A stretch of DNA of 64,000 bases from an uncultured Planctomycetia bacterium. GTDB taxonomy: Bacteria; Omnitrophota; Gorgyraeia; Tantalellales; Tantalellaceae. The position numbers and the translations under genes are program-made. How positions within the stretch are numbered: position 1 is the stretch's first letter; each line of letters starts with the position of its first letter. Where the stretch lies: positions 13,953-77,952 of the forward strand of contig CAZMEZ010000002.1 in NCBI GenBank assembly GCA_964565425.1, written 5' to 3'. Below are positions 1 through 64,000 of this stretch, piece by piece. The notes under the pieces are model-generated. The model saw only the letters and a program-made list of their open reading frames with translations, did not search any database and was not told where the DNA came from.

Positions 1-3000
1 AAACTACAGCTCGCCAGGCCGCCGGAAGAGATGAAGCAGGCGATCGAGGATGGCCTCGAGTTCATACATAATCATATCAACGAGAGATCGAAAGAAGAAG
101 TGCTTAGAAGGGCAAAAGAGAGGGAACGGGTTGAGCGGAGAGGTAACGAAATAGTGATGCCCGAAGCTTTTGAAGCGGAGGTGCAGAGGCTTACAGCCGA
201 TTCGATGGAGGTGCTTGTCGGGCCGATCGTGCGGAATCTCAAGGCGGAAGCGGACTACGCCGCCAAGATGAAGGACGTGGGAAAAGATACCGGAGTGGTC
301 CCGGGACCGGAAGCCCCGGACACCGGATTGGCCGGCGTGGACGGGATGATGAAGGCATCGGAGTTGATCGCTCACCTCAGGCATATCAAGACACTCAAGG
401 ATGAAGGGAAAATAACCCCCGCCGGGATCAAGATAGAGACAATGAAGGCGGAGTCCGTTATCGCGGAGCACGGCCTGGGCGAAGAGAGCCTGAAGGGTTT
501 CGAAGACCATGGCTTGAAGAGATCGCTTTGGGGCGTTTTACAGGAACTTTTGTCCGAGTTCAAGGGCGAAGGGGTTCCGGCTGAGGCTGCCGCTCCGGCA
601 ATAGTTCCGGCGAAGGAAGAAGGCAAACTCGGCATACTTACCGAAGCTTTTAAGGAAGCGGACCGGGAGCCCGAAGGCGCGGAGGCCGAAGGGAAAAAAG
701 TCGAGTTCGAGATAGTAAGCGCGAGAGGAACCGGCGCGGAAGAAACGCCGGAAGCTGCCGAAGAGACCCCGGCCGAAGAAACGCCGGAAGCTGCCGAAGA
801 GACCCCGGCGGAAGAAGTCCCGGAAGAGGCCGAAGGGGCCCCCGAAGAAGCCCCCGCACCCGTAGGATCGCTTTCTCCCCAAACGAAGAGATTCATGGAT
901 ATTCTCGATATAGACGATTCGCTCGATATATACGCTGTTATAGCCGGTGAATGCGAAGAGGCGGTAAAGTCGGGCAAGAACCCGGCTTACGATGTGGACA
1001 TGACCAGATGCCGGGAAGCGGCCCTGAAGGTCAAGAAAGAATCCGAAATGATAAGCATGAGCGTCAGTTCCTTTGCCGCGGAGATCCGGGTGCTGGAGAC
1101 GTCGAAGTACAAGGGCCTCAGGAAGGCCATCGGCGAGAAGATAAAAATAGCGCTCGGCCGGATAAATAAGAGATCGAGAGAAGAAGTGTCGGAAAAGCTG
1201 AACGCGAGACTTGAAAAAATGAAAACGGAGGATGAGCTCCCCTCCGATCTGGCGGGTCTTATCGAAGTGCTAATAACCATGCTCAACGATTCGGCCGGGA
1301 TCCTTGCCCGGCCGATAATAGCGGCGATCAGGGGAGAAGTGCCGGCCGTGGAAACCCCGGCCCAGAAAGTGTTCGGACTTTTGATTACCGCCCAGCAGGA
1401 TATCGAAGCCGGTAATTTCGCGCGCGCCCGGCAGAAGGCGCAGGAAGCGGGGAACATCGACCCCTCCAACAAAAGCGCGAAGGATCTCCTGAAACGCGTT
1501 GATGAAGCCGAGGCGGCCATTGCCGCCGAAGCCGCTGCCGCCGCGCAACCCGAAGCCGGAGAAGGGCCGGAAGCGGAGGAGGCGGAAGACGCTGAAGCGG
1601 CGCGTGCCGAGAAGTTGACCGCCCGGGAGATCATGAGAAAAACCGCGGAACTTATCATCAGGCTTGAACATATACAGCGGACCGCGCCTATTAAGAGGGA
1701 AGATGTCGCTGAAGTGGAAAGAGAGATAGAAGCGTCATGTATCAGCGCTGAGGCCCTCAAGAACGCGCGCGACCATACCGGCAAACCCCTGTGGGAAAAG
1801 CTGCAGGAAGCGCTTGCCGGGGTCAAGGCCCTGATGGAAAGGGAAAAGGCGGCTCCGGGAACGGAATCGATCATTCCCGTTATCAGGATCAAGAACACCA
1901 AGATACGCATGATGGTCGAAAGGGAAATGCTGAGCATGCAGGGATGGCTCATAGACTGGCGCAAGCAGATACAGGACGCCGAGGGCGTGCCCGACGTTGA
2001 AAGGCTCGAAAAGATAATCGCCGTCAAGAAAAAGGAACTCGATTTCAGGGCGAAGGAAATAGAGGCCAAAAAGAAGGGAATGGAAAAGGAGCTCGATGAG
2101 GCTCCACAGCCGGAAAAAGACGAGATAAACAGGGTCCTGTACGTCCTTTTCACGGAAGCCGTCGACGGCGACAGTGAAAAAGGCATACAGGGCGTCAGAC
2201 AGATAGTGGCCGGTAAGGGGGCCGGGATAATCGGCGATTACCTGCAGGATTGGGGTACGTTCGTGCAGGGGTCCGACGATTTCCTGAAGTTCAGCCTCGA
2301 GGAAGTGGAGGGTTACATAAGCGCCAGGCAAAAGGAGCTGAAAAGCCTGATGGCGAGATACGGTATCCCCGCCGCGCTGCCGGAACAAAAAGCGGAACTC
2401 GAGAACATGTTGAGCCTTCTGGCGGTTCAGGCCAGGGTAAGGGCTTCCCAGAAAAAAAGGCCGGAGCTCGAGGATACCCAGATCCTTATCAACCTGGACG
2501 CGCTGAGAGAAAAAGAGACCCAGGAGCTCAGCAGGAAAAGCTGGGTGAAGATACAGGCGGTCTCGCCCATACATCACGCGGAAACGCAGGCGCTTATCAG
2601 TTTGGCGAATAAAGGCGCTTCGATGAACGATATAGCCGATAAAGCGTTCGGCGTCATAGAGACGGCCATCAGGGATACGCAACAGAACGATCCTTACAGG
2701 CTCAAGCACAAATTCAGCAACCTGGTCGAAAAATCCTACGAGTCCGGCCTGCAGCTGAACATGGTGGGCCCCATGGAGGTCGCCGTGGCCAAGATATTGC
2801 CTACCATGGATGGCCAGGAAAAAGTGGAAACAGCGGAAGAAGCGCATAACCTCGCGCAGGAAACGCTCGACCAGATAAAAGCGGTTTACGACCAAAAGCC
2901 CGATCTTACCATGGACGATAGCGGCAGAAAACTCAGGGCGGAAGTGCTGTACATGGCGGAAAGCCTGCTTTCCAAGGCCATAGAAGCGAAGTTCCATCCG

Positions 3001-6000
3001 TTCCACAGGCTTTATGATTCGCAGAAAAAGGTCGTTAAAAAGGCCATAATAAACGAAACGACGGACAGGAAAGGCCGGACTAAGAGCAGGATAGGGCTAT
3101 TGCCCACCTCGGCCGGTAAGACCAAGGCCCTGTACACCGGCGCTTTCATCATGGCGATCCACGCGCTCAGCAACAGGGGTAAATCGGCCAGGGAGGGCAT
3201 ACTCATAACATCGACCGAAGAATCCAAGGCCAGGGAAGATGCCGAAGAGGCCGCCCAGGTCCTTTCCAAGCTCGGCGTGCAAGTGGGATTCATAGGCAGT
3301 ACTCCCGAGGGACAGCCCCAGGGATACCTGTACAGCGCCGATATAGACGATTTCAAGAAGGTCCCCGACAGCAGGGTATATGACGAAGCCGTGGTGGTTT
3401 ACGGTACCCTGGACAAGTTCGTCCACCGTTCGCAGCACGAGCAGGAATCCATAGTCCCGGCGGACCGGAAATTCATGCACCGCAGCTGGAGGCTGCGCCT
3501 TGACGAAGCGGATGTTCCGCTTATCTATGATGTCGCCAATCCGTTCATAATATCAAGCACACAGCACGATCCCTTCGTGATCCGTCTGGTGGACGGGATA
3601 GTCCGTGAATTCATACTTACAAAACCCGACAGTTATTCGGAGAACGTCAGGAAGAAAGAGGTGGAGCTGACCCCGCTCGGTATAGAGATACTCAAGGATA
3701 GGCTCATCATCGATGCCAACTTGAGCAATGACGAGATCAAAAGGGGCCTCGCCAGGTTCATGCGCATGGCGGAACTCGCCATAACCGCGCATATATACTA
3801 CGTTATCGATAAGAACTACACGGACGTGACCGTCCAGGGCAGGCGCGAAATAGTGTTCCTGGACGAAGGCACGAAAAGGCCGGTTTTCGGCAGGCTGCCT
3901 TACGATATGCAGGCCGCCATAGAGGCGAAAGAGGGCCTTTCGGTCCGGCCGGAGGAGAATTCGGAACTTATCCTGCAGATAGACAGCGTAATCCGCGAGA
4001 CCATAAAGGAGGACCCGTATCTTTACGAGCAGAAACCCGACGAAAGGTTCGTCAGGCTGAACAGGAAGGGCATAGAAGCGCTTAAAAAAGCCCTTACCGG
4101 CAAAGGCAGGAACGCCGAGGAAGTGGCCCGCGATATTTCGACCACCGAGGAACTTGCCGAAATGTCCCTCACGGCGCATCTTTACTACAAGCCCGGCGAG
4201 GATTACAGCATAATGAGAGTGGGCGATCACAGGGAAATAGTCCTTCTTGACGAGGGGACGGGCAAACCCATGTACGGAAGAAGGCTTTCCTACGGTCTTC
4301 ACGCGGCCATAGAAGCCAAGCATCACGCGGAAGGCATAAACGTGAAGCCGGAAGGGGTAATAACCTCGTGGACGACGCTCACGGGTTTCCTCAGACAGCC
4401 TTTTATCGTGTCGTTCGGCGGCGTGACCGCGACATGCGACGAGGACGCCATGCGGCAGCTTCACGGCGTCAAGACCGTCAACGTCCTGGAGGAATTGCGT
4501 GAGGAATTGGCGATAAGGGAATACAAGAAGGCTTACACGGAACTCGAAGTCGAGGAAAAGGCCAGGGTCGATAAACTGGTCCACGAGAGCCACAGGAAGG
4601 AATTGCCGCCCCGCATATATGAGACCCAGACCGAGAAGCTGAAAGCCGTATTCTGGGTAACGCGCAGGCAGAAAGAAAAGAACCCCGCAAGGCCGATATT
4701 GATCAAAGTGGCCAGTGATCTCGAGGCCGGCGAGATGGCGACCCTCCTGAAAAGGGCTCTCGGCGACGAGGCGAAGATCAATCTCATGACGGCGGCTACC
4801 TATGAGGATATAGACCAGATCAAACACGAGGCGGGCCAGGAAGGGTGCATAACCATAGTCACCAACCTCGGCGGCAGGGGTATAGACATAAAACTCAATG
4901 AGATGACCGATATGGTCGGCGGGCTTCTCGGTATATCGACGTATTTCGACGAACTTGCCGCTTCCGATATACAGTTCAGGGGACGCGTGGGAAGGAACAG
5001 GCATCCCGGCACGTGGATGGGATTCTGGTCCCTGGAGGACAGGGCCTTCAGGAAATACGCCGAAGCCCATCCCGAAGGCATACGCATATTAAGGGACATG
5101 ATCGCGCAAGTCAAGGCCGACGATACCAGGCCGGATAAATATATAGGCTGCGAAGAAAAAGTCGAAAGGGTAATAGACGAAATAAGGCTGAGCATCAGGA
5201 AAAGGCATATCTACGCGAGCCGACAGCACCAGGAGCTCTCGGAATACATAGAACGGCGCAGGGACGGTTTCTTCGCGCAGAGGGAAAACCTGATAGAGAA
5301 CCTGGTCACTGTCGTCGCGGCGATCAGCGAGGAAAAGAGAGATCTGAACGAAATAGACAGGCAGATACTCGATCACGGCGACGAATTCATGCAGCTTTTC
5401 GGAAAGGATATAAGGACCGAGGGCTGGACGCCGGATAACATAATCGGAAAGATCGAGGATATGTGCGATAACGATCCCGACATGGCCCAGAACCTGGTGG
5501 AACTGGCCAAGGTGGACGAAATAGCGGACCTCCTCGTTAAGGTGATCGGCCGGAGGGAGGTCCATCTCGAGAAGATAAAAGAGCTCGAGCGCGACAGGCA
5601 GAACATGATGATGCCCATAGTCAGGGCGAACGTATCCTGGCAAAGGTTCCTCGAGAGGGCCAATAACATACAGAAGGGCCTCGACCGTTTTCTCAGGCAT
5701 TACGGCTGGAGGCAATCGCTTCTCCAGATAGATCCCGTGGTCAACAGGGAACGCATGATAAAAGCGGCTTATGAATCGGAATTCGGCAGGAAAAAAATAA
5801 CCCCGGAAAAGATCCCCATGATCGTTCTCAGGGGTATCCTGACCGGTCTCGTTGTCGTTTCCATATTCATATATGCTCCGGCAGTGCTTGCCGGATTTTT
5901 CGGGATCCTGGGGATACCCTCGATACTGGGTTATGCGGGTTTGGCCGCGCTGGCAGCGCTTATAACCTTTAAACCCAGGGCCGGCGCGGCCGTCCTGGCC

Positions 6001-9000
6001 ATGACGGGTTTCTGGACGGCGTTCAAGTATATCACCGGTCTGATGAAAATATCCACCCTCTGGGGATCGATACCGAAGGACGCGTTCTCGGTCCTCTCCA
6101 CCGATATTAACCTTATTTTTGCCGTCGGGCTTATCGGTATAACAATGCTTGCAGCGGTGATCATACTGCAAAGGGGATTTCTCAGGCAGATGCAGACGGT
6201 GGACAAGTCCATAAGGGGTTTTGCCCGCGTTCGCTACGGCATAGAAATAGAAGGGGTAAATCCCGCGGCGGCTGTAGTGAAATACCTGGCGCAGCAACTG
6301 CTGGGTATTATAAATTACCTGGCGCCGTTCCTCGCGGGACTCTGCTTTGTAGTGGTGGCGGCGATACCCCCGTTCCTGGGAAGCAGCATAATTACGCTGC
6401 CCGCGGCGCTGGGGATAGGGACCGCGCTTGCCGCGACAGGGCTCGTTTCCACCGTGATCACGATCTTCGCCAACCGCAAGGAGATAAAGGGATTCGGCAT
6501 TATACGCCCGAGCCTGGGAAAAAGGTATATGAATACCGTAGTGGACGGCGTGCTCGCCGTGTCGGCCGGAGCGTTCTTCCTTTTCATGGCCCAGTGCGCG
6601 GGTTTGACGTACATGATCGCGGGTCTTCTCTTGTCCCTGTTGGCCATCCAGCTGGCCCGCAGTGTCGTGACGAGGAACATGGGCACGCATACCATACACA
6701 TGAGGACCTATCGGCTCGGAGCTCTTTCGAGCATTCCCGCCGCCGCGCTGGTCCTGGGATTGACGCGGATCCTGGGCATGACATTGGTGCCTTTCTGGAC
6801 AGTCTTTATACTCGCGTCCGTGCCTTTCATGATAACCGGTATCGGTTATGTCGCCGCGCAGTGGTATTCGGCCAAAAGGCTCTCCGAAATAAGCTCGAAA
6901 GTGACCGACATATCCAGGACAAGAAGTTTTATAGGCATAATCCTGGAGCAGAACCTCTTTAACGTAAGGCAATGGGCGCCTGCCGCGGGAACCGTGACGG
7001 GGCTTGTGGTCTTCATGGCGGGTCTTGTCGCCAAGAGCCCGGTCCTCAGCACGCTGTCAATATCCGCAGGGTTCGTGGCGGCGGTATTCCTGACAGCGGT
7101 CATCGCCGTGAAACTGCATAAGCTTTTTTCCGGGATAAAGTTGAGAAGAAAAGGGGATATTGCGGTCTCCGAAACCCGCTTGAAGGACATAAGGCTGGCC
7201 AGGAACGTGGTTTCAAAAGAAGAGCTGGGCAATATAATCAAAGCCGTTGAGGCGTTCAAGGCGGAGCGGCCCGGGACGGATAATCCGTATTCACTGGCCG
7301 TTAGTAAATTAAGGAAACGGGTTGTCGGCGGGTCGGTGCTGGAAAAGATACTCCACCAGATAACGATCCATGGCCCCCCGCCGGGCGGAAAATGGAACGA
7401 AAAAGAGCTCGAAAGCAGCATAAGACAGATACTGTTCAGGGAAACCGTCGATCTTTCCGGAGAACCCGTCAAAAAGGGAAGCGAAGACGGCGAGATCGCC
7501 GTAAAAGCCTTCAAATCGCTCTTCAAGGAATTCGGCCTTGTAAAGACCCCCATCGACAGGATGCTGGATACGGTAAGCAAACCGGAAAACTGGATGAAGG
7601 CCCTGGGAGAGTCTTTCCGTGTAGCCATAGGCCTTCCGCTTCTTGTGGACGGCGCCCAGAAAGCTTACACGAACAGGATGGAGGAAAAAAGACTCCATGA
7701 CGCCAGCGTACGGGCCCAAAAACATACCGAGGAAACGCGCCAGAGCCACATAACTTTTCTGCAGAGCAAGGAAGAGGATATAACACGGCTTCTTGATATC
7801 ATGAGGCAGGAGGCGCTTCAAGGCGATAGAAAAGCCTTCGATCCGCACATGGAGCTTTTCAAAAGGCTCATAACGGAATACGGCACTTATAAAACCGGGT
7901 ATTTCGTTCCCGCGGAAACGGAAATTTACGCGCGCAAGCGGGATATCTTCCTGAAAAAAGCCGAGGAAGCGGAGGCGTTGCTGGAGAAAGTGCTGGCGGA
8001 AAGAAAGGCGATGGAGAGATCGCAGCGCGCCGAGACCCTGAGGGGACTTACCGCGAAGATCGATGAGGCGCTTGAAAACATGAAAAAGGCGGCCGAAAAG
8101 GGAGACAGGGACGCCTTCGGCAGGGCCAAGATCGAGATGGACATCAAGCTCAAGCACCTTGAATCCTTCAAGGAAGATGCCGTCGAAGAAGCCGAGAAAA
8201 GGGCGATAGACGAACTTATCGCCAGGTACAGGGAACTTGCCGCCAAGATGGGAGAAAGGCTCAAGGCCCAGATGGAGGCTCGCGACTCACAGCTCGCCAG
8301 GTTGAGAGACCTTTTGGCCGACCTTAATACCGCCGCGATGTCAGGGCACGAGAACATTTTCAACGAGAAGCTGAATGAATTCGAAAAGGCGCTCCGCGAT
8401 TCCGACCTGGTCGCCGAAATAGAGAAGAAGAAATTCAAGAAGAGCGCCGAGAAGGCGAAGGATACGCTTGCCAGGAGGATCGAGGAACTCAGCAAGGAGA
8501 AGGACAAGAGAAGGGCCGCCCAGATCTCGGAGATAGAAACGCTGCTTGGTAAAATGGAAGGATCCGCGAAAAAAGCGGACGCGGCGGGATTCGCCAGGCT
8601 CAAGGAAGCTTTCGAGGGAGCGATCGAGACGGCGGACCTGGTCAGCGACGCGGACAAAACCGGCTTCGGGACGAGAGCCGGCCGGGCCGGGATCGTCCTC
8701 ATGGAGACCATGAAGAAGATGTTCGAATATCACGACAAGATAAGCAAATTTGTCATGGCCGCCCCGTCATACGCTTCGCCGGAAAAAGCGGCGAGCGCGA
8801 AAGAAGCCCGGGAAAATTTCAAAAAAGCGATGGAAGCGCTTAAAGCCGAAGCCCCGGAGGTTTACAGCCGGGAGCACGCGGATTCGGATCTCCGCCTGGC
8901 GGAGATACTTTTCGAAAAGGCCGTGAGCGAAAGGGTGGACTCGAGCGACGTAACGAAACTCCGGGTCCTGCTCAGGCGCGCCATGACCAGCGACCGCGAG

Positions 9001-12000
9001 GCCAGGTTCATAATAGATATCAGCGAAAAATTCGCCAAGCAGGAAGCCGTGGACACCAGGACGTTCGCCCAGATAGTTTTCGGTTACTATCTCGGAGGGA
9101 AGCTCCCGAGGAACTATTTCGGCAACGAAGCGGCAAGAGGCCAGGTGGTAACGCTTGACCTGAATGCGGTTCCCGCTTCGACACCGCTTTCCGTGGTGGA
9201 CCGGATAAGGCTTTCGAGCGCTTACGATACAAGGATGAACAACGGGCGCATGGAGCTCAGGATAAACGATAACGGGACGAGCACCCCCGCTGACGATATA
9301 TGGATACCGGCGGATCTTTATAACGAACACCTGCAGCAGATGTACCCGCTCATCCAGCAGCTCGCGCAACTGATGGGTTACAGCGGGATGGATTCCGCGT
9401 GGCAGTCAACCAATTTCGTGGTGGAAGCCGGGCAACCCGGGGCCGATTCGGAGCTTGTCCTCCTGAGGGACATGATGAACTGGCTCATCATAAGCCAGTA
9501 CACGGGCGATTACGGCGCTTCAGCGTCCGATATGCTGGGCGAGGTCCTCAAGAATTACGATGAGGTCAGGAAATACATGAACGAATACAACGGCAGTTTT
9601 TCGTTCAGCGACCCCGATGACGTCGCTTTTCTCCTGTGGCTTTCCTCCGAGACGGCGGACGGCAAGGACCTGGACGACCTTTTATATTATCCCAGGCAGT
9701 TCGCCAGGCTGATGGTGAGCTTCAACTGGTTCAACTCGGACAGGGCGTCCAGGCAGGAAGAAGTGAGAGCCGCGCAGATAAAAGGCATGGCCTGGTGGAA
9801 AACGGCCAGAAGCGAGAACATGCTTGATATCGTCCAGCAGTTCGTGCAGCTCAAGACGGCGCTGGGAGAGATCGCAAGGCTGGGGTCAGAGATATCAAAT
9901 ATAGAATCCCGAATGGCCGGTCTCGCGGCCGATATGATCATCCTCGAGGAAAGCATGGCCGTTGCCGGTGAAAAGGAAAAAAGCGATATCGCCGGGGAAA
10001 TAGAGGCCCTCAAGGTCGAGAAAACCCTCCTGGAATACAGGAAACTTTCTCTTATGAGGGAAAGGATCGCGGCCCGGGAACGTTCCAGGAAGCTCCGGAT
10101 ACGCATAAAGAGGGCGCTCGAGATGCCCAGGACGACGGATCTTCTCAAGGAACTGAACCTCGAGGAAATAAGCGAAATAGAATTGATCACGGCGCTCAAG
10201 GACCTCTGCGGCGAGTATTACGGGACAAGGCTTGAAGCGGCCCGGCAGTGGGTAGTGGAAGAGGCCAGGCGCATGCCCGGCCACGTCACGGCCACGCTGG
10301 ATTCGGGACTCGATCTGGATTTTGTCAGGATGTTCGAGATAACGGAAGTCGGCGATATAAGCACGGTGTCGCTTCTTAATTTCAACCTTGTGTGGAACCC
10401 GGCGACCACGCCGAAGGAGCGGGAAATAGCGCGTAAAAGGATAGAGGAAGCGGTCGCCAATTTCCGGGATGTGAGGAACGAGCTTGACGGCGAGATCTCA
10501 AGGTTGCATGCCGGCATAGAGACGATGGACTCGATCATAAAGAGCGACAGGGGCGTCCTTCTGGAAGCCAGGACCGCTTACGATCGCCTAATGGCCCTTA
10601 TGAAGAGATATCCCAACATGGTCGCCGCCGACGATATGCGCCGCGCGGTGGATGACCTTCGCCAGGCCGAGGATTCCCTGAGGGGCCACATGCAGGAACT
10701 CAGGATGCTCCAGGCCAGGCTGGATATGTACGGCGGGCCTTCTTCCGTGAAGCCGGCTTCGAAGAAAAAGACCGTGAGCCATCCCGGCGAACTTTTCTCG
10801 ATGGCCGTGGAGAACGGAAGGCTCGGGCGCGCCTGGGCAAAGGTAGCCATGGCAGAGGCCGTGAGGGACAGGATCGATGCGGACAAATGGTACCTGCCGA
10901 GCGTGGTTTTCAACATAAGCCTTTTCAAGGGATTCGAGGGGTGGGGGTGGAGGGAAGAGAACGCCCCGGACGACGATATATTCAAGGATTTCATAGATTG
11001 GTCGCGAACGGGCCTCAGCGCCGGCCTTTACCTGAGATGGCAGTTATTCGATCTCGGGAAAGAGAACCGCAGGCAGGCCGCGGAGTATTATCTCCAGTCG
11101 GCGATACTGGGATCCCGCGAGAGCGCGTCCAGGCTTACCGTCGACATAGCCAACGCCCTTTCGCGCATGAAACTCGCGCAGGACGAAGTGGATATCAAGA
11201 CCCGCCTGGTAAGGCAGAAGGCGGAGCTTCTTGAGGGGATGGAGCAGTCGCGCGACAGGGAACGTCAGATGTTCTATCTCAAACAGCTTCGCAGGGACCT
11301 GGCAAAAGCGAAGCAGGACCTTCGCCTGGCCGCCGAAACGTTGAGGACCACCATAGGCGCGACCAGCACGGAGGTCGAGATCGACGACGCCATGCTGGCT
11401 GATATCCATTCCGAACTCGAAAAATTCATGGCTAACCATCCGGAAAGATTCGTGCGCGGCGACGACGGGAAATGGCGCGTGACGCCTCAGGGGCAGCGCG
11501 AAATGGGCGCGCTTAAAAGGGAACTCGCGCGCATACATGACGAGCTCGAGGCGATGGAACGCGAAATGAGCCTTACGGTGGCCCAGAGATTCGAAATGCG
11601 CAGGCTTATAGGCAGCATAAAGGAAGCGCGCGGGATCCTGGACGAAACCTTCGAAGCGGGTAAAACGGTCCCGGCAAAAGTTTACAGGACGCTTCATCTC
11701 GCCCAATTGTCCCTTATCGAGCGCCAGATAAAAGAGGTTTCGGGCGACCACGTGCGCCTGGAACGATTCAGGATGGCTCTGAGAAGGATAAGCTCCGAAA
11801 CCGGGGAGGACGACATAAGGACCCGCGCCGAAAAGCTTATAGCCGAGGTCAATGCGGCGCTGGTAAAGGCATACAAGCGCGAGATAAGCAGGATATCCAA
11901 CAATGCGCACAGGTACGACGCCAGGACAGAGACGGAAAAGATGCAGCTGGTCCTTATCTACGGCCGGCAGATACTCGAAGTAGACCTCGCCGACAGTTAC

Positions 12001-15000
12001 GCCCAGGGAAAGATAAAGGAGGCGCGGGCGAGGCTTGAAGCGTTGAAGAAAAGATCCGAAGAGGACAGGGTGAAGGAGAATCTCGGGAATATGACGGATA
12101 AGCTGAATTCCACTCCCGGGGTTTTCACTTCTTACCGCGAGTACCTGGGGTATTGCGCCGAGGGGCTCGGCGTTTCGCTTGAGACCCGCGCTCTCGCGCA
12201 AAAAGGGACCATAGATCTCGGCAAAACGGATATAGACCGGACCGAATCGCGTCTTCTGGACGCCATATGGAACATGGTGGCCAGGACAGGCATCCCCGAA
12301 GCCTATTACAAGGATCACGCGCCGGAAAGACATTACGGCGCGGGCCGCATACCCACCCTCAAGCTGGAAGATTTCTACTGCGGGGTATTCAGGGGCAAAG
12401 CGACCGCCTTGAACGAGATATTCACCGGGAGGGCGCATAACGAGCTTGATGAACTTATCGAATACAGGCGCTTTCTGATCGACCTGAGGAACAGGCTCGA
12501 GCAGGTAAAAGGCGCGAACAGGGGCAAGGCCGCGGAACTCATAGTGCACATAGACGCGTATATCGCCCTGGTGGACCTCAAGATGAAACAGCTGGAAGAT
12601 AAGGGCGAAAAAACGCGGACCGAAACGGACAGGGAGAACGCGATAAACCGCGAGATATCCGGGATGGAGAGCGACCTCGGCCAGAGCTGGTTCCTCTTCA
12701 TACCGGTGGAGTTCCATACCACAAGGGGTTGGATGGAGGATTATATCAAGGTATTCAACCGCGTTTACAAGGCCAAGATGCTCGGCCCGGACGTGGAACA
12801 ACAGGAAAAGATAGACAAACTGGAAGCCCAGGCGCGCGATAAACTCGCCGAATCATACGGTGAGATCGAAGTGCGCGATGATACGGAAGACCTGATCTAC
12901 GACATCGAGCTCGCCCGGGCGCTCAGGCATTACGGTATCAACAGGTCCGGCTTCGAAAGCTCTTCGGAACTCGCGCTTCTCCGCCTGGCGAAGAAGAAGC
13001 TCGATGAAACGATAAAGAAGAACGAACCTAAACACTTCGACAGGGTGATCGGGGAAACGGCGGATGTGCTCAGGGTATGCCCCGCGGTCTACGCCGCGAG
13101 GCCGGATGGATACAGGACCTTCAGGGAAGAAATAGTGAAACGCCAGCAGGCTCTTTACAGGCTGGCCCTGAAGGACAGGATGCGCAAGACAGCCCTGCTG
13201 CAGGCGGAGATCGTTAAAGCCGACAATGACGACGCGGAAGATTATCTCGATGAACTGCAGGATGCCGAGAAAGCCCTGCGTTCCATATACCAGTCGCTCA
13301 TGGCCCATAACGAGGCCGAAGGCCTGGAAGCCGGTGAGGACGAGAAAACGGCGAGAGAAAAGCTCGACAGGATAAGCGATACCCGTTCGCTTATATATCT
13401 CAAGAAAGCGGTGTACGCGCTGGGCAGGATCGCGGATTTCGAGGATCACAAGGACGGTATATCGACAGATGACCTTGTGAAGCCCGCCGGCGCCGAAGAT
13501 AACGATGAACTTTACAGGGTCCCTCTCGTGACGAGATACACGAGCGACGACGCCGCGGCGATGGAAGGATATTTCCCCAACGTGCAGATAAGGATACTCC
13601 GCAGGTTGGCCGTCGGGGACGTGAGCAAAAGCAGGCTGGAAGCCGTGCTCGAGGCCACGGCCGAAGCGCTGAGGCACGACAGGAACAACAGGGAAGCGCA
13701 GGTGATACGCGGGGCGGTCCAGGACAAGTACACCCAGGTCCTCATAGACGAACTCGACAGGCTCTGGGACGGCGTTGACAGGAAGATAAAGAAGGGCGGG
13801 ACCGCGAGCGAAAGGGATATACGCAGGATAAAAGGGACGGCGGACAGGATACTCGACGTTAATTCGGACCGCCTGATAGAAGGGATAAAAGACGGCTCCA
13901 GCATCAACGAGATCCAGAGGATCAATGACAGGATAGCGGCCGTGGGGCTCAATCTCGACAGGATGCTGTCGGAAGATTGGGTCATAAGCGGCGACGGCAT
14001 GAGAATAGCGGAGATGATAATGAAGAGTTCCGAAAGGGCCGGCGGTAAGCATAATCCTTACCGGGAAGAGATCATAGCCCTCCTGAAACGCAGGTATCAC
14101 CTGCATTCGAGGGATGCCGTGCTCAAAGGCGGCCCGCTCGTTTACGTGCAGATCGGTATAAGCACCGACGGCGCCGGGCAACTGTTCGGGAAGACCATAA
14201 CAGCGCCGTGGACGAACCTGGTAAGCGCCGGGGTAACGCAGAACGGACTTTTCTGGCTGTCGTGGCCGATACGTAAAATACCGATAATAGGCAGGATATT
14301 CACCGCGATAACCGGCCTGGACGGTTATATCAAGTACCGCAAGGACGAGATGAGGCGGCAGGGCATAGGGGCCGAGGAAGAGCTCCGCAAGGCCGAAATG
14401 GCCGCCATACAGGAGTGGATAACCTTCTGGGGAACGGTGAAGGAATACCAGATCACCATGGCCGCCAGGAGTTCTTTAGAGAAGGAACTCCTGGCGTTAA
14501 GGGCGTCGCTTAAGGAAGACGAAGCGAGGACCACTTTTGCCAGGACATATACCGACAGGGTCTACCTCAGGACCCGCGTCGCCGACAAGGAGCTTGAACT
14601 GGCCCGCGTGGACGCGAAGGCGCGCATGCTGGAAACCAGGCTCGTGTCGATGGGAGTGAACGATCCGAAGGATTTCGTAACGGATGGATCGAAATTCGCC
14701 GCCGCGGGCTACGCCGATGAAAGACTGGATGAGGTCAGGAAGGTCTTCGGGGAACAGTTCGAGGAACTGGCCGGGAAAGGCGGCCTCGAGCTCAGGATCA
14801 AGGTAATGGAAGACCGGAGGTCTTCGGTGCAGCCTTCCATTACGGAGGGGTCGACCTCGATGGACCTGACCGTCAGGTACGGCAAGGGATATTTCGGGCG
14901 GAACGAGGAAAGGTGGAAGACTTCCGTGGAATTTACCAGGGAAGAGACGATAGCCGGGATAACCGACGCCATCGGCGGCTACAGCAGGGATTCACGCGCG

Positions 15001-18000
15001 TATCATGCCGCGGGCAGAGAACATGAATACCGCGCCGAAGAAAAGAAGAGGCTCGGCGATCTCGCGGACCTCAGCGTCCGGTACTGGGAAAGCGCCGCCA
15101 GGCATGAACAGCTCAGGCTCAAGCATGAGCTCGCGGTCAAGGCCTATAATGACGGGCTGGAGGAAAGAAAGGCCGGTCTTATGACCGAGAGCCAGATACG
15201 CGACCTGAGGAACTACCGGGACCAGATAAAAGGCGAGATGGACGCGGAAGCCGTCGAGATGGAAAAGATGGAAAAGCAGTTCAGGGTGCGTTTCGGCCTT
15301 GCCGCTCCCGACAGGAATTTCCTGAGGAACTTCGGTTCCACGCTCGCGCCGCTCGCGATCGATAAGATACTGGAGATGGTATCGAACGCCGGAAGTGACC
15401 TGGAATTCTCGCAGAATGACGAACTTCGCGCTCTCGAGGAATATATCAAGAGCAGCAGGGAAAAACAGAGCACCGCGCTTCACGCGCTTTCGAACATAAA
15501 GCTCGGCGTGCGTTTTCTCGACAGCGAGCTTACGACCGAGCCCGTGGACGCCTACATGCCGACGCTTACGTTCGTGTTGTACGGTTCGAACTGGACGTAT
15601 TCCCTGGAGAGAGCGCGCAGCGAGCACGTCCAGAATATTTACAACCTGGACCGGCGCCGGAAAGACCTCTTGGTGAGGTACGATACGAGGATAGCCGAAC
15701 TGGAATCGACGGCCGAGATGCTTAAGCTCGAGATGAAGAACCTCACGGACGTGAGCGGGAGCATGCAGCGGGAATACGAAGAGATAATGTCGGATTACAG
15801 GGCCCGGAGGATAAGCTTCCAGACGATGAAAACGCGTCTCCAGAACATAGACAGGAGCCGTTACGCGGCGAGCCTGGCGGCTTTTACGGGCGCTTATAAC
15901 AGGTTTATAACGATTGCGGGACAGCTCGGCGCGAAGATGCCCGAACTCGCGGCGGGAGCCGTAGCCGGTCCGGCGGAAGAGAAAAAAGAAGCCCCCAGGG
16001 CGGCAGAAAAGGCCGGTGAGCCCGTCTTTACGGCGGACAATATTCCGGCCAGATCCGAGTTCGAAAAGGGCATGAAGAGACGGACCGGATGGAGATGGGG
16101 CGATTACTGGGACAGCTACTGCGCCAGGCATAGCGAGGAGGAGATCAAGGTGTTCCTCAAGCGGCACGAACTTGAGCCTTCCCAGACCAACAAGGCGGGA
16201 TTCCGGGCCTTCCAGGAGGCGCTCGAGGAACTGTCCTCGAGGAGAGGGCATATCTTCGGTCCGGGCGGAGTTATCGAGCGGCTTTATGAACCGGGCCGCA
16301 TAGGAGACCTTTCGCTGATCGAACTGCCGCAGCTGCGCAAGGTCTACTGGGAAAGATTCTGGATAGTGCAGGAGAAGGCCGTGATACCGTTCCTGGAAAA
16401 GAAACTGAAATACAAGCCGGATACGGATAACGATTTTGCCCTGCTGATGGCCTGGACCGATCATGTAATGGGCAACGGCAGGGACGCGACGGAAATGAGG
16501 GTGTTCCTAAAGTCATCCATCGCCGAAGGCGATCTTGTCAACGCGGCTACCGCCAAATTGACGTCATTGAGCGAAGAGGATTACGGAAAGGTCGCGGCCA
16601 GGATGGCCGAAGAGGCGTTCCTGGTGACGGCCGACGAGCTTCAGGGCAGGGTCGAAACGATGGACACCGGCGTGGACAGTTTCAGGGAGCTCATGGCCTC
16701 GTTCCAGGAATGGACGGGCAGGTTCCTCGCCGAAGACATAAGATACGGCAACGAGGCCGACAGGTGGACGCTTTACCGCGTCGCGATACTCTCCCTCAGG
16801 GCCGGGGGCAGGGAGGAATTCCATCCGGACATGGCCCTAATGGAGCTTATAAAGAGCGTTTCCGGCGAGTTCTTCAACATAGAGCGGATGAAGGCGGAGG
16901 ACGCCATGAGGATGCCGGGCGCCGCAACGCTGAGGAAACTGTCGGACCTTATACACGAGCGCAAGGCCAGGGGAGAGGATACTACGGCCCTGGAAGTCGT
17001 CTTTAACGTGCACATGAGGGCCTTCAAGAGAGGGAAGAAGATAAACACGTGCTACGATTTCGCGAGATGGATAAGACGTGAGATCGACAATACCCAGAGG
17101 TGGCTGGACGAACATTACTCGGAATTGCCTAAGGAAAAGCGCCTCGAGCAGGCCATAAAGGACAGGGCCGCCAAAAAGGACTTTTATGTCCCGATGCTTA
17201 TCGTGTATCTTGCCGAAGCCAGGGCGGAAATACCCGGAATGGACGACCTGCTGAAGCCCGAGAACAGCAAGGTCCTGGAGAGCATGATGAAGTCCTATTT
17301 CGAGGACATGAAATACATACTGGACAACTACAGGGACTATTTCGCCGCCGGGGGGCATATAAGCGTTTATGATACGAATAACCCGGTCCTCCTGGAGGCG
17401 GCGAAGAAATGGGTGAGGTTCTACCGCGAGAACTTCGGCGCGAGGGACGAGTTCAAGGCGTTCATGGAAGGGCCGTACAGGGACCTGGTGACCAACGAGG
17501 ACGTCAAGGAATTCCTGCAGGAGGCCGCGGGCGTGGAGAACGTCGAAAGCCTCATGAGCGAGGACATGATGGTCCACGGCGGTTACCTGGCCAGGATACT
17601 CCAGAAGTACCATATCGACCCCAGGGACAAGAAAGCGGTCAGGAATTTCTGCGACCTGGCGCGCTACGTTTTCAAGGAGAACGAGTCGCTGGTCAAGTTC
17701 GAGGTGAGCGAGGGCAAGGAGACGATCAAGTATTTCATAGGCCTCGGCGAGATCATGGGGACGCTGGACTCGGTCGCCAGAAGGTCGTCCAGGACGCTCA
17801 CCGATGTCGTGAAGGACGACGCGCTGATGCCGGATATAAAGAAGCTTCTCAAGAAATACGGGTTCGAATACGTGGAGATATCGCGGCTGGTGAGACAGAC
17901 CGAAGGCCTGTTCAAAGGCAAACTGCCGTCGGGTGAAGTGGTGATGATAACGGCGCCTATAGTGGACGCGAAATTCAACGAAATAGGGACGTCGATATCG

Positions 18001-21000
18001 ATAAAGGACAGGGATAACAGGAACCTGGTCACGTTCACCAGGGTGCATGTCCAGGACAGGATACCCGAGGGTTACGCGAGAGATCTCCAGAAGAGGGAGA
18101 TCCTGGTTTACAGGATGGATTCGGCGTATCCGCAGGAGATCTTCCGCCTGCCCCGCGAGATCAAGGACGGCGACGCATTCACGCTGGACAGCCTGGTGGG
18201 CGCCTTCAAGATCGGTAACGTCACGTTCGAGGACGACGGAAAAGGCGGCAGGCTGATGGTCAAGACCTACCTGGAGGGTTACAGGGACGGCCAGAACAAT
18301 GTCGTGGTCAAGATAGGCCGGTCGGGTTACGGTAACACGGTATACGAAGAGAAGATAATCGGCGAGAAGAGGCAGAAAATATATTACGAGTATTATCCGA
18401 ACGGCAGCCTCAAAAGCGTGAGGTACGAGGGTATAGCTTACAGGCCGGATTCGTTCGCGGACAGGAAGGCTTATCTTTTCGCCGAGCAGCACGGTTTTAT
18501 AGTGTACACGGAATACGAGCCTTCGGGCGATCCGCTGGTGAACGGGGCGCCCGGAATGATAAGGTTCGGGGACGGGACGGTCTCCCTGTACGAGAACGGG
18601 CACGTAAAACGGATAGTTTTCGGCAGGCCCCACAGGCCGATCGATGATCCCGTTGATCACGCGTTCGCCGAGCAGCACGGTTTCATCACCGAAAAGGTCT
18701 ATGACGGTTCGGCGGAGGAAAAGGATGTCCTGACCAGGTACAAGGACGGTTCCGAGCGAAGATACGCCACGGCCGATAACCTGGCCGCGGTCAGGGATGA
18801 ACGGCGCGGGATAATGACGGCCAGGGCCGTTGATCCAATAGCGCCCGGCAACCTCGTGGAAGCGGTTTTCGGCGAGAACCCGCACGCTTTTACGAGGCGC
18901 GACGACGTCCTGAAGGCGATGGAACCGCTGCGTTCGGAGGAGAAAGGCGAACAGTTCTTCAGGATAAGGGGCGAGCAGGGCAGAAGGTACTGGACGCGCA
19001 TCAGGGAACTTCTCGCGAAAATAGAACTTACCCTCCGGGAGAAAGAATATACGGATGAAAGCCGCGAGACGGTAAAGGCCTTTATAGACGAACTCGAGGA
19101 CCTCCAGTCCGTGCTTAACGATGATCACCTGGAAAAGTTGCTCCTGCTGCTTAAGGATTATCATTTCGCGAAGGCCCACGGGTTCATCAAACGTGTAGTG
19201 TACGAAGGCACCCGCCTGGACGAAAGATCCAACGGCGGACGGCCCCTGAGGATAGAATACGCGGACGGGACCTGGATAAGGTTCGATTACAGCGCCCGCC
19301 CCGGAGACCTTAACGCGATAGAGAAGGATATATACGCGAATAACGCGAACTGTTACCTCAAGGTCGTCAGGGAAAAGGGCAAGGAAGAGATCAGGTATAT
19401 ATACATAAGCAAGGACCCGCGTCATCTCAGGGACGACCATCTTATTTATGTGGGATACGTCGACCCGTTCATCGATAGCCGCTTCGCCAAAGTGCACGGC
19501 GGAGTGACGGCCATCATTTATGACGGCTCCTCCAAGAACGGCGGGAATATACTGAAGAAATACTATAAGGACGGGTCGCGCGAGGAGTTCGAGTACAAGC
19601 CGCTCGGGATGTACACTAAGACCCTTTACGAGATGACCTACGTCAAGGGGATAAAGAGGGAAGTGAAGAAGGTTTTCGAATATGACGCCAAAGACCGCCT
19701 GGTCAGGATAATCTATTACAGTAAGGACGAACAGAATATCGAGGATTACAGGGACGAGTTCTATTATGACAAGGGTTACATTTTCGCCCACAGGGGGATA
19801 GGAAGACCGATACCCGGCAACATTATAGTGATCGAGACCGGTGATACCGGCGTGCCGGCGGAGAACGGCAGGATAAGCGTTTATACGGACAGCCGCGTCA
19901 GCATAAAGAACGCGGAAGCGTTCAAGGAGGCAGGCCGTCCGCAGTTCGTGTTCGATTTCAACCAGGCGATAGAGGATCTCGCGGCGCGGGGCGGGCTTAA
20001 CGGGATATTGACGGACCGGGACAAAGCCCATGACGGGGCCATATGGGGCCGGGATCCTTCCGGATCGCGCATGCTGGAAAAAGCGGTATGGCACGAGGAC
20101 GTCCTCGGGACACTGTCCACGATACTTTCCGAAGAAAGGTTTGACAGCGTGTTCGGCCGGATATCCGGCGTATGGGAAGCCGCTGTTTTAAGGGACGGCA
20201 GGTGGGCGCTTGAATACAAGAATGACAAGCAGAAGATAGCTTCGCACAAGCTTGTCGCCGACGGCATATACGCCGAGATGGCGAAGTTCCAGTCCGTCCT
20301 GGAGGATCTCGAGGGTAAAGGCGAACGGATGGACCATTTCAGGTTCGAGTGCTGGCAGAGGATACTGGTCCTCAAGATAAAAGCGTGGGAACGCCTTGCT
20401 TACAGGGAACTCGTGCTCGAGGCCGAAAAGCCGGGAACATGGATGGACGAAAGGACCGGGGTCAGGTGGTTCAGGAACGTAGTGCTTTCCTTCAGCCGGA
20501 GGAACGGCTGGGATATAGTGTACGAAGCGGTATCCGGGGTAAAGGACGCTGAGGTGACACGGGTCCGGACGGTGAACGTGGACGGCGAAGAAAGACCGGC
20601 GGAGAACGAGATAGAAAATATGAGGATAGGAGGAGAGGAACACACCATAACCGTGGACATGGAAAGAGCCGGCACGCTGGATATGAGCCGCGCTTCTCTC
20701 AGGTTCCTCGTGAACACGAATAAAGGCGCGTGGCCCGAGATCTCCATAACGGCGGTCGACGGGGAAGGGCGCGAAAGGACAATGAACGTTCCGGCCGATA
20801 TAGTGAAGCCGGAAGACCACAGGGATTACCAGATCGTGGAATTCACGCCCGCGCCCGGCAACATGAGCGATTACACGGGCGATGAGGATTTTGACGCCTC
20901 CGGCGTGAGGTCCATCAGTATAGTTTTCAAGAAGACCAGCGCGAAGGGAGAGATCGGCATCCGCGATATAACGATAGAAAGACAGGGGCCGGCCGTAGAC

Positions 21001-24000
21001 GCCAAAAAGGCGGCGGGATCCGTGGATGTCAAGGTAAGCAGGGACGAATGGACAGCCGCCTATGACATGGACGGTTACATGTATTACGACCTGAGCGAGC
21101 GGGGAGAGTCGATAAACAGAGAGGGCGCCGCTATAAGGATCGAAGCCGCCCTGCCGAAGAAACTCGCGCGTCCCGGCACGATAGCGCGCGTCGAACTTAT
21201 CGATAGCCAGGGCAGGCCCAGGAGCGTCAATGTAAAGGTCGGCGCGGACAACGTCATAAGGGCCGAGATCGAAGCGGTATCCAGGAGCGATTTTGATCCG
21301 GGAAAAATACTCATGCTCAGGGTGAAGACCGATCTCGCCCAACAGGCGGCCAGGCCTTCGATCCTGGGCAAGCTGCTGGTGGGTCTGGCACTCCTTCTGC
21401 TGCCGGCGTATATATTCCGCAAGAAACTCGATGAATGGCTCAGGAAAAAAGTGTATCCGCGCTTTTCGAAAGACAAGAAGGACCCGGGCGAAAAGGTCAT
21501 AACGCACGCGAAAGTAAATAAATATATACGCGAACACCTGCCGGCGGTCCTCAAGGAGGCGAAGACCCCCGAAGAAACGCTCAGGGTCCTGGAGGAGCAT
21601 TATGAAGTATTGGCCAGTCAGAAGTACAGCCATGGCCGAAAGCACATAAGCGCGCGTTTCATACCGATAAAGGGACTTTTCAGGGAGACCGGCATCCAGG
21701 CCCATATAGGGCTGGGACGCGTCTATGGCGAACCGATAGTTTATATCGACGATTCCGGGATAAGCTACGAAAATATTCGCGAACATGAGTTCTACGAGAT
21801 CATGAAATGGGAAGAGAAGCGTCGGGAGCTCGGTCTTTCGCGCGCCCAGATGAGGATATGGATACTCGATAATATCGCGGAAGCCCGCGAATTCGGGCTT
21901 AAGATACACAATGAGAGCCAAGAACAGAACGCCGTGGCGCAAAAGGTGTCGGATGTCATATCTTACGGGAAGGACGTAGATTTTATCATAGCGGCCGGGC
22001 CGGACGGTGACGAGAGCGCGGACAAGGGCGCATCGCCGAAAAAGGAAAGGGCGCCGGCGAAAGGCGAAGCGCTCTCCAAGCGGGACGCGGTCCTGAACGC
22101 GGGATCCAAGGAGGCGGCGCTCAAAGCCATAGGCGTTCCCGAGAATCACTTCCATAAGAGGGATATTTCCCGCTTGCTCCGGGACAAGCAGGAGGTTGGC
22201 AAGAAAGGACGCGAGCACGGCATAACGCTCCGCGAGCTGCAGGAAAGGATAATCTTTATAAACGACGAGCTCGGCATAGATATACTTAACGGCACAGGTC
22301 TTACGCTTCTTAACAGGCCCATAAGCACCCTCAAGCAGAAGGCCGAGATCATAAGGGCCAATGACGATCTTCCGTCGGAATATCAACTGAAGATGACGAT
22401 CAAAAGAATGACGACCAGCCCCGAGAAACTGAGGGCCGAAATACAGGCCCTGCGCGACAAATACGGCATGGAACATCCTGCCGCGGAAAAAGAAGAAGTT
22501 GCGCCGGCGGATGACGAGGAAAAACCGTTGGTCTGGGCTTCGGAGTTCGAGAAACAGATGGCCGAAGGCGAAGAGGCCCGCGGCTCGGAAGAACCCGCGG
22601 AAGAGCCTGCCGAAGAACCGGCGGAACCCGCTGAAAAGATGACCAGGGAAGAGGCCCTGGAGACACTCGCCGGCGCGGTGGAGACCGTGAACCGCGCTAT
22701 CGGTAAGATGAAGGCCGTCCTGGACGCGGTGGAATGGAGAGAGGCAGAGGTTCATAAGGGATCGGACGAGACCGCGGAGGAAATAGAGGACGACAAGGCC
22801 GAGACGCTCAGGTATCTATGCGACAGCGTGGAAAAGGAGGTCCGTGAACTTCTGGAGCCGCGCAATAATAAGGAAGTGGCAGGCGAGCTCGAAGAATCCG
22901 AAAAGAAGATAAAGGCCGCGGCCGCCGTCCTGGGCGAAGAGGACCCCCGAGTGATAAAAGCCGTCGAACGGCTGGACCTGGCGCTCGGGAAGAATGATTC
23001 GCTGAAGAACCTTATCGAAAACCTTCTTGAATCCATCAGCCGGGTCAGGGCGCTCAGGGGCCTTGACGATACGGAAAAACGCAGGGCGGAAGAAGAGTTC
23101 TCCGGAAAGGCCAACGAGGCGATAGGCGCCCTCGACGGCCTGATCGACGAGCTCCAGGCGATAATAAGGTCCGCCGGTGACGAAGACGGGAATGTGGACG
23201 AGGTGATGGCGGGTCTGCCGGAAGAGGCCACTGATCAGGATATCCTGAACGCTCTTTCGGGCAGGCTCAATGATATAGAAAAGAGGGTAAATGGCCTTTC
23301 GGACGGGAACGGCGCCTGCAGGGCCGATATAGACGGGATAGGCGCCCTGCTTGACGGGATGAAAGCGGACTGGGAAGGGCATGACCTTTTCAGGGAGGCC
23401 GTGGAGAAGCTCGGCAAGGCGCGTGAACACGACCGGTCGGCCGGCGAGAACATACAAAATGTCCTCGAGAAAATAGAAGCCGGCCGCCTGCGCATAGCGG
23501 AAGAGATACTGCGCGCCGCCGAAAGGCGCGAAAATGCCCGGAAGAGGGACGCGTTCCGCGAAGACATGGAAGGCAGGATCGGCAGGCTGGACGAGATGAT
23601 CGAAGAGATAAGGGGTATTGCCGAAACGGCTATAGAGAAGGAATCCGCGGTCAAGGACATGGTGGACGGGCTTGAAGAGAAAGAGCTTACGGAAAGCGGG
23701 ATCCACGCCATCATAAAGCGGGTCGCGACAGCGGATGCCGATGTGAAACGCCTCAAAGAAAGGAACGGCGCGCTCGCCGGCGAACTTAAAGGCATAGAGG
23801 GCGGGCTAAAGGCGCTCGAAGCTTCCGAATTCGCGGATGACGATACGTTCAAACTCGCGAAGGATAGACTCGAGGACGCCCGCAGTTACAGCCGCACCGC
23901 CGAAGAGGAAGCGCGGCAGGCGCTGGAGACCATCGAAGCGGCCCTAAAACGCCTTACCGACGAGCTTCTCAGGGCGACGGGCAGACGCGAAAAAGCCGAG

Positions 24001-27000
24001 AGAGAGGTTGCCGAAGAGAACGAACGGACGTTCCTGGAGAGGATCAACGCCGATATCGGCAATCTTGACGGGATACTGGATGAGATTGAAAGCATCATCT
24101 CGGAAGCGGAAGGGAGAAAGTCCGATGTGGAAAATATCATGGCAGGTATCCCCGAAGAAGGCCTGGACAGGGACGGGGTAAGGGAAGTGTCAAGCCGCCT
24201 GACGGCCGTGGAAAGGAACGTGAACACCATCAGCCGCAGGAACGATATCCTCGGCCGGGACATAAACGGGATAGGCGAAAGATTGAAAGGGATGGAGGAT
24301 ACCGAATGGGCGGAACATGGTTCCTTCAAAGAGGCGACAGGGAAGCTTGCCGCCGCAAGAGAAAAGAACGCCATTGCCGTTGAACGCATCGAAGAGGTCC
24401 TCGGCATGATAAGGGATGCCAGGGTGACGCGCCTGGCGGATGAACTGCGCAGGGCGGTCGAGAGGGAAGAGGCGGACAAAGAGGACGAAGGCCTGCTGCC
24501 CGAGATGGCCCCGGAGATCGAAGATATACTTGCCGTGGGCGAAGAGCCCGAAAAGGTGGAGCCTGAGATAATCGGTCCGGAGGAGACGGAAGAAACGGAA
24601 GAAGCGCCCGAAGAACCCGCGGAACCGGCGTCGGAAGGACCCGGAGAACCCGGAGAACCGGGCGATGTTGAATTGGCCGGGGAGCCGGAAGAGCCCGAAA
24701 CGCCCGAAACGCCCGCGGAGAGATTCGAAAGAGAGATCAGGGAAGCGGAAGATATAATGAAGAAACTCCGCGCGATGGCGGGGCCGATCAACGGGTGGCT
24801 TAAGGGTCTTGGCGTGGACTTCATGACCAAGGAAGCGGAAGAGACCCTTGAGAAGGATAAGGAGATCTTCATGCCGAGACTGAGGTTCCTCGAGGCATGG
24901 GTCTTCTTCGACACCAAGAAGGCTACGAAGTATCCTTTGACCAATCTGGTGAGGTCCGTCGTGCTCGTCGCTCTTATGGGGGCGTCGCTTATGGCTCCCA
25001 ACGTCGCGGGCCTTATAAATGTTTTTCCTTACGTAGCCATGGCGGTGATCATGTTTTTAAGCCTGAAGACCGCGAGGGAAAAAGCGGGGTATGGGTTCCT
25101 TTCCGGCGGTATTATTTTCCTCGCGCAGCAGTTATTGTCTCTTGTGGTACCCATGGGAGCCGTGAGCCTGGGTCTTCTTGCCGTTATACTATTCTTTTAC
25201 AGCGCGTTTCCGGTTGGCAAGTATCTATTGGCCATATCCGGCACGGATAAGCACGGTAACGGGCAGCCGTATAACTACCTGAGGAACCAGGTGGGGCAGA
25301 TCAAGAAAGCGGACATGATACTCAGGGATATCCAGGAAAAGATACAGGACAGGCCGGAACTCAGGGACTGGGTCTGGGATGACGAAAGGCCTATCCGTTC
25401 GAGAGATATACGCCCCAAAGACGAGGTTTTGCAGCAAACAGTAGACGGCAGGTATTTCGAAGGAGGCATCACCGGGAAGACCGAAACATTCGGCAATGTC
25501 ATCTACGCGGCAAGAGAAGAGCTCAGGGAATTAATAGAAAAGGGAGAAGAAGAGCTCGAAACAAGACGACCGGTCAACGTGGTCAGCAAGGTGCTGATGA
25601 TCACATCCGTATTGGGACTGGCCGTAACGGGTCTTGTCATGTGGTCGCTGGGCCTTTTTGCCTTTACCCCGGCCGCTATTTTCGCTGCCCTGTCCGGCAT
25701 AATGGCCGTTCTCATAACAAGCGCCTTTATCTCAAGGAGCGTACTGGGCGGTAAATTGCTCATTGACATACCGGCTAACATGAAATGTCTCAACAGGAGC
25801 AGTTCGACGGCGATGCTGCGCCAGGTCTTCAGGGCGCGCCCGGACGCCGAGGGTAAGCTGGGCAAGCAGCTCAAGATATGGGATATCTGGAGGCACCTGA
25901 CCCAGTTGGCCGCCAACAAGAGCGTTTCCGTGCTTGAAGGAAAGACAAGGGAAGAGGTCAACGCCAAGTTCGCCAGGGGCATGGAAGACCTGGTGGATTC
26001 GGCCATAGCGCGCGGCGATAAGGACAGCATGGGCCTTACCAAAGCGGAAGGCATATTGCCCAAGATCAAAATGATCGGGGGAACGGTCCTTTTCCTCACC
26101 ATAGTGATGGGATTAGCGTACGCGGCAAGCGTAGCGCTTTTTGCCGGGTCCGCCTGGATATATAACCTGCTTGCCTTCGGTAAAGACCTTACGTGGGGAG
26201 AACTTTTCAGGCATCCTTTTGCCGTGGTAAAAATGGCGCAGAACCTCCCGTGGCTGACCGTGCTTCTCAAGACGGCGCTCTTTGCCGGTCCGGGCGCCGT
26301 GCTGATGTACATGGGCGGACACCTCAGAGGCGATGCCGTCGGCAGGATATTAAAGAATATCGGGCTTATCGGCGTTATCGCCGGGGCTGTAGCGGGCGTA
26401 TCGCAGGTAATGGCGGTCATACCTTTCGCGACGGTGGGCATGGCGGTGGCGCAGTTCGTGGTCGGCAGCGTTATATTCGGGAGTCTCTGGATATTCGCCC
26501 TGAAATTCATGGCCTATTACATAGGTGTTTACACGAAACTGCATCCCGACGAAAAGAAGGTAAGCGTGTGGGACGTCGTCAAGAACGCCGGCGCCGCCGC
26601 GGTCTCCATGGGGCTGTTGGTGATAGTTCCCAGGGTGGCCGGCGTAGGCATCGGTTCATTGCTGGCCCAGGTCCTGAACACCGCTTTCTGGGGCACCAGC
26701 CTGGGGATGGCGCTGAACGTGGCTCTTGTGTTCGCGGCCGCGTATTTCGCCGTAAAAACAGCGGCGATGCTGATCGCGAGGAACAGGTTCAAGAGCATAA
26801 GCGTCGAGAATAAGCTCAAGAAGGAAAGATCCGCGGCCGCGATCCCGGAGACGTTCATCTGCGGCCACAGGTATACCCATGAAGAACTTGACGTTATAGT
26901 GAAGGCCAACCGTGTCGGGAAAGAGGGCCTCGAGCAGCATGAAAGGATGATGTACGAGGGCATGATGGGGCAGGGGGATACGCCTTCGGGAACGGAATAT

Positions 27001-30000
27001 TTCAGCGCCGCCATAAACGAGCGGTACGAACAATTAGAGGAAGGCGAGATAATCCGGCTCATGTCCGAGAAGGCGCTTAAAAAACTGGGGTCCGAGGATA
27101 TGATACCGGGCGCCATGACGGCGGACCAGCTCAGGGAATTCCTTGGCCGCGAAGGCAATTACCGCGAACAACTGCTGGTCAGGGTCAAACTTGTTTATGA
27201 TATCCTTGCGGTGGAGCAGATCCTGGACAGGATGAGCGGGGCCGGTTTCGGCAAAATAAAAGATGCGTTGTCTCTTCCGGATGACCTTAAACTTTGGGAC
27301 GCGCAGGCGGATGTCAGGTCTTTCAAATCCGGCGTGATAAGCAAACTCGGGGACGAAAGATTCAACGAACTGAAGGCGGAGTACGGCCTGCCCGATGACC
27401 TTGACAGGAAAGAACTTCTCGAGAACCCGGACCTTCTCGACGGGCGGTCCATCGACAGGATGGTCGCGGACCTCGTGAGGGAGGTCATCGACAGGGACCC
27501 CATCGAAAAGGGTATAATCAGGGCATATGATTTCATGCCGAGGCAGCAGGAATGGCTGGTCATAATAGGCGCCGACTGGGAAGACCATATCCGGCCGCTT
27601 GTCAAGGCGCTCCTGAGCATGCAATACCCGCTCAATAAGTACAAGTTCATATTTGCCGGTGAGACCTGGGACGACAGGACGGAAAAATCGGTAAGGGACG
27701 CGCGGATAAACGCCAGGAAAAAACTCATGGGCCTGGTGACTGAAGAGATAAAAGGAAGCCTTCCGGAACAATTCACGTTCGAAGGCGCTCCTGTCAGGGA
27801 AGAGAACGCGCTTTCCGCACGGGGCAGGGGGCTGCTCCCGAGGAGATTACGCGGTTTTATTACGCGCATTTTCGGCGCCAGGAGGGAGCCGTCGCAGGCA
27901 TACACCAAGCCCTTCGCGAACACGTTCGTCCTGAAAGATTCGGATGCCGCGGCCGGGGACATAAAAGATACGGAGGACCTGCCCGAGTCGCTCCAGACGC
28001 TGAAATTTGTCATGGGGTCCGCGGACGGTATCTCGGAGACAAGGCGTCTCAAACGTTCCTTTAGGAACAAATACATGGCGGAAGAGCCGGTCCGCAGCCA
28101 CAAACCGGACGAAGAAACGGCCACGAACGGCAAGATCTCCTATTACAGGAGGACGGTAGAGAACGCCGTCGAGACATACAATTACGGGTCATCCCCCGCG
28201 TGGATGAGGCTGCCCGACAGGACGCCCGCGCTGATCAGGCCGCTTTTAAGGATGCTGACCAGGCCTGTCATTTTCATGCTTCACGCGTTCGGTTACAGCG
28301 GCGAGATCCGGGGGCTCTCCTTCGAGGACAAGATAGCGTGTAACAGGTACAATCTTAAACGAGGAGACGTTTTAAAGAGACACATGAACTGGTTCGCCGC
28401 CGATACATTGCCCACGCTTATAAATATCATTGACAGCGGACGGCTTGACCTGCTTTCTCTGGGCATGTTATGGAAAAGGATAAAGAGCGAACGTGACGCG
28501 AAAGAAAGGAAGAAGCTGGTCAATCTTTACATAAGTCTTTCCAATATAAGCGGTTACGGACGCTTGGCTACGGATTTCCTTAACAGTGACGGTAAAAAAG
28601 AAGCCGAGGCCGCCTTTATCGAAGGCGTTATCTTCGGCGAGTTCGAAAGGATAAACGCGCCCAAGAACGGACAGGGGCGCCTGTCGCAGTCGAGGTCGGG
28701 CGCGCTGGCGCTTCCCTGGAGGAACGGCGCGTTCTTCGAAGGGGAATACGGCGCCTGGTACAACATGGGATGGGACGCTTTCCATGCCCTTCCTGACACC
28801 TTCAAGCCGCTGGGCGGAACGACAGGATGGTTCTGTACCGAGCCGGTCGAAGAGATCTACTGGGACGAGGTCGACTGGGCCTGCGTAAAGAACAAGCTCC
28901 CCGAAGGCTTCGAGTTCGACCCGGAAAACGCCAGGGGCGTTATGAAAGAGGAATACGGGGCCAAGAAAAAACTCACTACGATAGGCGCGTGGGACGAGAT
29001 GCAGGTCGCCGAAGACTACATGCTCGGGTTCCTGAGCTGGCTGTACGGCTTCAATATCGCCAGTTTCTATACCCTGACGCCGGAAGACGCGACCTCGACG
29101 ACCGGCATCACGATGAACACGAGGGCGCTCCAGACATCGCGCTGGAACAAGGGTTATATAATAGGCCTGGTGGTGCTCGCGACCAACCTGAGTGTTTTAA
29201 GAGAGGTCTTGAAGCGTAAGGGTTTTCTGGGGATGCTGACGTTTCTCGTTTCTACGCTTTCGAGCGCCATACACCCGCTTCTTTTCAGGATGGCCAGGGC
29301 GCTCACCGTATTGTGGTGCGCCTACTTCCTGCCGGTCGCGGGCGCGATATGGCTGTTTTTGAAATTCGCGCCCGGGGCGTTCCTGTCCGTCGAGAACGAG
29401 ACGAACCTCATGAGCGCGCTCAGCGCCTTCAAGGAATGGATAGGGGACGTGGTCCCGCAGGTATTCAACTCCATACCCATGGGATGGGGCTGGCTGGTAG
29501 GTCCGGCCATAGTCATAATACCGATATTGCTCCACAAGTTCTTCACGATGCTGTCGATGTTCATGAGGATAAACAGGCCGCTGAACCTGAAGAGGCAGGA
29601 GCAGGAGATATCCGAGGAATACATAAAGGGAACGCAGAAAAAAGGCGTAAGAGAGCTAATGAGGATCGTCAACGCGGGCCTGCTCGGCAAGCACGCCATG
29701 AACGGTTTTGTCGCGGCGTGCCTGATGGACGCGCAGATGAAAATGTCGCAACTTTCGGATGAAGAACGCGTTATGCTGGAGCTCTGGAAGAGGGTCAGGA
29801 TGATACTTGCCAGGCTTCCGGAGGAACTGAGCAGGGAAGACGCGAAAAGGTCCGTCCTGGCCAGAATGAAGGGGATGGATGCCTCTAACTTCAAGTTGCT
29901 GTGGAATTACATCGAGAAAAAGGAAGACGGCACTTATTCCATAGCTGAGGACGCGGCGCTGGGCTCCGTCACGTTGAATGCCATGCTCGATGTCTGGAAC

Positions 30001-32976: not shown

Positions 32977-33120
32977 TGCGGGAGAGCGTCATATATTCAG
33001 GGAAAGGCGTACAGTTAAAGGAGGGTGGTGTGTTAGGAACAAAAGTTATCGACTGATAGGAAGCGTCCCTGCCCCGGGCTCTGCCAAGCGGCCCGCGGGT
33101 GGGGGCGTTTTCTCCGAGCG

Positions 33121-33158
33121 AGGCCCGGAAGTCATGACTCCGGGCCTCGGTCTTTTTA
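33121..33158 (+). terminator. Rho-independent terminator after ORF1
   Basis: Perfect 10-bp stem gaggcccgga (33,121-33,130) pairing with tccgggcctc (33,140-33,149), 9-nt loop, followed by ggtcttttt. Confidence 0.75.
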
Positions 33159-33209
33159 GCCCCCCGTAAGGCCGGGTGGTGAGAAGGCGGGGGTAGCTGT
33201 GTTAAATAT

Positions 33210-33224
33210 TAAAAAGTAAGTTTT
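33210..33224 (+). promoter_or_regulatory. Conserved 15-nt element TAAAAAGTAAGTTTT, copy 1, 29 nt upstream of the -10 box
   Basis: Identical 15-mer recurs at 51,138-51,152 upstream of ORF3, with 29 and 30 nt spacing to a TATAAT hexamer. Confidence 0.5.
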
Positions 33225-33230
33225 GATGAA

Positions 33231-33259
33231 TTGACGAGGATGGTCACAAATAGTATAAT
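33231..33259 (+). promoter_or_regulatory. Sigma-70-type promoter for ORF2: TTGACG, 17-bp spacer, TATAAT
   Basis: TTGACG at 33,231-33,236 and TATAAT at 33,254-33,259, about 64 nt upstream of the ATG at 33,324. Confidence 0.6.
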
Positions 33260-33323
33260 ATATCAACAGCGACAAGTAAGACCATAAAAAAGCCAGAATA
33301 AGCTATTATCCGGGGGGATAAGG

Positions 33324-36300
33324 ATGCTGAGAGGCAGCAAACTTTTTAAGATAATATCCATAATAGTACTTGTCATTTTCGTCCATGAACAGGTCGGCTG
33401 GACTCAGGACGGACGGCCTGTATGGACTGCTTTTCGTGCTTCAAGTGAAATAACCCCCAGAGATCTGCCGCGAGGCATAAATATCCCTCATGATATCGGC
33501 GACGTCAGCGAAACCGTGATGAACGGTTCAGGCGAAGTCGTGATAAATATCCAGGACGCGCACGCGTCCTTATCTTCCCAGTATTCCATAGTTAACATCC
33601 TCGACAACCTCGTATCCAATTATGACGTTAGGCTCATAGCTCTCGAGGGAGCCGAAGGGGTAGTCGACACTTCGCTCCTCAGGACCTTCCCCGATAAAAG
33701 GGTAAGGAAAGAGACGGCGGAGTTCCTTATGAAAGAGGGCAGGATGAGCGCCGGCGAGTTCTTTGACGCGACGCGCGACGAGAACGATGTGGTCCTCTGC
33801 GGCGTGGAAGATGACGCGCTATATAACAGGAACGTCGAGAGCTTCCGCGGGATAATGGACCGGAGGGCGGCGTATTCCGAAGAGGTCGATAAACTCCTGG
33901 CGCAACTTGACGCCTTGTCCGCGAAGGTTTTTTCTCCCGGACTCAAGACCCTGGAAGAGAAGTCCAGGCTGCACAGGGAAGGCCGAATGAGTTTTTCGGA
34001 TTACTGGGAGAACGTGCGCCCGGTCGCCGAGAAAGAAGGTGTTTCCTTCGAAGGCCTCGCGAATACCGGTAAGTTGCTTCGCGCCATAGCGCTGGAAAAG
34101 GACATAAACTTCGCGCGCGCGAACCTCGAAAGAAAACAGCTTATCGACGCTCTCAGCGAGGATATGGACCGCACGGATATAGAGGACCTGGTCCTCAAGT
34201 CGCTCCTTTTCAAGGAGAACAGGATATCACAGGCCGATTATCACGCCCATTTGAGCCGGCTTGCCGCCTCTTACGGCGTCGGCATGGAAGGCTACGGGAA
34301 CCTGATGGCCTTCACGGAATACGTCACATTGTACGAAAGCATAGACATAATGGCTCTTTTCAGTGAGTTCTCCGCTCTGGAAGAGAGGATCCGCGAGGCG
34401 CTTTACCGTAACGGTGACGAGCGTGAACTTCACGGCTGGATAAGGCTCGTCCGGATGGTCGGGAACCTTTATAACGTGGAACTCTCGAACGACGACTGCG
34501 CGTACATAATGAGCCGCAGGAAAGATTGCGACGGCGCCGGGTGCGCCGGTTTCATAAAAAGGGCATGCCTTAAATACGGCGTTCCCATAGAAGGGGGGTA
34601 TGACGCCGGGCATGTATTCTCCGGCGTGGATGAGGCCCTGGGATTCTACGAGGTCGCCGAATCCAGGAATAACGCTCTCCTCGCGAACACGCTGAAGCGC
34701 ATGAAGGCGGAAGGAAAACACGTGGCCGCGCTAATAACGGGCGGGTACCACACGCGGGGCCTCACCGAGCTCATGCGCAAGAACAAGCTTTCTTACCTCG
34801 TTGTCGTTCCCAGGTTCGAAAAGGACAAAGAAAGGCCGTATATCGCCATACTCACCAACAAGAAAAAACCTTACCAGGAACTTCTTGAATCCGGTAAATA
34901 CCAGCTGGCCGTGAGGGCATATTTCGACGGTATGGACGAGGATAAATTCATCGAAACGGCCATATACGCGCTTTCGAACGTGGTCACGGGCGGCGGCGAC
35001 TGGCGTTACGAAGCGGAAAGATGGTTCCGCGAGTATTCGCGCGAATACGAACGAAGGAAAGGCATTTCGGAAAAAAGGATAGAAGGAAGTCTCTCACCGG
35101 GCGAATTCGCCAGGATACTCGGAGTGGGAGACTACGCGGGTCAAGGGCAGCTAAGGATCGAAACCTGGGAAAACACCGTTGTGGTGGCCAGGATCAAGGA
35201 TGACCAGGTCTCTTATTTCCGTTTGGACCGTGGCGAAGGCGGCGTACTGGAATCCCCCCGGGTACTGTCGCCTAGCCAGGGTCGCAAGATCCTCGCTGCC
35301 CTTGACCGTGCTAAAGCGGAGATAGAAGAGGAGCGGACGGCAGGGCGCGCCGTTGACCTCGAAAAAAAGATGGAAGGCCTGGCAAGGGCGATCAGGGAAG
35401 CGTCGGAAAAGAAAGACGTCACGCTTGCCGAAAAGCTCATGGAAGATAACGGCCTCCTCTACAGGGTCGTGGACAGGTTCGTTCACGCGGACGAGGTGAA
35501 GCCGGAAGATGTGGTCAAAAAACTGAAGGCCGACCCCGGCGTGTCGCTCGCGAAAAACTGGCGCGCCGACGAAGAGAACAGGCAGGCCGTGGCCGTGTTC
35601 GTGAACAGGGTCATCGCGGCCAGAGAAGGCGTCCGGGCGATAATCGACAAACTCACGTCGGACAGGGATTTAGCCGAAACCATAGCATTGTATTTTGTGG
35701 CGCTGAAGAAGGAGATAACCCCGGAAGGCGTCGCGACAGCCTTGCAATACAAGTTAAATGACCACCTGATGCGTGAGAGAGAAAGAATACCGTCGCTGGA
35801 GGATGCCATCGCAAGGTTCACGGAAACCGTTAAGAAGGTTTACGGGCCCGTAGAAGAAGCCAGGGACCGGTTCAGCCGCTGGCGGATCGCCGACAAGGGC
35901 AGGTATTCCGGCACGGTCTCCAACCTGGAGCTTGCGCTGGGCGATATCGCTTGTGCCGGAGGAAAGGATCTCGAGGAGTATGTTGAAAGGTTCAACGGAA
36001 CGGAGGAAAGACCCGTTCGCGCCCTGGAACTTGGTTCGGGACTCTTCTGCCCGATCTCCGGTTATCTTACAGGGAGCATCGAACAGGACATGTTCGTAAA
36101 ACATGAAGGCGGGTTCAGGAACATGGAGGTCGCGGCTCTCGATCCGCGGCAGGATACGGACGAGGAGCTGGGATTGTACCGCGGCAACGCCCTCAAGATG
36201 GATATGTTCGCCGACGGGGAATTCGACTATATATTCGCGTTCCAGGTCTTTAATGTCGAATGTTTTACGCAGTATTTTCCCGTGAACGTGAAGTTCTGGG

Positions 36301-39300
36301 AAGAGAATTTTCCGAAGGAGATGCTGAGCGAGGGGAAGTATTACAGGAAGATAGCGAAAGAACTATTCAGGGTCATGAAGCCCGGCGGCGAGATATACAT
36401 GAACGTGGGGCTGGCGGAACCCAACCTCCTTCTCAACCGTGTCCTGAGGGAAGAGGGTTTCGAGTGCGAATACTCTGACAATAGAGGGACGAACTGGGTC
36501 TTCACGAAACCGTCCGGTAAGGAGACGCCGCTCGAAAGGCGCAGGGAGCTGACGAGGAGGGCGATAACACGCGTGGCGGGGTTTCTGGGGCGGAAGATAG
36601 CCGTTCTGGAAAAATATTTCGCGGAACTGCCGAGAGAAGGAGATCTCGATGAAGAACAAGCCGAAGCGGCGGAGATGCTGCTTGATGCGTGCTGGGATAT
36701 CGTTAAGGGTGTAAGGCAAGATGATCTGTACGTTCCTTATTCCCCGGGACTGCAGCGTCTTCTCGGATGGGGGTCCCCCGGACACATATACGATATACCC
36801 GGGAACATGATATCCCTTACGGCTTATCTCCAGAACATAGTTCATGGCAAAACCGGGGAGATAGCTCCTAATGTTTACGCAGCCATGGCCGGGGAGATAT
36901 CAAATTTGAAATATGCGTTGAACGCTTTGAAGGGGACCCGTTCGGAAGATATTTATTTCTTCAAGCCCGCAGGTTATGACAAGGAATTCGTTAACATCAG
37001 GAACTGGGAAAAATCCCCGCCGCTCCATTCGAAAGAATGGGTGGCGTATCTTTTCGCGACCGGGCGGGAGGACTTGCTCAAGCGGGTCGAATTCAACGAG
37101 GAAGCCAAGAAAGCGTTCGACAAGTATGTGCTTTCGGCTAACGTTTTCAGCGACATGGTCCGCTCCGGCGGACTTGAGCCCGCCGAGGGCGAAGAAGAGA
37201 TGTTCGAGAGGGTGAAGGGATTCCTGGCGGAGACGGACCCGCGAAGGATTGAAGAGACGGGTAACTTCGCGAGGGTCAGGATAGCCCGGCGTCTTTCGGA
37301 GGAACGGGGAACGGGTATAATGCCTTTCGCCGGACCCTCATGGAAAAAAACGCCGCTTTACGCGGCCGCCGCCGGCGCGGTCCTCTCACTTGTTTCCGTT
37401 CTCGCGTTCGACGCCAACGTAGCGGGGGCGATAGCGGCGGGTTTCGCCGCGCTCACGGGTCTTTACGCCCTGGGTTTCTGGATATGGAAGGACCTCATAC
37501 TCGGCCGGGTGAAAAGCGGTAAACTTCAGTCGGCCTTCTACGGGCGCGGCGGGAACGAGACCATTTACGCTCCAGATAAGGTCGTCCGGGAGAGAGTAGC
37601 CGTCCTTTTCAACGAGCTTTCCAGGTCGCTCGCGGGAGGACGCGCGAGCAAAGGGTCACGCGCCCTTGCCGGCACGCGGATCGACGTCGAAAAAGGCCCG
37701 GCCGAGGCCGTCCTGGTGGACGAAAATTCCCCTAAAGAGGTCAAAGAAGCGATCGGGGACGATTACGCGGCTTTCGACAAGGGCAAGAACACGCTTTATG
37801 TCCTGGGGACGCTCGCGCGCGCTCCGGACTGGGTGCTCGCGACAGTACTCGCCCACGAAGCCGCGCATCATTTCACTAAGAGCGAGTTACGGGCAAACCT
37901 CTTTACCGCCCTTAATTTCAGGAAGGCCGTAAGGACCGCGCGCGGCCTGAGCTATACCCCGGAAGATTACCGGATGTACTCCTTATCAAGGGTCCCGGAC
38001 GTCAAGGCGGACGCCCTCCGGAAGAGCCGGCTCGCTGTCCTCCTGGCGGAAAGGATGAAGAAAGAGGGATATCCCGTAACGGATGACGATATAGCGCTTG
38101 TCGGCCGGGTTTTCCTGGTCCATGCCGTGGGCGGAGAGCGATATCCCGGGATAACACTGAAGATACTTGGGGACGCGAATGCCGATATCACGGACGAAGC
38201 AAAACAACTTGTAAGGTTCCGTCATTCCTATGCCGCTTTTACCGATCATCTTGCGCGTGCCGGCGAGGAAGAAATTTCCGTGGATGTCCTGGGTCGCGTT
38301 AATGAGCTTTTGCCCATGATCAGGCTGGTGGACGTTTTTGATGACGGGCAGAACAAATTAAAACGCGAAAAGCCCGGCAAGCAGCCGGAAAATTTCATCG
38401 AGGCGCTGAACTCGCTGGAGGAGACCTTTGCCGAAGAGGGGATAACCGCCAGGGGCGCCCTGAACGTTTTCAGGAATATGATGGGCGAAGAGGACCGGCG
38501 CATCCTGAACATAGCCGCGGAAGCCCGGAGGTCCAACGATATCCTTGTCTCGGACCACGTGCTCATGGATACCATGACGGGAGGAGAGAGGCTGCTCAAG
38601 ATGCGGGGAGGGCTCGATAGGGACCGGGGCGAGGGTGAATATGCCGTCATGACCTTCAGGATGGGGCTCCCGGAAGACCTGCGCAGGCAGATCAAACATT
38701 ATCTCGAGAACAACGGGTTTGACGTGGTGAGCGCCGGCATGACGAGCCGTCATATAGGAATGGACGAGGTGCTCAGGCGGTGGGGAACTGCCGGAGAGAT
38801 CAGAGAGACGCTCGACCGGATCGAAGCGGACGGAGTAAATATTCTCGAGGGTATGATAAACCTTGTCGCGGGGGATGGGGCGGGATTCGAAAAATGGGTC
38901 CGCAAGATCGAACAGGAACATCCCGAGACCGGATCCGTAAAGATGCTCAGGTTCTACATGAACGCGTTTGACCGCGGCATAGAAACGGTAATAATAAGGG
39001 CCCGCGTTCCGAGGGAAAGGCTTATCGAGGAATTCAACGCCCCCGCGAAGGCCGCCGGCATGAAGTTCCAGGATTTCTTCAGGCAGTTCGTCGCAGGGCA
39101 TGAAGACGCTTTTAAGGCCAAAGCGGGGACCCTGAGGGCGGAATTCATGGAACCGGAGCTTCGCCCGAGCGGCAAGCTGGCCGGCATATACAGGATGGGG
39201 GAAAAGCTTATCCCGCGCGAAAAGACAGGCCTTGCCAACGGTATAGACTGCCCGGCGTACTCCGAACTTCCCGGGAACCTTAAAGAGTATATTGAAGTCC

Positions 39301-42300
39301 CTTTCAGGGCCCCGATCATTTCGTCGGTTCTTGCCAACGGTATCAGCGGCGGCCTTCTTTTGGCGGCATACGTGTTCTTCAAGGGGCCGGTGTTGAAAGG
39401 GATATCCTTCATATCTAAGGCATTCTTTGCCGCGGTCATCATAACACTTTTCGCGGTATATTCACCGTCGAGGCTCCGGGCCCAGGAGACGACAGCGGAT
39501 AAAGGCAAGGACAGGACATCCGCTACGGATAAAGGCGACAAGCCCGGCAAAAAAGAGACCGATGGCGGAGAAGGCGACGGGAAAAAGACCGATGAGAAGA
39601 TCAAAAAAGCCGCGGCCGAGGAACTGCCGCTCAGGGACAGGAAAAAGCAAAGAGAGGTCCCGGCCGGAACACTGGTAAAAGCCGGTGATCTTATAGACGT
39701 TATCCTGGACTTTACCGACGCGGAGAGGGCTCCGGAATACCGCGGGAACGTCAAGTTTCTCCTGCTCATGACGATGATGGTCGAGAGCGACCAGTTCGCG
39801 GCGCGCCGGCAGTACAACGGGGGCCCCGCGCGGGGCCTGGCCCAGTTCGAACCGCCGACGGCGGCGGACGTCCGCGATTATATCAAGAGAAAGTCCGCGA
39901 ACAAGAAGTTCATTGAGGCCGTAAAAGGGGTTTTGGAGATCGGCTGGGAAGACAATATCGCGGCGATGTCCGGTGGAGATATCCTGGCAGCGATAAATGA
40001 AAGGATGACGGGCTTGGATGAGAGGATAAAAGCGGCCCAAAAGGAGAACGACGGGAAGAAGGCCGTCGGGATATCAAGGGAAAAAATAGACCTGGAAAAA
40101 GCCGTTGAGGGCGCGCTCGGCAGGGACTGGCAGGAAGAGCTTGCCGCTCTGGCGGGTGAAACAGCGCTGGAGAGGATACGCGCCCGGCTGGCGCAGCTGG
40201 AGAGGGAGATCGAAGCCGCCAAAGAAAAGGACGACAGAAAGACCGCGTCCGAGAAGGCGGAAGAAAAAACGGTTCTTGAAAGGGAAATGGAAAGGATCTT
40301 CCGGATAAGCTGGGAGGACAATCTTCTGGCGATGTCCCTGGAGGATATACGGAAAAAGATAGACGCGAGGGTCGCCGCTCTCACCGAAGAGATAACCGCC
40401 GCCGAGAAAGCGGGCGACAGGAAAAAGGCGGGAGAGAAGAAAAAGGAAAGAGCGGCCCTGCAAAGCATACCCGCCACAAGAGGGTTCAAGACCTTTATCA
40501 GAAATTACAGGTTCAGGATAATGATGGTGAAAACGCTCGGTGCCGACTGGAGCGCCGTATGCACTATGAGCGGCGACGAACTCGGCCGGCGCCTTGTCGC
40601 GAGCGACTTCTTTACGGCCCTCATGAGCCGGATCAATTACGCGAGGAGGCCCCAGCTCGTTCCTTCAAGAAAGGACCGGAAGGCCGTCTGGCGGTATTAC
40701 CTGGACACGTGGAGGCCGGGTAAGCCGGTTTCGCTTGAAAAGTTCCTGCAGCTTGCCGCGATCGTAGATAAAAGCGGCGTAATAGCGGGGAAAAAGGAAG
40801 AAGCCAAACCCGCCGCCGGAGTGCCCGGGGAAAAGAAAGAAGCCGGAAAAGAAGCCGTTACGGAAGCCGGACACGTTCCCGGGAAGAAGCCGGCGGCCGA
40901 GGAGATAAAGATAGCCGAACCGACTGCGCCTGTCGCTCCTCCGGAAGAAGCCCTGGAGGCGGCAGAAAAGCCGGCAAAAGAAGTCCCGGTGCCGGAGGTG
41001 GGAGCGAACATATTCATCCGCCTGTTGGCCGTTTTCGGAGGCGTTTTGGCTGTGATCGCCGGATTTTTCCTTGGAAGGTGGGCCGGCAGGCCGCCCCTCG
41101 CCAAACTCAAGAGATTCGCAAAACGGGCGAAACCCCGAAAAGTGCTGGAGATAGATCTCGGTAAGGACCTCCTGCAGGATAAGGAAATGATGAAGGTGCT
41201 GGCCCGTTCCGGCCACGAGATATCTATCGGCAGGATACCGAACACTTACCGGTATATCTTCCAGAAATGGGAAGAAGACGTCGCCTCCGGTGTTTTTGTG
41301 AAGTCCCTGGGACGGGAATATCCCGATTACAGGTTCGAGGGTCATACCCATTCGCCGGCCAGGACCCAGCTGGAATGGAACAGGATAAATATCCCCAGCT
41401 ACACGGATCTCATGTTCGGGATCTCCGGCCAATGGAGTTACATAATATCCGAAAAGGGCCTGACCTGGTTCAGGGCCGACAGGGGCCTTCTCGAAGTGTT
41501 CCGTGAACAATACGACGCTTTTATCCGGAAAGTTGAAACCGGGGATATGACGCCCGGGGAGGTCGTGACCGCGATGCGCGAGCGGTTCGAGGTGGACGTG
41601 GAGTTCGAGGAAATGGACCTTTCCTCCGGAGTAGCCCGCGGCCCCGCCGCGGCTATGCCTCTGAAAGAACTTATCGCGCCGGATGTGCCGTTCGATGATT
41701 ATGCCGTCAAGCTCGCTCCGGTCGCGGAGGAGATCCTTTTCTTCGCCGTGCCCATGGCCCTGGCGTATCTCGCCCTCGGGATCACCAGCATCTGGACGCT
41801 CGCGTTCATGGCCGCCATGCGCGGCGCGTTCTTCATGCTGCACCCCGAAAAGCGCGACATCATGACGATGAGCGTGACGGATATGGTATCGCTCATCGAT
41901 CCTTCGTACGGCGAACTCAGGAAACACGTTTATGCCGACTGGAAGTTCGTCCGGGCCCTGGCGAAGGGCATGGGGATAAGGGAGGACAGCGAGGAGATGA
42001 AGATGCTTCGCGTGATATCGATGGTCCACGATATGGGAGGCGTTCTGGGGCTCAAGCACGATGAGGATATCGAAAAAGAACTTATCGTGAAAGCGGCGCT
42101 CCACGGTATCGATCACCGGGGAATGGACCCGAACGACGTGGAAGCGGAACTTCTGAGAAAAGGCGTGAAACTCACAAAAGAGGAAAAACGGTTCCTCCCC
42201 AATATTGATCATCCCGCCAATTCATTAAGGATGCTCGATAAGATGGGGATCGCCGTACCGCCTATCGTAAGAGGAATAGTATTAAGACACATGGATGCCC

Positions 42301-45300
42301 CGTCGGAGGAAGAGCTCAGGACCTGGACGGAACAGGAAAGGCGTCTCTTTGCGTGTTTCGTGATAGCCGATGTCTTCGAAACGGGTAACAATTACTACAA
42401 ACAGGCGGGAGGATACTATAAGCACGAAGGCAAATTCGAGTCTATCGAAGATACGTTGGCTTTCATAAAAAGCAAGCGGTTCGATAACAGGCCGTCGATA
42501 AGCCGGTATATCGAAGCGGCGGAGAACGTGCTTTCTTCGGAAGCCATGGCGGAAGCGATACGCTTCAGCCGGACGCCGCTAAGCGGAACGGAATTCGCGA
42601 AAAAGATCATGCCGCGAGGCCCGCCCGCGAGCCGGATAGTGCCTTTCAGCGTAGCCGCGATGGGGGCAGTCATACCGGCTATCCCGGTCATGTTCCCCGC
42701 GATCGCCGCCGCGCCCGGGCTGTTCATACTGGCGGGTTCGATCTGCGTGGTGATGTTCCATTCCTTCGGCAACATCATCGCCGTCATAAAAGGCGTCATG
42801 CCGGCGGCGATAAAAAAGAAAAAGAGATCCGAAGACCTTGAGTGGATAGACCTATACGCTGCCAAATTACAGGCCGAGGGATCTCCCGGTTTCGTTCATG
42901 GGGCGGTCAACAGCGAAGAGGATATAAGGACGATAACGACTATAAGCGGAACGCCGGTCGATGAAGTCAACCGCCGAGCGCAGCCCGGGAATTACTCTAT
43001 GAGCGGGTTCGCGGAGGATTTTATCGAACAACTGGTATCCGACAACGGGCTCGTCCGCGGTTTGGGCACTAACCATAAGAAATTGGCGGATCTGTTGAAA
43101 AGAGCCGCAGGAAAAATAAAAGACGGCGGTGAAGCGACCTTCAAGCATAAAGGCATGCGGTTCGGGATCAGACGGATACCAACAAAGGGAAGCCAGAATT
43201 CCATTTTTGCAGATTATGGTTGGAGCTGCAGTTATCGTCTTAGAAACTTGGACCAGGGGACCAGTATACTGTTCGCCCCTAATTCCGTCGCCGAAATAGA
43301 ACGACTGGGTTTTTACGAGGCCGGGACGATAAACGGCAAGGAGAACAAGTATGCCGTTGATCCCGAGCTTCTCTGGAGGATGTTCAACGATGTCGGCTAT
43401 CGAGTTTCGGAAAAAACGGAGGAAGAAGCGCTGCGGGACCAGGCGGAAGCCATAAAAGAAAAGGAGGGATGGGATTCCATAGAGGTCTACGAAGTTGACG
43501 AACTCAGGGCCGAATACCCGTATATAGTAAGGGAAGCGCCAGCCGTGTCCCGCGGGAAAGTTCCCTTCTATGCCGAGATGGAAGAAGGTTATTACGGAGA
43601 GCCGCCCGTACGTTTCGCGTATGAGGTCAGAAAGAAAGGGCCCTGGACGGCCGTAGTAAGGGTGGAGATATATGAAAGGGACGCGGTCGAAGAAGATACG
43701 GGAATGCGGGCGAGTTTCTACAGGCACAGCCTGCATCTTTTTAGGGGCAGAGAAGATCTGTTTTTGGACGAGTCGTATTCCCTGGACAGTCTCGGGGAGA
43801 AATACGGGACCAATATAGCCGAGATCCTGCAAAAGTCGGGTTTTCCCTTCCGAATCGATATCGGTCCCGGAGAAAAATGGTTCTACGACGAGATGATGAA
43901 AAAGGATGTCGGAACGTTGATGCGTCTCGGTGTCCTGTGTTCGCTTCGGTCGGGCCTTTATACGGATACGCTTCGGGACAGTATGAAGATAAAGCTGACC
44001 AGGGATATGTCGGACTCGAGAGGCTTATTGTTCCGGTATTATATCGTCCCCGTTGAAAATGACGGGACCATGGAATTCGTGGCTTTGGAGCGGCAGAGAG
44101 ACCTGATCTTTCGGGCTCTGTCTGAAAAGACGGGTGGAATGCCGACAGCCCCAGGCACAATATTTCTCTTAAAGGAACTTATCGCTCAGCGCATGTCCTT
44201 CGCCGAATATGCCGCCAAAGTCGCCCCGTGGGTGGAAGAAGCGGTCTTCCTGGCCCTGCCGATGATCATATCGCATTTCGCGTTCGGCCTGGCAAGTTTC
44301 TGGACGGTAGTATTCATGGCCTTATCGCGCGCCGTATTTTTCTTCCTGCACGAAGGCGCGAGGCCCCATGCGCCACCGGCGCTTTGGGAGACGCCTTTAA
44401 AAGTGGCGATAACGGGTTTTCTCGTATCTTTGATGCCCGTGGCCATATTCTCGGCATTAACTTCATCCTTTAACCTTTATCCTTTAACCTTTATCCTGGC
44501 GGCCACATTCCTCTCCGGCCTGATACACCTCCGCGAGAACATCGCCGCGCTCAAGAAAGGCGTCATGCCGGCGGCGATACCGGCGGGCGAAGAAGCGCCT
44601 GACCCCTGGCGGGATCTGACCCCGGACGCGCGCGAGATGTTTACCAATATCGCAAGCAAGGAGTTCTTCCTTAAAGACGCCGAAAGAGGGGAGCTGACGG
44701 CGGAGAGATACCAGCGGGATCACGATGAGGAAGACCCCGAAAGGATACTGGCGCTCTTCGAAGAGCTCGCCGGTAAAGGATATTTCGGTATCACGAAGAG
44801 CGACGACGGCAAGACCAGGTACGGTCTGTCGGAAAAGGGCGGCTCCATGGTCCCGTTGGCCGTCGAAGACATGATAAAGGTATGGATCACGGGTATGAAG
44901 GAGAACGACCTGGCCTGGAGACGCGATCACATAAGGGACCCGGGTTTCGGTTCCATGTTCAGGACGGCGCCGGCATACAAACAGCCCGATCCCGGGAGAA
45001 TGACCCTGTTCGGAAAATACTCCGATGAGGTGCTCGACGTGATCATGGAGCAGGTCAAGGAAGAGGTTAAGCTGTACGAGACGGGCAGGGGGAATGACAC
45101 GGCGTTAAGCGCTCCGCTCGGCGTCATGGAGGGTCTTCTCGAAAAGTGCGGCGATATGCGCCGGACCGATCTGGTCGAGAAGATCGTGGAATACCTGATG
45201 ATGGCGCCTTACTCCGAGAACGGGAGGGTCAGGGCGGCTTTCCAGACGTTCTACATGCATATAGTGGCGATAGATCCCGAACGGGCAAGGACTTTTCTTT

Positions 45301-48300
45301 TCTATCTCATGACGCATTTCGCCGAATTCGGGGACGCCATAAGGGAAACGGACAATCCGGTATTCGGTGTAATGGATTTCCTGCACAGCGCGGGAGACGA
45401 GAACTTCTATTATTTCCTGAGGAGGATATCCGCGTACACTTTCCGGGACCATTCCGGACAGGTCAATGTCGGGCCGAACCATCCGCTGAGATGCCGCACG
45501 AGGTGCGGCACCTACGGTCCGGACCTAGAGGGGGTCATAAGGGATTCCATACACAATAACCTCGGCGTTTACGTGCTGGGCCTCCTGGAAAGGTACCTGG
45601 AATTCTGCGAGACGGGCGATCACGGGATACTCGCCGACGAGAACTACCCGGTGGATGTCTTCAAGAACGACGAATTCCCGTCCCGGGACGCGGTCTTCCC
45701 GGAAGACACCGTTAAACTGTACGCGGTCCCCGAACCGGAGGATACGTATCCATCGAACAACAGGGGCATTATCAGAGAGATATTCGCCCAGCTGGAAGGC
45801 GACCTCGGGCGCCGAATAGGAGCCAGAGGGGAAACAAAGTGGGAAAAACTGAGGAACATTACCGACGAGCAGCTGCAGCTTGTATACGATGCCGTTAACG
45901 CGAAACTGGGGACCAGCATGCAGGCGCAATATTCGGGTTATTCCTTTTCAGGATACATATACGCTTATCGCGAGCTTTCCAGAAGGTACAAGAGAGTGGC
46001 CAGCATAGATACTCTCACCGGCAATCTCTTCGGCGTGGCCGCAAGACACAGGATCGCCAATGAAGCCATAGCCGGCCAGCGCTGGGCCGAAGACGACCAC
46101 CCGGTTTACGAGGCGATAAGAGGCAGCGATCCGATCGCGGCCCTGAAAACGATAACGGGATCGAAAAAGAAGATACGCGACAAGGTTTTCAGCGGGACAC
46201 TGGCGTACGACCGGTACGAGGTCATGGAACAGTTCGAACAGGAATGGGGCAGGGATGACGTGGGCAACGCTTACGGGGGCGCCTGGGTAAGGGACGATCT
46301 CGTAGGTTTATACATGGCTGATAATGTCCTCACCATGGTGCAGAACATGCACATAGAGAACATATCGAAGGAATTCATGGAAATAGACGGGTCGAATGTC
46401 GTAAAGGCCCTGGAATATCTCAGTGTGCTGGCCGAATTGAGTTACACGGAGGGCCTTATCTCCAGGTCCTTCAAGGACCATATCGTCACGCTGCTGGACC
46501 AGAAGGGCCTCGATGTTTCGGTGGCCAGGGACGTCATAAATTTCATGCAGCAGGAATTCGTCGAGATAAGGAATTATATCGTCCAGAACGCCGAGAACTA
46601 TATACACGCCATGCTCGATGCCGAGGGAATATACGGTAAAAAGAGAGAGGAAGAATTCGATAGGAGGCTAAACGGCATTTTGAACAGCGACAGGGTGTTC
46701 CGTTCCGCCAGGGCGCTTATAACCAGGCTCGGCAAGTACGCCGAAACGCGGGAAGGAACGTTCATGGAAGCGGCTACCGCCGAACCGTTCGAAGAAGAGC
46801 CCAAACTCTTCGGGGGTACGGTCCCGGCGGAGACCGTAGAAAAAACCGTTTCGGCCGGAAGGTATAAACTTTCGGCTAAAGGGCTTGAGCTGGCCAGGAC
46901 GTCTCTGGAAGGCATCCCCATACCCGAAGGTGTGATAATCCCGGCGACGGTATCCGATAAAGATACGGGCGGACTTGCCGAAAAAGGCCTGAAGACGCTG
47001 CAGGATCACCTGGACGGGGTCGAAGGCCTGAGGGGCATGAAGTTCGGTTCCGCCGAAAACCCCCTTGTGGTTTCGGTGAGGTCGGGAGCCTACATAGTGA
47101 TGCCCGGACAGATGCCCACGATAGCGAATGTCGGACTTTGCCGTGACACCATGGACGGGTTCACCGCCCGGCTGGTAAAACGCGGCGTGGATCCCCGTGA
47201 CGCGCGGTGGACGGCATGGGATTCGTATTCAAGGTTCCTGCAGAGTTACGCCGTTTCCGTTCTCGGCATAAGCGAGCAGCATTTTGACGCCCGCAGGGAA
47301 AAAATGCTGGAGGACGGGGGTGTGACCGATGTGCGTGAACTTCCGCTTGATAAGATGAAGAGCATGGCCGGCGGGTTCGAAAGGATCATTACCGACATAG
47401 CCGGTGAAGATAAACTGCCGGTGACCGCCGGGGAGCAGTTCAAGTATTGCGTGGAAGCCGTCAAAAAATCGTGGGCCGAATCGATCGATTACCGCGATAA
47501 CGTGGGGATAAAAGGCAAATGGCCGGGAACGGCAGTGATAATACAGCGCATGGTCTTCGGCAACATAAACAAGGATTCGGGCGCGGGCGTCATAAACTCG
47601 CGCATGGTGAACGTGCGAAAACTGGGCCTGGAGGGCGATTTCCTGTGGTTCGGACAGGGGGACGATATCGCGCAGCACAGGGCCGAGGACCTGGTCCAGA
47701 TACAGGATGTCCCGGATGATACGCCATGGAAGAAAGACCTTGAGAAATACGCCGAACTTATCGAAACGTCCCTGGGGACACTGGCCGAGATAGAATTCAC
47801 CGTGGAGCTGGGCAAGGTATACATACTCCAGGTCAGGGACGCTTATGTCGATATAAGGGCTTCGGATTACCTGTTCATTCCTTCAGAAGGAGATCTCCTG
47901 GCCCGCCGGCAGCGGGTCATACCGGCTTCCGGCGGAGCTTACAGGGGTATGGTATATATTCTCCACGGACGCGCGCCCGATATGAGAGAGATAGACCGCA
48001 TGTATAAAAGATCCAGGAAAGCCGGCGGCGACGGCGTGATAATAGTGGCGGACGACCTCGGCCCGGAACAGCTCGGTAAGCTTATAGTCAGGGACGAGGA
48101 AGGGCGCCTTAAGATAGGCGGTCTGATAACGAGGCGCGGAGGGAAACTTTCGCACGCCGGCGATATAGCCAGGAACCATCGCATGGCCGCGATAGCCAAC
48201 GTCAAGGATATAAAGTTCCCGAAGCATGTCAGGAAGAAAAGGAGTTTTATTATAAACGACAGGCGTGTCCAGGAAGGCGAAATGCTTTCCATTTCCGGGA

Positions 48301-51002
48301 CCACGGGGATCGTATACCAGGGGCTTTTGCCGCTTACGGTCCATGAATTCATCGAAGGAGATATACAGCCGACGGTCTCTTACAGCTATTTCGTCGAACA
48401 TCTCAAGCGCCGCGGGCAGGTGCTTACCGTGATAAACCAGGTGCTGGATGCCATCCAGGAGAGGAAGGATGCCAACCTGCTGGTGTATCTTAGGACGATC
48501 GCCGACGTGCACAGGGAGATGCTCGAGAAAAAGGCGCCGTATGTATTCGCCGTTATCAACGCGGTGCTTGAAAGCGGTTCCATACGCGTCGAACATCTAA
48601 GGGAAAAGGTCAAAGCCGCCCTTGAGCAGAAAGGCGGCGAAACGGCCGCCGGCGCCGTTACCAGGGAGATGGAAGATACCATAAGCCGGGCCTTGACCGG
48701 CAAAGAATTCCTGGAAGAGTTCGGCCTTTCACCGGGGGATATCACGGATGTTGCTTTCATGGGGGAAAGCGCGGAAAGTTTAAAGGGAAGGATGGCCGTT
48801 AACCTTGATATAACGGTGAGGAAAGACACGGGCAAGACGGAGATCGTGCCGCTGCGTGTAGCGCTTTACAAGGTGGGATATGACCTGGATCCGGACCTTT
48901 TGGCCACGAACGAGACGATCGCCTCACGCCTTATCGATTACCTGGAGGAAGGGATCATAGGCGGACACGAAGAAATGCTTTATGAGGCGGGCATGCCGCC
49001 CTATATCATACAGGACGCTTATAACGAAGCCGGGGGCGACAGGGAGGAAGCCGTTGCGGTATTATCGGCAAAGCTTGCCGGACTCGGCCTGAAATACGAC
49101 GATATGGAACGCGTCGTCGCCAGGATCGCGGCGTTCAACATGGCGGATATGTACCGTCTCCACAAGGCGCTGGACAACGGGTTTACCAGGGACAGGATGG
49201 TGTTCATGGTCCTGCCCGCGGAAGGCCGGTACGAGGCGATCAAGATACGCGCCAGGAAGGCTATGCCGACGGTCAACGACGTGCTGGTGCGCAAGTATTT
49301 AGCCGGACGCAAGGTCCAGGCCGGGCAGCTGGTCGATGTCAGAAAACAGGTCGTAAAGATCCTCCTGCGGGTATACGACAGCAGGCTGGATGTATACGAT
49401 ACGCTGGCAAGAGCGTTCGATCTGAAGGATCGCCACGCGCACATGACGTTCAATGAGATGCGCGATCAGCTGGCAAGGATAAACGCCAGCGACCTGGACG
49501 CGGAGAAAGAAGAGCTTTTACGAGGTCTTCTCGGTATCGAAGGCCGTTCGCGTCTTCCGGAGAGGGTGCGGGAACAATTTACGAAACTGGGGCTTTTGAA
49601 AAGGTTCCCGATGGATATCAAGGATTACGATCTCGTGGCGCGTCCGATGAAGGACGGCAAGATCAAAGTCGAGGTCGTAAGCTGGGGCTCTTTCATACGC
49701 AAGGCGGACGAGAACGAGGTGATAAGGTACCTGCACGAGGAGATGCAGATACCTTACGCCACTGTCTTTAAAGGGATGACCGAGCTTTACGGGTACGACA
49801 AGACGCTGGATTTTGTCAGGATGGCGCATCTCCACGAGCCGGCCGGGACGCACCTGGCCAGGGTATTCATGCTGAAGATGACCGAAATGACATCCGTCTC
49901 GAGTATAACGGTCGGCATTCCCCGCGACCAGTTCGACAGGCTGGACGCGGAAGAAATCGAGAAACTCGACAGGTCTTCCATCCTGCGTGTCGCGATACTT
50001 GAGGCCGGCGACAGGGAAGGAATGCTCGAAGAGCTTGAAGGCGTCCGCAAAAGATACGGTTCGGCGGCGTCGATACTGGTCGACGCGGATTCGGGTATAG
50101 AACCCGGGCATATGGCATCGATGATATTGTCCTTTGCCAGGGACATAAAGAACAAGGTGTTCATGCTCGCGCATCCCGAGATAGCAGCACTTACGCCGGA
50201 AACCGTTTCCAGGATAGACGATCTGGCGGCGTTGCTGAGGGAAATAACCGACAAATACCTTGATGTCCTGGAACCGCTTGAGCTGTCCTCGATGAGCATA
50301 TACAGGATGAGGGTGGAGAATTCCTACTGGGGAATGAAAAGCGCCCAGAGGATGGATTACGGGATCGCCGCGCTTGACGACGAAAAACGGCACTATCTCG
50401 TGCATTATGCCGACGGAAGCGGGTTGCTGGATGCGGAGAGGGCCATAGTTCCGGCGGGGCTCGAGATCGCCAGGAGGCGCAAGAGCATGAAAGTCAACGC
50501 GGAAACCGATAACCAGAGAGATATGTTCATGATAATGGCGCCCGGGAACGTAACCACCGACGCGGAGAAAGAGGAGTTCAGGAAGAAGGTCATGGAGCTC
50601 TGGATGCTCGGGGGTGTGGTCGCCGAGGAGAATATCGTGATACTCGACAGGAAAGACGAGGGATATTCCAACAGTGAGATCTTTGGCCGCGTAAAAGCCG
50701 CGGTTTCGGGGGCGGATACGGCTAACACCGGTATCAGGGTGATAGCGGGGGACCTGAAATATGAGGACGAACAGCTTCTGCAGGTGAACCTGGCGCCCGA
50801 AGCGAAGAGCAATTTCAACCAGTATGAGGTGTTCGTGAACCTGCTCCTTACGGGCAAGTCCGGTAAGCTGGACGGCATTGCCGAAATCAAAGTTGTGGAG
50901 GGCAGGCTCTATATCTACCTGCCGCAGGCAAGGCCTGTGGACTTCGAGGAAGAGGTCCGGAACTACTACGAGAAATACAGGGAAGTGCTTATAAGAGCGT
51001 AA
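33324..51002 (+). CDS. Giant multidomain membrane protein, 5,892 aa
   Basis: Uninterrupted frame-3 ORF. The ATG at 33,324 is preceded by the G-rich ggggggataagg. The N-terminal hydrophobic anchor is LFKIISIIVLVIFV. Promoter lies upstream, shared C-terminal motif at the end. Domains are listed separately. Confidence 0.9.
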   Translation: MLRGSKLFKIISIIVLVIFVHEQVGWTQDGRPVWTAFRASSEITPRDLPRGINIPHDIGDVSETVMNGSGEVVINIQDAHASLSSQYSIVNILDNLVSNYDVRLIALEGAEGVVDTSLLRTFPDKRVRKETAEFLMKEGRMSAGEFFDATRDENDVVLCGVEDDALYNRNVESFRGIMDRRAAYSEEVDKLLAQLDALSAKVFSPGLKTLEEKSRLHREGRMSFSDYWENVRPVAEKEGVSFEGLANTGKLLRAIALEKDINFARANLERKQLIDALSEDMDRTDIEDLVLKSLLFKENRISQADYHAHLSRLAASYGVGMEGYGNLMAFTEYVTLYESIDIMALFSEFSALEERIREALYRNGDERELHGWIRLVRMVGNLYNVELSNDDCAYIMSRRKDCDGAGCAGFIKRACLKYGVPIEGGYDAGHVFSGVDEALGFYEVAESRNNALLANTLKRMKAEGKHVAALITGGYHTRGLTELMRKNKLSYLVVVPRFEKDKERPYIAILTNKKKPYQELLESGKYQLAVRAYFDGMDEDKFIETAIYALSNVVTGGGDWRYEAERWFREYSREYERRKGISEKRIEGSLSPGEFARILGVGDYAGQGQLRIETWENTVVVARIKDDQVSYFRLDRGEGGVLESPRVLSPSQGRKILAALDRAKAEIEEERTAGRAVDLEKKMEGLARAIREASEKKDVTLAEKLMEDNGLLYRVVDRFVHADEVKPEDVVKKLKADPGVSLAKNWRADEENRQAVAVFVNRVIAAREGVRAIIDKLTSDRDLAETIALYFVALKKEITPEGVATALQYKLNDHLMRERERIPSLEDAIARFTETVKKVYGPVEEARDRFSRWRIADKGRYSGTVSNLELALGDIACAGGKDLEEYVERFNGTEERPVRALELGSGLFCPISGYLTGSIEQDMFVKHEGGFRNMEVAALDPRQDTDEELGLYRGNALKMDMFADGEFDYIFAFQVFNVECFTQYFPVNVKFWEENFPKEMLSEGKYYRKIAKELFRVMKPGGEIYMNVGLAEPNLLLNRVLREEGFECEYSDNRGTNWVFTKPSGKETPLERRRELTRRAITRVAGFLGRKIAVLEKYFAELPREGDLDEEQAEAAEMLLDACWDIVKGVRQDDLYVPYSPGLQRLLGWGSPGHIYDIPGNMISLTAYLQNIVHGKTGEIAPNVYAAMAGEISNLKYALNALKGTRSEDIYFFKPAGYDKEFVNIRNWEKSPPLHSKEWVAYLFATGREDLLKRVEFNEEAKKAFDKYVLSANVFSDMVRSGGLEPAEGEEEMFERVKGFLAETDPRRIEETGNFARVRIARRLSEERGTGIMPFAGPSWKKTPLYAAAAGAVLSLVSVLAFDANVAGAIAAGFAALTGLYALGFWIWKDLILGRVKSGKLQSAFYGRGGNETIYAPDKVVRERVAVLFNELSRSLAGGRASKGSRALAGTRIDVEKGPAEAVLVDENSPKEVKEAIGDDYAAFDKGKNTLYVLGTLARAPDWVLATVLAHEAAHHFTKSELRANLFTALNFRKAVRTARGLSYTPEDYRMYSLSRVPDVKADALRKSRLAVLLAERMKKEGYPVTDDDIALVGRVFLVHAVGGERYPGITLKILGDANADITDEAKQLVRFRHSYAAFTDHLARAGEEEISVDVLGRVNELLPMIRLVDVFDDGQNKLKREKPGKQPENFIEALNSLEETFAEEGITARGALNVFRNMMGEEDRRILNIAAEARRSNDILVSDHVLMDTMTGGERLLKMRGGLDRDRGEGEYAVMTFRMGLPEDLRRQIKHYLENNGFDVVSAGMTSRHIGMDEVLRRWGTAGEIRETLDRIEADGVNILEGMINLVAGDGAGFEKWVRKIEQEHPETGSVKMLRFYMNAFDRGIETVIIRARVPRERLIEEFNAPAKAAGMKFQDFFRQFVAGHEDAFKAKAGTLRAEFMEPELRPSGKLAGIYRMGEKLIPREKTGLANGIDCPAYSELPGNLKEYIEVPFRAPIISSVLANGISGGLLLAAYVFFKGPVLKGISFISKAFFAAVIITLFAVYSPSRLRAQETTADKGKDRTSATDKGDKPGKKETDGGEGDGKKTDEKIKKAAAEELPLRDRKKQREVPAGTLVKAGDLIDVILDFTDAERAPEYRGNVKFLLLMTMMVESDQFAARRQYNGGPARGLAQFEPPTAADVRDYIKRKSANKKFIEAVKGVLEIGWEDNIAAMSGGDILAAINERMTGLDERIKAAQKENDGKKAVGISREKIDLEKAVEGALGRDWQEELAALAGETALERIRARLAQLEREIEAAKEKDDRKTASEKAEEKTVLEREMERIFRISWEDNLLAMSLEDIRKKIDARVAALTEEITAAEKAGDRKKAGEKKKERAALQSIPATRGFKTFIRNYRFRIMMVKTLGADWSAVCTMSGDELGRRLVASDFFTALMSRINYARRPQLVPSRKDRKAVWRYYLDTWRPGKPVSLEKFLQLAAIVDKSGVIAGKKEEAKPAAGVPGEKKEAGKEAVTEAGHVPGKKPAAEEIKIAEPTAPVAPPEEALEAAEKPAKEVPVPEVGANIFIRLLAVFGGVLAVIAGFFLGRWAGRPPLAKLKRFAKRAKPRKVLEIDLGKDLLQDKEMMKVLARSGHEISIGRIPNTYRYIFQKWEEDVASGVFVKSLGREYPDYRFEGHTHSPARTQLEWNRINIPSYTDLMFGISGQWSYIISEKGLTWFRADRGLLEVFREQYDAFIRKVETGDMTPGEVVTAMRERFEVDVEFEEMDLSSGVARGPAAAMPLKELIAPDVPFDDYAVKLAPVAEEILFFAVPMALAYLALGITSIWTLAFMAAMRGAFFMLHPEKRDIMTMSVTDMVSLIDPSYGELRKHVYADWKFVRALAKGMGIREDSEEMKMLRVISMVHDMGGVLGLKHDEDIEKELIVKAALHGIDHRGMDPNDVEAELLRKGVKLTKEEKRFLPNIDHPANSLRMLDKMGIAVPPIVRGIVLRHMDAPSEEELRTWTEQERRLFACFVIADVFETGNNYYKQAGGYYKHEGKFESIEDTLAFIKSKRFDNRPSISRYIEAAENVLSSEAMAEAIRFSRTPLSGTEFAKKIMPRGPPASRIVPFSVAAMGAVIPAIPVMFPAIAAAPGLFILAGSICVVMFHSFGNIIAVIKGVMPAAIKKKKRSEDLEWIDLYAAKLQAEGSPGFVHGAVNSEEDIRTITTISGTPVDEVNRRAQPGNYSMSGFAEDFIEQLVSDNGLVRGLGTNHKKLADLLKRAAGKIKDGGEATFKHKGMRFGIRRIPTKGSQNSIFADYGWSCSYRLRNLDQGTSILFAPNSVAEIERLGFYEAGTINGKENKYAVDPELLWRMFNDVGYRVSEKTEEEALRDQAEAIKEKEGWDSIEVYEVDELRAEYPYIVREAPAVSRGKVPFYAEMEEGYYGEPPVRFAYEVRKKGPWTAVVRVEIYERDAVEEDTGMRASFYRHSLHLFRGREDLFLDESYSLDSLGEKYGTNIAEILQKSGFPFRIDIGPGEKWFYDEMMKKDVGTLMRLGVLCSLRSGLYTDTLRDSMKIKLTRDMSDSRGLLFRYYIVPVENDGTMEFVALERQRDLIFRALSEKTGGMPTAPGTIFLLKELIAQRMSFAEYAAKVAPWVEEAVFLALPMIISHFAFGLASFWTVVFMALSRAVFFFLHEGARPHAPPALWETPLKVAITGFLVSLMPVAIFSALTSSFNLYPLTFILAATFLSGLIHLRENIAALKKGVMPAAIPAGEEAPDPWRDLTPDAREMFTNIASKEFFLKDAERGELTAERYQRDHDEEDPERILALFEELAGKGYFGITKSDDGKTRYGLSEKGGSMVPLAVEDMIKVWITGMKENDLAWRRDHIRDPGFGSMFRTAPAYKQPDPGRMTLFGKYSDEVLDVIMEQVKEEVKLYETGRGNDTALSAPLGVMEGLLEKCGDMRRTDLVEKIVEYLMMAPYSENGRVRAAFQTFYMHIVAIDPERARTFLFYLMTHFAEFGDAIRETDNPVFGVMDFLHSAGDENFYYFLRRISAYTFRDHSGQVNVGPNHPLRCRTRCGTYGPDLEGVIRDSIHNNLGVYVLGLLERYLEFCETGDHGILADENYPVDVFKNDEFPSRDAVFPEDTVKLYAVPEPEDTYPSNNRGIIREIFAQLEGDLGRRIGARGETKWEKLRNITDEQLQLVYDAVNAKLGTSMQAQYSGYSFSGYIYAYRELSRRYKRVASIDTLTGNLFGVAARHRIANEAIAGQRWAEDDHPVYEAIRGSDPIAALKTITGSKKKIRDKVFSGTLAYDRYEVMEQFEQEWGRDDVGNAYGGAWVRDDLVGLYMADNVLTMVQNMHIENISKEFMEIDGSNVVKALEYLSVLAELSYTEGLISRSFKDHIVTLLDQKGLDVSVARDVINFMQQEFVEIRNYIVQNAENYIHAMLDAEGIYGKKREEEFDRRLNGILNSDRVFRSARALITRLGKYAETREGTFMEAATAEPFEEEPKLFGGTVPAETVEKTVSAGRYKLSAKGLELARTSLEGIPIPEGVIIPATVSDKDTGGLAEKGLKTLQDHLDGVEGLRGMKFGSAENPLVVSVRSGAYIVMPGQMPTIANVGLCRDTMDGFTARLVKRGVDPRDARWTAWDSYSRFLQSYAVSVLGISEQHFDARREKMLEDGGVTDVRELPLDKMKSMAGGFERIITDIAGEDKLPVTAGEQFKYCVEAVKKSWAESIDYRDNVGIKGKWPGTAVIIQRMVFGNINKDSGAGVINSRMVNVRKLGLEGDFLWFGQGDDIAQHRAEDLVQIQDVPDDTPWKKDLEKYAELIETSLGTLAEIEFTVELGKVYILQVRDAYVDIRASDYLFIPSEGDLLARRQRVIPASGGAYRGMVYILHGRAPDMREIDRMYKRSRKAGGDGVIIVADDLGPEQLGKLIVRDEEGRLKIGGLITRRGGKLSHAGDIARNHRMAAIANVKDIKFPKHVRKKRSFIINDRRVQEGEMLSISGTTGIVYQGLLPLTVHEFIEGDIQPTVSYSYFVEHLKRRGQVLTVINQVLDAIQERKDANLLVYLRTIADVHREMLEKKAPYVFAVINAVLESGSIRVEHLREKVKAALEQKGGETAAGAVTREMEDTISRALTGKEFLEEFGLSPGDITDVAFMGESAESLKGRMAVNLDITVRKDTGKTEIVPLRVALYKVGYDLDPDLLATNETIASRLIDYLEEGIIGGHEEMLYEAGMPPYIIQDAYNEAGGDREEAVAVLSAKLAGLGLKYDDMERVVARIAAFNMADMYRLHKALDNGFTRDRMVFMVLPAEGRYEAIKIRARKAMPTVNDVLVRKYLAGRKVQAGQLVDVRKQVVKILLRVYDSRLDVYDTLARAFDLKDRHAHMTFNEMRDQLARINASDLDAEKEELLRGLLGIEGRSRLPERVREQFTKLGLLKRFPMDIKDYDLVARPMKDGKIKVEVVSWGSFIRKADENEVIRYLHEEMQIPYATVFKGMTELYGYDKTLDFVRMAHLHEPAGTHLARVFMLKMTEMTSVSSITVGIPRDQFDRLDAEEIEKLDRSSILRVAILEAGDREGMLEELEGVRKRYGSAASILVDADSGIEPGHMASMILSFARDIKNKVFMLAHPEIAALTPETVSRIDDLAALLREITDKYLDVLEPLELSSMSIYRMRVENSYWGMKSAQRMDYGIAALDDEKRHYLVHYADGSGLLDAERAIVPAGLEIARRRKSMKVNAETDNQRDMFMIMAPGNVTTDAEKEEFRKKVMELWMLGGVVAEENIVILDRKDEGYSNSEIFGRVKAAVSGADTANTGIRVIAGDLKYEDEQLLQVNLAPEAKSNFNQYEVFVNLLLTGKSGKLDGIAEIKVVEGRLYIYLPQARPVDFEEEVRNYYEKYREVLIRA
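33520..34900 (+). other. N-terminal domain of about 520 aa paralogous between ORF2 and ORF3; TraB/GumN/ChaN-like (ETTG superfamily)?
   Basis: ORF2 VVINIQDAHASL...LEGAEGVVDT...FPDKRVRKETAEFLMKEGRMSAGEFF...ESRNNALLANTLKRMKAEGKHVAALITGGYHTRGLTELMRKNKLSYLVVVPRFEKDKERPYIAILTN. ORF3 VIVHIQDAHCNY...VEGAEGIVDT...FPDAEIRKEVATYFMKKGEITGAEFF...IKRDNALIDNTLDQMKKEKQDRCVLIAGGFHTRGIKDILEKKGVSYVVVTPKITKNVDTPYIKVLTN. The C-terminal GG[YF]HTRG...L...G.SYVVV resembles the TraB/GumN GAGHLxGxxG...L...GY.V signature. Confidence 0.4.
35900..36480 (+). other. Class I SAM-dependent methyltransferase-like fold
   Basis: Motif I VRALELGSGLFCP, motif II DGEFDYIFAFQVF, motif III LFRVMKPGGEIYMNV. Confidence 0.4.
39650..39900 (+). 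other. SLT-type lytic transglycosylase motif
   Basis: LLLMTMMVESDQFAARRQYNGGPARGLAQFEPPTAADV against the SLT consensus ...ES.F.p.a.S.aGA.GLMQi.p.TA. The catalytic-Glu-Ser pair and the GLxQ...P.TA are present. Confidence 0.45.
41990..42300 (+). other. HD-domain-like segment
   Basis: MLRVISMVHDMGGVLG...ALHGIDHRG...HPANSLRML...LRHMD resembles the H...HD...H...H...D spacing of HD phosphohydrolases. Weak. Confidence 0.25.
44467..44497 (+). repeat. Heptanucleotide microsatellite (CCTTTAW) x4.4 inside ORF2
   Basis: cctttaa cctttat cctttaa cctttat cct read directly. Encodes SFNLYPLTFIL. Confidence 0.85.
46850..48330 (+). other. Pyruvate-phosphate-dikinase / PEP-synthase-like module: ATP-grasp nucleotide-binding plus phospho-histidine swivel domain
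   Basis: SAKGLELARTSLEGIPIPEGVIIPATV compared with PPDK GGKGANLAEM...GLPVPPGFTITT. NPLVVSVRSGAYIVMPGQMPTIANVGL compared with the PPDK SVRSGA.vSMPGMMDTvLNLGL block. FGNINKDSGAGVINSR compared with fGNMgdtSGTGVaFTRnP. EIEFTVELGKVYILQVRDA compared with dIEFTi..gkLwlLQtR. GGKLSHAGDIARNHRMAAIANV compared with the PEP-utilising enzyme signature GG..SHAAIiAREl.iP.VvG. Confidence 0.7.
50886..50999 (+). other. Conserved C-terminal motif shared with ORF1
   Basis: See feature 32,860-32,973. Confidence 0.7.
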
Positions 51003-51087
51003 GTTAGAGAAACAGCATGCAGCGTGCAGCGTGCAGCGGACGGCGGACAGGGTTTGTTAAGGTATAAAATAGTTGGAAAGGGGCATG

Positions 51088-51116
51088 TTGACATATAGCC
51101 CTATTTGCGATATACT
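51088..51116 (+). promoter_or_regulatory. Sigma-70-type promoter upstream of ORF3: TTGACA, 17-bp spacer, TATACT
   Basis: TTGACA at 51,088-51,093 and TATACT at 51,111-51,116. A second TATAAT at 51,183-51,188 lies 30 nt downstream of the conserved 15-mer. Confidence 0.5.
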
Positions 51117-51137
51117 TAAGTATGAATTGTTAGCGTG

Positions 51138-51152
51138 TAAAAAGTAAGTTTT
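51138..51152 (+). promoter_or_regulatory. Conserved 15-nt element TAAAAAGTAAGTTTT, copy 2, 30 nt upstream of TATAAT at 51,183
   Basis: Identical to 33,210-33,224. Confidence 0.5.
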
Positions 51153-51224
51153 ACGCAGGGCACGTGGAGTGTGTCTTGTGTATATAATAATAAGAACAAA
51201 TTTGGAGAGAGAAGGAGAAAAATC

Positions 51225-54200
51225 ATGAATAAGCCCAAAAGATCCCCAATCTTTAAGGCAGTAAGCCTTTTTCTGGTGCTGGCGTTCTCATTATACAATG
51301 TGAGCTTCGCCGTCACGCAGGACAATATCGGCAAACCGGATACGGTCGATGTGACCGGGCCTCTTTCGGTAGAGGACATCGGCATAGCGATCGATTGCGG
51401 GACGATAAAGTCCAGGTTCAACGGTGACGCGGACAAGGTCATCGTTCACATCCAGGACGCGCACTGTAACTACGAAGCGCAGTCCAACATAAACAGGATG
51501 CTGGACCAGATCACTAAGGAATGCGGGATAGGCATCATATCGGTCGAGGGCGCGGAGGGGATCGTCGACACGACATGGTTCAGGGCATTTCCGGACGCCG
51601 AGATACGCAAGGAAGTGGCGACTTACTTCATGAAAAAAGGCGAGATAACGGGCGCCGAATTTTTCTCCATAACCTCCGATTTCCGTGGAACCATCTTCGG
51701 GGCGGAGACCAGGGACTACTACGTGAGGAACCTCAGGGCCTTCACGGACGTCTACCCCTACAAGGAGACCATCGAGAACTACTTCACCAACGTGCGGACG
51801 GTAGCCAACCGGCTGAAATCCGTGGTATATCCCGCTCAGCTCAGGGAACTGGACCAGAAGATAAGGGCTTTCGACGATAAGGATATAGAGCTCAGCGACT
51901 ACGCGGAATACCTGAACAAGATGACGCGGAAATACCGCGTGGACCTCAAGGATTGCGGGAACTTCGATAAGCTCACGCAAACGCTGGAATACGAGAACAA
52001 GATAGACTTCGATACCGTCGACCAGGAAAGGAGCGAATACATAGACGTTATCAGCAAGAAGCTGTCCAAGGAGGACATGACGGAACTGGTGACGCAGAGT
52101 ATCAGGTTCAAGAAGGGTCACATAAAAGCCGTTGACTTTTATTCCTATCTCAGGGACCTCGCGAAGGATAACAGCGTCGATATGGTCCATGAATACCCGA
52201 ACCTCTTCTATTACTATATTTACACCAAGCTTTACGACGGGATCGACAACGAGGGACTTTTCAGGGAGATAGACCTTGCGGAGATCCGCTTAAAGGACAA
52301 ACTCTTCAAGGACGAGACGCAGAGGAAACTGGATAAGTATTCCCGCATGGTCGACATGTTCGTCGACCTCACTAACATAGAGCTTACGAACGAGGATTAC
52401 GACACTTTCAAGGGTTATTCCAAGGAATTCTCTCTCGAGGACACGCTGGAGTTCTTCAAGGGGCTGGTCGACAAGTATAACCTGAACTACGCTATCGACG
52501 GACTTCCTGTCCAGATCGGCGAGAACATCCCCAAAATGGTGGATTTTTACGAGATCGCCATAAAGAGGGACAATGCCCTGATAGACAACACGCTGGATCA
52601 GATGAAGAAAGAGAAACAGGACAGGTGCGTCCTTATAGCCGGCGGTTTTCACACCAGGGGCATAAAGGACATACTCGAGAAGAAAGGCGTTTCTTACGTG
52701 GTCGTCACGCCGAAGATAACGAAGAACGTGGACACCCCGTATATCAAGGTGTTGACCAACCAGAGGACGTCGCTCGAGGACATAATCACCGAAAGCGCGG
52801 TCGTCCCCGGTATAGGGATAACCGCTTCGCGCGAGGAGATAGTCCGGCCGAAAGGCGACATGCTGAGCCCGCTCGCGAGGGTGGCGTACACGATACCCAT
52901 GTATCTCAACAAGCCCGGGGACCTGAAGGAACTTTCCGACGCGGTGGGCGCGGTTCAGGGGAGATCCCTCGAGGACGCCGCGGTGGAGTCTTACAAGGAA
53001 ATGATAGCCGCTCTCGTAAGGGGCTGGCTCATGAAGGTAAGAGAGAACGCCGCCCCGGAGGTATGGGCGACGGCCATAGAGAACTGGCATCTCCTTCTGG
53101 GCGCGTATCTCAAGAAATACGAGGAAGAAGCCGCGAAACAGGGCGTCCAGGTCATAGAAGGGCTCCGCGTGCCGGCGGCGATGCTTACGGCGGAACAGGC
53201 GGCGGCGGTAAGCCAGGAGTTCAGGGCTATATTCGAGGAGGAGGTCAAGAGAAGCAAGACCCCCGGCGCCGAAGCCATAAGGCTGGACGACAAGAACGAT
53301 CTTTATGAATCGCTTACGCCCGAGGAGGCCGCGGCGCTCGATGAGGTAATAGCGGGGATAATGTCGAAGATAGATACTACCCGCGAAAGCCGTTTGGCCC
53401 ACACGACGGAGATAATGGTCGAAAACGTCGACGCAAATACGGGCAAGACCGTTAAAAAAGCCATGGAAGTCTGGAAACTCCCGGGCTTCAGGGAAGCCAT
53501 AGAGAAATATAATGCCGCGCACGAAGCGCGGATACCGCTTGATGTGCGAGTGCACCCGGGCACCGGCAGGGGGACCTGGACGCGCATGTACATCGACGAG
53601 AGGGATTTCGCGGCGCTGGACGAAACGCAGGCGCAACGCTTGGCAAATCACGAATATTATCATATACTAAACCCTGATAAGAGCGAGAAGGACGCGATCG
53701 ATGTCCAAAAGGACGACCTCATGGACGTGCGTCTCGCTTTCATAGAAGCGGAAAAAGAAAGACTGAGACTCAAGGCCGAAGAGGAGAAGAGAGTGAAGGA
53801 AGCGCTTCTCACCAATTCGAAAGCTATGGCGGAAGCCGCCGACAAGGGCGTAGGTCCCGACATCGTCATGATCGTAAGCTCCACCGACGAGCAGGCCGAT
53901 TTCTGGCAGAAACGCCTTACCGGCAAGGATGCCGTTCACGGCTCGGGCGAGATCGTGAAGACCGGCGCCGTCGTTCTTTCCGTGCCGGAATCCAACTGGA
54001 AGGGCGGGGCCGGGAACGGTCTGGGGACGCTGAACGGTTTTGTCCAGGCCGCGAGAAAAGCGCGCGACCTGAAACTTATAGATGTCCCGGACGACGCCCC
54101 GATAGAGGAACTTATAAGGGTTTTCATGTTTTATATCAGGGGCAAGAGCTCCTTCATGTTCCACACGGCGGGTAAAGGCACGCGCACCGCGCCGCTTCCC

Positions 54201-57200
54201 GGGGCGGAAGTTAACTCAAAACCCAACATCAAACTTCCCAAGATGGTCGAGGTGGAAGGGAAACGGCAACCGGTCACCATCCTTGAATCGGTCCTAATGG
54301 AGACGAGCATATACGCTCCTTCAAGGAAGAACCGCCTGAGCGTTTTCTGGGGCGACCAGGTGATAGTAAACGAGGAGAACATAGATTTCGGGAAAAGGCA
54401 TCACGTGGAGATATTCGGGCAGAAGGTGCCGCTGGACAGGGAGATCGAGGCGTACGGTGTCCTTATCCCCGGCGAAGAAGGCGATTGCAAACAGAGGGAG
54501 AAACTCGCGCTTGACGACGTGAAGAAGGTGCTTCCCGCCGGCAGCGATGAAGTATACAAGAGCATAGGTTCTTTCACCGTTTCACTCGGTTTCCTGAACG
54601 CTTTGATGAGCATGAAAGAGCACATGGAAGCGCTCAAGAAAGCCGAAGGCAGCCTCAATACCGACCCGGACTGGTGGCAGCCGCTTACCTCTGCGCGTAA
54701 CGAATATATCGAGATGCAGGGCAAGAAAGGCGTCGACGCGAAAAAGGCCGGGGCCCAGTGGGACAGGATGAACAAGTTCTGGGAAGATTTCGAAGGCAGC
54801 GGCGAATACCTGGGAGAGGCCCTGGACCGCAAGATAGGGTTCAACGACGTAGGCCCCAATTCCTACTGGTGGGATTACGGCCAGAATAAATTCTACCTCA
54901 GGAACATGCAGATACTGACCGAGGATTCCATGGAAGGCGAGGCCGCCAGGAACTTCTTCGGCGTCGAGGAAGGCAAGTGGGTGGACGCCTCTTCCGATAC
55001 CGGTGAAGCCGTCATCGAGAACTCGATAGTCCAGAACTCCGCCATAAAGAAGGGGAGCCTCAAGAACTGCGTCGTTATAGACTGCACGCTGGACGAGGTC
55101 TACGCGGAGAACGCCGTTATCATAGGTAGTACTATATTAAAACTTAACGCGGACGGGGCTTTGTGCTACAATGTCGTGGACCATGACGTAAGCCTCCGCG
55201 AAGGTCAGCTTCTTGCGAACATATTCCATCCCGAGCTCGGTCGCTTCGCCATGCGCACCGACACGACCAGGGACGGCCAGACCGATTGGAACGGTAAGGT
55301 ATACGTGTATGATAACCAGTACACCTATCCCCAGGTTTCCGATCTGATGAAGGGCGTCAAGATGGAGGATGTCGAGCAGGCCAGGCAAAACGCGGTAGCG
55401 AATCTCAGGACGACCGACCGCATGAGCGGCGCGGAACTCGCGCAGAGATTAAGCGATGCCAGGGGCATCAGCATCGAGTCGGCGCGCGAGCTTGTGGCCC
55501 GCAGGATGCTTGTATTCGGGGACATCCAGTATTTTTACGACACCACTTATATGGATACATTCGGCGTATCAAAAGACAAGGCAGAACAGGAAGTCGACGA
55601 GGTCGGAATGGCCGGGAAGGGCGTGACGCAGGTTGAGTATAACACTTCGCTTAACGCGGACAACATGGCCGGCCTGGTTGCCAGGCTGGAATCCGCCGGC
55701 GTCCTTAATGCCGTGCGGAAAAAGCAGCTTATCGCGGCTTTGACCTACCGGAAGGTGGAAGACGTGACCGACGAAGACCTCCAGAAATACGTTCGCGCGT
55801 CGGATCTCACCGATCTTAATTTCCTTTTTGACGTTCTTAAGGAGACCGACGCCCTGTACGGGATAGATCTCGCTGAGCTCGGTATAGCCGAAAAGACTCA
55901 AATGGTGGACGTGAGCTTGCCGGAACAAGCCAGGGAAGAAGTCCTGAAGAAGTCTCTTAAAGAAGGCCTCAGGTTCGGTACAAGCGGCCTCAGAGATTTC
56001 GTAGAGAACATGCCCGACGTCGAAGTTTATATCAACACGCGCGGTTTTGTTAAATTCCTCAAGGAAAGAGGCGAGATCGACGGGAAGAACAACGTGATCG
56101 GCCTTGCCGGCGACCTCAGGGCGAGTACGCCCAGGATAATAGCGGCCGTCGCGAAGGCCATAGAGGACGAGGGTTGCAGGGTGGATTTCCAGGGGCTTGT
56201 CCCCAGCCCGACGATCGCGTACTATGCGATGCAGAAAGACATGCCCAGCATCATGGTCACCGGCAGCCACATACCCGAGGTCATGAACGGCATAAAGTTC
56301 ACCAGGAAAAGCGGTGAGGTGCTTAAGAGCGACGAGGACCCGATAAACGAACATGTTAAGGAAGCAAGGGCCGAAGAGTACGCCAAAAACTGGGATAAAT
56401 CCCTTTTCAACGGGCGCGGCATGTTCAACGTCAAACGTCCGGCTCCGGGAGCGAAGGCGGACGCGGAAACGGTTTACGTGCAAAGATATCTCGATGTTTT
56501 TCCGAAAGACGCCCTTAAGGGCAAGAAGGTGGTTTTCTACCAGCACAAGGCTGTAGGAAGAGATATAACCGCGGGAGTGTTCGCCGCGCTCGGCGCGACG
56601 GTCATTATAGAAGGAAGAAGCGAAAAGTTCGTCCCGATAGATACGGAAAAGGTCCCGGATTCCACGAGGGCCCTTTTCAGGGAATGGGCGAAAAAGCACG
56701 ATCCCGATCTTATCATATTCACCGACGGCGATTCGGACAGGCCGGGGCTGGTGGACGAGACCGGTGAATACCTTACCGGCGACTGTCTCGGCGCTCTTGT
56801 ATCGATGTACCTGAAGCCGCAGGCCGTGGGCCTTCCGGTGAGCGCCAATGATGCGGTGGTCGAAGCCCTTAAGGCGTCGGGGATAAAGGTTACTCCTACA
56901 AGGATAGGTTCACCGTATGTTATCGCGGCGATGAACGGTTATCTTGCCGCCGATCCGGACATGAAGGTCGCGGGCTGGGAATCGAACGGAGGGTATCTCC
57001 TGGGGAGCGACTGGACTATAAACGGAAAAACGCTCAAGGCGTTACCGACGAGAGACGCCATCCTGCCGCTGCTGGTAACGGCTATCTTCGCCAAGGAGCA
57101 GGGCGTGAAGATGTCGGAGCTCATAGCGTCCAGATTGCCGGCAAGATACGTCGTTTCGGACGCGGTCAACAACAAGATGGAAGGATGCGAGGCCTATACT

Positions 57201-59897
57201 CCCGATATGGGAAAGAGAATAGTCAAGGCCTATACGCCCGAAGGGACGAACGTGGTCCAGGTCGAGTACAGGATGGGGCCGGACGAGCGCACGCCGCTCT
57301 ATTATGTGTTGCGCGAAGACGGGACCGAAGGCGTAGCGTCACCGGATATGGCCGTAAAACTTGAGAATATAAGACAGCAGCTCGCGGCATATTTTCCGCC
57401 CGACAGAGGGCTTGGAGAGATAACCTACATAAATTTCATGGACGGTATAAAGATGCGTTTCGCGAGCGAAGACGGCATACATATAAGGCCGTCGGGCAAC
57501 GAGCCGATCATGAGGTTCTATGTCCAGTCTCCCAGACCGGAACGCGCCAAGAGTATAGTGGACGCCAAACTCGATTATATGCGTCCCTTGATCAGAGATT
57601 TCTCCGCTCCGGCGACGCCGGGCATGCAGGCGGTAAGGGTGGATACCGAGATGGGCAAGGCCATAGCCGCGCTCGATCAGGCGATAAAGGAAGGGAAACC
57701 CGTCCATTTCGTCCCGTCTTTCAGGACCGGAAAGGACGGCTACACGTGGGGGCAGGACGTGAGGGACAATTTCATCCTTGGGCTCATGGGCGCCAAGACC
57801 GCCGAAGAGAGGATAGCGCTTGCCGAGAAATACGGTATACCCGCGAACGAGGTCATCGGCGAAAGATGGATAACCTCGGGGCTCGTCGAGGCCGAAGGCA
57901 AACAACTGCCTAACCGGATCCTGGCCCTCTGGCCGGAACAGGTGCCGGGAAGCAAGATAACGGCTAAGGCCCTTACGTCGGGCAGGCCGCTGTCGCTCCA
58001 GTACCACAGGTTTCCAGAGATGATCGTCCCGCTCGAGGACGGCTATGCTTACCTGGGACTTAACAAGGACGTCACGCCCCAGCAGTTCATGGATAATCTC
58101 CGAAAAGGGGACGTCAGCATGTTCAACAGGGTGGAGCTCAGGAAGGGCCGGCCCGTTATCGTCCCGCCTTACATGATACACGCCTACGGCATCGTGAGGG
58201 TATACGAGGTAAAAGCCGTGACGGCTGCCGAAGACAAGGCCGGGACCATATCTTTTTACGACAGGTTGCGCCTTGATCCCGCGCAGCAGGCGGAAGTTGC
58301 TAAGATAGTCGAGGATAATACACCGGATGAAGCTGCCCGGATATTGGTAGCAAAAGGCATCGTACGGCCCAAAAAGGACGTACTTACGCTGCCTGCCGAG
58401 ACCACCCAGGCGATAGCGGCCGAACTCGAGAGGGCCGGGGCGCTTAACAGGTCCGATCTTTCGGTGGCGTATTTCACGCCGGTTGTCGTGACGGAACAGC
58501 CCGGCGTTAAATACGAAATAATGGGCCAGGCGCCGGGTTTTGTTACCGGAAGATATACCCTTGATGAGGCGAAGACCATGCGGGTGGCCCCGGCGATACA
58601 GGGCAAACAGCATTCCGTGTTCGTTACCGAGGGCACGGTAAGGATACTTAACGATAAGGGAGAAGAGATCGACGTCCTCACGCAGGGCGAAGAAAGGATG
58701 TTCCCTACCAGCGTGGGTACATACAGCATAACGGCCGTTGAGGGTTCGGCGGCGGTCTATACGCAGTATACCCCGGAGACCCCGACAAGGGCCACGCCGA
58801 TCCAGATGGAGACCGGCGAACGCACGATAGCAGATCTGGCGGAAAGCGTGCCTTCTTACGTGGCCACGGGCGTGGTAACGCCCGAGGATGCCATGACGGA
58901 CGTGGTAGAGGTGAATACCGCCGTCAGGTTCGACGTCCTGCCCGTCCAGGACGGGCGCGATTTCGTCGTGGATGTCGTAGCCGGGAGCATATCACTCATA
59001 GCGGACGGAGAAAGGCTTGCCGTTTACGAAAAAGGCGATACGCTGCTGGTAAGCGAGGATAATATCATCGACAATAAGGGGCGGATAATCGACCGTCTCG
59101 AGCTCGGTAAATACGAACTGGTAAAAGAGGGGACGGTGCCGGCAACGGTCGAGGTGAGATACCCCAAGACCGAGGCGGAAAAGATAGTATATACCGTCTA
59201 TGACATGCTCAAGAAACACATCGACGAGATAAAAGCCGGGCAGGTCGATCTTATACTGCCGGACGAGATGTTCGTCCCCGGCGGAAAGAACAGCGTAGGG
59301 TCCGCGCTCTGGGAACAGGAACAGCTTAGAAGGTACGTAAGCGACAAGATAAGGATAAGCACTTACAGCTCGCATATGGGCCTCAAGGAAGCCGCCAAGA
59401 AGAGCCTGAATAAAGGCGCGGTAGGCATTCTCGTGGCCACGGAGTCCAACATCAAGGATGCCGACAGGGATGATCCCGAGCTCAGGGACTTCCTGCAGGG
59501 CAGGAAAGGGACCCTGAGGACCCTTGCCATACCGGACCTGGACGATCTCGGGGAAAAAGGGTGGTATTTCAACCGCGAAGTCGAAGGTACGGCACTGCTC
59601 CTCGCGAGCGTTACGCCGGAGCAGATAAAGGTCGAAGGCGAGGACAACGCCGCCGATGACCTGCAGCGCCTCATGTCGCAGCTTGTGGGTAAGCCGGTCC
59701 CGAGGCAGTATCTTTATTACATGCTGTCGTACGACGAGATAGGCGACATGTTGACCAAGCTTCCCGCGGAACTCCAGGAAGATCCGTACGGCTGGCTGCG
59801 TTTTGTGGTGCAGAATCTGCTCCTCAAGATGCCGATCAAGCCGTTCGACGCCACAGAACAGCTCCACCAGAGAAGGAAGATCATGTGGTCGGTATAA
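51225..59897 (+). CDS. Giant multidomain membrane-anchored protein, 2,891 aa, with fused sugar-nucleotide biosynthesis domains
   Basis: The ATG at 51,225 is preceded by a strong SD, gagaaggagaaaaatc, with AAGGAG 8 nt upstream. The ORF track's GTG start at 51,171 has no SD. N-terminal anchor IFKAVSLFLVLAFSLYNVSFA. Terminator lies downstream. Confidence 0.9.
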   Translation: MNKPKRSPIFKAVSLFLVLAFSLYNVSFAVTQDNIGKPDTVDVTGPLSVEDIGIAIDCGTIKSRFNGDADKVIVHIQDAHCNYEAQSNINRMLDQITKECGIGIISVEGAEGIVDTTWFRAFPDAEIRKEVATYFMKKGEITGAEFFSITSDFRGTIFGAETRDYYVRNLRAFTDVYPYKETIENYFTNVRTVANRLKSVVYPAQLRELDQKIRAFDDKDIELSDYAEYLNKMTRKYRVDLKDCGNFDKLTQTLEYENKIDFDTVDQERSEYIDVISKKLSKEDMTELVTQSIRFKKGHIKAVDFYSYLRDLAKDNSVDMVHEYPNLFYYYIYTKLYDGIDNEGLFREIDLAEIRLKDKLFKDETQRKLDKYSRMVDMFVDLTNIELTNEDYDTFKGYSKEFSLEDTLEFFKGLVDKYNLNYAIDGLPVQIGENIPKMVDFYEIAIKRDNALIDNTLDQMKKEKQDRCVLIAGGFHTRGIKDILEKKGVSYVVVTPKITKNVDTPYIKVLTNQRTSLEDIITESAVVPGIGITASREEIVRPKGDMLSPLARVAYTIPMYLNKPGDLKELSDAVGAVQGRSLEDAAVESYKEMIAALVRGWLMKVRENAAPEVWATAIENWHLLLGAYLKKYEEEAAKQGVQVIEGLRVPAAMLTAEQAAAVSQEFRAIFEEEVKRSKTPGAEAIRLDDKNDLYESLTPEEAAALDEVIAGIMSKIDTTRESRLAHTTEIMVENVDANTGKTVKKAMEVWKLPGFREAIEKYNAAHEARIPLDVRVHPGTGRGTWTRMYIDERDFAALDETQAQRLANHEYYHILNPDKSEKDAIDVQKDDLMDVRLAFIEAEKERLRLKAEEEKRVKEALLTNSKAMAEAADKGVGPDIVMIVSSTDEQADFWQKRLTGKDAVHGSGEIVKTGAVVLSVPESNWKGGAGNGLGTLNGFVQAARKARDLKLIDVPDDAPIEELIRVFMFYIRGKSSFMFHTAGKGTRTAPLPGAEVNSKPNIKLPKMVEVEGKRQPVTILESVLMETSIYAPSRKNRLSVFWGDQVIVNEENIDFGKRHHVEIFGQKVPLDREIEAYGVLIPGEEGDCKQREKLALDDVKKVLPAGSDEVYKSIGSFTVSLGFLNALMSMKEHMEALKKAEGSLNTDPDWWQPLTSARNEYIEMQGKKGVDAKKAGAQWDRMNKFWEDFEGSGEYLGEALDRKIGFNDVGPNSYWWDYGQNKFYLRNMQILTEDSMEGEAARNFFGVEEGKWVDASSDTGEAVIENSIVQNSAIKKGSLKNCVVIDCTLDEVYAENAVIIGSTILKLNADGALCYNVVDHDVSLREGQLLANIFHPELGRFAMRTDTTRDGQTDWNGKVYVYDNQYTYPQVSDLMKGVKMEDVEQARQNAVANLRTTDRMSGAELAQRLSDARGISIESARELVARRMLVFGDIQYFYDTTYMDTFGVSKDKAEQEVDEVGMAGKGVTQVEYNTSLNADNMAGLVARLESAGVLNAVRKKQLIAALTYRKVEDVTDEDLQKYVRASDLTDLNFLFDVLKETDALYGIDLAELGIAEKTQMVDVSLPEQAREEVLKKSLKEGLRFGTSGLRDFVENMPDVEVYINTRGFVKFLKERGEIDGKNNVIGLAGDLRASTPRIIAAVAKAIEDEGCRVDFQGLVPSPTIAYYAMQKDMPSIMVTGSHIPEVMNGIKFTRKSGEVLKSDEDPINEHVKEARAEEYAKNWDKSLFNGRGMFNVKRPAPGAKADAETVYVQRYLDVFPKDALKGKKVVFYQHKAVGRDITAGVFAALGATVIIEGRSEKFVPIDTEKVPDSTRALFREWAKKHDPDLIIFTDGDSDRPGLVDETGEYLTGDCLGALVSMYLKPQAVGLPVSANDAVVEALKASGIKVTPTRIGSPYVIAAMNGYLAADPDMKVAGWESNGGYLLGSDWTINGKTLKALPTRDAILPLLVTAIFAKEQGVKMSELIASRLPARYVVSDAVNNKMEGCEAYTPDMGKRIVKAYTPEGTNVVQVEYRMGPDERTPLYYVLREDGTEGVASPDMAVKLENIRQQLAAYFPPDRGLGEITYINFMDGIKMRFASEDGIHIRPSGNEPIMRFYVQSPRPERAKSIVDAKLDYMRPLIRDFSAPATPGMQAVRVDTEMGKAIAALDQAIKEGKPVHFVPSFRTGKDGYTWGQDVRDNFILGLMGAKTAEERIALAEKYGIPANEVIGERWITSGLVEAEGKQLPNRILALWPEQVPGSKITAKALTSGRPLSLQYHRFPEMIVPLEDGYAYLGLNKDVTPQQFMDNLRKGDVSMFNRVELRKGRPVIVPPYMIHAYGIVRVYEVKAVTAAEDKAGTISFYDRLRLDPAQQAEVAKIVEDNTPDEAARILVAKGIVRPKKDVLTLPAETTQAIAAELERAGALNRSDLSVAYFTPVVVTEQPGVKYEIMGQAPGFVTGRYTLDEAKTMRVAPAIQGKQHSVFVTEGTVRILNDKGEEIDVLTQGEERMFPTSVGTYSITAVEGSAAVYTQYTPETPTRATPIQMETGERTIADLAESVPSYVATGVVTPEDAMTDVVEVNTAVRFDVLPVQDGRDFVVDVVAGSISLIADGERLAVYEKGDTLLVSEDNIIDNKGRIIDRLELGKYELVKEGTVPATVEVRYPKTEAEKIVYTVYDMLKKHIDEIKAGQVDLILPDEMFVPGGKNSVGSALWEQEQLRRYVSDKIRISTYSSHMGLKEAAKKSLNKGAVGILVATESNIKDADRDDPELRDFLQGRKGTLRTLAIPDLDDLGEKGWYFNREVEGTALLLASVTPEQIKVEGEDNAADDLQRLMSQLVGKPVPRQYLYYMLSYDEIGDMLTKLPAELQEDPYGWLRFVVQNLLLKMPIKPFDATEQLHQRRKIMWSV
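51430..52770 (+). other. Shared N-terminal domain, paralogue of ORF2 33,520-34,900
   Basis: See alignment in feature 33,520-34,900. Confidence 0.4.
53850..55200 (+). other. NDP-sugar pyrophosphorylase (nucleotidyltransferase) domain followed by a left-handed beta-helix hexapeptide repeat
   Basis: HTAGKGTRTAPLPGAE at about 54,160-54,210, compared with the GGxGTRLxPLT signature. LSVFWGDQVIV. Hexapeptide-like VIENSIVQNSAIKKGSLKNCVVIDCTLDEVYAENAVIIGSTILKLNADGALCYNVV at 55,005-55,180. Confidence 0.5.
55960..57560 (+). other. Alpha-D-phosphohexomutase (phosphoglucomutase/phosphomannomutase) domain, complete
   Basis: LRFGTSGLRDF compared with FGTDGIRG. Active-site loop MVTGSHIPEVMNGIKF compared with TASHNPxxDNGIK. 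Metal-binding loop IFTDGDSDRPGLVDETGEYLTGD compared with FDGDGDR. Sugar-phosphate loop GIHIRPSGNEPIMRFYVQS compared with RPSGTEP. Confidence 0.7.
57900..58760 (+). other. Type-I phosphomannose-isomerase-like cupin domain(s)
   Basis: GRPLSLQYHRFPEM matches the type-I PMI zinc-site motif LS[IV]Q.H (Gln/His ligands). Downstream MIHAYG. A second beta-rich cupin-like stretch VAPAIQGKQHSVFVTEGTVRILNDKGEEIDVLTQGEERMFP. Confidence 0.4.
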
Positions 59898-59933
59898 TCC
59901 GCGGTACAGGCAAGAAGCAGATATTCAAAGAGA

Positions 59934-59968
59934 AGGCAGGCCACTTAAAAAAGCCTGCCTTTTCCTTT
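59934..59968 (+). terminator. Rho-independent terminator after ORF3
   Basis: Stem aggcaggc (59,934-59,941) pairing with gcctgcct (59,953-59,960), 11-nt loop, followed by tttcctttat. Confidence 0.7.
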
Positions 59969-60048
59969 ATATCAGGGCTATATAAAACTTTTATATAATG
60001 GTATTTACGTTAATATAAAAGTTCGTTAAAACGTTATATTACATATAG

Positions 60049-60077
60049 TTGACAGAACAGTTGAATTTTTGTAAAAT
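60049..60077 (+). promoter_or_regulatory. Promoter for the ABC permease operon: TTGACA, 17-bp spacer, TAAAAT
   Basis: TTGACA at 60,049-60,054 and TAAAAT at 60,072-60,077 in an AT-rich spacer, about 55 nt upstream of the ATG at 60,132 (SD taaggtgg). Confidence 0.55.
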
Positions 60078-60131
60078 AAGTTCTCCTGCCTAAGGGATTT
60101 CAGGCTTTCGGTTGAATCATTAAGGTGGTTA

Positions 60132-61040
60132 ATGGAACAGGAATCGTTTTTACAGAAACTTAATAAACAGAAGATCTCCTATCTTTTTATAGCATTACCG
60201 GCGATACTCTTCTTTACATTCCAGCTCGCCCCTGTTTTCATATCCTTTTTATGGTCCTTTACCGAATACGACGTCGTGCACGCGCCCCGGTTCGTAGGGC
60301 TTGCCAATTACAGGAACATACTGACGGGCGACCCGCTTTTCTGGAAGGCCATGAGGAACACGGTATTGTATGTGCTGGGAGTGGTCCCGGTGAGCGTATG
60401 CCTTTCGCTCCTGCTGGCCGTCGCCATAGACCAGAAGATAAAGTTCAGGAATTTCTTTAAATCCATATTTTTCCTGCCCACGGTAACCGCCATAGTGGCC
60501 GTATCGGTCATATGGAAGTGGTTATACGCGGGAGAAAAGTACGGCCTTTTGAACTATTTTCTCCTAAAACTGGGGTTTCGGCCCGTAGACTGGCTTGCGA
60601 GCCCTACATGGACATTGCCTTCAATAATGATAATGTCCATATGGGCCGGGATCGGCTATAACATGATACTTTTTTTAGCGGGATTACAGACCATCCCGCA
60701 TGTCATGTATGAGGTGGCCGAGATAGACGGGGCAGGGTTCTGGACCAAATTTTTCAAAGTGACACTGCCGCTCCTCAAACCCATTATAGTATTCGTCAGT
60801 TTGATGAGCTTCATATTCAGTTTTCAGGTATTCGAACAGGTGTACATAATGACGGGCGATCAGGGCTCAATAGGCGGCGTCTTGAGTTGCGCCCTCACTA
60901 TAGTAGCTTACCTTTACGATAAAGGTTTCCAGAAGTTCCAGATGGGATACGCCTCGGCGCTGGCTTATATCATCTTCTCGCTCATATTCATACTTACGAT
61001 GATAAATAAGCGTCTTATGAGAGCTAACGTGGAGTATTGA
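60132..61040 (+). CDS. Carbohydrate ABC transporter permease, MalF/UgpA family
   Basis: 302 aa with six TM helices. N-terminal FIALPAILFFTFQLAPVFISFLWSFTEYD. Conserved loop IPHVMYEVAEIDGAGFWTKFFKVTLPLLKPIIVFVSLMSF is the EAA motif of BPD_transp_1. Confidence 0.85.
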   Translation: MEQESFLQKLNKQKISYLFIALPAILFFTFQLAPVFISFLWSFTEYDVVHAPRFVGLANYRNILTGDPLFWKAMRNTVLYVLGVVPVSVCLSLLLAVAIDQKIKFRNFFKSIFFLPTVTAIVAVSVIWKWLYAGEKYGLLNYFLLKLGFRPVDWLASPTWTLPSIMIMSIWAGIGYNMILFLAGLQTIPHVMYEVAEIDGAGFWTKFFKVTLPLLKPIIVFVSLMSFIFSFQVFEQVYIMTGDQGSIGGVLSCALTIVAYLYDKGFQKFQMGYASALAYIIFSLIFILTMINKRLMRANVEY

Positions 61041-61068
61041 TACAGCTGTAAGCTTTAAGCTGTAAGCT

Positions 61069-61953
61069 TTGAGATGTAAGTCAAATATCATGGAAAAAGG
61101 GATAATGACACAGGGAATAGGTATCAGGAAGGATCTGTTCACGATAAAGACCTTCATATATATCTTTCTCGTGGCCGGAGCGGTTACGATGGTGATCCCG
61201 TATCTCTGGATGTTCGTAACGTCAATAAAGCCGCTGGAAGAGATACAATCTTATCCGCCCGGTTTTATAGTAAAGAATCCCACGCTGGAGCCGTACAGGG
61301 ACCTTTTCAGGATGATACCCATGATGCGGTATCTTTTTAACAGTCTTTTCGTGGCCGGGTCCGTAACGCTTTTCAACGTCTTCGCTACGTCATTGGCGGG
61401 TTACGCCTTCGCGAAACACGAGTTCTGGGGCAGGGATAAGCTGTTCTTTATATTTCTGGGATCCCTCATGATACCGTGGCAGGTCAACATAATTCCGGGG
61501 TTCGTTATAGTGAAGAAGCTCGGATGGCTGAACACCTACAGGGGGCTCATAATACCATCCATGGCGTGGTGCGCTTTCGGTATATTCCTTAGCCGGCAAT
61601 ATATATACAGTATTCCCGATGATCTTATCGACGCGGCCAGGATAGACGGATGCAGCGAGTTCATGATATACCGCAAAGTGATATTGCCGATCATAAAACC
61701 CGTTCTCGCGACGCTCGCGATCTTTACTTTTTTGCAGCAATGGAACAACTTTGTATGGCCGTTGGTGATCATCCATACCAGCGAGATGAGGACGATCCCG
61801 CTGGCGCTCGCGGTCCTGAGCGGACAGTTCGGCGTCAAGTTCAACATGATCATGGCGGGAGCGGTGATAGCGACATTGCCGATGATCGTGGTTTATATCT
61901 TATTTCAGAAATATATTATAAAGGGTGTCGCGTTAACGTGGCTTAAGGGGTGA
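61069..61953 (+). CDS. Carbohydrate ABC transporter permease, MalG/UgpE family. Start ambiguous: ATGs at 61,069, 61,090 and 61,105
   Basis: EAA loop DDLIDAARIDGCSEFMIYRKVILPIIKPVLATLAIFTF and typical MalG topology. Follows permease 1 after 28 bp. Confidence 0.85.
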   Translation: MRCKSNIMEKGIMTQGIGIRKDLFTIKTFIYIFLVAGAVTMVIPYLWMFVTSIKPLEEIQSYPPGFIVKNPTLEPYRDLFRMIPMMRYLFNSLFVAGSVTLFNVFATSLAGYAFAKHEFWGRDKLFFIFLGSLMIPWQVNIIPGFVIVKKLGWLNTYRGLIIPSMAWCAFGIFLSRQYIYSIPDDLIDAARIDGCSEFMIYRKVILPIIKPVLATLAIFTFLQQWNNFVWPLVIIHTSEMRTIPLALAVLSGQFGVKFNMIMAGAVIATLPMIVVYILFQKYIIKGVALTWLKG

Positions 61954-62002
61954 CGAGTGACGGGTGGCGCGTGACGGGTTACTGTAAAATAGAAAGGGTA
62001 AA

Positions 62003-63601
62003 ATGAAAAAAGCGATCGCGATATATTTGGCATGTATTTTAGGTGTTTTTACGATCTCCGGATGCGGCATGAAGGTAGAAGAGAAGGCCGAGGTAGAGGA
62101 GATAGGGCCGGTCGGGGTGGCGGAAGGCGAACCCATGGTATATCTCAAGGCTGTCGCGGCCGAGGTTTCGAGTTTTGACAAGACACCTGACTGGGCGCCC
62201 GAACCGAACCCGATGGCGCCCGCGGACGGGGACATGCTTACACGCTGGTCCAGCGATTACACCGAAGGTGACCAGTGGATATATTTTGACCTGGGCAAGC
62301 GGCGTACGGTAAGTGACGTTATAATAAGATGGGAGAGGGCCTACGCGACCAAATACCAGATCCTCGCGTCCGACGATGCCGAGAACTGGACCGTGGTCTA
62401 TGACGAGGAGAACAGCCAGGGCGGGGCGGTCGAATCGGTCTTCCCCCCCGTTAAATGCCGTTACGTGATGATCCTGGGCAAGGAGAGGGTCAACGAGGAT
62501 TGGGGCATATCCATATGGGAGGTCGAGCTATACGGGCCGCGGGCCAATAACCCGGATGTCGTGATGACCAAAGAAACATACCTCAGCAAGGGGGATGACG
62601 CCGGCAAAAAAGAAGAAGTGAAGCAACTCCTCGCGAAGCTTGCGGCAAAGCCCGTCCCGATAAAGAATAAGGAATTCCAGAAAGGCGTGGTTTATACCTC
62701 CTGGATGGCGGACGAACTTTCGATGCCGTCGTCCGACCTTACGCTCGCGTATCTGAAAGAGATCGGGTTCGACACCGTAGCCATAATGGTCCCCGCTTAC
62801 CAGGATGACCTCGATTCCAAGGAGGTCTTTACGAACGACAGGCCCGGCGGAGATACTCCGACCGACGAGGCGCTTATCCACTCTATAAAAACGTGCCATA
62901 GCATCGGCCTGAGGGTCGTTTTAAAGCCGCATGTCGACCCGAGAACGGACGAGGCGAGGATAAACATAATGCCTTCCGATGAGTGGTTCGATAGCTACGA
63001 GAAATTTGCCGTGAGGTACGCTCGCATGGCCGGGGAGCACGATGTGGAGATATATTCTATAGGGACGGAGCTTGAAGCGACCACCTTTTCAGCATGGGCG
63101 CATAGATGGGATCAGGTCATCGAAAAGGTAAAAGAGGTCTATGGAGGATTATTGACGTATTCCGCCAACTGGACGGAGTACAAGGAAGTCCCGTTCTGGG
63201 ACAAAATGGATTTCATAGGCCTGGATGCTTATTTTCCGCTCGCGGAAGTGAATGAACCTGCGCCGGAGGACCTGGTGCTTGCGTGGGAGGCGTTAGCTGA
63301 TGAGATAGAGAAGTGGCTGGGTGAAAGGGGTCTGGCCGGCAAGGGGGTCCTTCTCACGGAAATAGGTTATCCCTCGGCGGACGGCGCCGCCCGTCAGCCC
63401 TGGGTGGCCATATCGGACGCGGAAGACCAGGAGGAGCAGGCCGACTGTCTCAGGGCCACTTTCGAGGTGCTTTCAAAGCGCCCGTGGTTCAAGGGATATT
63501 ACATATGGCAGTATTTCCCGCAGGACAGGTGGAGTCCTCTCGGGTTCACCGTGAAGGGGAAGAAAGCGGAAGAAGTAATAAAGGAATGGCTGAAGAAGTA
63601 G
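62003..63601 (+). CDS. Lipoprotein: F5/8-type-C (discoidin/CBM32-like) domain fused to a clan GH-A (GH5/26/113-like) TIM-barrel glycoside hydrolase
   Basis: Lipobox MKKAIAIYLACILGVFTISGC. Discoidin-like MLTRWSSDYTEGDQWIYFDLGKRRTVSDVIIRWERAYATKYQILASDDAENWTVVY. Glycosidase-like IGTELEAT (acid/base Glu) and LLTEIGYPS (nucleophile Glu). Confidence 0.75.
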   Translation: MKKAIAIYLACILGVFTISGCGMKVEEKAEVEEIGPVGVAEGEPMVYLKAVAAEVSSFDKTPDWAPEPNPMAPADGDMLTRWSSDYTEGDQWIYFDLGKRRTVSDVIIRWERAYATKYQILASDDAENWTVVYDEENSQGGAVESVFPPVKCRYVMILGKERVNEDWGISIWEVELYGPRANNPDVVMTKETYLSKGDDAGKKEEVKQLLAKLAAKPVPIKNKEFQKGVVYTSWMADELSMPSSDLTLAYLKEIGFDTVAIMVPAYQDDLDSKEVFTNDRPGGDTPTDEALIHSIKTCHSIGLRVVLKPHVDPRTDEARINIMPSDEWFDSYEKFAVRYARMAGEHDVEIYSIGTELEATTFSAWAHRWDQVIEKVKEVYGGLLTYSANWTEYKEVPFWDKMDFIGLDAYFPLAEVNEPAPEDLVLAWEALADEIEKWLGERGLAGKGVLLTEIGYPSADGAARQPWVAISDAEDQEEQADCLRATFEVLSKRPWFKGYYIWQYFPQDRWSPLGFTVKGKKAEEVIKEWLKK

Positions 63602-63608
63602 GAGTGCA

Positions 63609-63645
63609 CCCCCGCTGTTTTGCGGGACAAAACATAGCGCGGGGG
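63609..63645 (+). terminator. Putative terminator hairpin after the lipoprotein gene
   Basis: cccccgc/gcggggg outer stem and tgttttg/caaaaca inner stem with a small bulge, 8 nt after the stop, followed by ttaatt. No clean U-run. Confidence 0.35.
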
Positions 63646-63657
63646 TTAATTCGCACA

Positions 63658-63689
63658 GATCACTTAGCTTGCTTCGCCGCGCTAAGTGA
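63658..63689. repeat. Perfect 10-bp inverted repeat atcacttagc ...12 nt... gctaagtgat
   Basis: Read directly. Located between the terminator-like hairpin and the SD aaaggagg of the next gene, so either a second terminator or an operator. Confidence 0.6.
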
Positions 63690-63717
63690 TGTGCTCATTA
63701 AAAGGAGGATGGTAGAT

Positions 63718-64000
63718 ATGAAGAGAGTAGTATTAGTGTTGGCGGTATTGGGTCTTGTGTTAGCGGGGACTGTTGCAGGCGCCGAAGATTCGACCGTTCT
63801 TTTTGATTTTGAGAACGGGCTCCAGGGATGGGAGATCCCGGACTGGGCGTACGAGAAGCCGGATCACGTCCAGAAAGAGATCGCTCCTTCCAGTAATTTC
63901 GCCTCGGAAGGCAACCAGAGCCTCGAGATCGATGCCGAGTTCCCGGGAGGAAGATGGACCGGCGCCATAATCGAGATCATGCAGTATTTCGACTGGACCG
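63718..64000 (+). CDS. Secreted protein, 5' portion only (runs off the window); possible carbohydrate-binding beta-sandwich
   Basis: Strong SD aaaggagg 8 nt upstream of the ATG at 63,718. Signal peptide MKRVVLVLAVLGLVLAGTVAGA, then EDSTVLFDFENGLQGWEIPDWAYEK...SLEIDAEFPGGRWTGAI. Confidence 0.65.
   Translation, partial: MKRVVLVLAVLGLVLAGTVAGAEDSTVLFDFENGLQGWEIPDWAYEKPDHVQKEIAPSSNFASEGNQSLEIDAEFPGGRWTGAIIEIMQYFDWT

Follow-up and report, generated by a model that had tools for sequence, protein, structure and literature searches.

Tandem giant and very long genes of Candidatus Omnitrophota type share terminal modules and carry SecA-like, PPDK-like and phosphohexomutase domains

Three long genes, O1, O2 and O3, lie consecutively and in the same orientation in the window, i.e., the whole 64,000-nt stretch of DNA analysed here (Table 1), and they are real, separate and conserved. 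The frame of O1 is stop-free from base 1 to 32976 (first ATG at position 31), with 0 stops against 712 and 281 in the other forward frames, and GC1/GC2/GC3 values of about 0.58/0.38/0.70 recur in each 3-kb block of O1, O2 and O3; this uniform codon-position signal and the stop-free frame together indicate that the ORFs are not products of chance. Between the genes, every frame is interrupted by stops, and signals of the promoter, RBS and hairpin kind are found; the gene boundaries and order are kept by relatives in many independent assemblies, which argues against an artefact or one broken gene. The preliminary description had likewise recognized three consecutive co-oriented ORFs rather than one mis-assembled frame, and its view is borne out by the gene ends: O2 and O3 each open with a signal/anchor helix and the N-terminal module described below, with which homologues elsewhere also start, and O1 and O2 close with a C-terminal module that in relatives lies at the stop codon. 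Its lengths (at least 10,981, 5,892 and 2,891 aa) hold for O2, become at least 10,991 aa for O1 with its frame open from base 1, and included the stop codon for O3 (2,890 aa). A GTG at 51171 would give an O3 of 2,908 aa; the ATG at 51225, yielding 2,890 aa, is preceded by an AAGGAG RBS. The expectation that O1 continues upstream was borne out by a collinear orthologue fragment (P0120; 44% identity across 4,650 aa), which reaches ~240–300 aa farther N-terminally without hitting a start; a further relative (P0122) has ~1,100 aa more upstream of the cut edge, and no relatives of O1 residues 1–700 were found in metagenomes. Relatives match O2 at residues 3584–5892 (L034), 4468–5501 (L007) and 5254–5892 (L004, 71%). 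Neither internal repeats nor extra module copies were detected in O1–O3 by blastp or HMM, ~85% of their residues have no detectable family, and no Rfam families or tRNAs were found within the window.

Table 1. Positions of the genes, modules and signals in the window
Feature	Position	Strand	Residues	Remarks
O1, giant gene	1..32976	+	>=10,991 aa	Open at base 1; 5' end cut by window edge
O1 SecA-like ATPase	3088..5700	+	~1030-1900	NBD1, two PPXD copies, NBD2, part of helical scaffold
O1 hydrophobic cluster	5809..7095	+	1937-2365	~11 helices (Kyte-Doolittle), directly after SecA-like domain
O1 second TM cluster	24937..26760	+	8313-8920	~12 helices (Kyte-Doolittle)
O1 further TM segments	29299..31770	+	9767-9845 and 10377-10590	Kyte-Doolittle
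O1 C-terminal module	31810..32973	+	10604-10991	Common to O2
Intrinsic-terminator-like hairpin and U-run, 3' of O1	33116..33158	+		RNA fold -33 kcal/mol (folded 66-nt segment)
15-nt motif TAAAAAGTAAGTTTT, copy 1	33210..33224	+		Upstream of O2
Sigma-70-like promoter of O2	33231..33259	+		TTGACG-17-TATAAT, 11/12 matches
O2 gene	33324..51002	+	5,892 aa	ORF call; relatives in other genomes
O2 signal-anchor and N-terminal TIKI/TraB-like module	33324..34916	+	1-531
O2 membrane region, two paralogous repeats	41664..44579	+	2781-3163, 3616-3752	EE.., F...H, H...N motifs
O2 PPDK-like ATP-grasp and swivelling phospho-His domain	46857..48332	+	4512-5003	His in GGKLSHAG
O2 C-terminal module	49902..50999	+	5527-5892	blastp, alignment A2, HMM
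Sigma-70-like promoter of O3	51088..51116	+		TTGACA-17-TATACT, 11/12 matches
15-nt motif TAAAAAGTAAGTTTT, copy 2	51138..51152	+		O3 leader
O3 gene	51225..59897	+	2,890 aa	Omnitrophota orthologue family ~2,800-3,500 aa
O3 signal peptide and TIKI/TraB/EreA/ChaN-like module	51225..52799	+	1-525
O3 conserved domain X	53805..55415	+	861-1397	Alignment A3, 18 invariant residues
O3 phosphohexomutase (PGM/PMM), domains I-IV	55962..57554	+	1580-2110
O3 conserved C-terminal region	58476..59894	+	2418-2890	tblastn to many orthologues
Terminator-like hairpin, 3' of O3	59930..59964	+		-20 kcal/mol; followed by UUUUCCUUUAU
Promoter-like site 3' of O3	60049..60077	+
Two ABC sugar-type permeases	60132..61040, 61069..61953	+		Pfam BPD_transp_1 9e-14, 7e-20
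Lipoprotein GH113 with F5/8-type-C domain	62003..63601	+		GH113 1e-47; F5_F8_type_C 3e-21; lipobox TISGC

Each gene had been credited with its own promoter and terminator; promoter-like sites were located before O2 and O3, and terminator-like hairpins after O1 and O3 only, with no convincing terminator 3' of O2. Both hairpins escaped a consensus scanner because their loops exceed 8 nt. The window has just two occurrences of the 15-nt motif (chance expectation 0.07), each in the leader of a giant gene, and an exact match to its 13-nt core was absent from 84 loci. The O3 promoter site and leader are kept in the closest relative (L004).

The O1 ATPase domain is divergent, motif-complete and SecA-like. 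As in SecA and SecA2, Walker A, DEAD, PPXD and NBD2 arginine-finger motifs are present, with GKT (1039), DEAD (1168), GRGIDI and GRVGRN intact, and the alignment to SecA structures extends via NBD2 into the scaffold helix. Matches were obtained to Pfam SecA_PP_bind (1e-18), P-loop_SecA (2e-17) and SecA_DEAD (4e-6, beginning at profile position 98) and to PDB SecA chains (down to 1e-25); the NCBIfam SecA models score at most 210 bits, their cut-off being 862. No full-length SecA match with a complete NBD1-PPXD-NBD2-HSD-HWD set was found above the equivalog cut-off, and SecA_SW had no match in O1. Unlike SecA, the domain is embedded 1,000+ residues into a giant protein, carries a duplicated PPXD and runs into a membrane block of its own with ~11 helices. 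A SecY-like identity was considered for this block, which had neither a Pfam match nor a homologue by word search. In total, 29 hydrophobic segments were counted in O1.

O2 contains no SecA and ~12 TM helices. Its PPDK-like unit, detected by Pfam (PPDK_N and PEP-utilizers), aligns to residues 14–510 of PDB PPDK 1kbl (2e-50) and scores 238 bits in NCBIfam against a cut-off of 843. It resembles PPDK in having the ATP-grasp nucleotide-binding domain and the swivelling phospho-His domain, in which the catalytic His is kept, and differs in lacking the PEP/pyruvate-binding TIM-barrel (no match to PEP-utilizers_C in O2), so that the three-domain arrangement of PPDK is incomplete. Lacking the barrel, it presumably resembles ATP-grasp/His-domain phosphotransferases having other acceptor domains. 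The two membrane repeats are the best-conserved pieces of O2 in relatives (40–49% identity); they have no Pfam match and may resemble CPBP/Abi. Methyltransf_11 reached sub-threshold scores in O2 (E=0.002–0.003; 19 bits vs 21.2).

O3 encodes a four-domain alpha-D-phosphohexomutase with the phosphoserine, metal, sugar and phosphate loops (TGSHIP, DGDSDR, GWESNGG and RPSGNEP, all intact), matching Pfam PGM_PMM_I–III at 8e-17, 1e-12 and 5e-9, domain IV weakly, and the phosphomannomutase 4hjh in the PDB at 1e-75. Domain X, upstream of it, is suspected to comprise an NDP-sugar pyrophosphorylase and a beta-helix. Its profile against the PDB and per-member Pfam scans gave no match, hhalign placed WWDYGQN on aWlDtGt of E. 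coli RfbA at a non-significant E=0.16 and gave nothing significant for E. coli ManC, and a single-sequence AF2 model had a pLDDT of 35. The domain X consensus recalls fucokinase-N / NDP-sugar pyrophosphorylase with a left-handed beta-helix. The O3 C-terminal region has no Pfam match and is not matched by the A2 HMM of the O1/O2 C-terminal module, and the alignment over residues 530–840 shows no conservation.

The translocase motor and PPDK-like phosphotransferase noted earlier could be placed in O1 (Pfam, PDB, NCBIfam) and O2 (Pfam, PDB 1kbl, NCBIfam), respectively, and a sugar-phosphate enzyme, PGM/PMM, in O3 (Pfam, PDB 4hjh). Of the sugar-nucleotide enzymes named there, a true nucleotidyltransferase is only suspected in O3 (aa 861–1397). 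Three other statements found no support: of the three proteins said to be membrane-anchored, O3 has a single N-terminal signal-peptide-like helix and no later TM segment; for the reported OMF-like elements there was no TolC/OEP at Pfam E<=0.01 in all tiles or NCBIfam E<=0.05 in the O1/O2 tiles; and for the PG-lytic motif no SLT, lysozyme or amidase was detected (Pfam, all tiles; NCBIfam, O1/O2 tiles), the searches for both returning only coiled-coil-type noise (EmrA, E=0.02; SMC).

The genes are related through their ends, shared end-modules enclosing middles that vary. The ~520-aa N-terminal modules of O2 and O3 share 30% identity (blastp, 1e-74; A1 HMM for O2, 6e-158), and 224 tblastn-confirmed loci carry the module in GTDB species representatives. 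From its predicted structure (pLDDT 91), which shows the TIKI alpha/beta fold, the module can confidently be modelled as an exported TIKI/TraB/EreA/ChaN-like hydrolase fold with conserved catalytic residues. In O3, D78, H80 and H476 are at least 90% conserved among 100 sequences and E108 is invariant, as is R448. Like the TIKI/TraB superfamily, it has a D-x-H motif, a Glu 28 residues on and, within a GGFH loop, another His; the 2His/2Glu constellation, with Asp in place of the first Glu, is assigned by motif position and a non-significant hhalign comparison with E. coli YbaP, without residue-level superposition. The H80-to-E108 spacing of 28 equals that of Bcr135 (H85/E113) and RRSP (H3902/E3930) (PMC6254334). 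In contrast to the superfamily, the first acidic residue is Asp, the core is split by a ~300-residue all-helical insertion (aa 163–462), and the module heads multi-thousand-residue proteins. None of Pfam TraB, ChaN and Erythro_esteras reached threshold (ChaN E=0.12 in homologue P0016; DUF5694 E=0.045), and Foldseek against the PDB was not significant. The module also occurs as a free-standing protein of ~520 aa; at one locus (L001) this lies directly 3' of a 28,676-aa gene and adjoins FBP-aldolase+PFK+GAPDH and full-PPDK fusion proteins. At the other end, the ~380-aa C-terminal modules of O1 and O2 share 26% identity (blastp, 1e-16; HMM for O1, E=6e-122), and the 19 relatives in alignment A2 each end with ...Y.YLP....IDLE.E...Y....E.L.KA at the stop. 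For this module no Pfam relative was found, the 19-sequence profile had no match in the PDB, and a single database homologue was found.

All named N-module hits belong to Candidatus Omnitrophota/Omnitrophica (up to 71% identity), and the best GTDB loci reach 80%, 76% (Makaraimicrobium thalassicum, phylum confirmed) and 73% (Tantalella remota). Judged by these homologues, which bear out the Omnitrophota-type origin proposed in the preliminary description, the window stems from a Candidatus Omnitrophota chromosome whose nearest named relatives are Gorgyraia-type genera, e.g., Makaraimicrobium. Among 40 loci, O3-like ORFs of ~1,400–3,900 aa stand head-to-tail with an upstream ORF, which runs out of the 10-kb flank in 21 of them. 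The recurring order is an O2-type or O1-type C-module end, the O3-like gene, an ABC permease and GH113, and the downstream permease/GH113 synteny is kept in six loci (L006, L015, L020, L028, L030 and L038). No pilZ-sized ORF fits the 234-nt gap after O3, and the window does not extend upstream of O1.

The locus type, its domain content and its downstream neighbourhood have already been described (PMC10066038; bioRxiv 10.1101/2023.11.21.568195; bioRxiv 10.64898/2026.06.07.730766). Seymour 2023 defined giant ORFs as those of >20 kb in an Omnitrophota genome (PMC10066038); O1 (at least 32,976 nt) exceeds this length, O2 (17.7 kb) and O3 (8.7 kb) are shorter, and the host is assigned by homologues, i.e., N-module loci of 73–80% identity. 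Omnitrophota giant ORFs are also credited to Kizina 2022, as cited in PMC10066038, and have been reported in Gorgyraia. The Archaeovorin-type class of West-Roberts 2023 comprises proteins of >30,000 aa encoded by genes of >90 kb, with divergent SecA_DEAD/PPXD by TM regions, PPDK and PGM/PMM (the last two among its 'less common/frequent' domains), and with binding-protein-dependent transporters and glycoside hydrolases downstream (bioRxiv 10.1101/2023.11.21.568195). O2 and O3 fall below that size, and O1, at least 10,991 aa, is cut by the window edge. The cluster shares with this class the phylum, mostly unannotatable sequence, many TM helices, divergent SecA_DEAD and PPXD by TM regions, the PPDK and PGM/PMM domains, and downstream transporters with a glycoside hydrolase; the combination of TM helices and SecA_DEAD/PPXD is confined to O1, O2 having no SecA and O3 one TM. 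In contrast to Archaeovorins, no HEAT, GT, NUDIX, methyltransferase, GGDEF, C39 or S8 was found in O1–O3 (a Pfam scan of every tile at E<=0.01 gave no glycosyltransferase, methyltransferase, glycosyl hydrolase, peptidase, NUDIX or HEAT domain), no pilZ was found downstream, and the load is split across three tandem genes sharing end-modules. PGM/PMM and SecA_DEAD are also recurrent Pfams of Omnitrophota proteins of at least 10 kAA (bioRxiv 10.64898/2026.06.07.730766). The 'Multi-enzyme metabolic cluster' class of Nielsen & Lui 2026 likewise has a non-repetitive architecture, PGM/PMM and SecA_DEAD, SP+TM or TM topology and Gorgyraeia-type hosts, but here only O1 passes the 10-kAA bar, each protein has one family group, and that paper gives no description of the shared N- and C-modules: the words 'Tiki' and 'TraB' do not occur in its text, and 'ChaN' matches a single word start, an author's name among the references (bioRxiv 10.64898/2026.06.07.730766). 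By its domain content, the cluster is an enzyme-bearing, Archaeovorin-like flavour of the Omnitrophota 'giant / very long protein' kind, to which the present analysis adds the shared N-module, the shared C-module, the intact SecA-like, PPDK-like and PGM motifs, and the ~3,000-aa orthologue family of O3.

The best explanation of the whole is an Omnitrophota giant-gene cluster encoding a membrane-linked enzyme platform (probability about 0.7). That the locus is an Omnitrophota giant/very long protein cluster is highly probable; the topology and function of the platform are a tentative best guess, to which we give slightly less than an even chance. O1–O3 would be transcribed separately, and the Sec pathway would bring the proteins to the inner membrane with the TIKI-like head outside. 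O1 and O2 could be held in the membrane by their TM clusters, leaving the ATP- and phospho-sugar-dependent modules facing the cytoplasm; on a crude hydropathy count only, the 12-helix parity of O2 would put its PPDK-like unit and C-module inside. Such an envelope-bound platform may link sugar salvage (GH113, the ABC importer, the hexose-phosphate mutase and possibly NDP-sugar formation), a connection drawn from the gene neighbourhood, to building or remodelling of a cell coat, which ATP-driven translocation or phosphotransfer would also feed and which might be used in host contact. Beyond the signal peptide, O3 lacks TM segments, so export is predicted for its PGM domain, at odds with a role in the cytoplasm. 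A more specific cassette plan can be imagined, not described so far, in which an exported, catalytically competent TIKI/TraB-like head, acting as a self- or coat-processing protease/esterase, is joined to a tail, either the C-module (O1/O2 type) or a sugar-activating X-plus-PGM block (O3 type). With the SecA-like motor and the membrane block fused to it, the three genes would give a self-contained, membrane-tethered machine that turns imported (manno-)oligosaccharide into activated sugars and threads or modifies the coat for host contact; this is speculative, and we consider it unlikely in its entirety.

The predicted full export of O3 speaks for an extracellular coat for predation or attachment, in which the polypeptides would lie mostly outside, bind hosts and digest walls, the sugar-phosphate enzymes would pre-process sugars and the SecA-like domain would export its own protein. 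O2 and O3 both begin with Sec-type signal or anchor helices, many members of the superfamily of the TIKI-like head are extracytoplasmic proteins or secreted toxin domains, the genes 3' of O3 encode an exported GH113 lipoprotein and ABC importers, and the literature proposes extracellular host binding and wall digestion for 'Archaeovorins' and for the giant protein of V. archaeovorus. However, the three giants gave no match to adhesin, dockerin, lectin, HEAT, CBM or lytic-enzyme families (Pfam, all tiles; NCBIfam, O1/O2 tiles), the O2 TM parity puts the PPDK-like unit inside, and a motif-intact SecA ATPase, an ATP-grasp/phospho-His unit and a phosphohexomutase, which need ATP or phospho-sugars, would be odd outside the cell; we regard this as a rather improbable alternative. 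A signal peptide ahead of ATP-dependent enzymes would be sensible if these worked in a host cytoplasm, as in a MARTX-like delivery of multiple effectors into or onto a host, where the TIKI-like or intramembrane protease-like modules would cut the protein and the enzymes set free would redirect the sugar and energy metabolism of the host. The TIKI fold is common to the RRSP (MARTX) and HopBA1 (T3SS) effectors, the head keeps its catalytic residues, and the two conserved O2 membrane repeats have protease-like EE/H/HxxxN motifs; yet this idea, wholly inference, is very unlikely given that no repeats-in-toxin, CPD, T1SS or T3SS signals or known toxin family were found (Pfam; NCBIfam, O1/O2), that the many TM helices of O1 and O2 are typical of resident membrane proteins, and that the N-module also stands free. 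An assembly-broken gene, a chimeric assembly or composition-driven stop-free stretches, for which strong plus-strand purine and GC skew, 17 antisense ORFs of at least 300 aa and an O3 homologue in pieces in a low-coverage long-read relative (L003) might speak, can practically be dismissed in view of the frame, codon-position and intergenic evidence above, the plus-frame protein conservation with the same starts and stops in many independent assemblies, and the lack of any family for five of the longest antisense ORFs (515–1,085 aa).

In Omnitrophota, giant proteins take up much of genomes that are very small, and they are linked with a lifestyle of host dependence or predation. The locus leaves that overall picture unchanged and gives it tractable handles, namely a ~520-aa head that is predicted to keep a hydrolase active site and a ~3,000-aa O3 family small enough for expression. 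The cellular side on which the intact-motif enzyme modules lie would discriminate between an extracellular coat and a membrane-tethered platform.

The feature comprising three consecutive giant genes on the forward strand (O1, O2 and O3; see the table) is real. The O1 reading frame contains no stop codon, versus 712 and 281 in the other two forward frames, and GC content at codon positions 1/2/3 stays at about 0.58/0.38/0.70 in each 3-kb block of all three genes. They are separated by 347 nt (O1–O2) and 222 nt (O2–O3), and both gaps contain Shine–Dalgarno motifs. RNA folding predicted a strong hairpin followed by a U-run 3′ of O1 and another 3′ of O3, both skipped by the terminator scanner owing to their loop length, and no convincing terminator was found 3′ of O2. 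The preliminary description had assigned each gene its own promoter and terminator; this stands for the promoter-like sites of O2 and O3 and the hairpins of O1 and O3, but not for an O2 terminator. The closest relative (locus L004) keeps the promoter-like site of O3 and a leader of ~100 nt, and the starts and stops of orthologues coincide across other assemblies. Together with the intergenic signals, this indicates, as had been proposed, three separate genes rather than one broken frame. The 15-mer TAAAAAGTAAGTTTT occurs as two exact copies in the 64 kb (0.07 expected by chance), upstream of O2 and O3. L004 has a diverged copy (AAAAAGTTGGTTTT) in its own O3-like leader, which is conserved; judged from sequence, the 15-mer may serve both genes as a regulatory or leader element.

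Features of the window discussed in the text (nucleotide positions unless marked aa)
Feature	Position	Strand	Remarks
O1	31 (first ATG)–32976	+	at least 10,991 aa; frame open from base 1, cut by window edge
Divergent SecA-like ATPase	O1 aa ~1030–1900	+	PPXD duplicated; GKT, DEAD, GRGIDI, GRVGRN intact
Tandem preprotein cross-linking domains	3900–4500 (O1 aa ~1240–1470)		two copies
Antisense ORFs	987–58613	−	17 ORFs, 312–1,085 aa
15-mer	33210–33224; 51138–51152		exact copies
Sigma-70-like site before O2	33231–33259	+	near consensus, 11/12 match
O2	33324–51002	+	5,892 aa
Paralogous O2 membrane repeats	41664–42812, 44169–44579 (aa 2781–3163, 3616–3752)	+	EE.., F...H, H...N motifs
PPDK-like ATP-grasp and phospho-His	O2 aa 4512–5003	+	aligns to PPDK residues 14–510; His conserved
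Sigma-70-like site before O3	51088–51116	+	near consensus, 11/12 match
O3	51171 (GTG) or 51225 (ATG, preceded by AAGGAG)–59897	+	2,908 or 2,890 aa
Domain X	53805–55415 (O3 aa 861–1397)	+	~540 aa, strongly conserved; always just before PGM domain
Phosphohexomutase (PGM/PMM)	O3 aa 1580–2110	+	four loops intact; best solved relative a phosphomannomutase, 1e-75
GH113 protein	62003–63601		predicted lipoprotein
Further gene	~63740, leaves window at 64000		signal peptide

Consistent with coding on one strand, nearly all of 1–64000 shows a positive GC skew (+0.07 to +0.17) and a positive AT skew (mostly +0.1 to +0.36); GC falls to 0.46 only at 60–62 kb, across the permease genes and intergenic region. 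The many antisense ORFs of at least 300 aa within the giant genes are attributed to the codon bias and strong purine skew of the sense strand, and look like by-products of its purine-rich, GC3-rich codons. Five of the longest (515–1,085 aa) matched no family; the largest, at 1,085 aa, has an unusual composition (V 13%, L 13%, K 1.8%).

The three proteins are not internally repetitive; instead, they have end-modules in common. The N-terminal ~520 aa (N-module) is common to O2 and O3 (30% identity, 1e-74), and the C-terminal ~380 aa (C-module) to O1 and O2 (26% identity, 1e-16); in relatives the latter always reaches the stop codon with a conserved tail, Y.YLP....IDLE.E...Y....E.L.KA. In a 100-sequence alignment of the N-module, E108, G109, Y166, E257 and R448 are invariant, and Q77, D78, A79, H80, G473, G474, F475 and H476 nearly so. 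Its AlphaFold2 model is confident (pLDDT 91.3, pTM 0.85), with an N-terminal signal or anchor helix that a short linker joins to an alpha/beta core, itself interrupted by a helical insertion of ~300 residues. D78-x-H80, E108 and H476 mirror the 2His/2Glu site described for the TIKI/TraB/EreA/ChaN superfamily (PMC6254334), and the spacing of exactly 28 residues from the His to E108 recurs in Bcr135 and RRSP. A Foldseek search gave no significant match, the Pfam matches to ChaN and DUF5694 were both sub-threshold, and hhalign against Escherichia coli YbaP aligned the R...GGFH region correctly without significance. Judged from alignment and model, the N-module is probably an active, Sec-exported hydrolase head.

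Tiled Pfam, NCBIfam and PDB-sequence searches left ~85% of the residues without assignment, and the OMF-like and PG-lytic elements suggested earlier found no support. The SecA-like domain of O1 is followed directly by ~11 hydrophobic helices; its two cross-linking domain copies read YYVIDKNY...AIEAKEG and YYKPGEDY...AIEAKHH. The PPDK-like (pyruvate phosphate dikinase) unit of O2 is without the PEP/pyruvate barrel. The membrane repeats are the best-conserved parts of O2 among relatives (F...H as FFMLH/FFFLH, H...N as HSFGN/HLREN, with a common KGVMPAAI tail); they are reminiscent of CPBP/Abi intramembrane proteases, yet had no Pfam match. Domain X of O3, which relatives also carry within a separate X+PGM gene, has a consensus suggestive of an NDP-sugar pyrophosphorylase that ends in hexapeptide repeats; searches and a structure model gave no confirmation of this.

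All named close homologues among the 118 database matches to the first 530 aa of O3 are Candidatus Omnitrophota/Omnitrophica, in agreement with the Omnitrophota-type origin first suggested. Scanning a single genome from each species confirmed 224 N-module copies, the best identities being 80% (JBAROK010000071), 76% (Candidatus Makaraimicrobium thalassicum, a genus assigned to Gorgyraia families by Seymour et al., PMC10066038) and 73% (Candidatus Tantalella remota). Few are free-standing ~520-aa genes; at loci with enough flanking DNA the ORF usually runs 1,400–3,900 aa, and more than 20 species representatives carry O3-like orthologues of ~2,800–3,500 aa. The upstream co-oriented ORF overruns the 10-kb flank in 21 of 40 loci. 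One O1 orthologue fragment fills an entire 15-kb contig, is collinear with O1 (44% identity over 4,650 aa) and reaches ~240–300 aa beyond the window edge without a start, bearing out that O1 continues upstream. In a low-coverage long-read assembly (ENA ctg33741, 2.27x, 7695–16994), the O3 orthologue is called as four or five genes, probably through sequencing errors, which shows how giant genes end up fragmented in databases.

The recurring gene order is C-module end, O3-like gene, often a second X+PGM gene, ABC permease and GH113. The conserved neighbours downstream of O3 are sugar importer permeases, two in number and without an accompanying solute-binding protein gene in the window, and a GH113 protein with lipobox TISGC and an F5/8-type-C (discoidin-type) domain. 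The further gene carries a signal peptide (MKRVVLVLAVLGLVLAGTVAGA...). At the equivalent locus of a 267-kb relative contig (JGI Ga0209340_1000019, 1–21545), long proteins incorporate glycolytic enzymes as fusions: a 28,676-aa gene and a free-standing 514-aa N-module gene are followed by a 1,792-aa FBP aldolase, PFK and GAPDH fusion and a 2,506-aa protein that contains an entire PPDK. This order strengthens the tie to central sugar metabolism.

If the 12 hydrophobic helices of O2 are counted from an N-in start, its N-module would lie outside, whereas its PPDK-like unit and C-module would both lie inside; the SecA-like ATPase would have to be cytoplasmic. On the simplest reading, O1–O3 would form a platform bound to the envelope, with the modules that depend on energy and phospho-sugars on the cytoplasmic side and the heads and loops exposed to the periplasm or surface. 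O3 is the weak link in this reading, as it has only a signal peptide and is predicted to be exported whole; West-Roberts et al. (bioRxiv 10.1101/2023.11.21.568195) raised the same paradox for glycolytic domains. Two rivals are therefore retained: that the proteins form an extracellular coat, which is possible though doubtful, and that they serve effector delivery, which is improbable. The envelope-bound platform would link sugar salvage with coat building or remodelling.

The window agrees with published descriptions of Omnitrophota giant proteins. ORFs of >20 kb occur in most Omnitrophota classes, Gorgyraia included (Seymour et al., PMC10066038). In the account of West-Roberts et al., divergent SecA_DEAD/PPXD domains adjoin TM regions, PPDK and PGM/PMM domains are also present, and genes for binding-protein-dependent transporters lie downstream together with those for glycoside hydrolases. 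Nielsen & Lui (bioRxiv 10.64898/2026.06.07.730766) define a non-repetitive multi-enzyme class and list PGM/PMM and SecA_DEAD as recurrent Pfams in proteins of at least 10 kAA. Strict membership of the Archaeovorin class of West-Roberts et al. is not established, because O2 and O3 fall short of its size and O1 is truncated at the window edge, because Pfam searches of O1–O3 did not recover the GT/HEAT/NUDIX/methyltransferase set typical of it, and because no pilZ gene follows O3 in the window. No mention of the N-module turned up in these two preprints or in the library search. The giant-protein class is intriguing and the present locus would not surprise a specialist; its additions are modest, namely the shared TIKI-like head, and the C-module together with the O3 orthologue family.

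Follow-up and report, generated by a model that had tools for sequence, protein, structure and literature searches.

The giant open reading frame P1, found in the 64,000-nucleotide stretch of DNA analyzed here (the window; GCA_964565425.1, CAZMEZ010000002.1:13953-77952), encodes a SecA-type motor in which the PPXD is duplicated in tandem and the two-helix finger is retained, followed in the same frame by a dedicated polytopic membrane domain (nt ~2983-7116, plus strand; table 1). Since the SecA-like core is paired with a homologous membrane domain in ten more distant relatives, the two constitute a conserved module, which probably assists in the export of portions of that same giant protein.

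P1 comprises at least 10,981 aa (ORF at nt 31..32976), counting from its earliest ATG, at nt 31. Because nt 1-30 contain no in-frame stop, the frame is open at the 5' end of the window and the true N-terminus probably lies upstream of it; the N-terminus of the ortholog L001, from a Candidatus Omnitrophota MAG, is ~1,350 residues longer than that of P1. Hydropathy analysis finds about 30 hydrophobic segments along the chain. Among its relatives, P0001, P0121, P0124-P0127 and P0331 are named Omnitrophota, and where homologs of the P2 N-domain have a named source, this is nearly always Omnitrophota or Omnitrophica, with one Planctomycetota MAG besides; with orthologs and relatives that are nearly all Omnitrophota MAGs, P1 is, by homology, of Omnitrophota origin. 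Long spurious antisense ORFs occur throughout the window, so that ORF length by itself is weak evidence, and some of the relatives are broken by gaps or contig ends. Both features would suit a module without function, left over from decay or produced by errors in assembly or ORF calling, a reading we regard as highly improbable: the frame runs uninterrupted for 32.9 kb, the independent Omnitrophota MAG is 44% identical to P1 over 4,974 aa, and the ATPase motifs are all intact in a motor that is the best-conserved segment.

The identity of the motor is supported by sequence profiles and by structural comparison. As the earlier note had anticipated, SecA-family HMMs match P1 above their gathering scores, namely P-loop_SecA (1.3e-16), SecA_PP_bind (4e-16, in two stretches) and SecA_DEAD (4.7e-6), and the hallmark motifs (Walker A, DEAD, III, V, VI and FWSLED), most of which it had recognized from the sequence, could all be located. 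The NCBIfam SecA subfamily model matches the module at 1.9e-61, and all 25 matches in a sequence search of the PDB are SecA or SecA2 (best 7.8e-28). In an alignment of P1 with 35 SecAs (36 sequences), the G-K-T, D-E-x-D and R..R columns are invariant. Foldseek searches with an AF2 model of the motor, built from an input alignment dominated by canonical SecAs, returned SecA or SecA2 structures as the top 34 matches in the PDB, with E down to 3e-25 and about the whole length of SecA aligned. The AF2 models are of modest or low confidence (pLDDT 62.5 and 54.5); in that of the motor, pLDDT is 80-89 in NBD2 and low in model residues 460-535, the stretch of the NBD1 return strand and insertion. The module thus compared is a real SecA-family motor with all catalytic motifs intact, as far as its sequence reveals, and it looks functional: catalytic competence is predicted from these motifs together with the retained parts that handle polypeptides.

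Table 1. Features of P1 in the window, in order of position.
Feature	Residues (aa)	Nucleotides	Strand	Basis
Giant ORF P1		1..32976	+	10,981 aa from ATG at nt 31; 5' end open
NBD1, N-terminal part	985-1182	2983..3576	+	Pfam SecA_DEAD; 64% identity to ortholog
Walker A, LLPTSAGKT	1023-1034	3097..3132	+	
Walker B/DEAD, RLDEADVPLIYDVANPFIISS	1156-1176	3496..3558	+	
PPXD copy 1, more diverged	~1183-1312	3577..3966	+	BLASTP vs copy 2; PPXD HMM
PPXD copy 2, canonical-like, GKPMYGRRLSYGLHAAIEAK	~1313-1441	3967..4353	+	Pfam; PPXD HMM 1.9e-16
NBD1 return strand and ~40-aa helical insertion ahead of NBD2		4354..4590	+	B. subtilis SecA alignment
Motif III, SFGGVTATCDED	1461-1472	4411..4446	+	
NBD2	1521-1690	4591..5100	+	Pfam P-loop_SecA 1.3e-16; PDB SecA alignments; 66% identity to ortholog
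Motif V, ITIVTNLGGRGIDIKL	1607-1622	4849..4896	+	
Motif VI, QFRGRVGR	1648-1660	4972..5010	+	
Family signature FWSLED	1665-1673	5023..5049	+	
Helical scaffold long helix (nt ~5170-5304) and wing-like insert		5101..5631	+	phmmer, AF2, Foldseek
TEGWTPDNIIGKIEDM in wing-like insert		5416..5463	+	
Two-helix finger (IRA1) equivalent, VSWQRFLERANNIQKGLDRFLRHYGWRQSLLQIDPVVNRERMIKAAYESEF	1868-1918	5632..5784	+	hhalign; T. thermophilus SecA alignment
Conserved polytopic membrane domain	1933-2362	5827..7116	+	Hydropathy and positive-inside analysis
Weak extra hydrophobic segment, FRVAIGLPLLVDGAQKAY	2529-2546	7615..7668	+	Below hydropathy threshold in P1

The tandem duplication of the PPXD, also claimed previously, is borne out by direct comparison of the two copies, which are 38% identical over 130 aa (BLASTP, E=3e-26), and by the canonical-PPXD HMM, which matches copy 1 (aa 1188-1309) at 2.3e-8 and copy 2 at the stronger value given in table 1. 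The strongest SecA_PP_bind stretch in Pfam (aa 1310-1428) coincides with copy 2, to which the single PPXD of the relatives also aligns; this copy is modeled with pLDDT 69-89, and the more diverged copy 1 has low pLDDT and 45% identity to the ortholog. On these alignments, the PPXD is inserted in NBD1 twice in tandem, and the duplication is a true one.

The ~240 aa that separate NBD2 from the first transmembrane helix include the long helix of the scaffold, followed by a wing-like insert and by the two-helix finger. Here the earlier view that the C-terminal domains of SecA had been replaced has to be corrected, since the scaffold helix and the finger are retained and the extreme C-terminal linker with its zinc-finger tail (GRNDPCPCGSGKK.K.CHG of the SecA consensus) is alone missing from P1. 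The phmmer alignments to SecA run on through the scaffold helix, which AF2 renders as a helix of 83 residues, and the alignment to T. thermophilus SecA (2IPC) extends through the finger, exactly where hhalign matches the family profile to that of canonical SecA (probability 97.4%, E=1.6e-11). The W and P columns of the finger are nearly invariant with canonical SecAs; its fingertip loop is ~6 residues longer in P1 than in the canonical protein, and the fingertip Tyr survives in the P1 clade and P0122 alone. At the position expected for the wing, P1 and its ortholog have an insert of ~95 aa with a 'GW..D..I' motif (model confidence 53-62) that is absent from most relatives, and its assignment as a wing is tentative.

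The membrane domain begins ~14 aa after the end of the finger. The polytopic block that had been noticed in the same frame proved to span 430 aa and, by hydropathy and positive-inside analysis, to have 11 clear helices and one probable, arranged as hairpins with outer loops of 2-5 aa and inner loops rich in K/R. It is collinear with the corresponding domain of seven relatives in their alignment, in which Pro positions in several helices and a basic amphipathic loop motif are conserved. A family HMM finds the domain once in P1-P3, in P1, and also in P0135 and P0331, both of which had been left out of HMM building, although P0331 shares its 90%-identity cluster with P0125, one of the training sequences. 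Searches detected no similarity of the domain to SecY, YidC, SecDF or any Pfam family; a fold search of the PDB with its model, which is weak, gave no match; and no internal pseudo-symmetry such as that of the two 5-TM halves of SecY/Sec61 was found. Consequently, of the motor-plus-channel fusion proposed in the earlier note, the fusion stands, being conserved across relatives, but the label of channel is unproven.

These data bear on whether the 12-helix domain could itself be a protein-conducting channel, so that motor and pore would form an autonomous translocon in one polypeptide, independent of SecYEG. The number of its helices far exceeds what anchoring needs, the pairing with the motor is obligatory in all relatives found, the Pro positions and basic loop motif are conserved, and the finger, an element that inserts into the funnel of SecY in the canonical complex, is kept close to the first helix. 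We nevertheless consider such a translocon unlikely, given the lack of resemblance to known channels in sequence, symmetry or fold, the very short outer loops, the low conservation of the domain (15-24% identity and one invariant residue across the family; 41% between orthologs, less than for the motor) and the presence of SecYEG reported for complete Omnitrophota genomes with SecA-bearing giant genes (West-Roberts et al. 2023).

The pairing itself is consistent across the family. A homologous membrane domain follows the SecA-like core in P0121/L001, P0122, P0124, P0125/P0331, P0126, P0127, P0138 and P0135, and the more distant L004 repeats the same layout of motor and then TM helices; indeed, core and membrane domain co-occur in all relatives recovered, even where the identity of the motor has fallen to ~28-30%. 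Within the ortholog pair, the identities of NBD1 and NBD2 compare with 36-47% in the flanks, making the motor the best-conserved part of the protein.

The module is nonetheless a divergent member of the SecA family. Its identity to canonical SecA is 17-25%, and it misses the equivalog cut-offs both for canonical SecA (TIGR00963 / PRK12904; 149.7 bits vs 800 and 161 vs 814) and for SecA2 (TIGR03714, 165.5 vs 930; TIGR04397, 167.5 vs 1085; TIGR04221, 97 vs 725), the best-scoring curated SecA/SecA2 model of any kind giving 208 bits against a cut-off of 862. These wide shortfalls, the very long branches of such SecA domains (West-Roberts et al. 2023), a doubled PPXD and a lengthened fingertip loop unlike those of working SecAs, and the restricted retention of the fingertip Tyr would all fit a SecA-derived SF2 ATPase that does other mechanical or regulatory work, such as conformational extension, extraction or unfolding, with the giant protein or prey components as its target and the membrane domain as anchor or scaffold only; the contradictions in topology described below, which suit a simple export model poorly, point the same way. 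That the module is no translocase seems quite unlikely to us, however, because PPXD and finger, which have no known role beyond polypeptide translocation, are conserved across the family, and several relatives continue after the module with signal-like segments and tails of exported type.

This downstream sequence is what favors a tethered, cis-acting export motor. In P0126, P0127, P0138 and P0331, a hydrophobic segment flanked by K/R comes after the membrane domain, ends in a small-x-small (A/G-x-A) motif resembling a signal peptidase site, and gives way to Pro/Thr/Ala-rich linkers; altogether, four or five relatives have a signal-peptide-like segment and exported-type sequence in this place. 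P0126 terminates in an SLT lytic transglycosylase domain (E=1e-9) with no later TM helix, so that its tail of ~3,000 aa must cross the membrane. In P1 the segment at aa 2529-2546 may be the counterpart of these signal-like segments, an assignment that is tentative because it lies below the hydropathy threshold, which is reached by the stronger equivalent in the ortholog P0121 (FLFSIGFPLLVGGAKA, followed by AY). The dedicated export engine suggested by the earlier note is plausible, and a role of this kind had already been proposed in a preprint.

We prefer, with confidence that is about evenly balanced, to view the module as a dedicated cis-acting export motor of the SecA type, tethered by its own membrane domain within a giant Omnitrophota protein. 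Besides the exported-type tails of the relatives, the strong conservation of the motor, the retention of PPXD and finger and the conserved TM pairing speak for such a motor. Against it stand the weakness of the signal segment in P1 and the topology predicted by the positive-inside rule, with an even helix count and both ends of the membrane domain cytoplasmic. Moreover, the 8,600 aa of P1 downstream of the module show no recognizable extracytoplasmic domain except for a single OEP (TolC-family) match in Pfam, which does not recur in the ortholog. Where the N-terminus of a family member is complete, the protein begins with a signal-peptide-like segment and no hydrophobic helix precedes the TM domain, an arrangement that, taken literally, would make the ATPase extracytoplasmic.

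SecA domains next to membrane regions are not new, and to call the arrangement unlike anything known would be an overstatement: divergent SecA DEAD and PPXD domains beside TM regions are common in giant proteins of Omnitrophota, for which self-export has been guessed and in whose complete genomes, where examined, canonical SecA and SecYEG are encoded elsewhere (West-Roberts et al. 2023, bioRxiv 10.1101/2023.11.21.568195). P1 resembles these proteins in its phylum, in being a very long multi-TM chain with SecA_DEAD, SecA_PP_bind and adjoining TM regions, and in its neighbors for carbohydrate uptake and hydrolysis, since two ABC permeases and a GH113 with an F5/8 type C domain lie downstream in the window. 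It is below the threshold of >30,000 aa for giant proteins in that study but inside the class of long proteins (≥10 kAA) of a later preprint, which describes a PF07517 architecture cluster (bioRxiv 10.64898/2026.06.07.730766). Both preprints report the SecA domains to be without scaffold and wing, whereas in P1 the long scaffold helix is present and so is the finger; neither mentions a tandem PPXD, and in neither is the SecA core said to be followed invariably by a homologous TM domain dedicated to it. P1 adds as new details a doubled PPXD, a finger that has been kept and a TM domain dedicated to the motor.

Canonical SecA (B. subtilis 1M6N/5EUL, T. maritima 3DIN) aligns with the module in structure over its full length and has the same order of domains, NBD1 [PPXD] NBD1 - NBD2 - scaffold - two-helix finger, with the wing between the last two assigned tentatively in P1; Walker A, the DEAD box and motifs III, V and VI are common to both. 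It differs in its single PPXD, its C-terminal linker and zinc finger, its shorter fingertip loop and in being soluble and binding SecYEG reversibly, whereas the motor of P1 is covalently joined to the 12-helix domain inside a giant protein. SecA2 of accessory Sec systems (6SXH, 4UAQ), the divergent second SecA of Gram-positives, mycobacteria and Clostridioides that serves particular, often very large surface proteins, likewise has a reduced C-terminal region, and the module matches it in HMM and fold searches about as well as it matches SecA; unlike P1, SecA2 is a separate soluble protein with SecY2 and Asp partners, without TM fusion or PPXD duplication, and the 64-kb window contains no SecY2/Asp genes or known SecA2 partners. 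Type I secretion ABC exporters of the HlyB/LapB type, which handle giant adhesins and RTX proteins, offer a functional analogy only: their ATPase is fused to a membrane domain and their cargo is very large and repetitive, with the OEP match of P1 as a TolC-family parallel, but the fold is that of ABC rather than SecA/SF2 proteins, and motor and cargo are separate polypeptides.

The comparisons above establish the homology, the intact motifs, the duplication, the retained finger and the conserved TM pairing, whereas translocation by the module, its cargo and its conduit are inferred. As a complete SecA-type ATPase (NBD1, two PPXDs, NBD2, scaffold and finger), the module would be permanently anchored in the cytoplasmic membrane by its domain of 11-12 helices, and this part of P1 would be synthesized and inserted first. 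The motor could then capture the downstream part of the same chain as it emerges, possibly also neighboring sister giant proteins, and push it across the inner membrane at the expense of ATP, with either its own membrane domain or the SecYEG of the housekeeping system as conduit. It is rather improbable that core and membrane domain amount to a novel type of translocon, complete in itself, which unites the motor with a non-SecY protein-conducting pathway in one polypeptide and uses the doubled PPXD as a two-stage clamp; if this were true, an ultra-small bacterium would export chains of several thousand residues without the housekeeping Sec machinery.

The SecA-like module lies in P1, the first of three giant ORFs (P1 to P3) that fill almost the whole of the 64 kb window (see table). 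Judged from sequence, its resemblance to SecA is real and strong. Pfam finds P-loop_SecA (1.3e-16), SecA_PP_bind (4e-16, in two stretches) and SecA_DEAD (4.7e-6) in P1, all above gathering score; phmmer against PDB sequences returns 25 matches, every one of them SecA or SecA2 (best 7.8e-28), and the NCBIfam SecA subfamily model matches at 1.9e-61, with a score of 208 bits that does not approach the curated SecA/SecA2 cut-offs (862). Across an alignment of 36 sequences that includes canonical SecAs, no variation is seen in the G-K-T of Walker A, in the D-E-x-D box or in the arginines of motif VI. These matches and invariant catalytic columns bear out the earlier note, which had recognised a SecA-like ATPase with all hallmark motifs. 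No second SecA-like module was found elsewhere in P1, P2 or P3, and the rest of P1 outside the module has no PDB sequence relative.

The tandem duplication of the substrate-clamp domain (PPXD) claimed previously is equally evident: the two copies share 38% identity across 130 residues (E=3e-26) and both match an HMM made from canonical PPXDs. Copy 2 is the more canonical, and the one PPXD that relatives have aligns with it; the database fragment P0001 stops just inside copy 2. Among the 276 SecA-superfamily proteins examined the tandem is restricted to P1 and its ortholog, and on this comparison the duplication is clade-specific.

The claim that membrane helices stand instead of the C-terminal domains of SecA does not hold, since phmmer, hhalign and Foldseek show the scaffold helix and the two-helix finger to be retained. 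Alignments with the SecA of B. subtilis and C. difficile extend into the scaffold helix, and that with T. thermophilus SecA reaches the finger ('W..FLE...IQKGLDRFLRHYG' vs 'WKEHLHNLDVLRQGI--FLRGYG'); hhalign of the post-NBD2 profile of eight family members against the canonical SecA profile gives a match exactly at the finger (probability 97.4%, E=1.6e-11). NBD1, PPXD-2 and NBD2 come out well in an AlphaFold2 model of P1 aa 985-1935 (pLDDT 62.5), PPXD-1 poorly. The predicted structure agrees with the SecA assignment, the top 34 PDB matches in Foldseek all being SecA or SecA2 (with E as low as 3e-25, approximately the whole SecA chain aligned), with the caveat that the alignment behind the model consists mostly of canonical SecAs. 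Of the canonical layout, only the C-terminal linker and the zinc-finger tail are missing. The motor has the full SecA core, finger included, and is more than a bare helicase fragment. As regards the scaffold, this contradicts, at least for the P1 family, a previous study reporting that the SecA domains of Omnitrophota giant proteins lack scaffold and wing (West-Roberts et al., bioRxiv 10.1101/2023.11.21.568195).

The first transmembrane (TM) helix starts 14 residues past the finger and opens a hydrophobic block of 11 clear helices and one probable, confirming the proposed fusion to a domain of about 10-12 helices. Its hairpins have outer loops of 2-5 residues and K/R-rich inner loops; for P1, the positive-inside rule points to 12 helices and a cytoplasmic location of both ends. 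A few prolines are conserved, and one arginine is invariant. Eight family members were compared with Pfam and none has a match in this domain at E<=1, NCBIfam has none either, and fold searches with the TM model returned only MFS noise and generic helix bundles. We rejected the domain as SecY-like (hhalign against E. coli SecY, probability only 0.25%) and as internally duplicated, its two halves having no mutual similarity; nor are other TM blocks of P1 extra copies of it, for an HMM of the block finds a single copy in P1 (zero in P2 and P3). The motor-plus-channel proposal of the earlier note thus stands in part: a motor is fused to a conserved polytopic domain, but this domain has no likeness to SecY or to any Pfam family, and that it is itself the channel appears unlikely. 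TM regions adjoining the SecA domains of giant proteins may anchor them (West-Roberts et al.).

An exhaustive HMMER search with P1 aa 1171-2370 recovered one ortholog, P0121 (E=0, 50% identity), and only a handful of other strong matches among 1.84 billion representatives. The locus L001, from a Candidatus Omnitrophota MAG, has an ORF of at least 6,527 aa; P0121 matches part of this ORF at 99.8% identity, and the ORF is 44% identical to P1 over 4,974 aa. L001 and L002 were retrieved with search patterns from a 3-sequence alignment; neither a scan of genome contigs with a single protein nor a word-indexed search of proteins with the alignment of the TM domain gave a match. In P0122 (= L002), P0124, P0125/P0331, P0126, P0127, P0138 and P0135, a SecA-like core has the family signature 'QF[RK]GRVGR...FWSLED', and a polytopic block, collinear in alignment with that of P1, lies within ~200-300 residues downstream. 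The block HMM picks up P0135 and P0331, both outside its training set, although P0331 shares a 90%-identity cluster with the training sequence P0125 and P0135 is thus the sole fully independent detection. The more distant metagenomic ORF in L004 has the same layout, whereas loci L005-L008 carry other SecA-like proteins without the P1-type module. In all relatives found, the predicted motor always comes with this one particular membrane domain. Named sources are Omnitrophota, except for one unclassified bacterium and one Endomicrobiales MAG; the protein of the latter, P0138 (1,997 aa, annotated 'SecA, partial'), is a family member outside Omnitrophota with a long Pro/Thr-rich linker after its signal-like segment.

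Comparison of P1 with its ortholog shows conservation to be highest in the motor, with identities of 64% in NBD1, 66% in NBD2, 57% in PPXD-2 and 45% in PPXD-1, against 41% in the TM block and 36-47% in the flanks. That the module is a relic or an artefact is scarcely credible beside this conservation. The lengths of database 'proteins' in the family often are artefacts: P0124 was rejected as a stand-alone SecA-plus-TM protein of 1,483 aa, because its 3' end adjoins a 42-N scaffold gap, the next ORF is in frame and NCBI labels it partial, the gap splitting one long gene into two called proteins, of which the fragment beside P0124 has at least 2,046 aa. By eye, P0122 (contig JAGLYT010000037.1) seems to have a second, degenerate SecA-like stretch at aa ~1-520, upstream of its clear module ('...GMSGTFGE...', '...GGKTIGRGFDAG...', '...REGRVARQSDAG...'), which phmmer does not detect.

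Features of the P1-P3 region and of related loci (window positions unless a locus or other protein is named)
Feature	Nucleotides	Strand	Residues	Remark
P1	31-32976	+	10,981 aa	ORF list
P2	33324-51002	+	5,892 aa	ORF list
P3	51171-59897	+	2,908 aa	ORF list
Stretch of P1 with the SecA-like module	2800-7140		P1 924-2370
PPXD copy 1			P1 ~1183-1312
PPXD copy 2			P1 ~1313-1441
Membrane domain			P1 1933-2362
Putative counterpart of the post-block signal-like segment			P1 2529-2546	weak
OEP match	10858-11358		P1 3610-3776	E=2e-9
N-domain and signal-like segment, P2	33324-35420
PPDK_N and PEP-utilising mobile domains	47019-48308		P2 ~4566-4995
N-domain and signal-like segment, P3	51171-52800
Phosphoglucomutase/phosphomannomutase domains	55971-57566		P3 1601-2132	all four
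Two ABC sugar-type permeases (BPD_transp_1); GH113 glycoside hydrolase with F5/8 type C carbohydrate-binding domain	60132-63601			directly downstream of giant ORFs
Long antisense ORFs (examples)	3553-5070, 5089-6972, 16837-20094, 20188-22755	-	up to 1,085 aa	overlap giant genes
N-domain and signal-like segment, L001	938-3100
N-domain and signal-like segment, L003	7455-10022
Scaffold gap, L003	14450-14491
SLT lytic transglycosylase			P0126 ~5240-5330	E=1e-9

What follows the block in several relatives differs from P1 and suggests export. In P0126, P0127, P0138 and P0331 a basic stretch comes next, then another hydrophobic segment with a small-x-small (A/G-x-A) motif like that of signal peptidase sites at its end, and then Pro/Thr/Ala-rich linkers; P0121 has a comparable segment ~170 residues past its block, and the putative counterpart in P1 is weak. 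P0126, an Omnitrophota MAG protein of 5,423 aa, ends in an SLT lytic transglycosylase without a further TM helix, so its tail must be exported, and this domain is in keeping with the attack on cell walls that has been proposed for proteins of this kind.

The 5' end of P1 is open, nt 1-30 containing no in-frame stop upstream of the first ATG, so the gene runs off the window; as the L001 ortholog has ~1,350 extra N-terminal residues, P1 probably exceeds 12,000 aa. The L001 ORF and P0331, relatives whose N-termini are complete, begin with a signal-peptide-like segment and a conserved N-domain of ~550-700 aa that also opens P2 and P3. This N-domain has 61 homologs, of which the named ones are almost all Omnitrophota (one Planctomycetota MAG; ~22 without name), including one annotated 'secreted' in Ca. 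Omnitrophus magneticus; Pfam yields nothing for it at E<=5, and it has no relative among PDB sequences. The N-domain seems to be an N-terminal module specific to the giant proteins of this phylum. Its association with the SecA module was considered and rejected as a Rosetta-stone link to cargo, the domain being a common giant-protein N-terminus present also in the P1 ortholog. No hydrophobic helix separates the signal-like N-terminus from the SecA-adjacent block (L001 ORF aa 44-3375; P0331, in L011, aa 13-1745), which read literally would place the ATPase outside the cytoplasm. A signal-like N-terminus on a cytoplasmic, ATP-dependent motor is the remaining contradiction in the topology; localisation predictions for Omnitrophota giant proteins are reportedly unreliable (West-Roberts et al.).

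The rest of the window offers further observations. Giant genes have been reported to be linked to carbohydrate import, and the neighbouring permeases and GH113 agree with this; GC is 0.46 at nt 60001-62000 vs ~0.55 elsewhere. The plus strand is strongly purine-rich across the entire window, and the long antisense ORFs are therefore probably by-products of composition. A single Pfam OEP (TolC-family outer-membrane factor) match in P1, above gathering score and spanning 164 of 187 profile positions, is absent from the orthologous stretch of P0121 and may be a genuine TolC-like repeat or a coiled-coil look-alike. P2 has parts of phosphotransferase-type enzymes embedded deep in a multi-TM giant protein, and P3, with its phosphoglucomutase domains, opens with a signal-like segment.

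The most coherent reading, on which we are evenly balanced, is that of a stoichiometric, pre-positioned motor. The SecA-like core would be synthesised first, with its own domain holding it at the membrane; the hydrophobic segment and long tail that come next would then emerge beside the motor and be threaded out, a dedicated motor sparing the housekeeping SecA. We infer that the module moves polypeptide, which polypeptide it moves and by what conduit; the proteins themselves show homology to SecA, motifs that are intact, a clamp and finger that are kept, a conserved pairing with the TM domain and, in relatives, tails of exported type. Set beside these features, a non-translocase role of the module seems distinctly improbable.

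West-Roberts et al. found divergent SecA DEAD and preprotein-binding domains in most Omnitrophota giant genes, reported canonical SecA and SecYEG elsewhere in the genomes concerned and suggested that the divergent domains may export the giant protein itself, and a 2026 preprint (bioRxiv 10.64898/2026.06.07.730766) names a PF07517 cluster among the architectures of long Omnitrophota proteins; our literature search found no further relevant paper. The general phenomenon is therefore already in the literature, and the value of the present analysis is refinement and correction, not discovery. Three points seem to be new: scaffold and finger are kept, the PPXD is doubled in a single clade, and the motor has a dedicated TM domain, homologous across relatives, with which it makes up a module of ~1,380 residues.

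To our knowledge, a SecA motor built into the cargo is the sole recognisable secretion component of these giant proteins, in a size class of 10,000-100,000 residues that bacteria must move into and across a membrane. The module (P1 aa 985-2362) is a compact unit suited to expression, imaging and testing. Translocation by the module alone would make it a SecA-driven pathway of a second kind; as a feeder of SecYEG, it would be a case from nature of a SecA tethered permanently and dedicated to its substrate.

Follow-up and report, generated by a model that had tools for sequence, protein, structure and literature searches.

A strand-specific promoter box, often present in two copies around the predicted start sites of giant genes in Omnitrophota

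We analysed a 64-kb stretch of DNA (the window) in which the same 15-mer, TAAAAAGTAAGTTTT, precedes two giant genes. As judged by comparison with related loci, this 15-mer is the core of a strand-specific promoter box of about 25 bp that is conserved across Omnitrophota, with the consensus R-TTAA-R-N4-AAAAWAG-YW-AG, often followed by ATAT. The box is a new motif of an uncultured phylum, unusual in that its two copies flank the core promoter, and in principle it is an ordinary kind of element. To our knowledge, Omnitrophota carry some of the largest genes on record, and we know of nothing reported on their expression. Two papers on Omnitrophota giant genes mention neither promoters nor upstream motifs, and the top-ranked results of a full-text literature search included none that deals with Omnitrophota promoters. 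The box offers a first handle on the expression of the largest known bacterial genes.

The window contains three tandem giant genes on the + strand, ORF1, ORF2 and ORF3 (Table 1), with a sugar ABC transporter and a glycosidase-like gene downstream of ORF3. The start of ORF3 is the ATG at 51225, which has a ribosome-binding site (RBS); the mechanically listed GTG at 51171 is a wrong start. ORF2 and ORF3 are paralogous (30% identical over the first 500 aa, E = 4e-82), and their 500-aa N-terminal domain (NTD) has no match in Pfam or NCBIfam. All named homologues of ORF2 come from Candidatus Omnitrophota/Omnitrophica MAGs except one labelled Planctomycetota, and those of ORF3 come mostly from such MAGs, with a few labelled Elusimicrobiota or other taxa, which makes Omnitrophota the most likely origin of the window. 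The region 3' of the ORF1 stop (33040-33165) folds at -71.4 kcal/mol (z = -5.9; equalled by 0 of 200 shuffles), and is conserved in L081, the closest ORF2 relative found (83% protein identity). Because these hairpins and a U-run follow ORF1, ORF2 is expected to have its own promoter.

A sequence-only reading of this DNA had placed the 15-mer at 33210-33224 and 51138-51152 on the + strand, followed after 29 nt by TATAAT at 33254-33259 and after 30 nt by TATAAT at 51183-51188. It had also named a TTGACG between the two elements before ORF2 and, further upstream of ORF3, a complete TTGACA-17-TATACT promoter. All of these are found where it put them, with TTGACG at 33231-33236, TTGACA at 51088-51093 and, after a 17-nt spacer, TATACT at 51111-51116, and the 15-mer has only these two matches on both strands of the 64 kb, even at up to three mismatches. 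Shuffling the whole window is a weak test of chance (at least two matches at up to three mismatches in 18 of 100 shuffles); the relevant one compares the two intergenic regions with each other. Their longest common word is 15 nt, a length reached in 0 of 3000 dinucleotide-preserving shuffles, the maximum of which was 14, seen once. The shared 15-mer is not a product of chance.

Each of the two genes has a core promoter of the sigma-70 type that matches the consensus at 11 of 12 positions and is the sole promoter-like site of its region. Both consist of -35 and -10 hexamers with a 17-nt spacer; in relatives the hexamers are kept and the spacer drifts, and the architecture recurs across the homologous loci L001-L081. 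Using a 24-column position weight matrix (PWM) built without the window and without L081, we found four matches of at least 10 bits on both strands of the 64 kb, all on the + strand and two in each intergenic region. Before ORF2, copy 1 scores 15.0 bits at 33198, with its core ending 10 nt upstream of the -35, and copy 2 scores 14.2 bits at 33274, 76 nt after copy 1. Before ORF3, copy 1 gives the top score of the window (19.7 bits at 51054) and its core ends 11 nt before the -35, with copy 2 following 72 nt later (11.5 bits at 51126). Shuffled intergenic regions had no PWM match in 97% of trials, and three or more in 0 of 5000.

Table 1. Features of the window that bear on the box; positions relative to the start of transcription refer to predicted start sites (TSS)
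Feature	Position	Strand	Description
ORF1		+	>10,981 aa; extends past the 5' end of the window
Two tandem terminator-like hairpins	33058..33157	+	33058-33113 and 33116-33152, then U-run; 3' of the ORF1 stop
Copy 1, ORF2	33201..33224	+	GTTAA 33201-33205, core TAAAAAGTAAG 33210-33220, then TTTT; predicted -65 to -42
ORF2 core promoter, sigma-70-type	33231..33259	+	TTGACG, 17-nt spacer, TATAAT; predicted TSS ~33266
Copy 2, ORF2	33276..33296	+	GTAAG-accat-AAAAAAGCCAG; predicted 5' leader, ~+11 to +31
ORF2	33324..51002	+	5892 aa; conserved N-terminal leader and ~500-aa NTD
Copy 1, ORF3	51056..51076	+	GTTAAG-gtat-AAAATAGTTGG; predicted ~-67 to -47
ORF3 core promoter, sigma-70-type	51088..51116	+	TTGACA, 17-nt spacer, TATACT; predicted TSS ~51123
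Copy 2, ORF3	51129..51152	+	GTTAG-cgtg-TAAAAAGTAAG, then TTTT; predicted +7 to +30
TATAAT hexamer	51183..51188	+	30 nt after the second 15-mer
ORF3	51225..59897	+	2890 aa from ATG 51225; NTD paralogue of ORF2

Contrary to the sequence-only reading, the two 15-mers do not occupy equivalent positions. The first is contained in copy 1 of ORF2, and its positional counterpart before ORF3 is 51056-51076; the second is contained in copy 2 of ORF3, downstream of the -10 of the TTGACA-17-TATACT promoter, and its counterpart before ORF2 is 33276-33296. The activator- or UP-like placement proposed for the 15-mer holds for ORF2, where a conserved -35 comes directly after it and it covers -56 to -42. A role as the -35 of an alternative sigma factor is unlikely, because a canonical -35 stands 10 bp downstream of the box. 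The last four bases of the 15-mer (TTTT) are not conserved in the box family. The 15-mer of the window, taken alone, reads AAAA-GTAAG-TTTT, like the A4-N5-T4 boxes of ComK in Bacillus; we regard this as a chance resemblance, given that the T4 half is unconserved in the family and that no second AT-box stands at the ComK spacing.

To define the box we assembled 80 loci with relatives of the NTD from species-representative genomes, plus L081, and took from each upstream region the best sigma-70-like promoter; aligning these promoters on the -35 revealed the common upstream box. The aligned family form is GTTAR, 4-5 nt, AAAAAAG, YWAG, 10±1 nt, TTGACA, 16-17 nt, TATACT. In 48 of 69 homologous giant-gene loci, the distance from the end of a core with at most two mismatches to the best -35 is 8-12 nt; at three control offsets a core match was found in 1, 0 and 1 of the 69. 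The gap from box to -35 is 10±1 with -35/-10 spacers of 16 nt and of 17 nt alike, and copy 1 spans about -66 to -46 in the family. The GTTAR block was not used in choosing sites, and its T is present in 47 of the 48; the G after the A tract is present in 40 of 48, in a column that was used for site selection. The unconstrained columns of 81 independent metagenome matches read R-TTAA-R-r-T-W-T-AAAAWAG-TT-AG-a-T-A-T-T, in which the base before TTAA is G or A and never C. The box can also be described as a pair of direct half-sites, each resembling GTTA(A)GATAT, that are spaced 16 bp apart and enclose an A6 tract. Between the box and the -35, the adjoining 10 bp are mildly T-rich only and not conserved.

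Across the fetched loci the PWM has 101 matches on the + strand and 11 on the - strand, with 79 of the former lying within 400 nt upstream of a gene; local shuffles of the same loci yield 12-28 matches in all. PWM counts within L001-L081 are partly circular, as the matrix was trained on those loci; the window, L081, the metagenome columns, the control offsets and loci fetched around RpoD genes are independent of its training. The box shows base-specific conservation that includes G/C positions, a fixed orientation and a limited, recurring set of promoters, as regulon sites do.

Close relatives display the same elements as footprints: the box copies, -35 and -10 are kept in L081 and L149, and the spacers have diverged. 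In L081, copy 1 of ORF2 retains 8 of 8 positions of the GTTAAATA block and 12 of 15 of the 15-mer, the -35 is identical, the -10 is kept at 5 of 6 positions, and the spacer and start region have diverged; copy 2 is identical at 24 of 25 positions between diverged flanks. Of the ORF3-type relatives fetched, L149 is the closest (75% protein identity); it keeps both copies and the promoter, with TAAAAAGTAAGATTT (14 of 15) at the place of copy 2. Copy 1, the -35 and the -10 of ORF3 are kept in L149, L153 and L196. The association of the 15-mer with promoters, as first proposed, is supported.

In relation to predicted start sites, the full layout is copy 1 at -66 to -46, the core promoter, and copy 2 on the same strand at about +7 to +31. 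Where a locus has two matches, their spacing is usually 61-79 nt (22 of 32 pairs). Copy 2 starts 15-30 nt after the -10, and what follows is usually an RBS and start codon, not another -35/-10; its usual place is immediately 5' of the RBS, at 18-31 nt from the start codon. The word A5G occurs 10-45 nt after the -10 in 24 of 51 promoters, as compared with 4 of 51 controls. Twelve genes of the NTD type or otherwise large (mostly leader-type) have copy 2, as do 0 of 25 promoters of two small-ORF families described below and only about half of the giant-gene promoters. Strict looping between the copies is unlikely, since their spacing varies by about 15 nt.

We scanned public metagenome contigs by DNA pattern alone (box, -35 and -10) and obtained 120 stretches. 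The downstream gene belongs to the NTD family in 18, and in 14 it encodes another, mostly very large protein that fits the same N-terminal leader model, which 4 of 256 control genes fit. Sixteen matches precede small ORF family A (~122 aa), 9 precede small ORF family B (~122 aa; 123 aa) and 2 precede tRNA genes. The remainder are other or unclassified (26), on low-GC contigs that probably represent other taxa or chance (22), or on contigs that end too soon (13). In 19 pattern-match loci where a downstream ORF was lacking, distant or short, Rfam detected one tRNA only.

The family B gene, which encodes 123 aa, is the first gene of a cvpA-NIF3-dnaG-rpoD operon, and its protein has no significant relative in PDB, Pfam or NCBIfam. 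We fetched 20-kb RpoD neighbourhoods from five Omnitrophota genomes to remove the bias of the pattern. In these loci the sole coupled box precedes the family B gene, in 3 of the 3 genomes that have it. In all, the box is present in 12 of 12 family B loci examined, 9 of which had been retrieved via the box pattern and 3 of 3 without that bias. The same 20-kb loci, which are the only control that covers strong housekeeping promoters, have no box before mraZ/dcw, csp, lepA or tRNA-synthetase genes.

Other promoters rarely carry the box. Among neighbouring genes drawn from ~1.4 Mb of fetched loci, 9 of 256 have a box match in the upstream gap, and 2 of 34 other strong promoter-like sites in the fetched loci have a coupled box. 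The ABC-transporter promoter of the window has none, nor do three non-target tRNA-gene clusters (4 tRNA genes) in Omnitrophota-like loci. A signature-peptide search of all fetched loci found no ribosomal-protein, EF-Tu or chaperone genes in Omnitrophota-like contigs. The scan and the neighbour controls together show that the box is neither specific to giant genes nor generic. It is not giant-gene-specific because it also heads the dnaG-rpoD operon, a small-ORF operon and other large leader-type proteins; it is not a general feature of Omnitrophota promoters in view of its rarity at strong sites and neighbouring genes and its absences in the RpoD-anchored loci. The box marks a restricted promoter class. 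The proposal that it co-regulates the giant genes accordingly stands in part: the box is kept before homologous giant genes across Omnitrophota, but it is not confined to them. Three homologues of the giant-gene domain labelled Elusimicrobia lack it (0 of 3), and thus the box tracks the host phylum and not the gene family. Two of these three homologues share a different motif.

We tentatively favour, at somewhat short of an even chance, a reading in which copy 1 docks a sequence-specific activator, copy 2 is a second site, and the carriers form one co-regulated class. A predicted activator, conserved phylum-wide, would dock at copy 1 and, from this fixed position, contact RNA polymerase (through alpha-CTD and/or sigma region 4) to raise initiation. 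At copy 2, its second site, this factor would modulate promoter escape or early elongation, perhaps acting as a brake or loading point specifically at very long genes, and the box-bearing promoters would respond as a single co-regulated class. An activator is favoured because of the conserved G, the excluded C, the internal repeat, the restricted set of promoters and the second occurrence of the box within transcribed DNA; of these, the conserved G, the direct repeat and the transcribed copy are more readily explained by a protein operator than by a simple A/T-rich UP element. Counting against it, the A6 tract locked to the -35, the phylum-wide conservation and the rpoD operon would suit recognition by RNA polymerase equally well.

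The closest known parallels are class I-type activator sites of sigma-70 promoters (for example CRP at -61.5) and regulon operators in general, which like the box sit at a fixed distance upstream of the -35, occur at a limited set of promoters and have conserved G/C positions. In such systems a second site near the start can add repression, which may be compared with copy 2. Unlike these sites, the box is no palindrome but an asymmetric element whose direct half-sites enclose an A6 tract; its second copy is on the same strand and inside the initial transcribed region, and its promoters include that of the housekeeping sigma-factor operon. A bolder version is rather improbable in our estimate: the box may be the operator of a dedicated Omnitrophota protein driving a phylum-wide programme (giant surface or secreted leader proteins plus the dnaG-rpoD operon), and this protein would also gate or equip polymerase at +7 to +31 of genes of 10-100 kb, with the 123-aa protein of the rpoD operon as candidate factor.

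Whatever binds it, the box yields predicted starts and promoters for giant genes and provides a sequence handle for co-regulated genes in MAGs. It links the giant genes, other large leader-type proteins and the sigma-factor operon, can serve as bait for pull-down of the binding factor, and makes it possible to ask concretely if very long genes depend on a dedicated device close to the promoter.

The main rival, because of the A6G tract, the paired AT sites, the lock to the -35, the conservation across the phylum and the rpoD operon, is a specialised UP element, a reading that we consider unlikely but serious. Here alpha-CTDs would bind copy 1 directly and, with no extra factor, make a subset of sigma-70 promoters very strong; the A6G tract would lie at about -56 to -50 with TTAA one helical turn upstream, and copy 2 would be an unrelated A-rich feature or a relic. 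Like the UP element of E. coli rrnB P1, the box is rich in A tracts upstream of the -35, keeps strict spacing, depends on orientation and occurs at a minority of promoters (9/256 among neighbouring genes). Its coupling to the -35 at 10±1 bp is independent of spacer length, it offers two AT-rich minor-groove sites 10 bp apart, it is conserved in the whole phylum, and it precedes the rpoD operon and two tRNA genes. The AAAAAAG core resembles AAAAAARNR, which Estrem and colleagues reportedly gave in 1999 as the E. coli proximal-subsite consensus. That core is the only part with such a resemblance, and it is displaced by about 10 bp; in phage Mu Pm, an alpha subsite displaced to -53..-55 sets a precedent (PMC4390567).

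Several features speak against the UP element. The box at -66 to -46 stands about one helical turn further upstream than UP elements do, and -45 to -36, where the proximal subsite is expected, is not conserved. The full E. coli UP consensus is matched poorly by eye: the stretch 33207-33228 (TATTAAAAAGTAAGTTTTGATG) fits few positions of NNAAAWWTWTTTTNNNAAANNN, the consensus of Estrem et al. 1998/1999 (cited in PMC4390567). The box has conserved G positions and excludes C, the three available non-target tRNA-gene clusters are without a box, and a further copy with the same two parts stands downstream of the start, in transcribed DNA, where action of alpha-CTD is not expected.

An architectural protein, IHF/HU-like or bending DNA in some other way, could instead shape the DNA on both sides of the core promoter, and we consider this very unlikely. 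The asymmetry, strand specificity, ~25-bp length and A6 tract of the box would suit such a protein, as would copies on both flanks of the polymerase footprint, and TATAAAAAAGTTA fits 8 of 9 specified positions of WATCAANNNNTTR by eye. This likeness is one of sequence resemblance only, and bending sites are not usually locked to the -35 as tightly as this box, which holds its distance to within ±1 bp. The one mismatch falls on the C of the IHF consensus, one of the best-conserved positions there: the box consensus TATAAAAAAGTTA has A in its place, departing from the WATCAANNNNTTR core, and we rejected an IHF site.

We give equally little weight to a role at the RNA level, in which copy 2 would act as a translation enhancer, protein site or antitermination-type signal for very long transcripts and copy 1 would be a mere look-alike. 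The place of copy 2 in the predicted leader close to the start codon, its restriction to NTD-type or other large genes, and its conservation in the ORF2/L081 pair, which is better than that of copy 1, would agree with such a role, as would L017 and L043, in which copy 2 is followed by its inverted complement. Against it, copy 1 lies upstream of the -35, outside what this promoter transcribes, and still shows the two-part sequence of copy 2 on the same strand. Neither leader folds stably or unusually around the box (ORF2, z -0.24; ORF3, z -1.98, with a hairpin that excludes the 15-mer). The lambda Q binding and pause sites and ops/RfaH, which load factors for long operons, likewise place an element in the first 30 nt transcribed, and copy 2 is found only before very long genes; the likeness is positional only. 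The box differs from both systems in also standing upstream of the -35, has no similarity to ops, which we rejected by eye against the family consensus, and is linked to no NusG paralogue or Q-like protein.

Highly improbable is the original model, in which the 15-mer at 29-30 nt from TATAAT would be the functional unit of two equivalent promoters. The spacing is as described, and before ORF3 the geometry box-N10-hexamer-N18-TATAAT equals that of copy 1, making an activator-dependent second promoter lacking a -35 conceivable in this genome. However, the TATAAT at 51183 has no -35 partner (GCACGT/GGCACG stand 17-18 nt upstream) and is not conserved in L149, L153 or L196, though copy 2 is kept. 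The equal spacing is not conserved, because L149 has no TATAAT 30 nt downstream of its 14/15 box. We therefore rejected a second conserved ORF3 promoter at this hexamer, which may at best be a lineage-specific secondary promoter without a -35. Copy 2 of ORF2 cannot precede a promoter, because the ATG comes 28 nt later; family-wide the box is tied to the -35 and not to the -10, and the TTTT end of the 15-mer varies.

That the box has no function, as a coincidence or the decaying remnant of a duplicated promoter, is barely credible: ORF2 and ORF3 are paralogues and their upstream regions therefore share ancestry, but the shuffles exclude chance, neutral DNA would be randomised at 30% protein identity, and dozens of distant genomes retain the box at fixed positions, also before unrelated genes.

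Proteins encoded downstream of the box, the promoter motif of about 25 bp that precedes the large genes ORF2 and ORF3, often have an N-terminal leader in common, even when the remainder of the protein is unrelated. The leader consists of basic residues followed by a hydrophobic stretch that ends in DI-x-WA-(Y/H/Q)-P or WAQGG. Outside the proteins that carry the N-terminal domain (NTD) of ORF2 and ORF3, a model of this leader matched 14 of 65 box targets, compared with 4 of 256 controls. The conserved leader may be a dedicated signal for export or anchoring.

The NTD itself, a region of about 500 aa common to ORF2 and ORF3, has a set of invariant residues that includes QD-H, EG and GG-H, and gave no match in Pfam or NCBIfam. 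It is widespread among Omnitrophota, where it heads giant genes and also forms stand-alone proteins of about 520 aa. Homologues of the NTD labelled as Elusimicrobia share a different upstream motif, TTACAAGTTnTTAAGGGG, instead of the Omnitrophota box.

Two families of small proteins are also encoded behind the box. Family A (MKYKTNIEITSDAANKDEAMEIVGDYLSGN...; about 122 aa) has a single central hydrophobic helix, and its genes are followed by those for a response-regulator receiver, FAD-linked oxidase, Gly-zipper lipoprotein, SNase and PAC2 protein. Family B is a conserved protein of 122-123 aa (MREVVFKNLTS...RKKDI...TERRCFYFI...) whose gene heads the cvpA-NIF3-dnaG-rpoD operon in Omnitrophota, and for which no relative was found in Pfam, NCBIfam or the PDB. 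The box is present in the family B promoter at 12/12 loci examined, nine of which were retrieved through the box pattern itself; the unbiased loci account for 3/3.

Positions of the features in the window and in loci from other genomes or metagenome contigs (L-numbers)
Feature	Locus	Position	Detail
Conserved N-terminal leader	window	33324-33450; 51225-51330	
Conserved N-terminal leader	L087, L094, L126, L155, L161, L174, L184 and others		
NTD	window	33324-34823; 51225-52724	about 500 aa, ORF2 and ORF3
TTACAAGTTnTTAAGGGG motif	L202	~330-360	
TTACAAGTTnTTAAGGGG motif	L204	~2870-2900	
Family A	L117, L120, L122, L187 and 12 more		
Family B gene	L206	5926-6297	
Family B gene	L207	5910-6281	
Family B gene	L212	279-650	
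Family B gene	L110	6990-7358	
ABC-transporter promoter	window	60010-60077	TTGACA 60049, TAAAAT 60072
Copy 2 and inverted complement	L017	313-385	
Copy 2 and inverted complement	L043	~25-75	
XRE-type gene	L055	2215-2714	129 aa
Period-7 repeat	window	51013-51038	CAGCGTG x3.7
Period-7 repeat	window	61044-61080	AGCTGTA x5.3
Period-7 repeat	window	61950-61976	GTGACGA x3.9

The ABC-transporter promoter in the window is preceded by a box-like GTTAAtatAAAAGTTCG, but the gap to the -35 element is 23 nt instead of 10 nt, and the score by the box weight matrix is below the threshold of 10 bits. At two loci, an inverted complement of the second box copy lies downstream of that copy (GGATAAAAAA ... TTTTTTATCC), and the pair could form a leader hairpin. 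In L055, a giant gene is preceded at a distance of 1.3 kb by a gene of the XRE helix-turn-helix type, which has a box-plus-promoter of its own (TAAAAAGAAAGATTT, N6, TTGACA).

In the window, period-7 tandem repeats occur in three of the short spacers between genes, one in each, at or just past a stop codon and with a different unit each time. In L016, heptamer repeats of the GGTTTCA type occupy a comparable position, directly before a gene start.

Follow-up and report, generated by a model that had tools for sequence, protein, structure and literature searches.

Three giant ORFs, all read in the same direction from a purine-rich + strand, take up almost the whole of the window analysed here, by which we mean the entire stretch of 64,000 nt. 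The frame of ORF1 (positions 1..32976, + strand) is already open at base 1, the first 30 nt being free of stop codons, and its product is therefore 10,991 aa or more in length; it carries a divergent SecA-like domain (SecA_PP_bind, P-loop_SecA and SecA_DEAD at aa 1025-1627). ORF2 (33324..51002, + strand; 5892 aa) is a giant protein headed by the module that is the subject of this report. Its only Pfam matches are PPDK_N and PEP-utilizers, near aa 4566-4995, and additional hydrophobic clusters are found at aa 1344-3736. ORF3 (51225..59897, + strand) is 2890 aa long when read from ATG 51225. The longest ORF begins at GTG 51171, but the ATG, which is preceded by AAGGAG 7 nt upstream, is the likelier start. 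Pfam places PGM_PMM domains I-IV at aa 1601-2132 of ORF3 (GTG numbering), and the only hydrophobic segment of this protein is the N-terminal one. Each gene apparently has a promoter-like site of its own, and a terminator-like hairpin lies 3' of ORF1. A 14-mer common to the two intergenic upstream regions was found in 0 of 164 related loci. The composition of the window is also unusual, the purine skew being strong and long antisense ORFs numerous. Those beneath the module have no family (Pfam) matches and are taken for shadow ORFs cast by the purine-rich coding strand.

The SecA-like, PPDK-like and PGM/PMM content of ORF1, ORF2 and ORF3, respectively, matches the 'Archaeovorin'-type giants of the phylum. 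The giants already described from Omnitrophota (West-Roberts et al. 2023; Seymour et al. 2023; a 2026 preprint) come from the same organisms and are the same kind of gene, likewise with SecA-like, PGM/PMM and PPDK domains, signal peptides and TM helices. In these papers, the N-termini are said to 'generally lack identifiable domains' except for C39/S8 peptidases, and the ORFs are described as poorly conserved.

The heads of ORF2 and ORF3 are paralogous. A BLASTP comparison of ORF2 residues 1-600 with ORF3, computed with compositional adjustment, returned one colinear alignment with 161/529 identities (30%), 52% positives and an E value of 2e-85. It covers aa 5-521 of ORF2 and aa 25-539 of ORF3 in GTG numbering (7-521 from ATG 51225), running from the hydrophobic N-terminus through PYI..LTN. 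A sequence-only reading of this DNA had proposed that the two proteins share an N-terminal domain of ~520 aa, and the significance of this alignment bears the proposal out. Every one of the motifs on which it was based was found (I/HIQDAH, EGAEG[IV]VDT, RKE.A.[FY][FL]MK.G..[ST]GAEFF, GG[YF]HTRG and PYI..LTN). The intervals given for the two copies, 33520-34900 and 51430-52770, do lie inside the shared block, but the block starts earlier, at 33336 and 51243, and takes in the N-terminal hydrophobic segment. Full-length BLASTP detected no similarity between ORF2 and ORF3 elsewhere, and no third copy of the module was found on either strand of the window, so that the description of two genes with the same start followed by complete divergence is correct.

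The module appears to comprise three parts, namely a putative Sec-type signal sequence, a short variable linker and a domain of ~470 residues. In ORF2, the N-terminal half of the alpha/beta core of this domain (33477..33812, + strand; aa 52-163) contains D78 and H80 (within IQDAH), E108 (within LEG) and E162. It is followed by a helical insertion of ~270 residues (33813..34625, + strand; aa 164-434), modelled by AF2 as helices over residues 164-433. The insertion has invariant residues of its own (E258, R270 and Y333) and does not significantly match any known domain. The C-terminal half of the core (34626..34898, + strand; aa 435-525) contains R448 (within SRNNA), G473-G474-x-H476 (GGYH), P496 and Y506, and is modelled as a helix at 435-463 with strands at 467-473 and 490-496. 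The ORF3 copy occupies 51372..52787 on the + strand (aa 50-521), with D78, H80, E108, R448 and H476 encoded at nt 51456, 51462, 51546, 52566 and 52650, respectively. Conservation within the family ends near aa 525, and the junction between module and passenger, in ORF2 or ORF3, lies around ERPYIAILTNKKKPYQELL.

The N-terminal segment is short in both proteins. In ORF2 (33324..33404, + strand; aa 1-27) the basic residues R3, K6 and K9 precede a hydrophobic core, IISIIVLVIFV (aa 10-20), and a polar stretch, HEQVGWT. In ORF3 (51225..51311, + strand; aa 1-29) the segment reads MNKPKRSPIFKAVSLFLVLAFSLYNVSFA and contains a possible signal-peptidase site, SFA|V, at which cleavage may occur. Across 232 family members the core has a median length of 12 residues, with quartiles of 11 and 13. 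Among the same members, net charge changes from +2.9 upstream of the core to -0.7 downstream, a bias found in 96% of them. The polar stretch after the core is conserved as well, being of the type Q.xGWAQ.G.PVW or, in ORF3, NVSFA|V, and sites of the GWA|Q or SFA|V type can be read there by rule of thumb. The segment had earlier been called a membrane anchor. With a core of just 11-13 residues behind a basic n-region, and such sites after it, the segment looks by the same rule of thumb more like a Sec signal sequence, whether cleaved or not, than a 20-residue TM helix, and a core of this length would hardly span a membrane stably. With this anatomy the module is predicted to be exported, and the charge bias on either side of the core predicts an N-in, C-out orientation.

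Confident AF2 models were obtained for the modules of both ORF2 and ORF3. They show an alpha/beta core in which helices flank a central parallel beta-sheet, as in the Tiki/ETTG superfamily, and the core is of the Tiki/TraB/ChaN/erythromycin-esterase type. When ranked by Z, the matches of the module include the Bacillus cereus proteins Bcr135/136 (2qgm, 2rad), EreC (6xcq), ChaN (2g5g), the TraB-family chain 8bqs_DQ, HopBA1 (5t09) and RRSP (5w6l), with PMT (2ebf) lower. Generic matches to P-loop kinases, methyltransferases and helical bundles follow at slightly lower Z, ~7 to 8.3. The families of Bcr135/136, EreC, ChaN, TraB, HopBA1, RRSP and PMT have previously been grouped in the Tiki/ETTG superfamily (PMC6254334).

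Membership of a named family is another matter. No Pfam or NCBIfam model reached its curated cut-off on the module; Pfam gave no match at all in the ORF2 copy and only noise (E>=0.003) in that of ORF3. PF01963 (TraB/GumN) was without a match at E<=10 in ORF2 and ORF3 or at E<=1 in 34 members, TIGR00261 scored 9.6 bits where its cut-off is 178, and none of the Pfam scans, run to E<=1-10, brought up Erythro_esteras. The best score for PF04187 (Cofac_haem_bdg) was 16.2 bits against a cut-off of 27.7 and involved only the last 45 profile positions. In 4 of 34 members this model gave a sub-threshold hit at positions 159-203 of 213, lying over the block with the conserved Arg and GxxH, and the same block was hit below threshold by positions 135-179 of 185 in DUF5694 and positions 179-217 of TIGR00261 (traB). 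Profile searches of PDB sequences, with the whole module or with a core-only construct, found no Tiki member and returned only EF-hand-like and phycobilisome-linker-like helix-loop-helix resemblances. Foldseek against the PDB gave nothing at E<=0.001; long-helix proteins dominate its output and HopBA1 stands at rank 40. With hhalign, E. coli YbaP matched at 1% probability alone and at 26% probability when a 10-sequence, low-diversity alignment was used; the latter match is local and has the LEGAE strand out of register. The likeness to TraB/GumN or ChaN suggested from sequence alone does not amount to membership of these Pfam families, nor of Erythro_esteras, since each of these models stays below its own threshold, while the TraB/GumN/Tiki-like character that it pointed to is retained in the superfamily fold and the conserved site. 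Because no model reaches threshold, Foldseek lacks significance and the hhalign match is out of register, we regard the module, on its predicted structure, as a new family within the known Tiki/ETTG superfamily, distinct by HMM from TraB/GumN, ChaN and Ere.

A further link to the superfamily is the arrangement of conserved residues. In a family alignment, D78, H80, Q86, E108, G109, R448, G473, G474 and H476 are among the invariant positions. Five of these correspond to the expected active site: in an alignment of 262 members, which takes in the distant stand-alone branch described below, D78 (260/260), H80 (260/260), E108 (259/259), R448 (249/249) and H476 (247/248) are maintained across sequences as low as 25% identity. 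In the AF2 model of the ORF2 copy, strand 72-78 leads into D78 and H80, and strand 104-107 into E108; helix 435-463 bears R448, and H476 comes just after strand 467-473. The residues are placed in this way in the superfamily too. The module thus has an acid-x-His after the first core strand, a Glu after the second, and a basic residue on the helix before a second, GxxH histidine. An experimentally essential site of two His, two Glu and an Arg has been described in RRSP (E3900/H3902/E3930 and R4001/H4030), with H85/E113 in Bcr135 (PMC6254334). The spacings of the module (2 residues from D78 to H80, 28 from H80 to E108 and 28 from R448 to H476) agree with those of RRSP and Bcr135, the last being 29 in RRSP. 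The first acid is an Asp in the module rather than the Glu of the known Tiki/ETTG site, which is a departure. Since the active-site residues are invariant, the domain most likely has hydrolase activity, as a peptidase or as an esterase.

HExxH motifs downstream of the module had been taken as support for a TraB/Tiki fold. Their positions were given correctly to within a few bases (nt 37854 for ORF2, at aa 1511, and nt 53649 for ORF3). However, Tiki-type enzymes use a 2His/2Glu site (PMC6254334), and HExxH is therefore irrelevant to the fold of the module. The motifs also lie well past it, by ~1000 residues in ORF2 and ~290 in ORF3, and the regions around them are not homologous to each other. 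Each protein has one such motif, which is mildly unexpected given the 0.118 (ORF2) and 0.025 (ORF3) expected by chance. The ORF3 motif falls in a PhageMetallopep match at E 0.014, below cut-off, and a homologue search found no relatives of that region. The ORF2 region has no metallopeptidase match, and HEAAH is kept in one ORF2 homologue. Both regions may be small zincin domains.

The module is by no means confined to this window. A profile search of 1.84 billion representatives recovered 9,917 protein clusters at E<=1e-3, of which 6,743 remain when the limit is set at E<=1e-30. Homologues are annotated almost solely as coming from Candidatus Omnitrophota MAGs, and species-representative genomes contain at least 582 module loci, nearly all in Omnitrophota. 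In all 150 of the best 150 clusters among the 9,917 the module starts at residue 1-73, in proteins of up to 7,834 aa, and an in-frame stop lies just upstream of 82 of 83 genomic copies. Fifty-nine module ORFs extend past the 10-kb flank and closed ones range from 598 to 3,749 aa, the shortest of which may be broken by frameshifts. Module-headed genes can also be arranged in tandem arrays, the next starting ~160-200 nt past the stop of the previous one, and the window follows the same pattern. In three loci (L016, L073 and L079) the module and a SecA-like domain are found in one ORF. By the register of L079, the start of ORF1 would lie ~516 codons upstream of the window. This leaves just enough room for a module, and the unseen N-terminus of ORF1 may hold one. 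Exact-match searches with ORF3, begun at either start codon, turned up no public contig that would extend ORF1 upstream.

The relationship between the module and the protein that follows it takes two forms. A distant branch has 27-40% identity to P0040, a stand-alone module, and in about 35 of its 79 genes the module likewise stands alone as a protein of 500-560 aa. For 27 of 33 such stand-alone modules, a same-strand ORF of 500 to >2,600 aa begins between -40 and +45 nt downstream. These split passengers have an N-terminus of their own that resembles an AXA-type signal peptide, and contain FBPase class V, a complete PPDK, PFK with GAPDH and aldolase, or a metallophosphoesterase. The same split arrangement occurs at locus L002, where a stand-alone module precedes a 4,868-aa gene. 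That module and passenger are fused in one lineage and neighbours in another speaks for a functional partnership of the two. A link with the Sec translocon had also been considered, as yajC lies beside the stand-alone P0040; it was not conserved in 79 related loci and was dropped.

Several known systems can be compared with the module. The erythromycin esterase family (EreC, 6xcq; Bacillus cereus Bcr135/136, 2qgm/2rad) is among the closest, as is the TraB/GumN/PrgY/Tiki group (PF01963; 8bqs_DQ; YbaP), for which the PF01963 and TIGR00261 models fall far under threshold. TraB/PrgY proteins are ~260-400 aa long, have C-terminal membrane helices and do not head giant proteins. ChaN (PF04187, 2g5g) is a 255-aa haem-binding lipoprotein, and there is no hint that the module binds haem. 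Tiki-fold domains are also found in secreted toxins, for instance RRSP (DUF5) of MARTX, PMT C1/C2 and HopBA1. RRSP, however, is an internal, exchangeable effector that enters host cells, whereas the module is an obligatory N-terminus or a separate gene. In addition, autoprocessing of MARTX is carried out by a separate cysteine protease domain and not by RRSP. To our knowledge, most bacterial members of the Tiki/TraB/ChaN/Ere group have no known substrate.

We propose that the module is an exported Tiki/Ere-type hydrolase that heads or accompanies giant exported proteins and acts on or with its passenger, a reading drawn from sequence and predicted structure to which we give a probability of about 50%. 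The Sec-type signal would take the module out of the cytoplasm, to the periplasm or the membrane surface. There it would hydrolyse its target, as a peptidase or an esterase, by means of D78, H80, E108, R448 and H476. The fixed N-terminal position and the fused or split linkage point to the passenger as a partner or substrate rather than to the role of an interchangeable effector, and the outcome could be maturation of the passenger, its release from the signal anchor or its cleavage into units. The enzymes of the passengers are ATP- or NAD-dependent and of cytoplasmic type, which counts against export; the puzzle of such enzymes being predicted extracytoplasmic has already been raised in the Omnitrophota giant-gene preprints. 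Some members of the superfamily are not enzymes (ChaN binds haem, and PMT C1/C2 is without the site), an observation that counts against catalysis. A more specific and rather doubtful version of the proposal is that the module is the dedicated N-terminal 'leader hydrolase' of a maturation system not recognised before, and cuts its own passenger after Sec export, in cis where the two are fused and in trans where they are split. Such cutting would detach the passenger from its membrane or carve it up into individual enzymes, and would make the module a bacterial counterpart of the leader proteases of viral polyproteins.

Other explanations share part of this evidence. The module could be an active Tiki/Ere-type hydrolase with an external substrate, such as acylated polysaccharides, peptides, small molecules or parts of the envelope of prey or host, and so an effector domain of surface-exposed giants whose N-terminal position is merely historical. 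Effector domains of such giants are shuffled, whereas the module heads its protein in 150/150 of the best clusters and 82/83 genomic copies and is never internal, and it keeps its linkage with a large passenger even as a separate gene, all of which makes an external target unlikely. Alternatively, the module could have no catalytic role and act as a plug, docking or ligand-binding head that is exported first and anchors, orients, aids translocation or recruits partners. This would suit a module that invariably follows the signal sequence ahead of every other domain, that can share an ORF with SecA-like domains (L016, L073, L079) and that carries a large helical insert with invariant E258, R270 and Y333, in a superfamily that includes the non-enzymes ChaN and PMT C1/C2. 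Yet such members usually lose the 2His/2Glu site (PMT, PMC6254334), whereas here all five positions are invariant, and the only specific link to a Sec accessory, yajC next to P0040, did not hold in 79 loci. We consider a non-catalytic head improbable, given the invariant catalytic set.

The location of the bulk of the protein can also be read differently. If the N-terminal segment were a true membrane anchor and the rest of the protein cytoplasmic, the module would tether sugar-metabolism multi-enzymes to the inner face of the membrane. The passengers include PGM/PMM, PPDK, PFK, GAPDH, aldolase and FBPase, enzymes that as a rule depend on ATP, NAD or sugar phosphates of the cytoplasm, ORF3 has no second hydrophobic segment, and the 2026 preprint takes giants with TM helices only as facing the cytoplasm. 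Against this, the charge distribution (+2.9/-0.7 in 96% of members) predicts N-in, C-out, the core is only 11-13 residues long, and the split passengers have classical AXA-type signal peptides. Characterised Tiki proteins are extracytoplasmic, as are the PrgY and ChaN proteins, and a cytoplasmic tether seems to us very unlikely. That the likeness of ORF2 and ORF3 is due to chance or composition, or that the giant ORFs are not real genes, might be suspected from the purine skew and the many long antisense ORFs. This is scarcely credible in view of an E value that is compositionally adjusted, thousands of homologues with conserved motifs, confident AF2 models of both modules and antisense ORFs that are without Pfam matches under the module.

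None of the papers on Omnitrophota giant proteins cited above appears to describe the conserved head module or its fold, and TraB, under that name, is not mentioned in West-Roberts et al. 2023 or the 2026 preprint. The Tiki/ETTG fold itself is known; what is novel is a very large family with a new insert and an obligate N-terminal architecture, fused or adjacent. A module that occurs in ~10,000 protein clusters, and that is probably catalytic by its conserved residues, provides a trait by which the giant proteins can be defined as a group. The Tiki/TraB/ChaN/Ere superfamily in turn gains a large new branch, whose helical insert is unusual. Used as a simple sequence marker, the module can show where giant genes that are fragmented in metagenomes truly start. 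At ~470 residues it is also a small expressible target with five obvious sites for mutagenesis, and it opens direct tests of whether giant proteins undergo export, anchoring and cutting, and by what means. If the module is indeed a leader hydrolase acting on its own passenger, this would account for the deployment of glycolytic and sugar-nucleotide enzymes outside the Omnitrophota cytoplasm.

The giant proteins of this window may possess a conserved tail in addition to their conserved head (the ~520-residue N-terminal module common to ORF2 and ORF3), since ORF1 and ORF2 have in common a C-terminal module of ~370 residues that can be aligned at 26% identity (E 1e-16). The ORF1 copy lies at window ~31816-32973 (+; aa 10606-10991) and the ORF2 copy at ~49902-50999 (+; aa 5527-5892). 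This module has no match in Pfam and is absent from ORF3. ORF1 itself (1-32976, +) is open in frame at window base 1, and its length therefore exceeds 10,991 aa. A divergent SecA-like block occupies its residues ~1025-1627 (SecA_DEAD, SecA_PP_bind and P-loop_SecA), and the protein also has many hydrophobic clusters (aa 1936-2369, 7106-7129, 8303-8915, 9709-9845 and 10367-10580). Within the head, a helix-loop-helix motif, G[KR][IM]Sxx[DE][FY], occurs three times (ORF2 aa 138-147, 219-228 and 298-307; window ~33735-34244). These motifs weakly resemble phycobilisome-linker repeats (E 0.01) and troponin-C EF-hands (E 0.1) but lack the calcium ligands of the EF-hand. ORF2 and ORF3 each carry a single HExxH motif, and both may mark minimal zincin domains that are unrelated to one another. 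That of ORF2, HEAAH (37854-37868), is kept in one homologue (L021, THEAAHYF), and the region around HEYYH of ORF3 (53649-53663) has a sub-threshold match to PhageMetallopep (E 0.014).

Each giant gene looks like a separate transcription unit. ORF1 is followed by a GC-rich hairpin and then a T-run (33116-33158), and near-consensus sigma-70-like promoters with 11/12 matches precede ORF2 (33231-33259) and ORF3 (51088-51116). The same two intergenic regions hold the only two exact copies of a 14-mer, AAAAAGTAAGTTTT, in the 64 kb, at 33211-33224 (5' of ORF2) and 51139-51152 (5' of ORF3), compared with 0.04 copies expected, and a TATAAT box follows each copy after 30-31 nt. AAAAAGTAAGTTTT may be a regulatory site common to both genes; it was not found in 164 related loci. 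Many very long antisense ORFs also run through the giant genes, coincident with GC and AT skews that are strongly positive on the coding strand. Examples on the minus strand include 16837-20094 (1085 aa), 20188-22755 (855 aa) and 52290-53663 (457 aa). Because the three that lie beneath the head module have no match in Pfam, the antisense ORFs are likely to be shadow ORFs, a pitfall for gene-calling software.

In a distant branch, the head module can be a stand-alone gene just 5' of a large passenger ORF. At six such loci on metagenome contigs (L133, L134, L150, L159, L161 and L163), the gene immediately 3' encodes a protein of 1,000-1,700 aa with a classical signal peptide, in which complete domains of FBPase class V, PPDK, or PFK, GAPDH and class II aldolase are embedded. 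This arrangement suggests that these glycolytic enzymes are exported or membrane-associated. In the window itself, where GC falls to 46% at 60-62 kb, ORF3 is followed by genes for two ABC-transporter permeases and for a glycoside hydrolase of family GH113 that bears an F5/8 type C (discoidin) domain (60132-63601, +), a neighbourhood that agrees with the reported link of giant genes to carbohydrate import and degradation.

Follow-up and report, generated by a model that had tools for sequence, protein, structure and literature searches.

What is a wall-cleaving motif doing in the middle of a membrane-spanning giant protein? Does it belong to a complete enzyme domain, and is the helical repeat next to it part of that domain? 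The window, i.e. the whole stretch of 64,000 nucleotides analysed here, contains ORFs of at least 10,991, 5,892 and 2,908 residues, and the motif lies in the second of these, ORF2 (Table 1). Pfam finds two matches in its 5,892 residues, PPDK_N and PEP-utilizers, both close to the C-terminus, and the same search detected no peptidase domain in ORF2. A Kyte-Doolittle scan gives about 14 hydrophobic segments, and the module described here sits between those at aa 2001–2047 and aa 2563–2583, which bears out the preliminary description of a membrane-anchored giant protein. ORF1 carries profile matches to SecA_PP_bind and P-loop_SecA, and two BPD_transp_1 ABC permeases and a GH113 glycosidase are encoded further downstream. 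Very long ORFs with many transmembrane helices, SecA-like domains, and solute transporters and glycosidases encoded downstream are the pattern described for Omnitrophota giant proteins, and the window fits it. We consider it probable that the module is a muralytic domain of the Burkholderia phage AH2 gp42 type, lodged in a loop of ORF2 that likely faces the periplasm and split by an amplified helical hairpin.

Table 1. Features of the ORF2 module and its surroundings (window coordinates)
Feature	Position (nt)	Strand	Residues (aa)	Remarks
ORF2	33324..51002	+	5,892 in total	multi-pass giant protein hosting the module; uninterrupted ORF
Transmembrane hairpin	39324..39464	+	2001-2047	just upstream of the module; Kyte-Doolittle scan
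K/D/G/T/E-rich low-complexity linker	39477..39671	+	2052-2116	composition
N-terminal half, endolysin-like domain	39672..39938	+	2117-2205	
Motif MVESDQFAARRQYNGGPARGLAQFEPPTAADV	39777..39872	+	2152-2183	motif quoted in the preliminary description; in frame in ORF2
Putative catalytic Glu2154	39783-39785	+	2154	within the MVESDQFAARRQYNGGPARGLAQFEPPTAADV motif
Hairpin unit 1, IGWEDNIAAMSGGDIL...	39939..40121	+	2206-2266	helices predicted with pLDDT 86-96
Hairpin unit 2, RDWQEELAALAGETAL...	40122..40304	+	2267-2327	Smith-Waterman 91 with unit 1 and 101 with unit 3 (z about 12)
Hairpin unit 3, ISWEDNLLAMSLEDIR...	40305..40487	+	2328-2388	Smith-Waterman against the other units
C-terminal half, endolysin-like domain	40488..40808	+	2389-2495	
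A/E/P/K-rich linker	40809..41009	+	2496-2562	composition
Transmembrane helix	41010..41072	+	2563-2583	followed by the strongly basic flank GRWAGRPPLAKLKRF...

The identity of the domain comes from a phage family. The native region of ORF2 matches phrog_3108 with E=7.7e-20, and these profile statistics rule out a chance occurrence of the Glu-Ser and G-L-A-Q-F-E motif. Deleting aa 2206–2404 leaves a single continuous match over profile positions 25–144 of 160 (E=1.4e-20), and hhalign relates five giant-protein modules to 65 family members with 99.1% probability (E=1.3e-18). The window keeps the family invariants (E-S, R-x-Q, G-P-A-x-G-x-x-Q-x-E, D, R, P and W-x-x-Y-x-x-x-W-x-P-G-x-P), and its N-terminal half retains the residues that are invariant in 66 of 66 aligned sequences (the window and the 65 family members). 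This half comprises a helix with Glu2154-Ser2155 at its end, then the GGPARGLAQFEP beta region, TA and a further helix; in the modelled segment the Glu-Ser forms the C-terminal end of predicted helix 23–37, with VES at aa 2153–2155 and GLAQ after it. Glu2154, which stands at a helix end with Ser and the GGPARGLAQFE beta region after it, presumably acts as general acid in the manner of SLT-type enzymes.

What are the members of this family? phrog_3108 is a family of phage and prophage proteins of ~160 aa that lack a Pfam domain, grouped in more than 5,728 clusters, and every one of the best 120 matches is 147–179 aa long. AH2 gp42 matches the family over its full length (E=9e-74), and its gene occupies the endolysin slot, with the holin gp43 on one side and Rz/Rz1 on the other; by gene position, the family members are phage endolysins. 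HHpred similarity of gp42 to lysozymes was reported by the AH2 authors (PMC3483164). A literature search found no enzymatic assay for any family member, and the family profile, run against the PDB sequences, hit nothing at E up to 10. The ORF2 module shares with these endolysins the helix-ES-beta-region-helices layout along with the invariant residues. AH2 gp42-type enzymes, some of them annotated ‘lysozyme’, are free-standing single domains in holin-endolysin-Rz/Rz1 cassettes of Proteobacteria phages and prophages, whereas the ORF2 module is an internal loop of a giant protein, 379 aa long, only ~30% identical to them and interrupted by a helical insertion of ~200 aa (~183 aa of it being three 61-aa units) that is absent from the phage members. 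LysPA26 was considered as a possible characterised relative and dropped; it is a 145-aa enzyme from an unrelated phage, placed in the cd00442 lysozyme-like superfamily, with E13 and T28 as predicted catalytic residues. No relative turned up among viral contigs when these were scanned. The native 376-aa segment used as a homology query returned nothing, as all 8,000 candidate slots filled up without a single scoring sequence, and the insert-deleted construct gave matches; we attribute the empty search to the K/E-rich repeat.

How does the helical repeat relate to this domain? The preliminary description placed two alike units of ~48 aa (39935–40080 and 40305–40450) after the catalytic domain. 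Their likeness stands (Smith-Waterman score 106, against 33±6 and a maximum of 65 for shuffled sequences), whereas their number and length had to be revised: there are three tandem units with a period of 61 aa (183 nt), the middle one having been missed and each of the others cut short. The units do not follow the domain either but split it, as the N-terminal half alone matches phrog_3108 profile positions 25–110 (E=1.2e-10), the C-terminal half alone matches positions 95–144 (E=2.8e-8), and removal of the insert rejoins the family match. Pairwise comparison of the units gives z=12–14.5, with 31–39% amino acid and 50–55% nucleotide identity in register. Tandem Repeats Finder reported no 183-nt period; the repeat is visible at the protein level, and in the DNA only as the weak 37-nt repeat family D1, which shows the 183-nt spacing. 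All units are predicted to be helical (pLDDT 86–97).

The C-terminal half opens with a second copy of the helix and the ‘LGADW..TMSGDELG’ element, followed by SDFFTALMSRINYARRPQLVP and VWRYYLDTWRPGKP; positions 62–167 of a broad-family HMM, whose alignment includes the trimmed window module, fall at aa 2386–2482. Is the opening element a fourth, ‘native’ copy of the unit? The segment at aa ~2394–2430 (LGADWSAVCTMSGDELG) has the common W...MS..(D/E)(I/L) motif, and both copies match profile positions 95–110, so a fourth copy appears likely; its pairwise scores against the units are not significant (z≤1.6), which leaves it unproven. Modelling of the native segment reached moderate confidence (pLDDT 76, pTM 0.47). 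The MAFFT alignment A2 had put the middle helices of the family on repeat unit 3, misplacing ~30 residues, and this probably lowered the quality of the model. Foldseek matches to this model were confined to TPR proteins and designed helical repeats and did not reach significance.

The nearest modules come from two Omnitrophota metagenome-assembled genomes (MAGs) and one MAG labelled Planctomycetia, and a metagenome scan returned solely the L003 organism again. Neither the window itself nor an exact copy of the downstream GH113 protein turned up in the collections searched. Five modules are 42–47% identical to that of the window, and V-E-S-D-Q, Q-Y, G-G-P and R-G-L-A-Q are among the stretches invariant in them. 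Modules in L001–L003 measure 257, 267, 236 and 248 aa, compared with 379 aa in the window; the L001 module is shorter than that of the window by exactly 2 x 61 aa. Unit number in the giants of related Omnitrophota MAGs is zero or one, as against three in the window, and the P0122 module has no insert at all. The window units are closer to one another (Smith-Waterman 91–103) than to any orthologue unit (≤83).

On which side of the membrane does the module lie? In the 15 residues after the helix at aa 2563–2583 there are five K/R and no D/E, and by the positive-inside rule this basic flank puts the module on the outer side. The module is thus probably extracytoplasmic, held on linkers between transmembrane helices, this orientation being read solely from the positive-inside rule. 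In the upstream hairpin, the short connecting loop (aa 2020–2027) is basic, with lysines and no acidic residues. The flank directly after TM5, however, is also basic (4 K/R), in mild conflict with an outside-facing module, and transmembrane predictions are reported to be unreliable for such giant proteins (West-Roberts et al., 10.1101/2023.11.21.568195). A hydrophobic stretch 3' of the module is also present in L001 and L003, and L002 has none in the 80 residues after the module. Similar hydrophobic stretches beside the module can be read in the sequences of P0121 and P0122.

Could the module instead be a genuine SLT/GH23 family-1 lytic transglycosylase domain with an unrelated duplicated helical unit behind it? 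Glu-Ser, G-L-x-Q and then TA are indeed present, and the preliminary description had taken them as elements of GH23 enzymes. They align with SLT through the parent family: its profile compared with E. coli SLT domains by hhalign gives 74–78% probability (P about 2e-5) over 34–37 columns, setting its ES and GxWQ on the catalytic ES and GLMQ of Slt70, MltC, MltD, MltE and MltF, with ES on Slt70 precursor residues 505–506 (catalytic E505). The giant-protein modules compared directly with the SLT alignment reach only 5% probability, in the wrong register. Downstream, where SLT enzymes have a D/E-x-x-N-I...Y-L helix and the AYNxG motif, the window carries SDFFTALMSRINY and YYLDTWRPGKP; close relatives have YYN.G, and it takes a forced global alignment (29% probability) to set this YYN.G and the D/N-rich helix opposite SLT motifs III and IV. 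Membership of the SLT/GH23 profile was not borne out, as neither the native nor the insert-deleted sequence is hit by PF01464 at E up to 10, and the strong match is to another family, phrog_3108. The only Pfam signal is a match to Phage_lysozyme2 (PF18013) of 15.8–17.8 bits, below the gathering cut-off of 28.2 and limited to profile positions 27–77 of 140. Weak matches to Phage_lysozyme2 occur in 12 of the 65 family members and to SLT in nine (best E=0.0027, sub-threshold). With the model of a family member (pLDDT 96.6) as query, the best-ranked PDB and BFVD structures are for the most part lytic transglycosylases, goose-type lysozymes and GH19 enzymes; lytic transglycosylases are over-represented, but the matches are weak, with TM-scores <0.5. 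The preliminary description had named the absence of both an SLT hit and a lysozyme-like fold as what would count against it, and only the former was found. SLT domains have been reported in some Omnitrophota giants (‘Archaeovorin’; West-Roberts et al. 2023, bioRxiv 10.1101/2023.11.21.568195), which speaks for the SLT assignment; with the repeat lying inside the domain and not behind it, we nevertheless regard that assignment as unlikely. Sequence comparison supports a place for the ORF2 domain within the lysozyme-like superfamily, with its family as a distant, Pfam-less lysozyme/lytic-transglycosylase branch. A remnant without activity, kept as a glycan-binding or structural module while the helical repeat does the work (e.g. 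in oligomerisation or as a docking arm), appears distinctly unlikely. The insert does break the catalytic domain and varies in copy number, and one of the two tandem module copies of L003 is degenerate (GLAQLNP for GLAQFEP, WDPDPP for WRPGKP), so the module can drift. Against this, the window copy retains every residue invariant in the phage family, and the family-invariant residues (E-S, R..Q, GPA.G..Q.E, D, R, W..Y..W.PG.P) are unchanged in four of the five giant modules.

If the domain is active, whose wall would it cut? Its target might be foreign (murein of a prey or host, or archaeal pseudomurein), reached after proteolytic release or by surface exposure. Its closest relatives are enzymes with which phages lyse cells, and the SecA-like domains of ORF1 and the downstream permeases and GH113 match the published Omnitrophota neighbourhood, which has been interpreted as serving prey-wall degradation and uptake, with peptidase domains that may cleave the giants into pieces (West-Roberts et al., 10.1101/2023.11.21.568195). 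Membrane helices, however, tether the ORF2 module at both ends, so that without cleavage it would reach only the periplasm of its producer, and the Pfam search of ORF2 that detected no peptidase domain also weighs against release. A self substrate exists, given that the peptidoglycan pathway of Omnitrophota themselves is complete (10.64898/2026.06.07.730766). A foreign target is therefore rather improbable in our estimation, and we infer that the module acts on the sacculus of its own cell rather than of a prey.

The reading that we favour, an endolysin-type domain in a membrane-bound giant, can be put together as follows. ORF2 aa 2117–2495 would be one muralytic domain, cleaving the glycan strands of peptidoglycan, from the AH2 gp42/phrog_3108 endolysin family, incorporated in a loop of an Omnitrophota-type multi-pass giant. 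Flexible linkers of ~65–70 residues would hold it between two membrane helices, most likely facing the periplasm. In this lineage a helical hairpin, presumably born of internal duplication, would separate the N-lobe from the C-lobe helices, and its amplification to three tandem 61-aa units in this genome may have produced a small helical-repeat arm projecting from the catalytic core. The module would be enzymatically active, either as a lytic transglycosylase or as a hydrolase.

What would such an arm be for? It may act as a spacer, a docking surface or a gate. In its most specific form, the hairpin array would be a copy-number-tunable arm or gate that links the muralytic site with the part of the giant embedded in the membrane. 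Cutting would then be activated only at sites of insertion of the giant complex or of contact with prey, and how far the arm extends across the periplasm would depend on the number of 61-aa units. The predicted structure of the units, their position inside the domain and the 0, 1 or 3 copies among orthologues are compatible with this gate, which we hold to be a long shot. The coiled coils of EnvC and PcsB relay movements of FtsEX. They offer a working analogy, with a long helical element coupled to a peptidoglycan-hydrolase domain near the membrane. In PcsB and EnvC, however, the coiled coil forms an N-terminal domain of its own, apart from a CHAP or LytM catalytic domain, and an ABC-type partner is in control; the only hint from sequence, a CC_PcsB match to the ORF2 module (E=0.12), is meaningless.

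How new is all this? SLT domains on Omnitrophota giants are already known, and the ORF2 domain is a variation on a known theme rather than a system of a new kind. In the ‘Archaeovorin’ giants, too, a lysozyme-type wall-cleaving domain sits on a multi-transmembrane protein whose gene cluster also encodes SecA-like domains and, further downstream, transporters and glycosidases, as in the window. That report, however, rests on Pfam SLT detection, which the ORF2 domain escapes, and it describes neither an endolysin-family origin nor a split domain or variable hairpin array. Current understanding is not overturned; ORF2 lends concrete support to the published idea that the giants handle cell walls. 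Omnitrophota giants are almost blank in profile databases, and here part of the dark sequence becomes a recognisable phage-lysin-type domain once an insertion is removed. Zero, one and three hairpin units in one enzyme domain also form a natural series for probing the effects of an insertion. Attention is drawn, finally, to a very large family of endolysins (>5,700 clusters) for which neither a Pfam model nor a solved structure is available, and in which two relatives (P0127 and P0132) carry a Peptidase_M23 domain N-terminal to the endolysin domain.

The preliminary description placed an SLT-type lytic transglycosylase domain, followed by a duplicated helical unit of about 48 residues, in ORF2, the second of three consecutive giant ORFs that occupy the + strand of the window. 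The motif peptide it quoted is indeed in frame in ORF2. Is the domain of the SLT type, and does the repeat follow it? A Pfam scan of the module (aa 2117-2495) left PF01464 (SLT) unmatched, the sole Pfam signal being a sub-threshold Phage_lysozyme2 match (15.8 bits, cut-off 28.2); the strong match is instead to phrog_3108 (E=7.7e-20), a PHROGs family of ~160-aa phage and prophage proteins, function unknown, typified by gp42 of Burkholderia phage AH2. This match falls in two stretches. Taken by itself, the N-terminal piece of the module covers profile positions 25-110 and the C-terminal piece positions 95-144, and a construct lacking aa 2206-2404 covers positions 25-144 in one stretch (E=1.4e-20). 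The helical repeat thus lies inside the domain, not behind it where it had been placed. Successive searches, by insert-deleted construct first and by profile next, gathered more than 5,728 clusters (90% identity) of ~160-aa family proteins, with no Pfam domains in them, mainly from phages and prophages of Proteobacteria; a few bear the annotation 'lysozyme'. Every family-invariant residue is kept in the window module.

The repeat is bigger than first stated. The likeness of the two units originally named is real (score 106 versus 33±6 for shuffles), but there are three units, head-to-tail, of 61 aa each. All pairs among them give Smith-Waterman (SW) scores of 91-103, against ~27-31±5 for shuffles, and in register they share 31-39% amino acid and 50-55% DNA identity. 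Tandem Repeats Finder found no 183-nt period over the array, as the copies are old enough to escape it. A model built for the native segment (pLDDT 76, pTM 0.47) shows eight helices of ~17-30 residues in the repeat region, with turns of 1-4 residues between them, and pLDDT is 86-97 inside the units and lower at their boundaries, a pattern from which each unit is predicted to be a helical hairpin. The fold matches of this model were designed helical-repeat and TPR proteins, none significant, and a small solenoid-like array would agree with them. The core of the same model is less reliable because ~30 residues were misplaced in the input alignment.

Does the family have a muralytic role? Four lines of evidence, independent of one another and none of them an assay, say that it does: gene position, domain fusion, profile comparison and fold. 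AH2 gp42 belongs to the family over its full length (E=9e-74), and its gene sits between holin and Rz/Rz1, the endolysin slot; its describers reported a resemblance to lysozymes by HHpred (PMC3483164). When 1.84 billion representatives were scanned exhaustively with HMMER, the N-half had only 13 relatives, two of which (P0127 and P0132, mid-sized fusion proteins) carry Peptidase_M23 N-terminal to the family domain, and P0127 has a weak Phage_lysozyme match C-terminal to it. Against aligned SLT domains from E. coli Slt70, MltC, MltD, MltE and MltF, the family profile reached 74-78% probability (P ~2e-5) over 34-37 columns, its ES aligning on the SLT catalytic ES and its GxWQ on GLMQ, then TA; weak matches to Phage_lysozyme2 and to SLT occur in 12 and 9 of 65 members, respectively. 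Member P0005 was modelled with AlphaFold (pLDDT 96.6), and the model retrieved its own family first and then almost solely lysozyme-superfamily proteins, including phiKZ gp144, Slt, MltF, MltE, goose-type lysozyme, GH19 chitinase, RpfB, and phage SLT and tail-lysozyme proteins, all with weak scores (E at least 0.17, TM mostly 0.35-0.6). We conclude that the family is a distant branch of the lysozyme/lytic transglycosylase superfamily and not part of the SLT profile family. Compared directly with SLT, the giant-protein modules gave 5% probability. The endolysin family, here P0001-P0120, looks under-described: it has no Pfam family and no PDB relative by sequence, and its predicted structure is very confident (pLDDT 96.6).

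How is the module distributed? Whole-module relatives occur in very few places, always within very long ORFs, the nearest belonging to two MAGs of Omnitrophota and a third that is labelled Planctomycetia; the window itself was absent from the collections searched.

Module copies in ORF2 and in related loci (L) and proteins (P)
Locus or protein	Length	Module
ORF2	5,892 aa	379 aa, three units
L001	at least 6,909 aa, both ends open	257 aa, one hairpin unit
L002	at least 3,116 aa	267 aa, one unit
L003 / L007	at least 5,601 aa	two complete tandem modules, 236 + 248 aa (L003 9992-11599)
P0121	4,658 aa	two diverged copies
P0122	7,718 aa	one copy without helical insert, around aa 1189-1350
P0124	1,229 aa	one copy

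The window module is longer than that of L001 by 122 aa, the exact length of two units. No orthologue's unit scores above 83 (SW) against a window unit; the window units are closest to each other, and the expansion to three is thus lineage-specific. In P0122 the TA helix runs directly into a single 'NKNWNQILSMSADDFGKEL' element, and this insert-free module is presumed to be the ancestral state. Five modules are 42-47% identical to the window module with an invariant V-E-S-D-Q...Q-Y-x-G-G-P-x-R-G-L-A-Q block, which argues for a retained, putative active site in the giant proteins. Motifs are degenerate in the first module of the L003 tandem pair; this copy, in L003/L007, lacks the QFE glutamate (GLAQLNP) and WRPGKP (WDPDPP) but retains VESDQ. 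An N-terminal region (...IQDAH...ALEGA...) coming after a signal-anchor helix is common to ORF2, P0121 and P0122, which look, from their sequences, like versions of one giant-protein family. At locus L013 (GCA_016930235.1, JAFGHI010000010.1) the giant gene P0121 stands alone, with ordinary housekeeping genes for riboflavin synthesis, ribosomal proteins L21/L27 and Obg on its flanks and a MamF_MmsF-family gene ~1.3 kb downstream.

On which side of the membrane would the module act? Low-complexity linkers of ~65-70 residues each lie between it and the flanking transmembrane (TM) segments. The upstream hairpin has a basic inner loop, and among the 15 residues past the downstream helix five are K/R and none is acidic; the positive-inside rule therefore predicts an extracytoplasmic module, although the basic stretch immediately after TM5 is in mild conflict with this placement. 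The modules of L001 and L003 are each followed by a hydrophobic stretch, none was found within 80 residues after that of L002, and in P0121 and P0122 such stretches can be read by eye on both sides. Most likely, the module would be a tethered periplasmic enzyme of phage-endolysin ancestry that cleaves glycan strands, with Glu2154 as general acid, and opens or remodels the sacculus around this giant membrane protein. In this reading a spacer, docking-surface or gating role would fall to the hairpin array. A complete peptidoglycan pathway is present in Omnitrophota (10.64898/2026.06.07.730766). Could the loop instead be released to attack the wall of prey, in line with the published predation model? 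This is less likely: both module ends are anchored in ORF2, so an uncleaved domain would reach only the producer's own periplasm. Homology, split architecture and variation in copy number are demonstrated; activity, chemistry, sidedness and substrate are inferences. An SLT-type wall-cleaving domain on Omnitrophota giant proteins has already been published (10.1101/2023.11.21.568195); what the tethered module adds is a Pfam-invisible endolysin-family domain in an Omnitrophota-type giant protein, the splitting of such a domain by an internally derived helical hairpin, and a series of 0, 1 and 3 units across orthologues.

Features of the window (nt, with ORF2 residues where given)
Feature	nt	aa	Strand	Remarks
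ORF1	1-32976		+	at least 10,991 aa; stop-free from nt 1, open at left edge
SecA_PP_bind in ORF1	~3958-4314		+	Pfam
P-loop_SecA in ORF1	~4591-4911		+	Pfam
ORF2	33324-51002		+	5,892 aa
TM hairpin 5' of module		2001-2047	+	hydrophobicity
Motif peptide	39777-39872	2152-2183	+	
Hairpin unit 1	39939-40121		+	61 aa / 183 nt
Hairpin unit 2	40122-40304		+	61 aa / 183 nt
Hairpin unit 3	40305-40487		+	61 aa / 183 nt
TM helix 3' of module		2563-2583	+	hydrophobicity
Earlier cassette half	41619-41855	2766-2844	+	
Earlier cassette half	42609-42836	3096-3171	+	
Four-helix TM cassette	44127-44603	3602-3760	+	
PPDK_N + PEP-utilizers in ORF2	47022-48308		+	only Pfam matches of ORF2
ORF3	51171-59897		+	2,908 aa
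Phosphoglucomutase domains I-III in ORF3	55971-57134		+	all three present
Two ABC permease genes + GH113 glycosidase with F5/8 type C domain	60132-63601		+	3' of giant genes

This neighbourhood is that described for Omnitrophota giant genes, which combines numerous TM helices and divergent SecA domains with transporters and glycosyl hydrolases downstream (West-Roberts et al., bioRxiv 10.1101/2023.11.21.568195). Beyond the two SecA domains, Pfam detected nothing in the first 10,000 residues of ORF1. Enzyme domains of central metabolism sit inside ORF2 (PPDK_N/PEP-utilizers) and ORF3 (phosphoglucomutase). GC content is 0.46 in 60001-62000, versus ~0.55 across the remaining window; GC skew is positive in all 2-kb bins (+0.07 to +0.17) and AT skew in every bin except 60001-62000 (maximum +0.36), and the purine-rich coding strand also brings many long spurious reverse-strand ORFs. 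The two halves of the ORF2 TM cassette recur earlier in the protein, ~250 residues apart (SW 176 and 108; shuffles ~33±6), with the conserved elements ...AP..EE..F.A.PM..., ...FF.LH... and KGVMPAAI; P0122 has hydrophobic stretches that resemble this cassette by eye.
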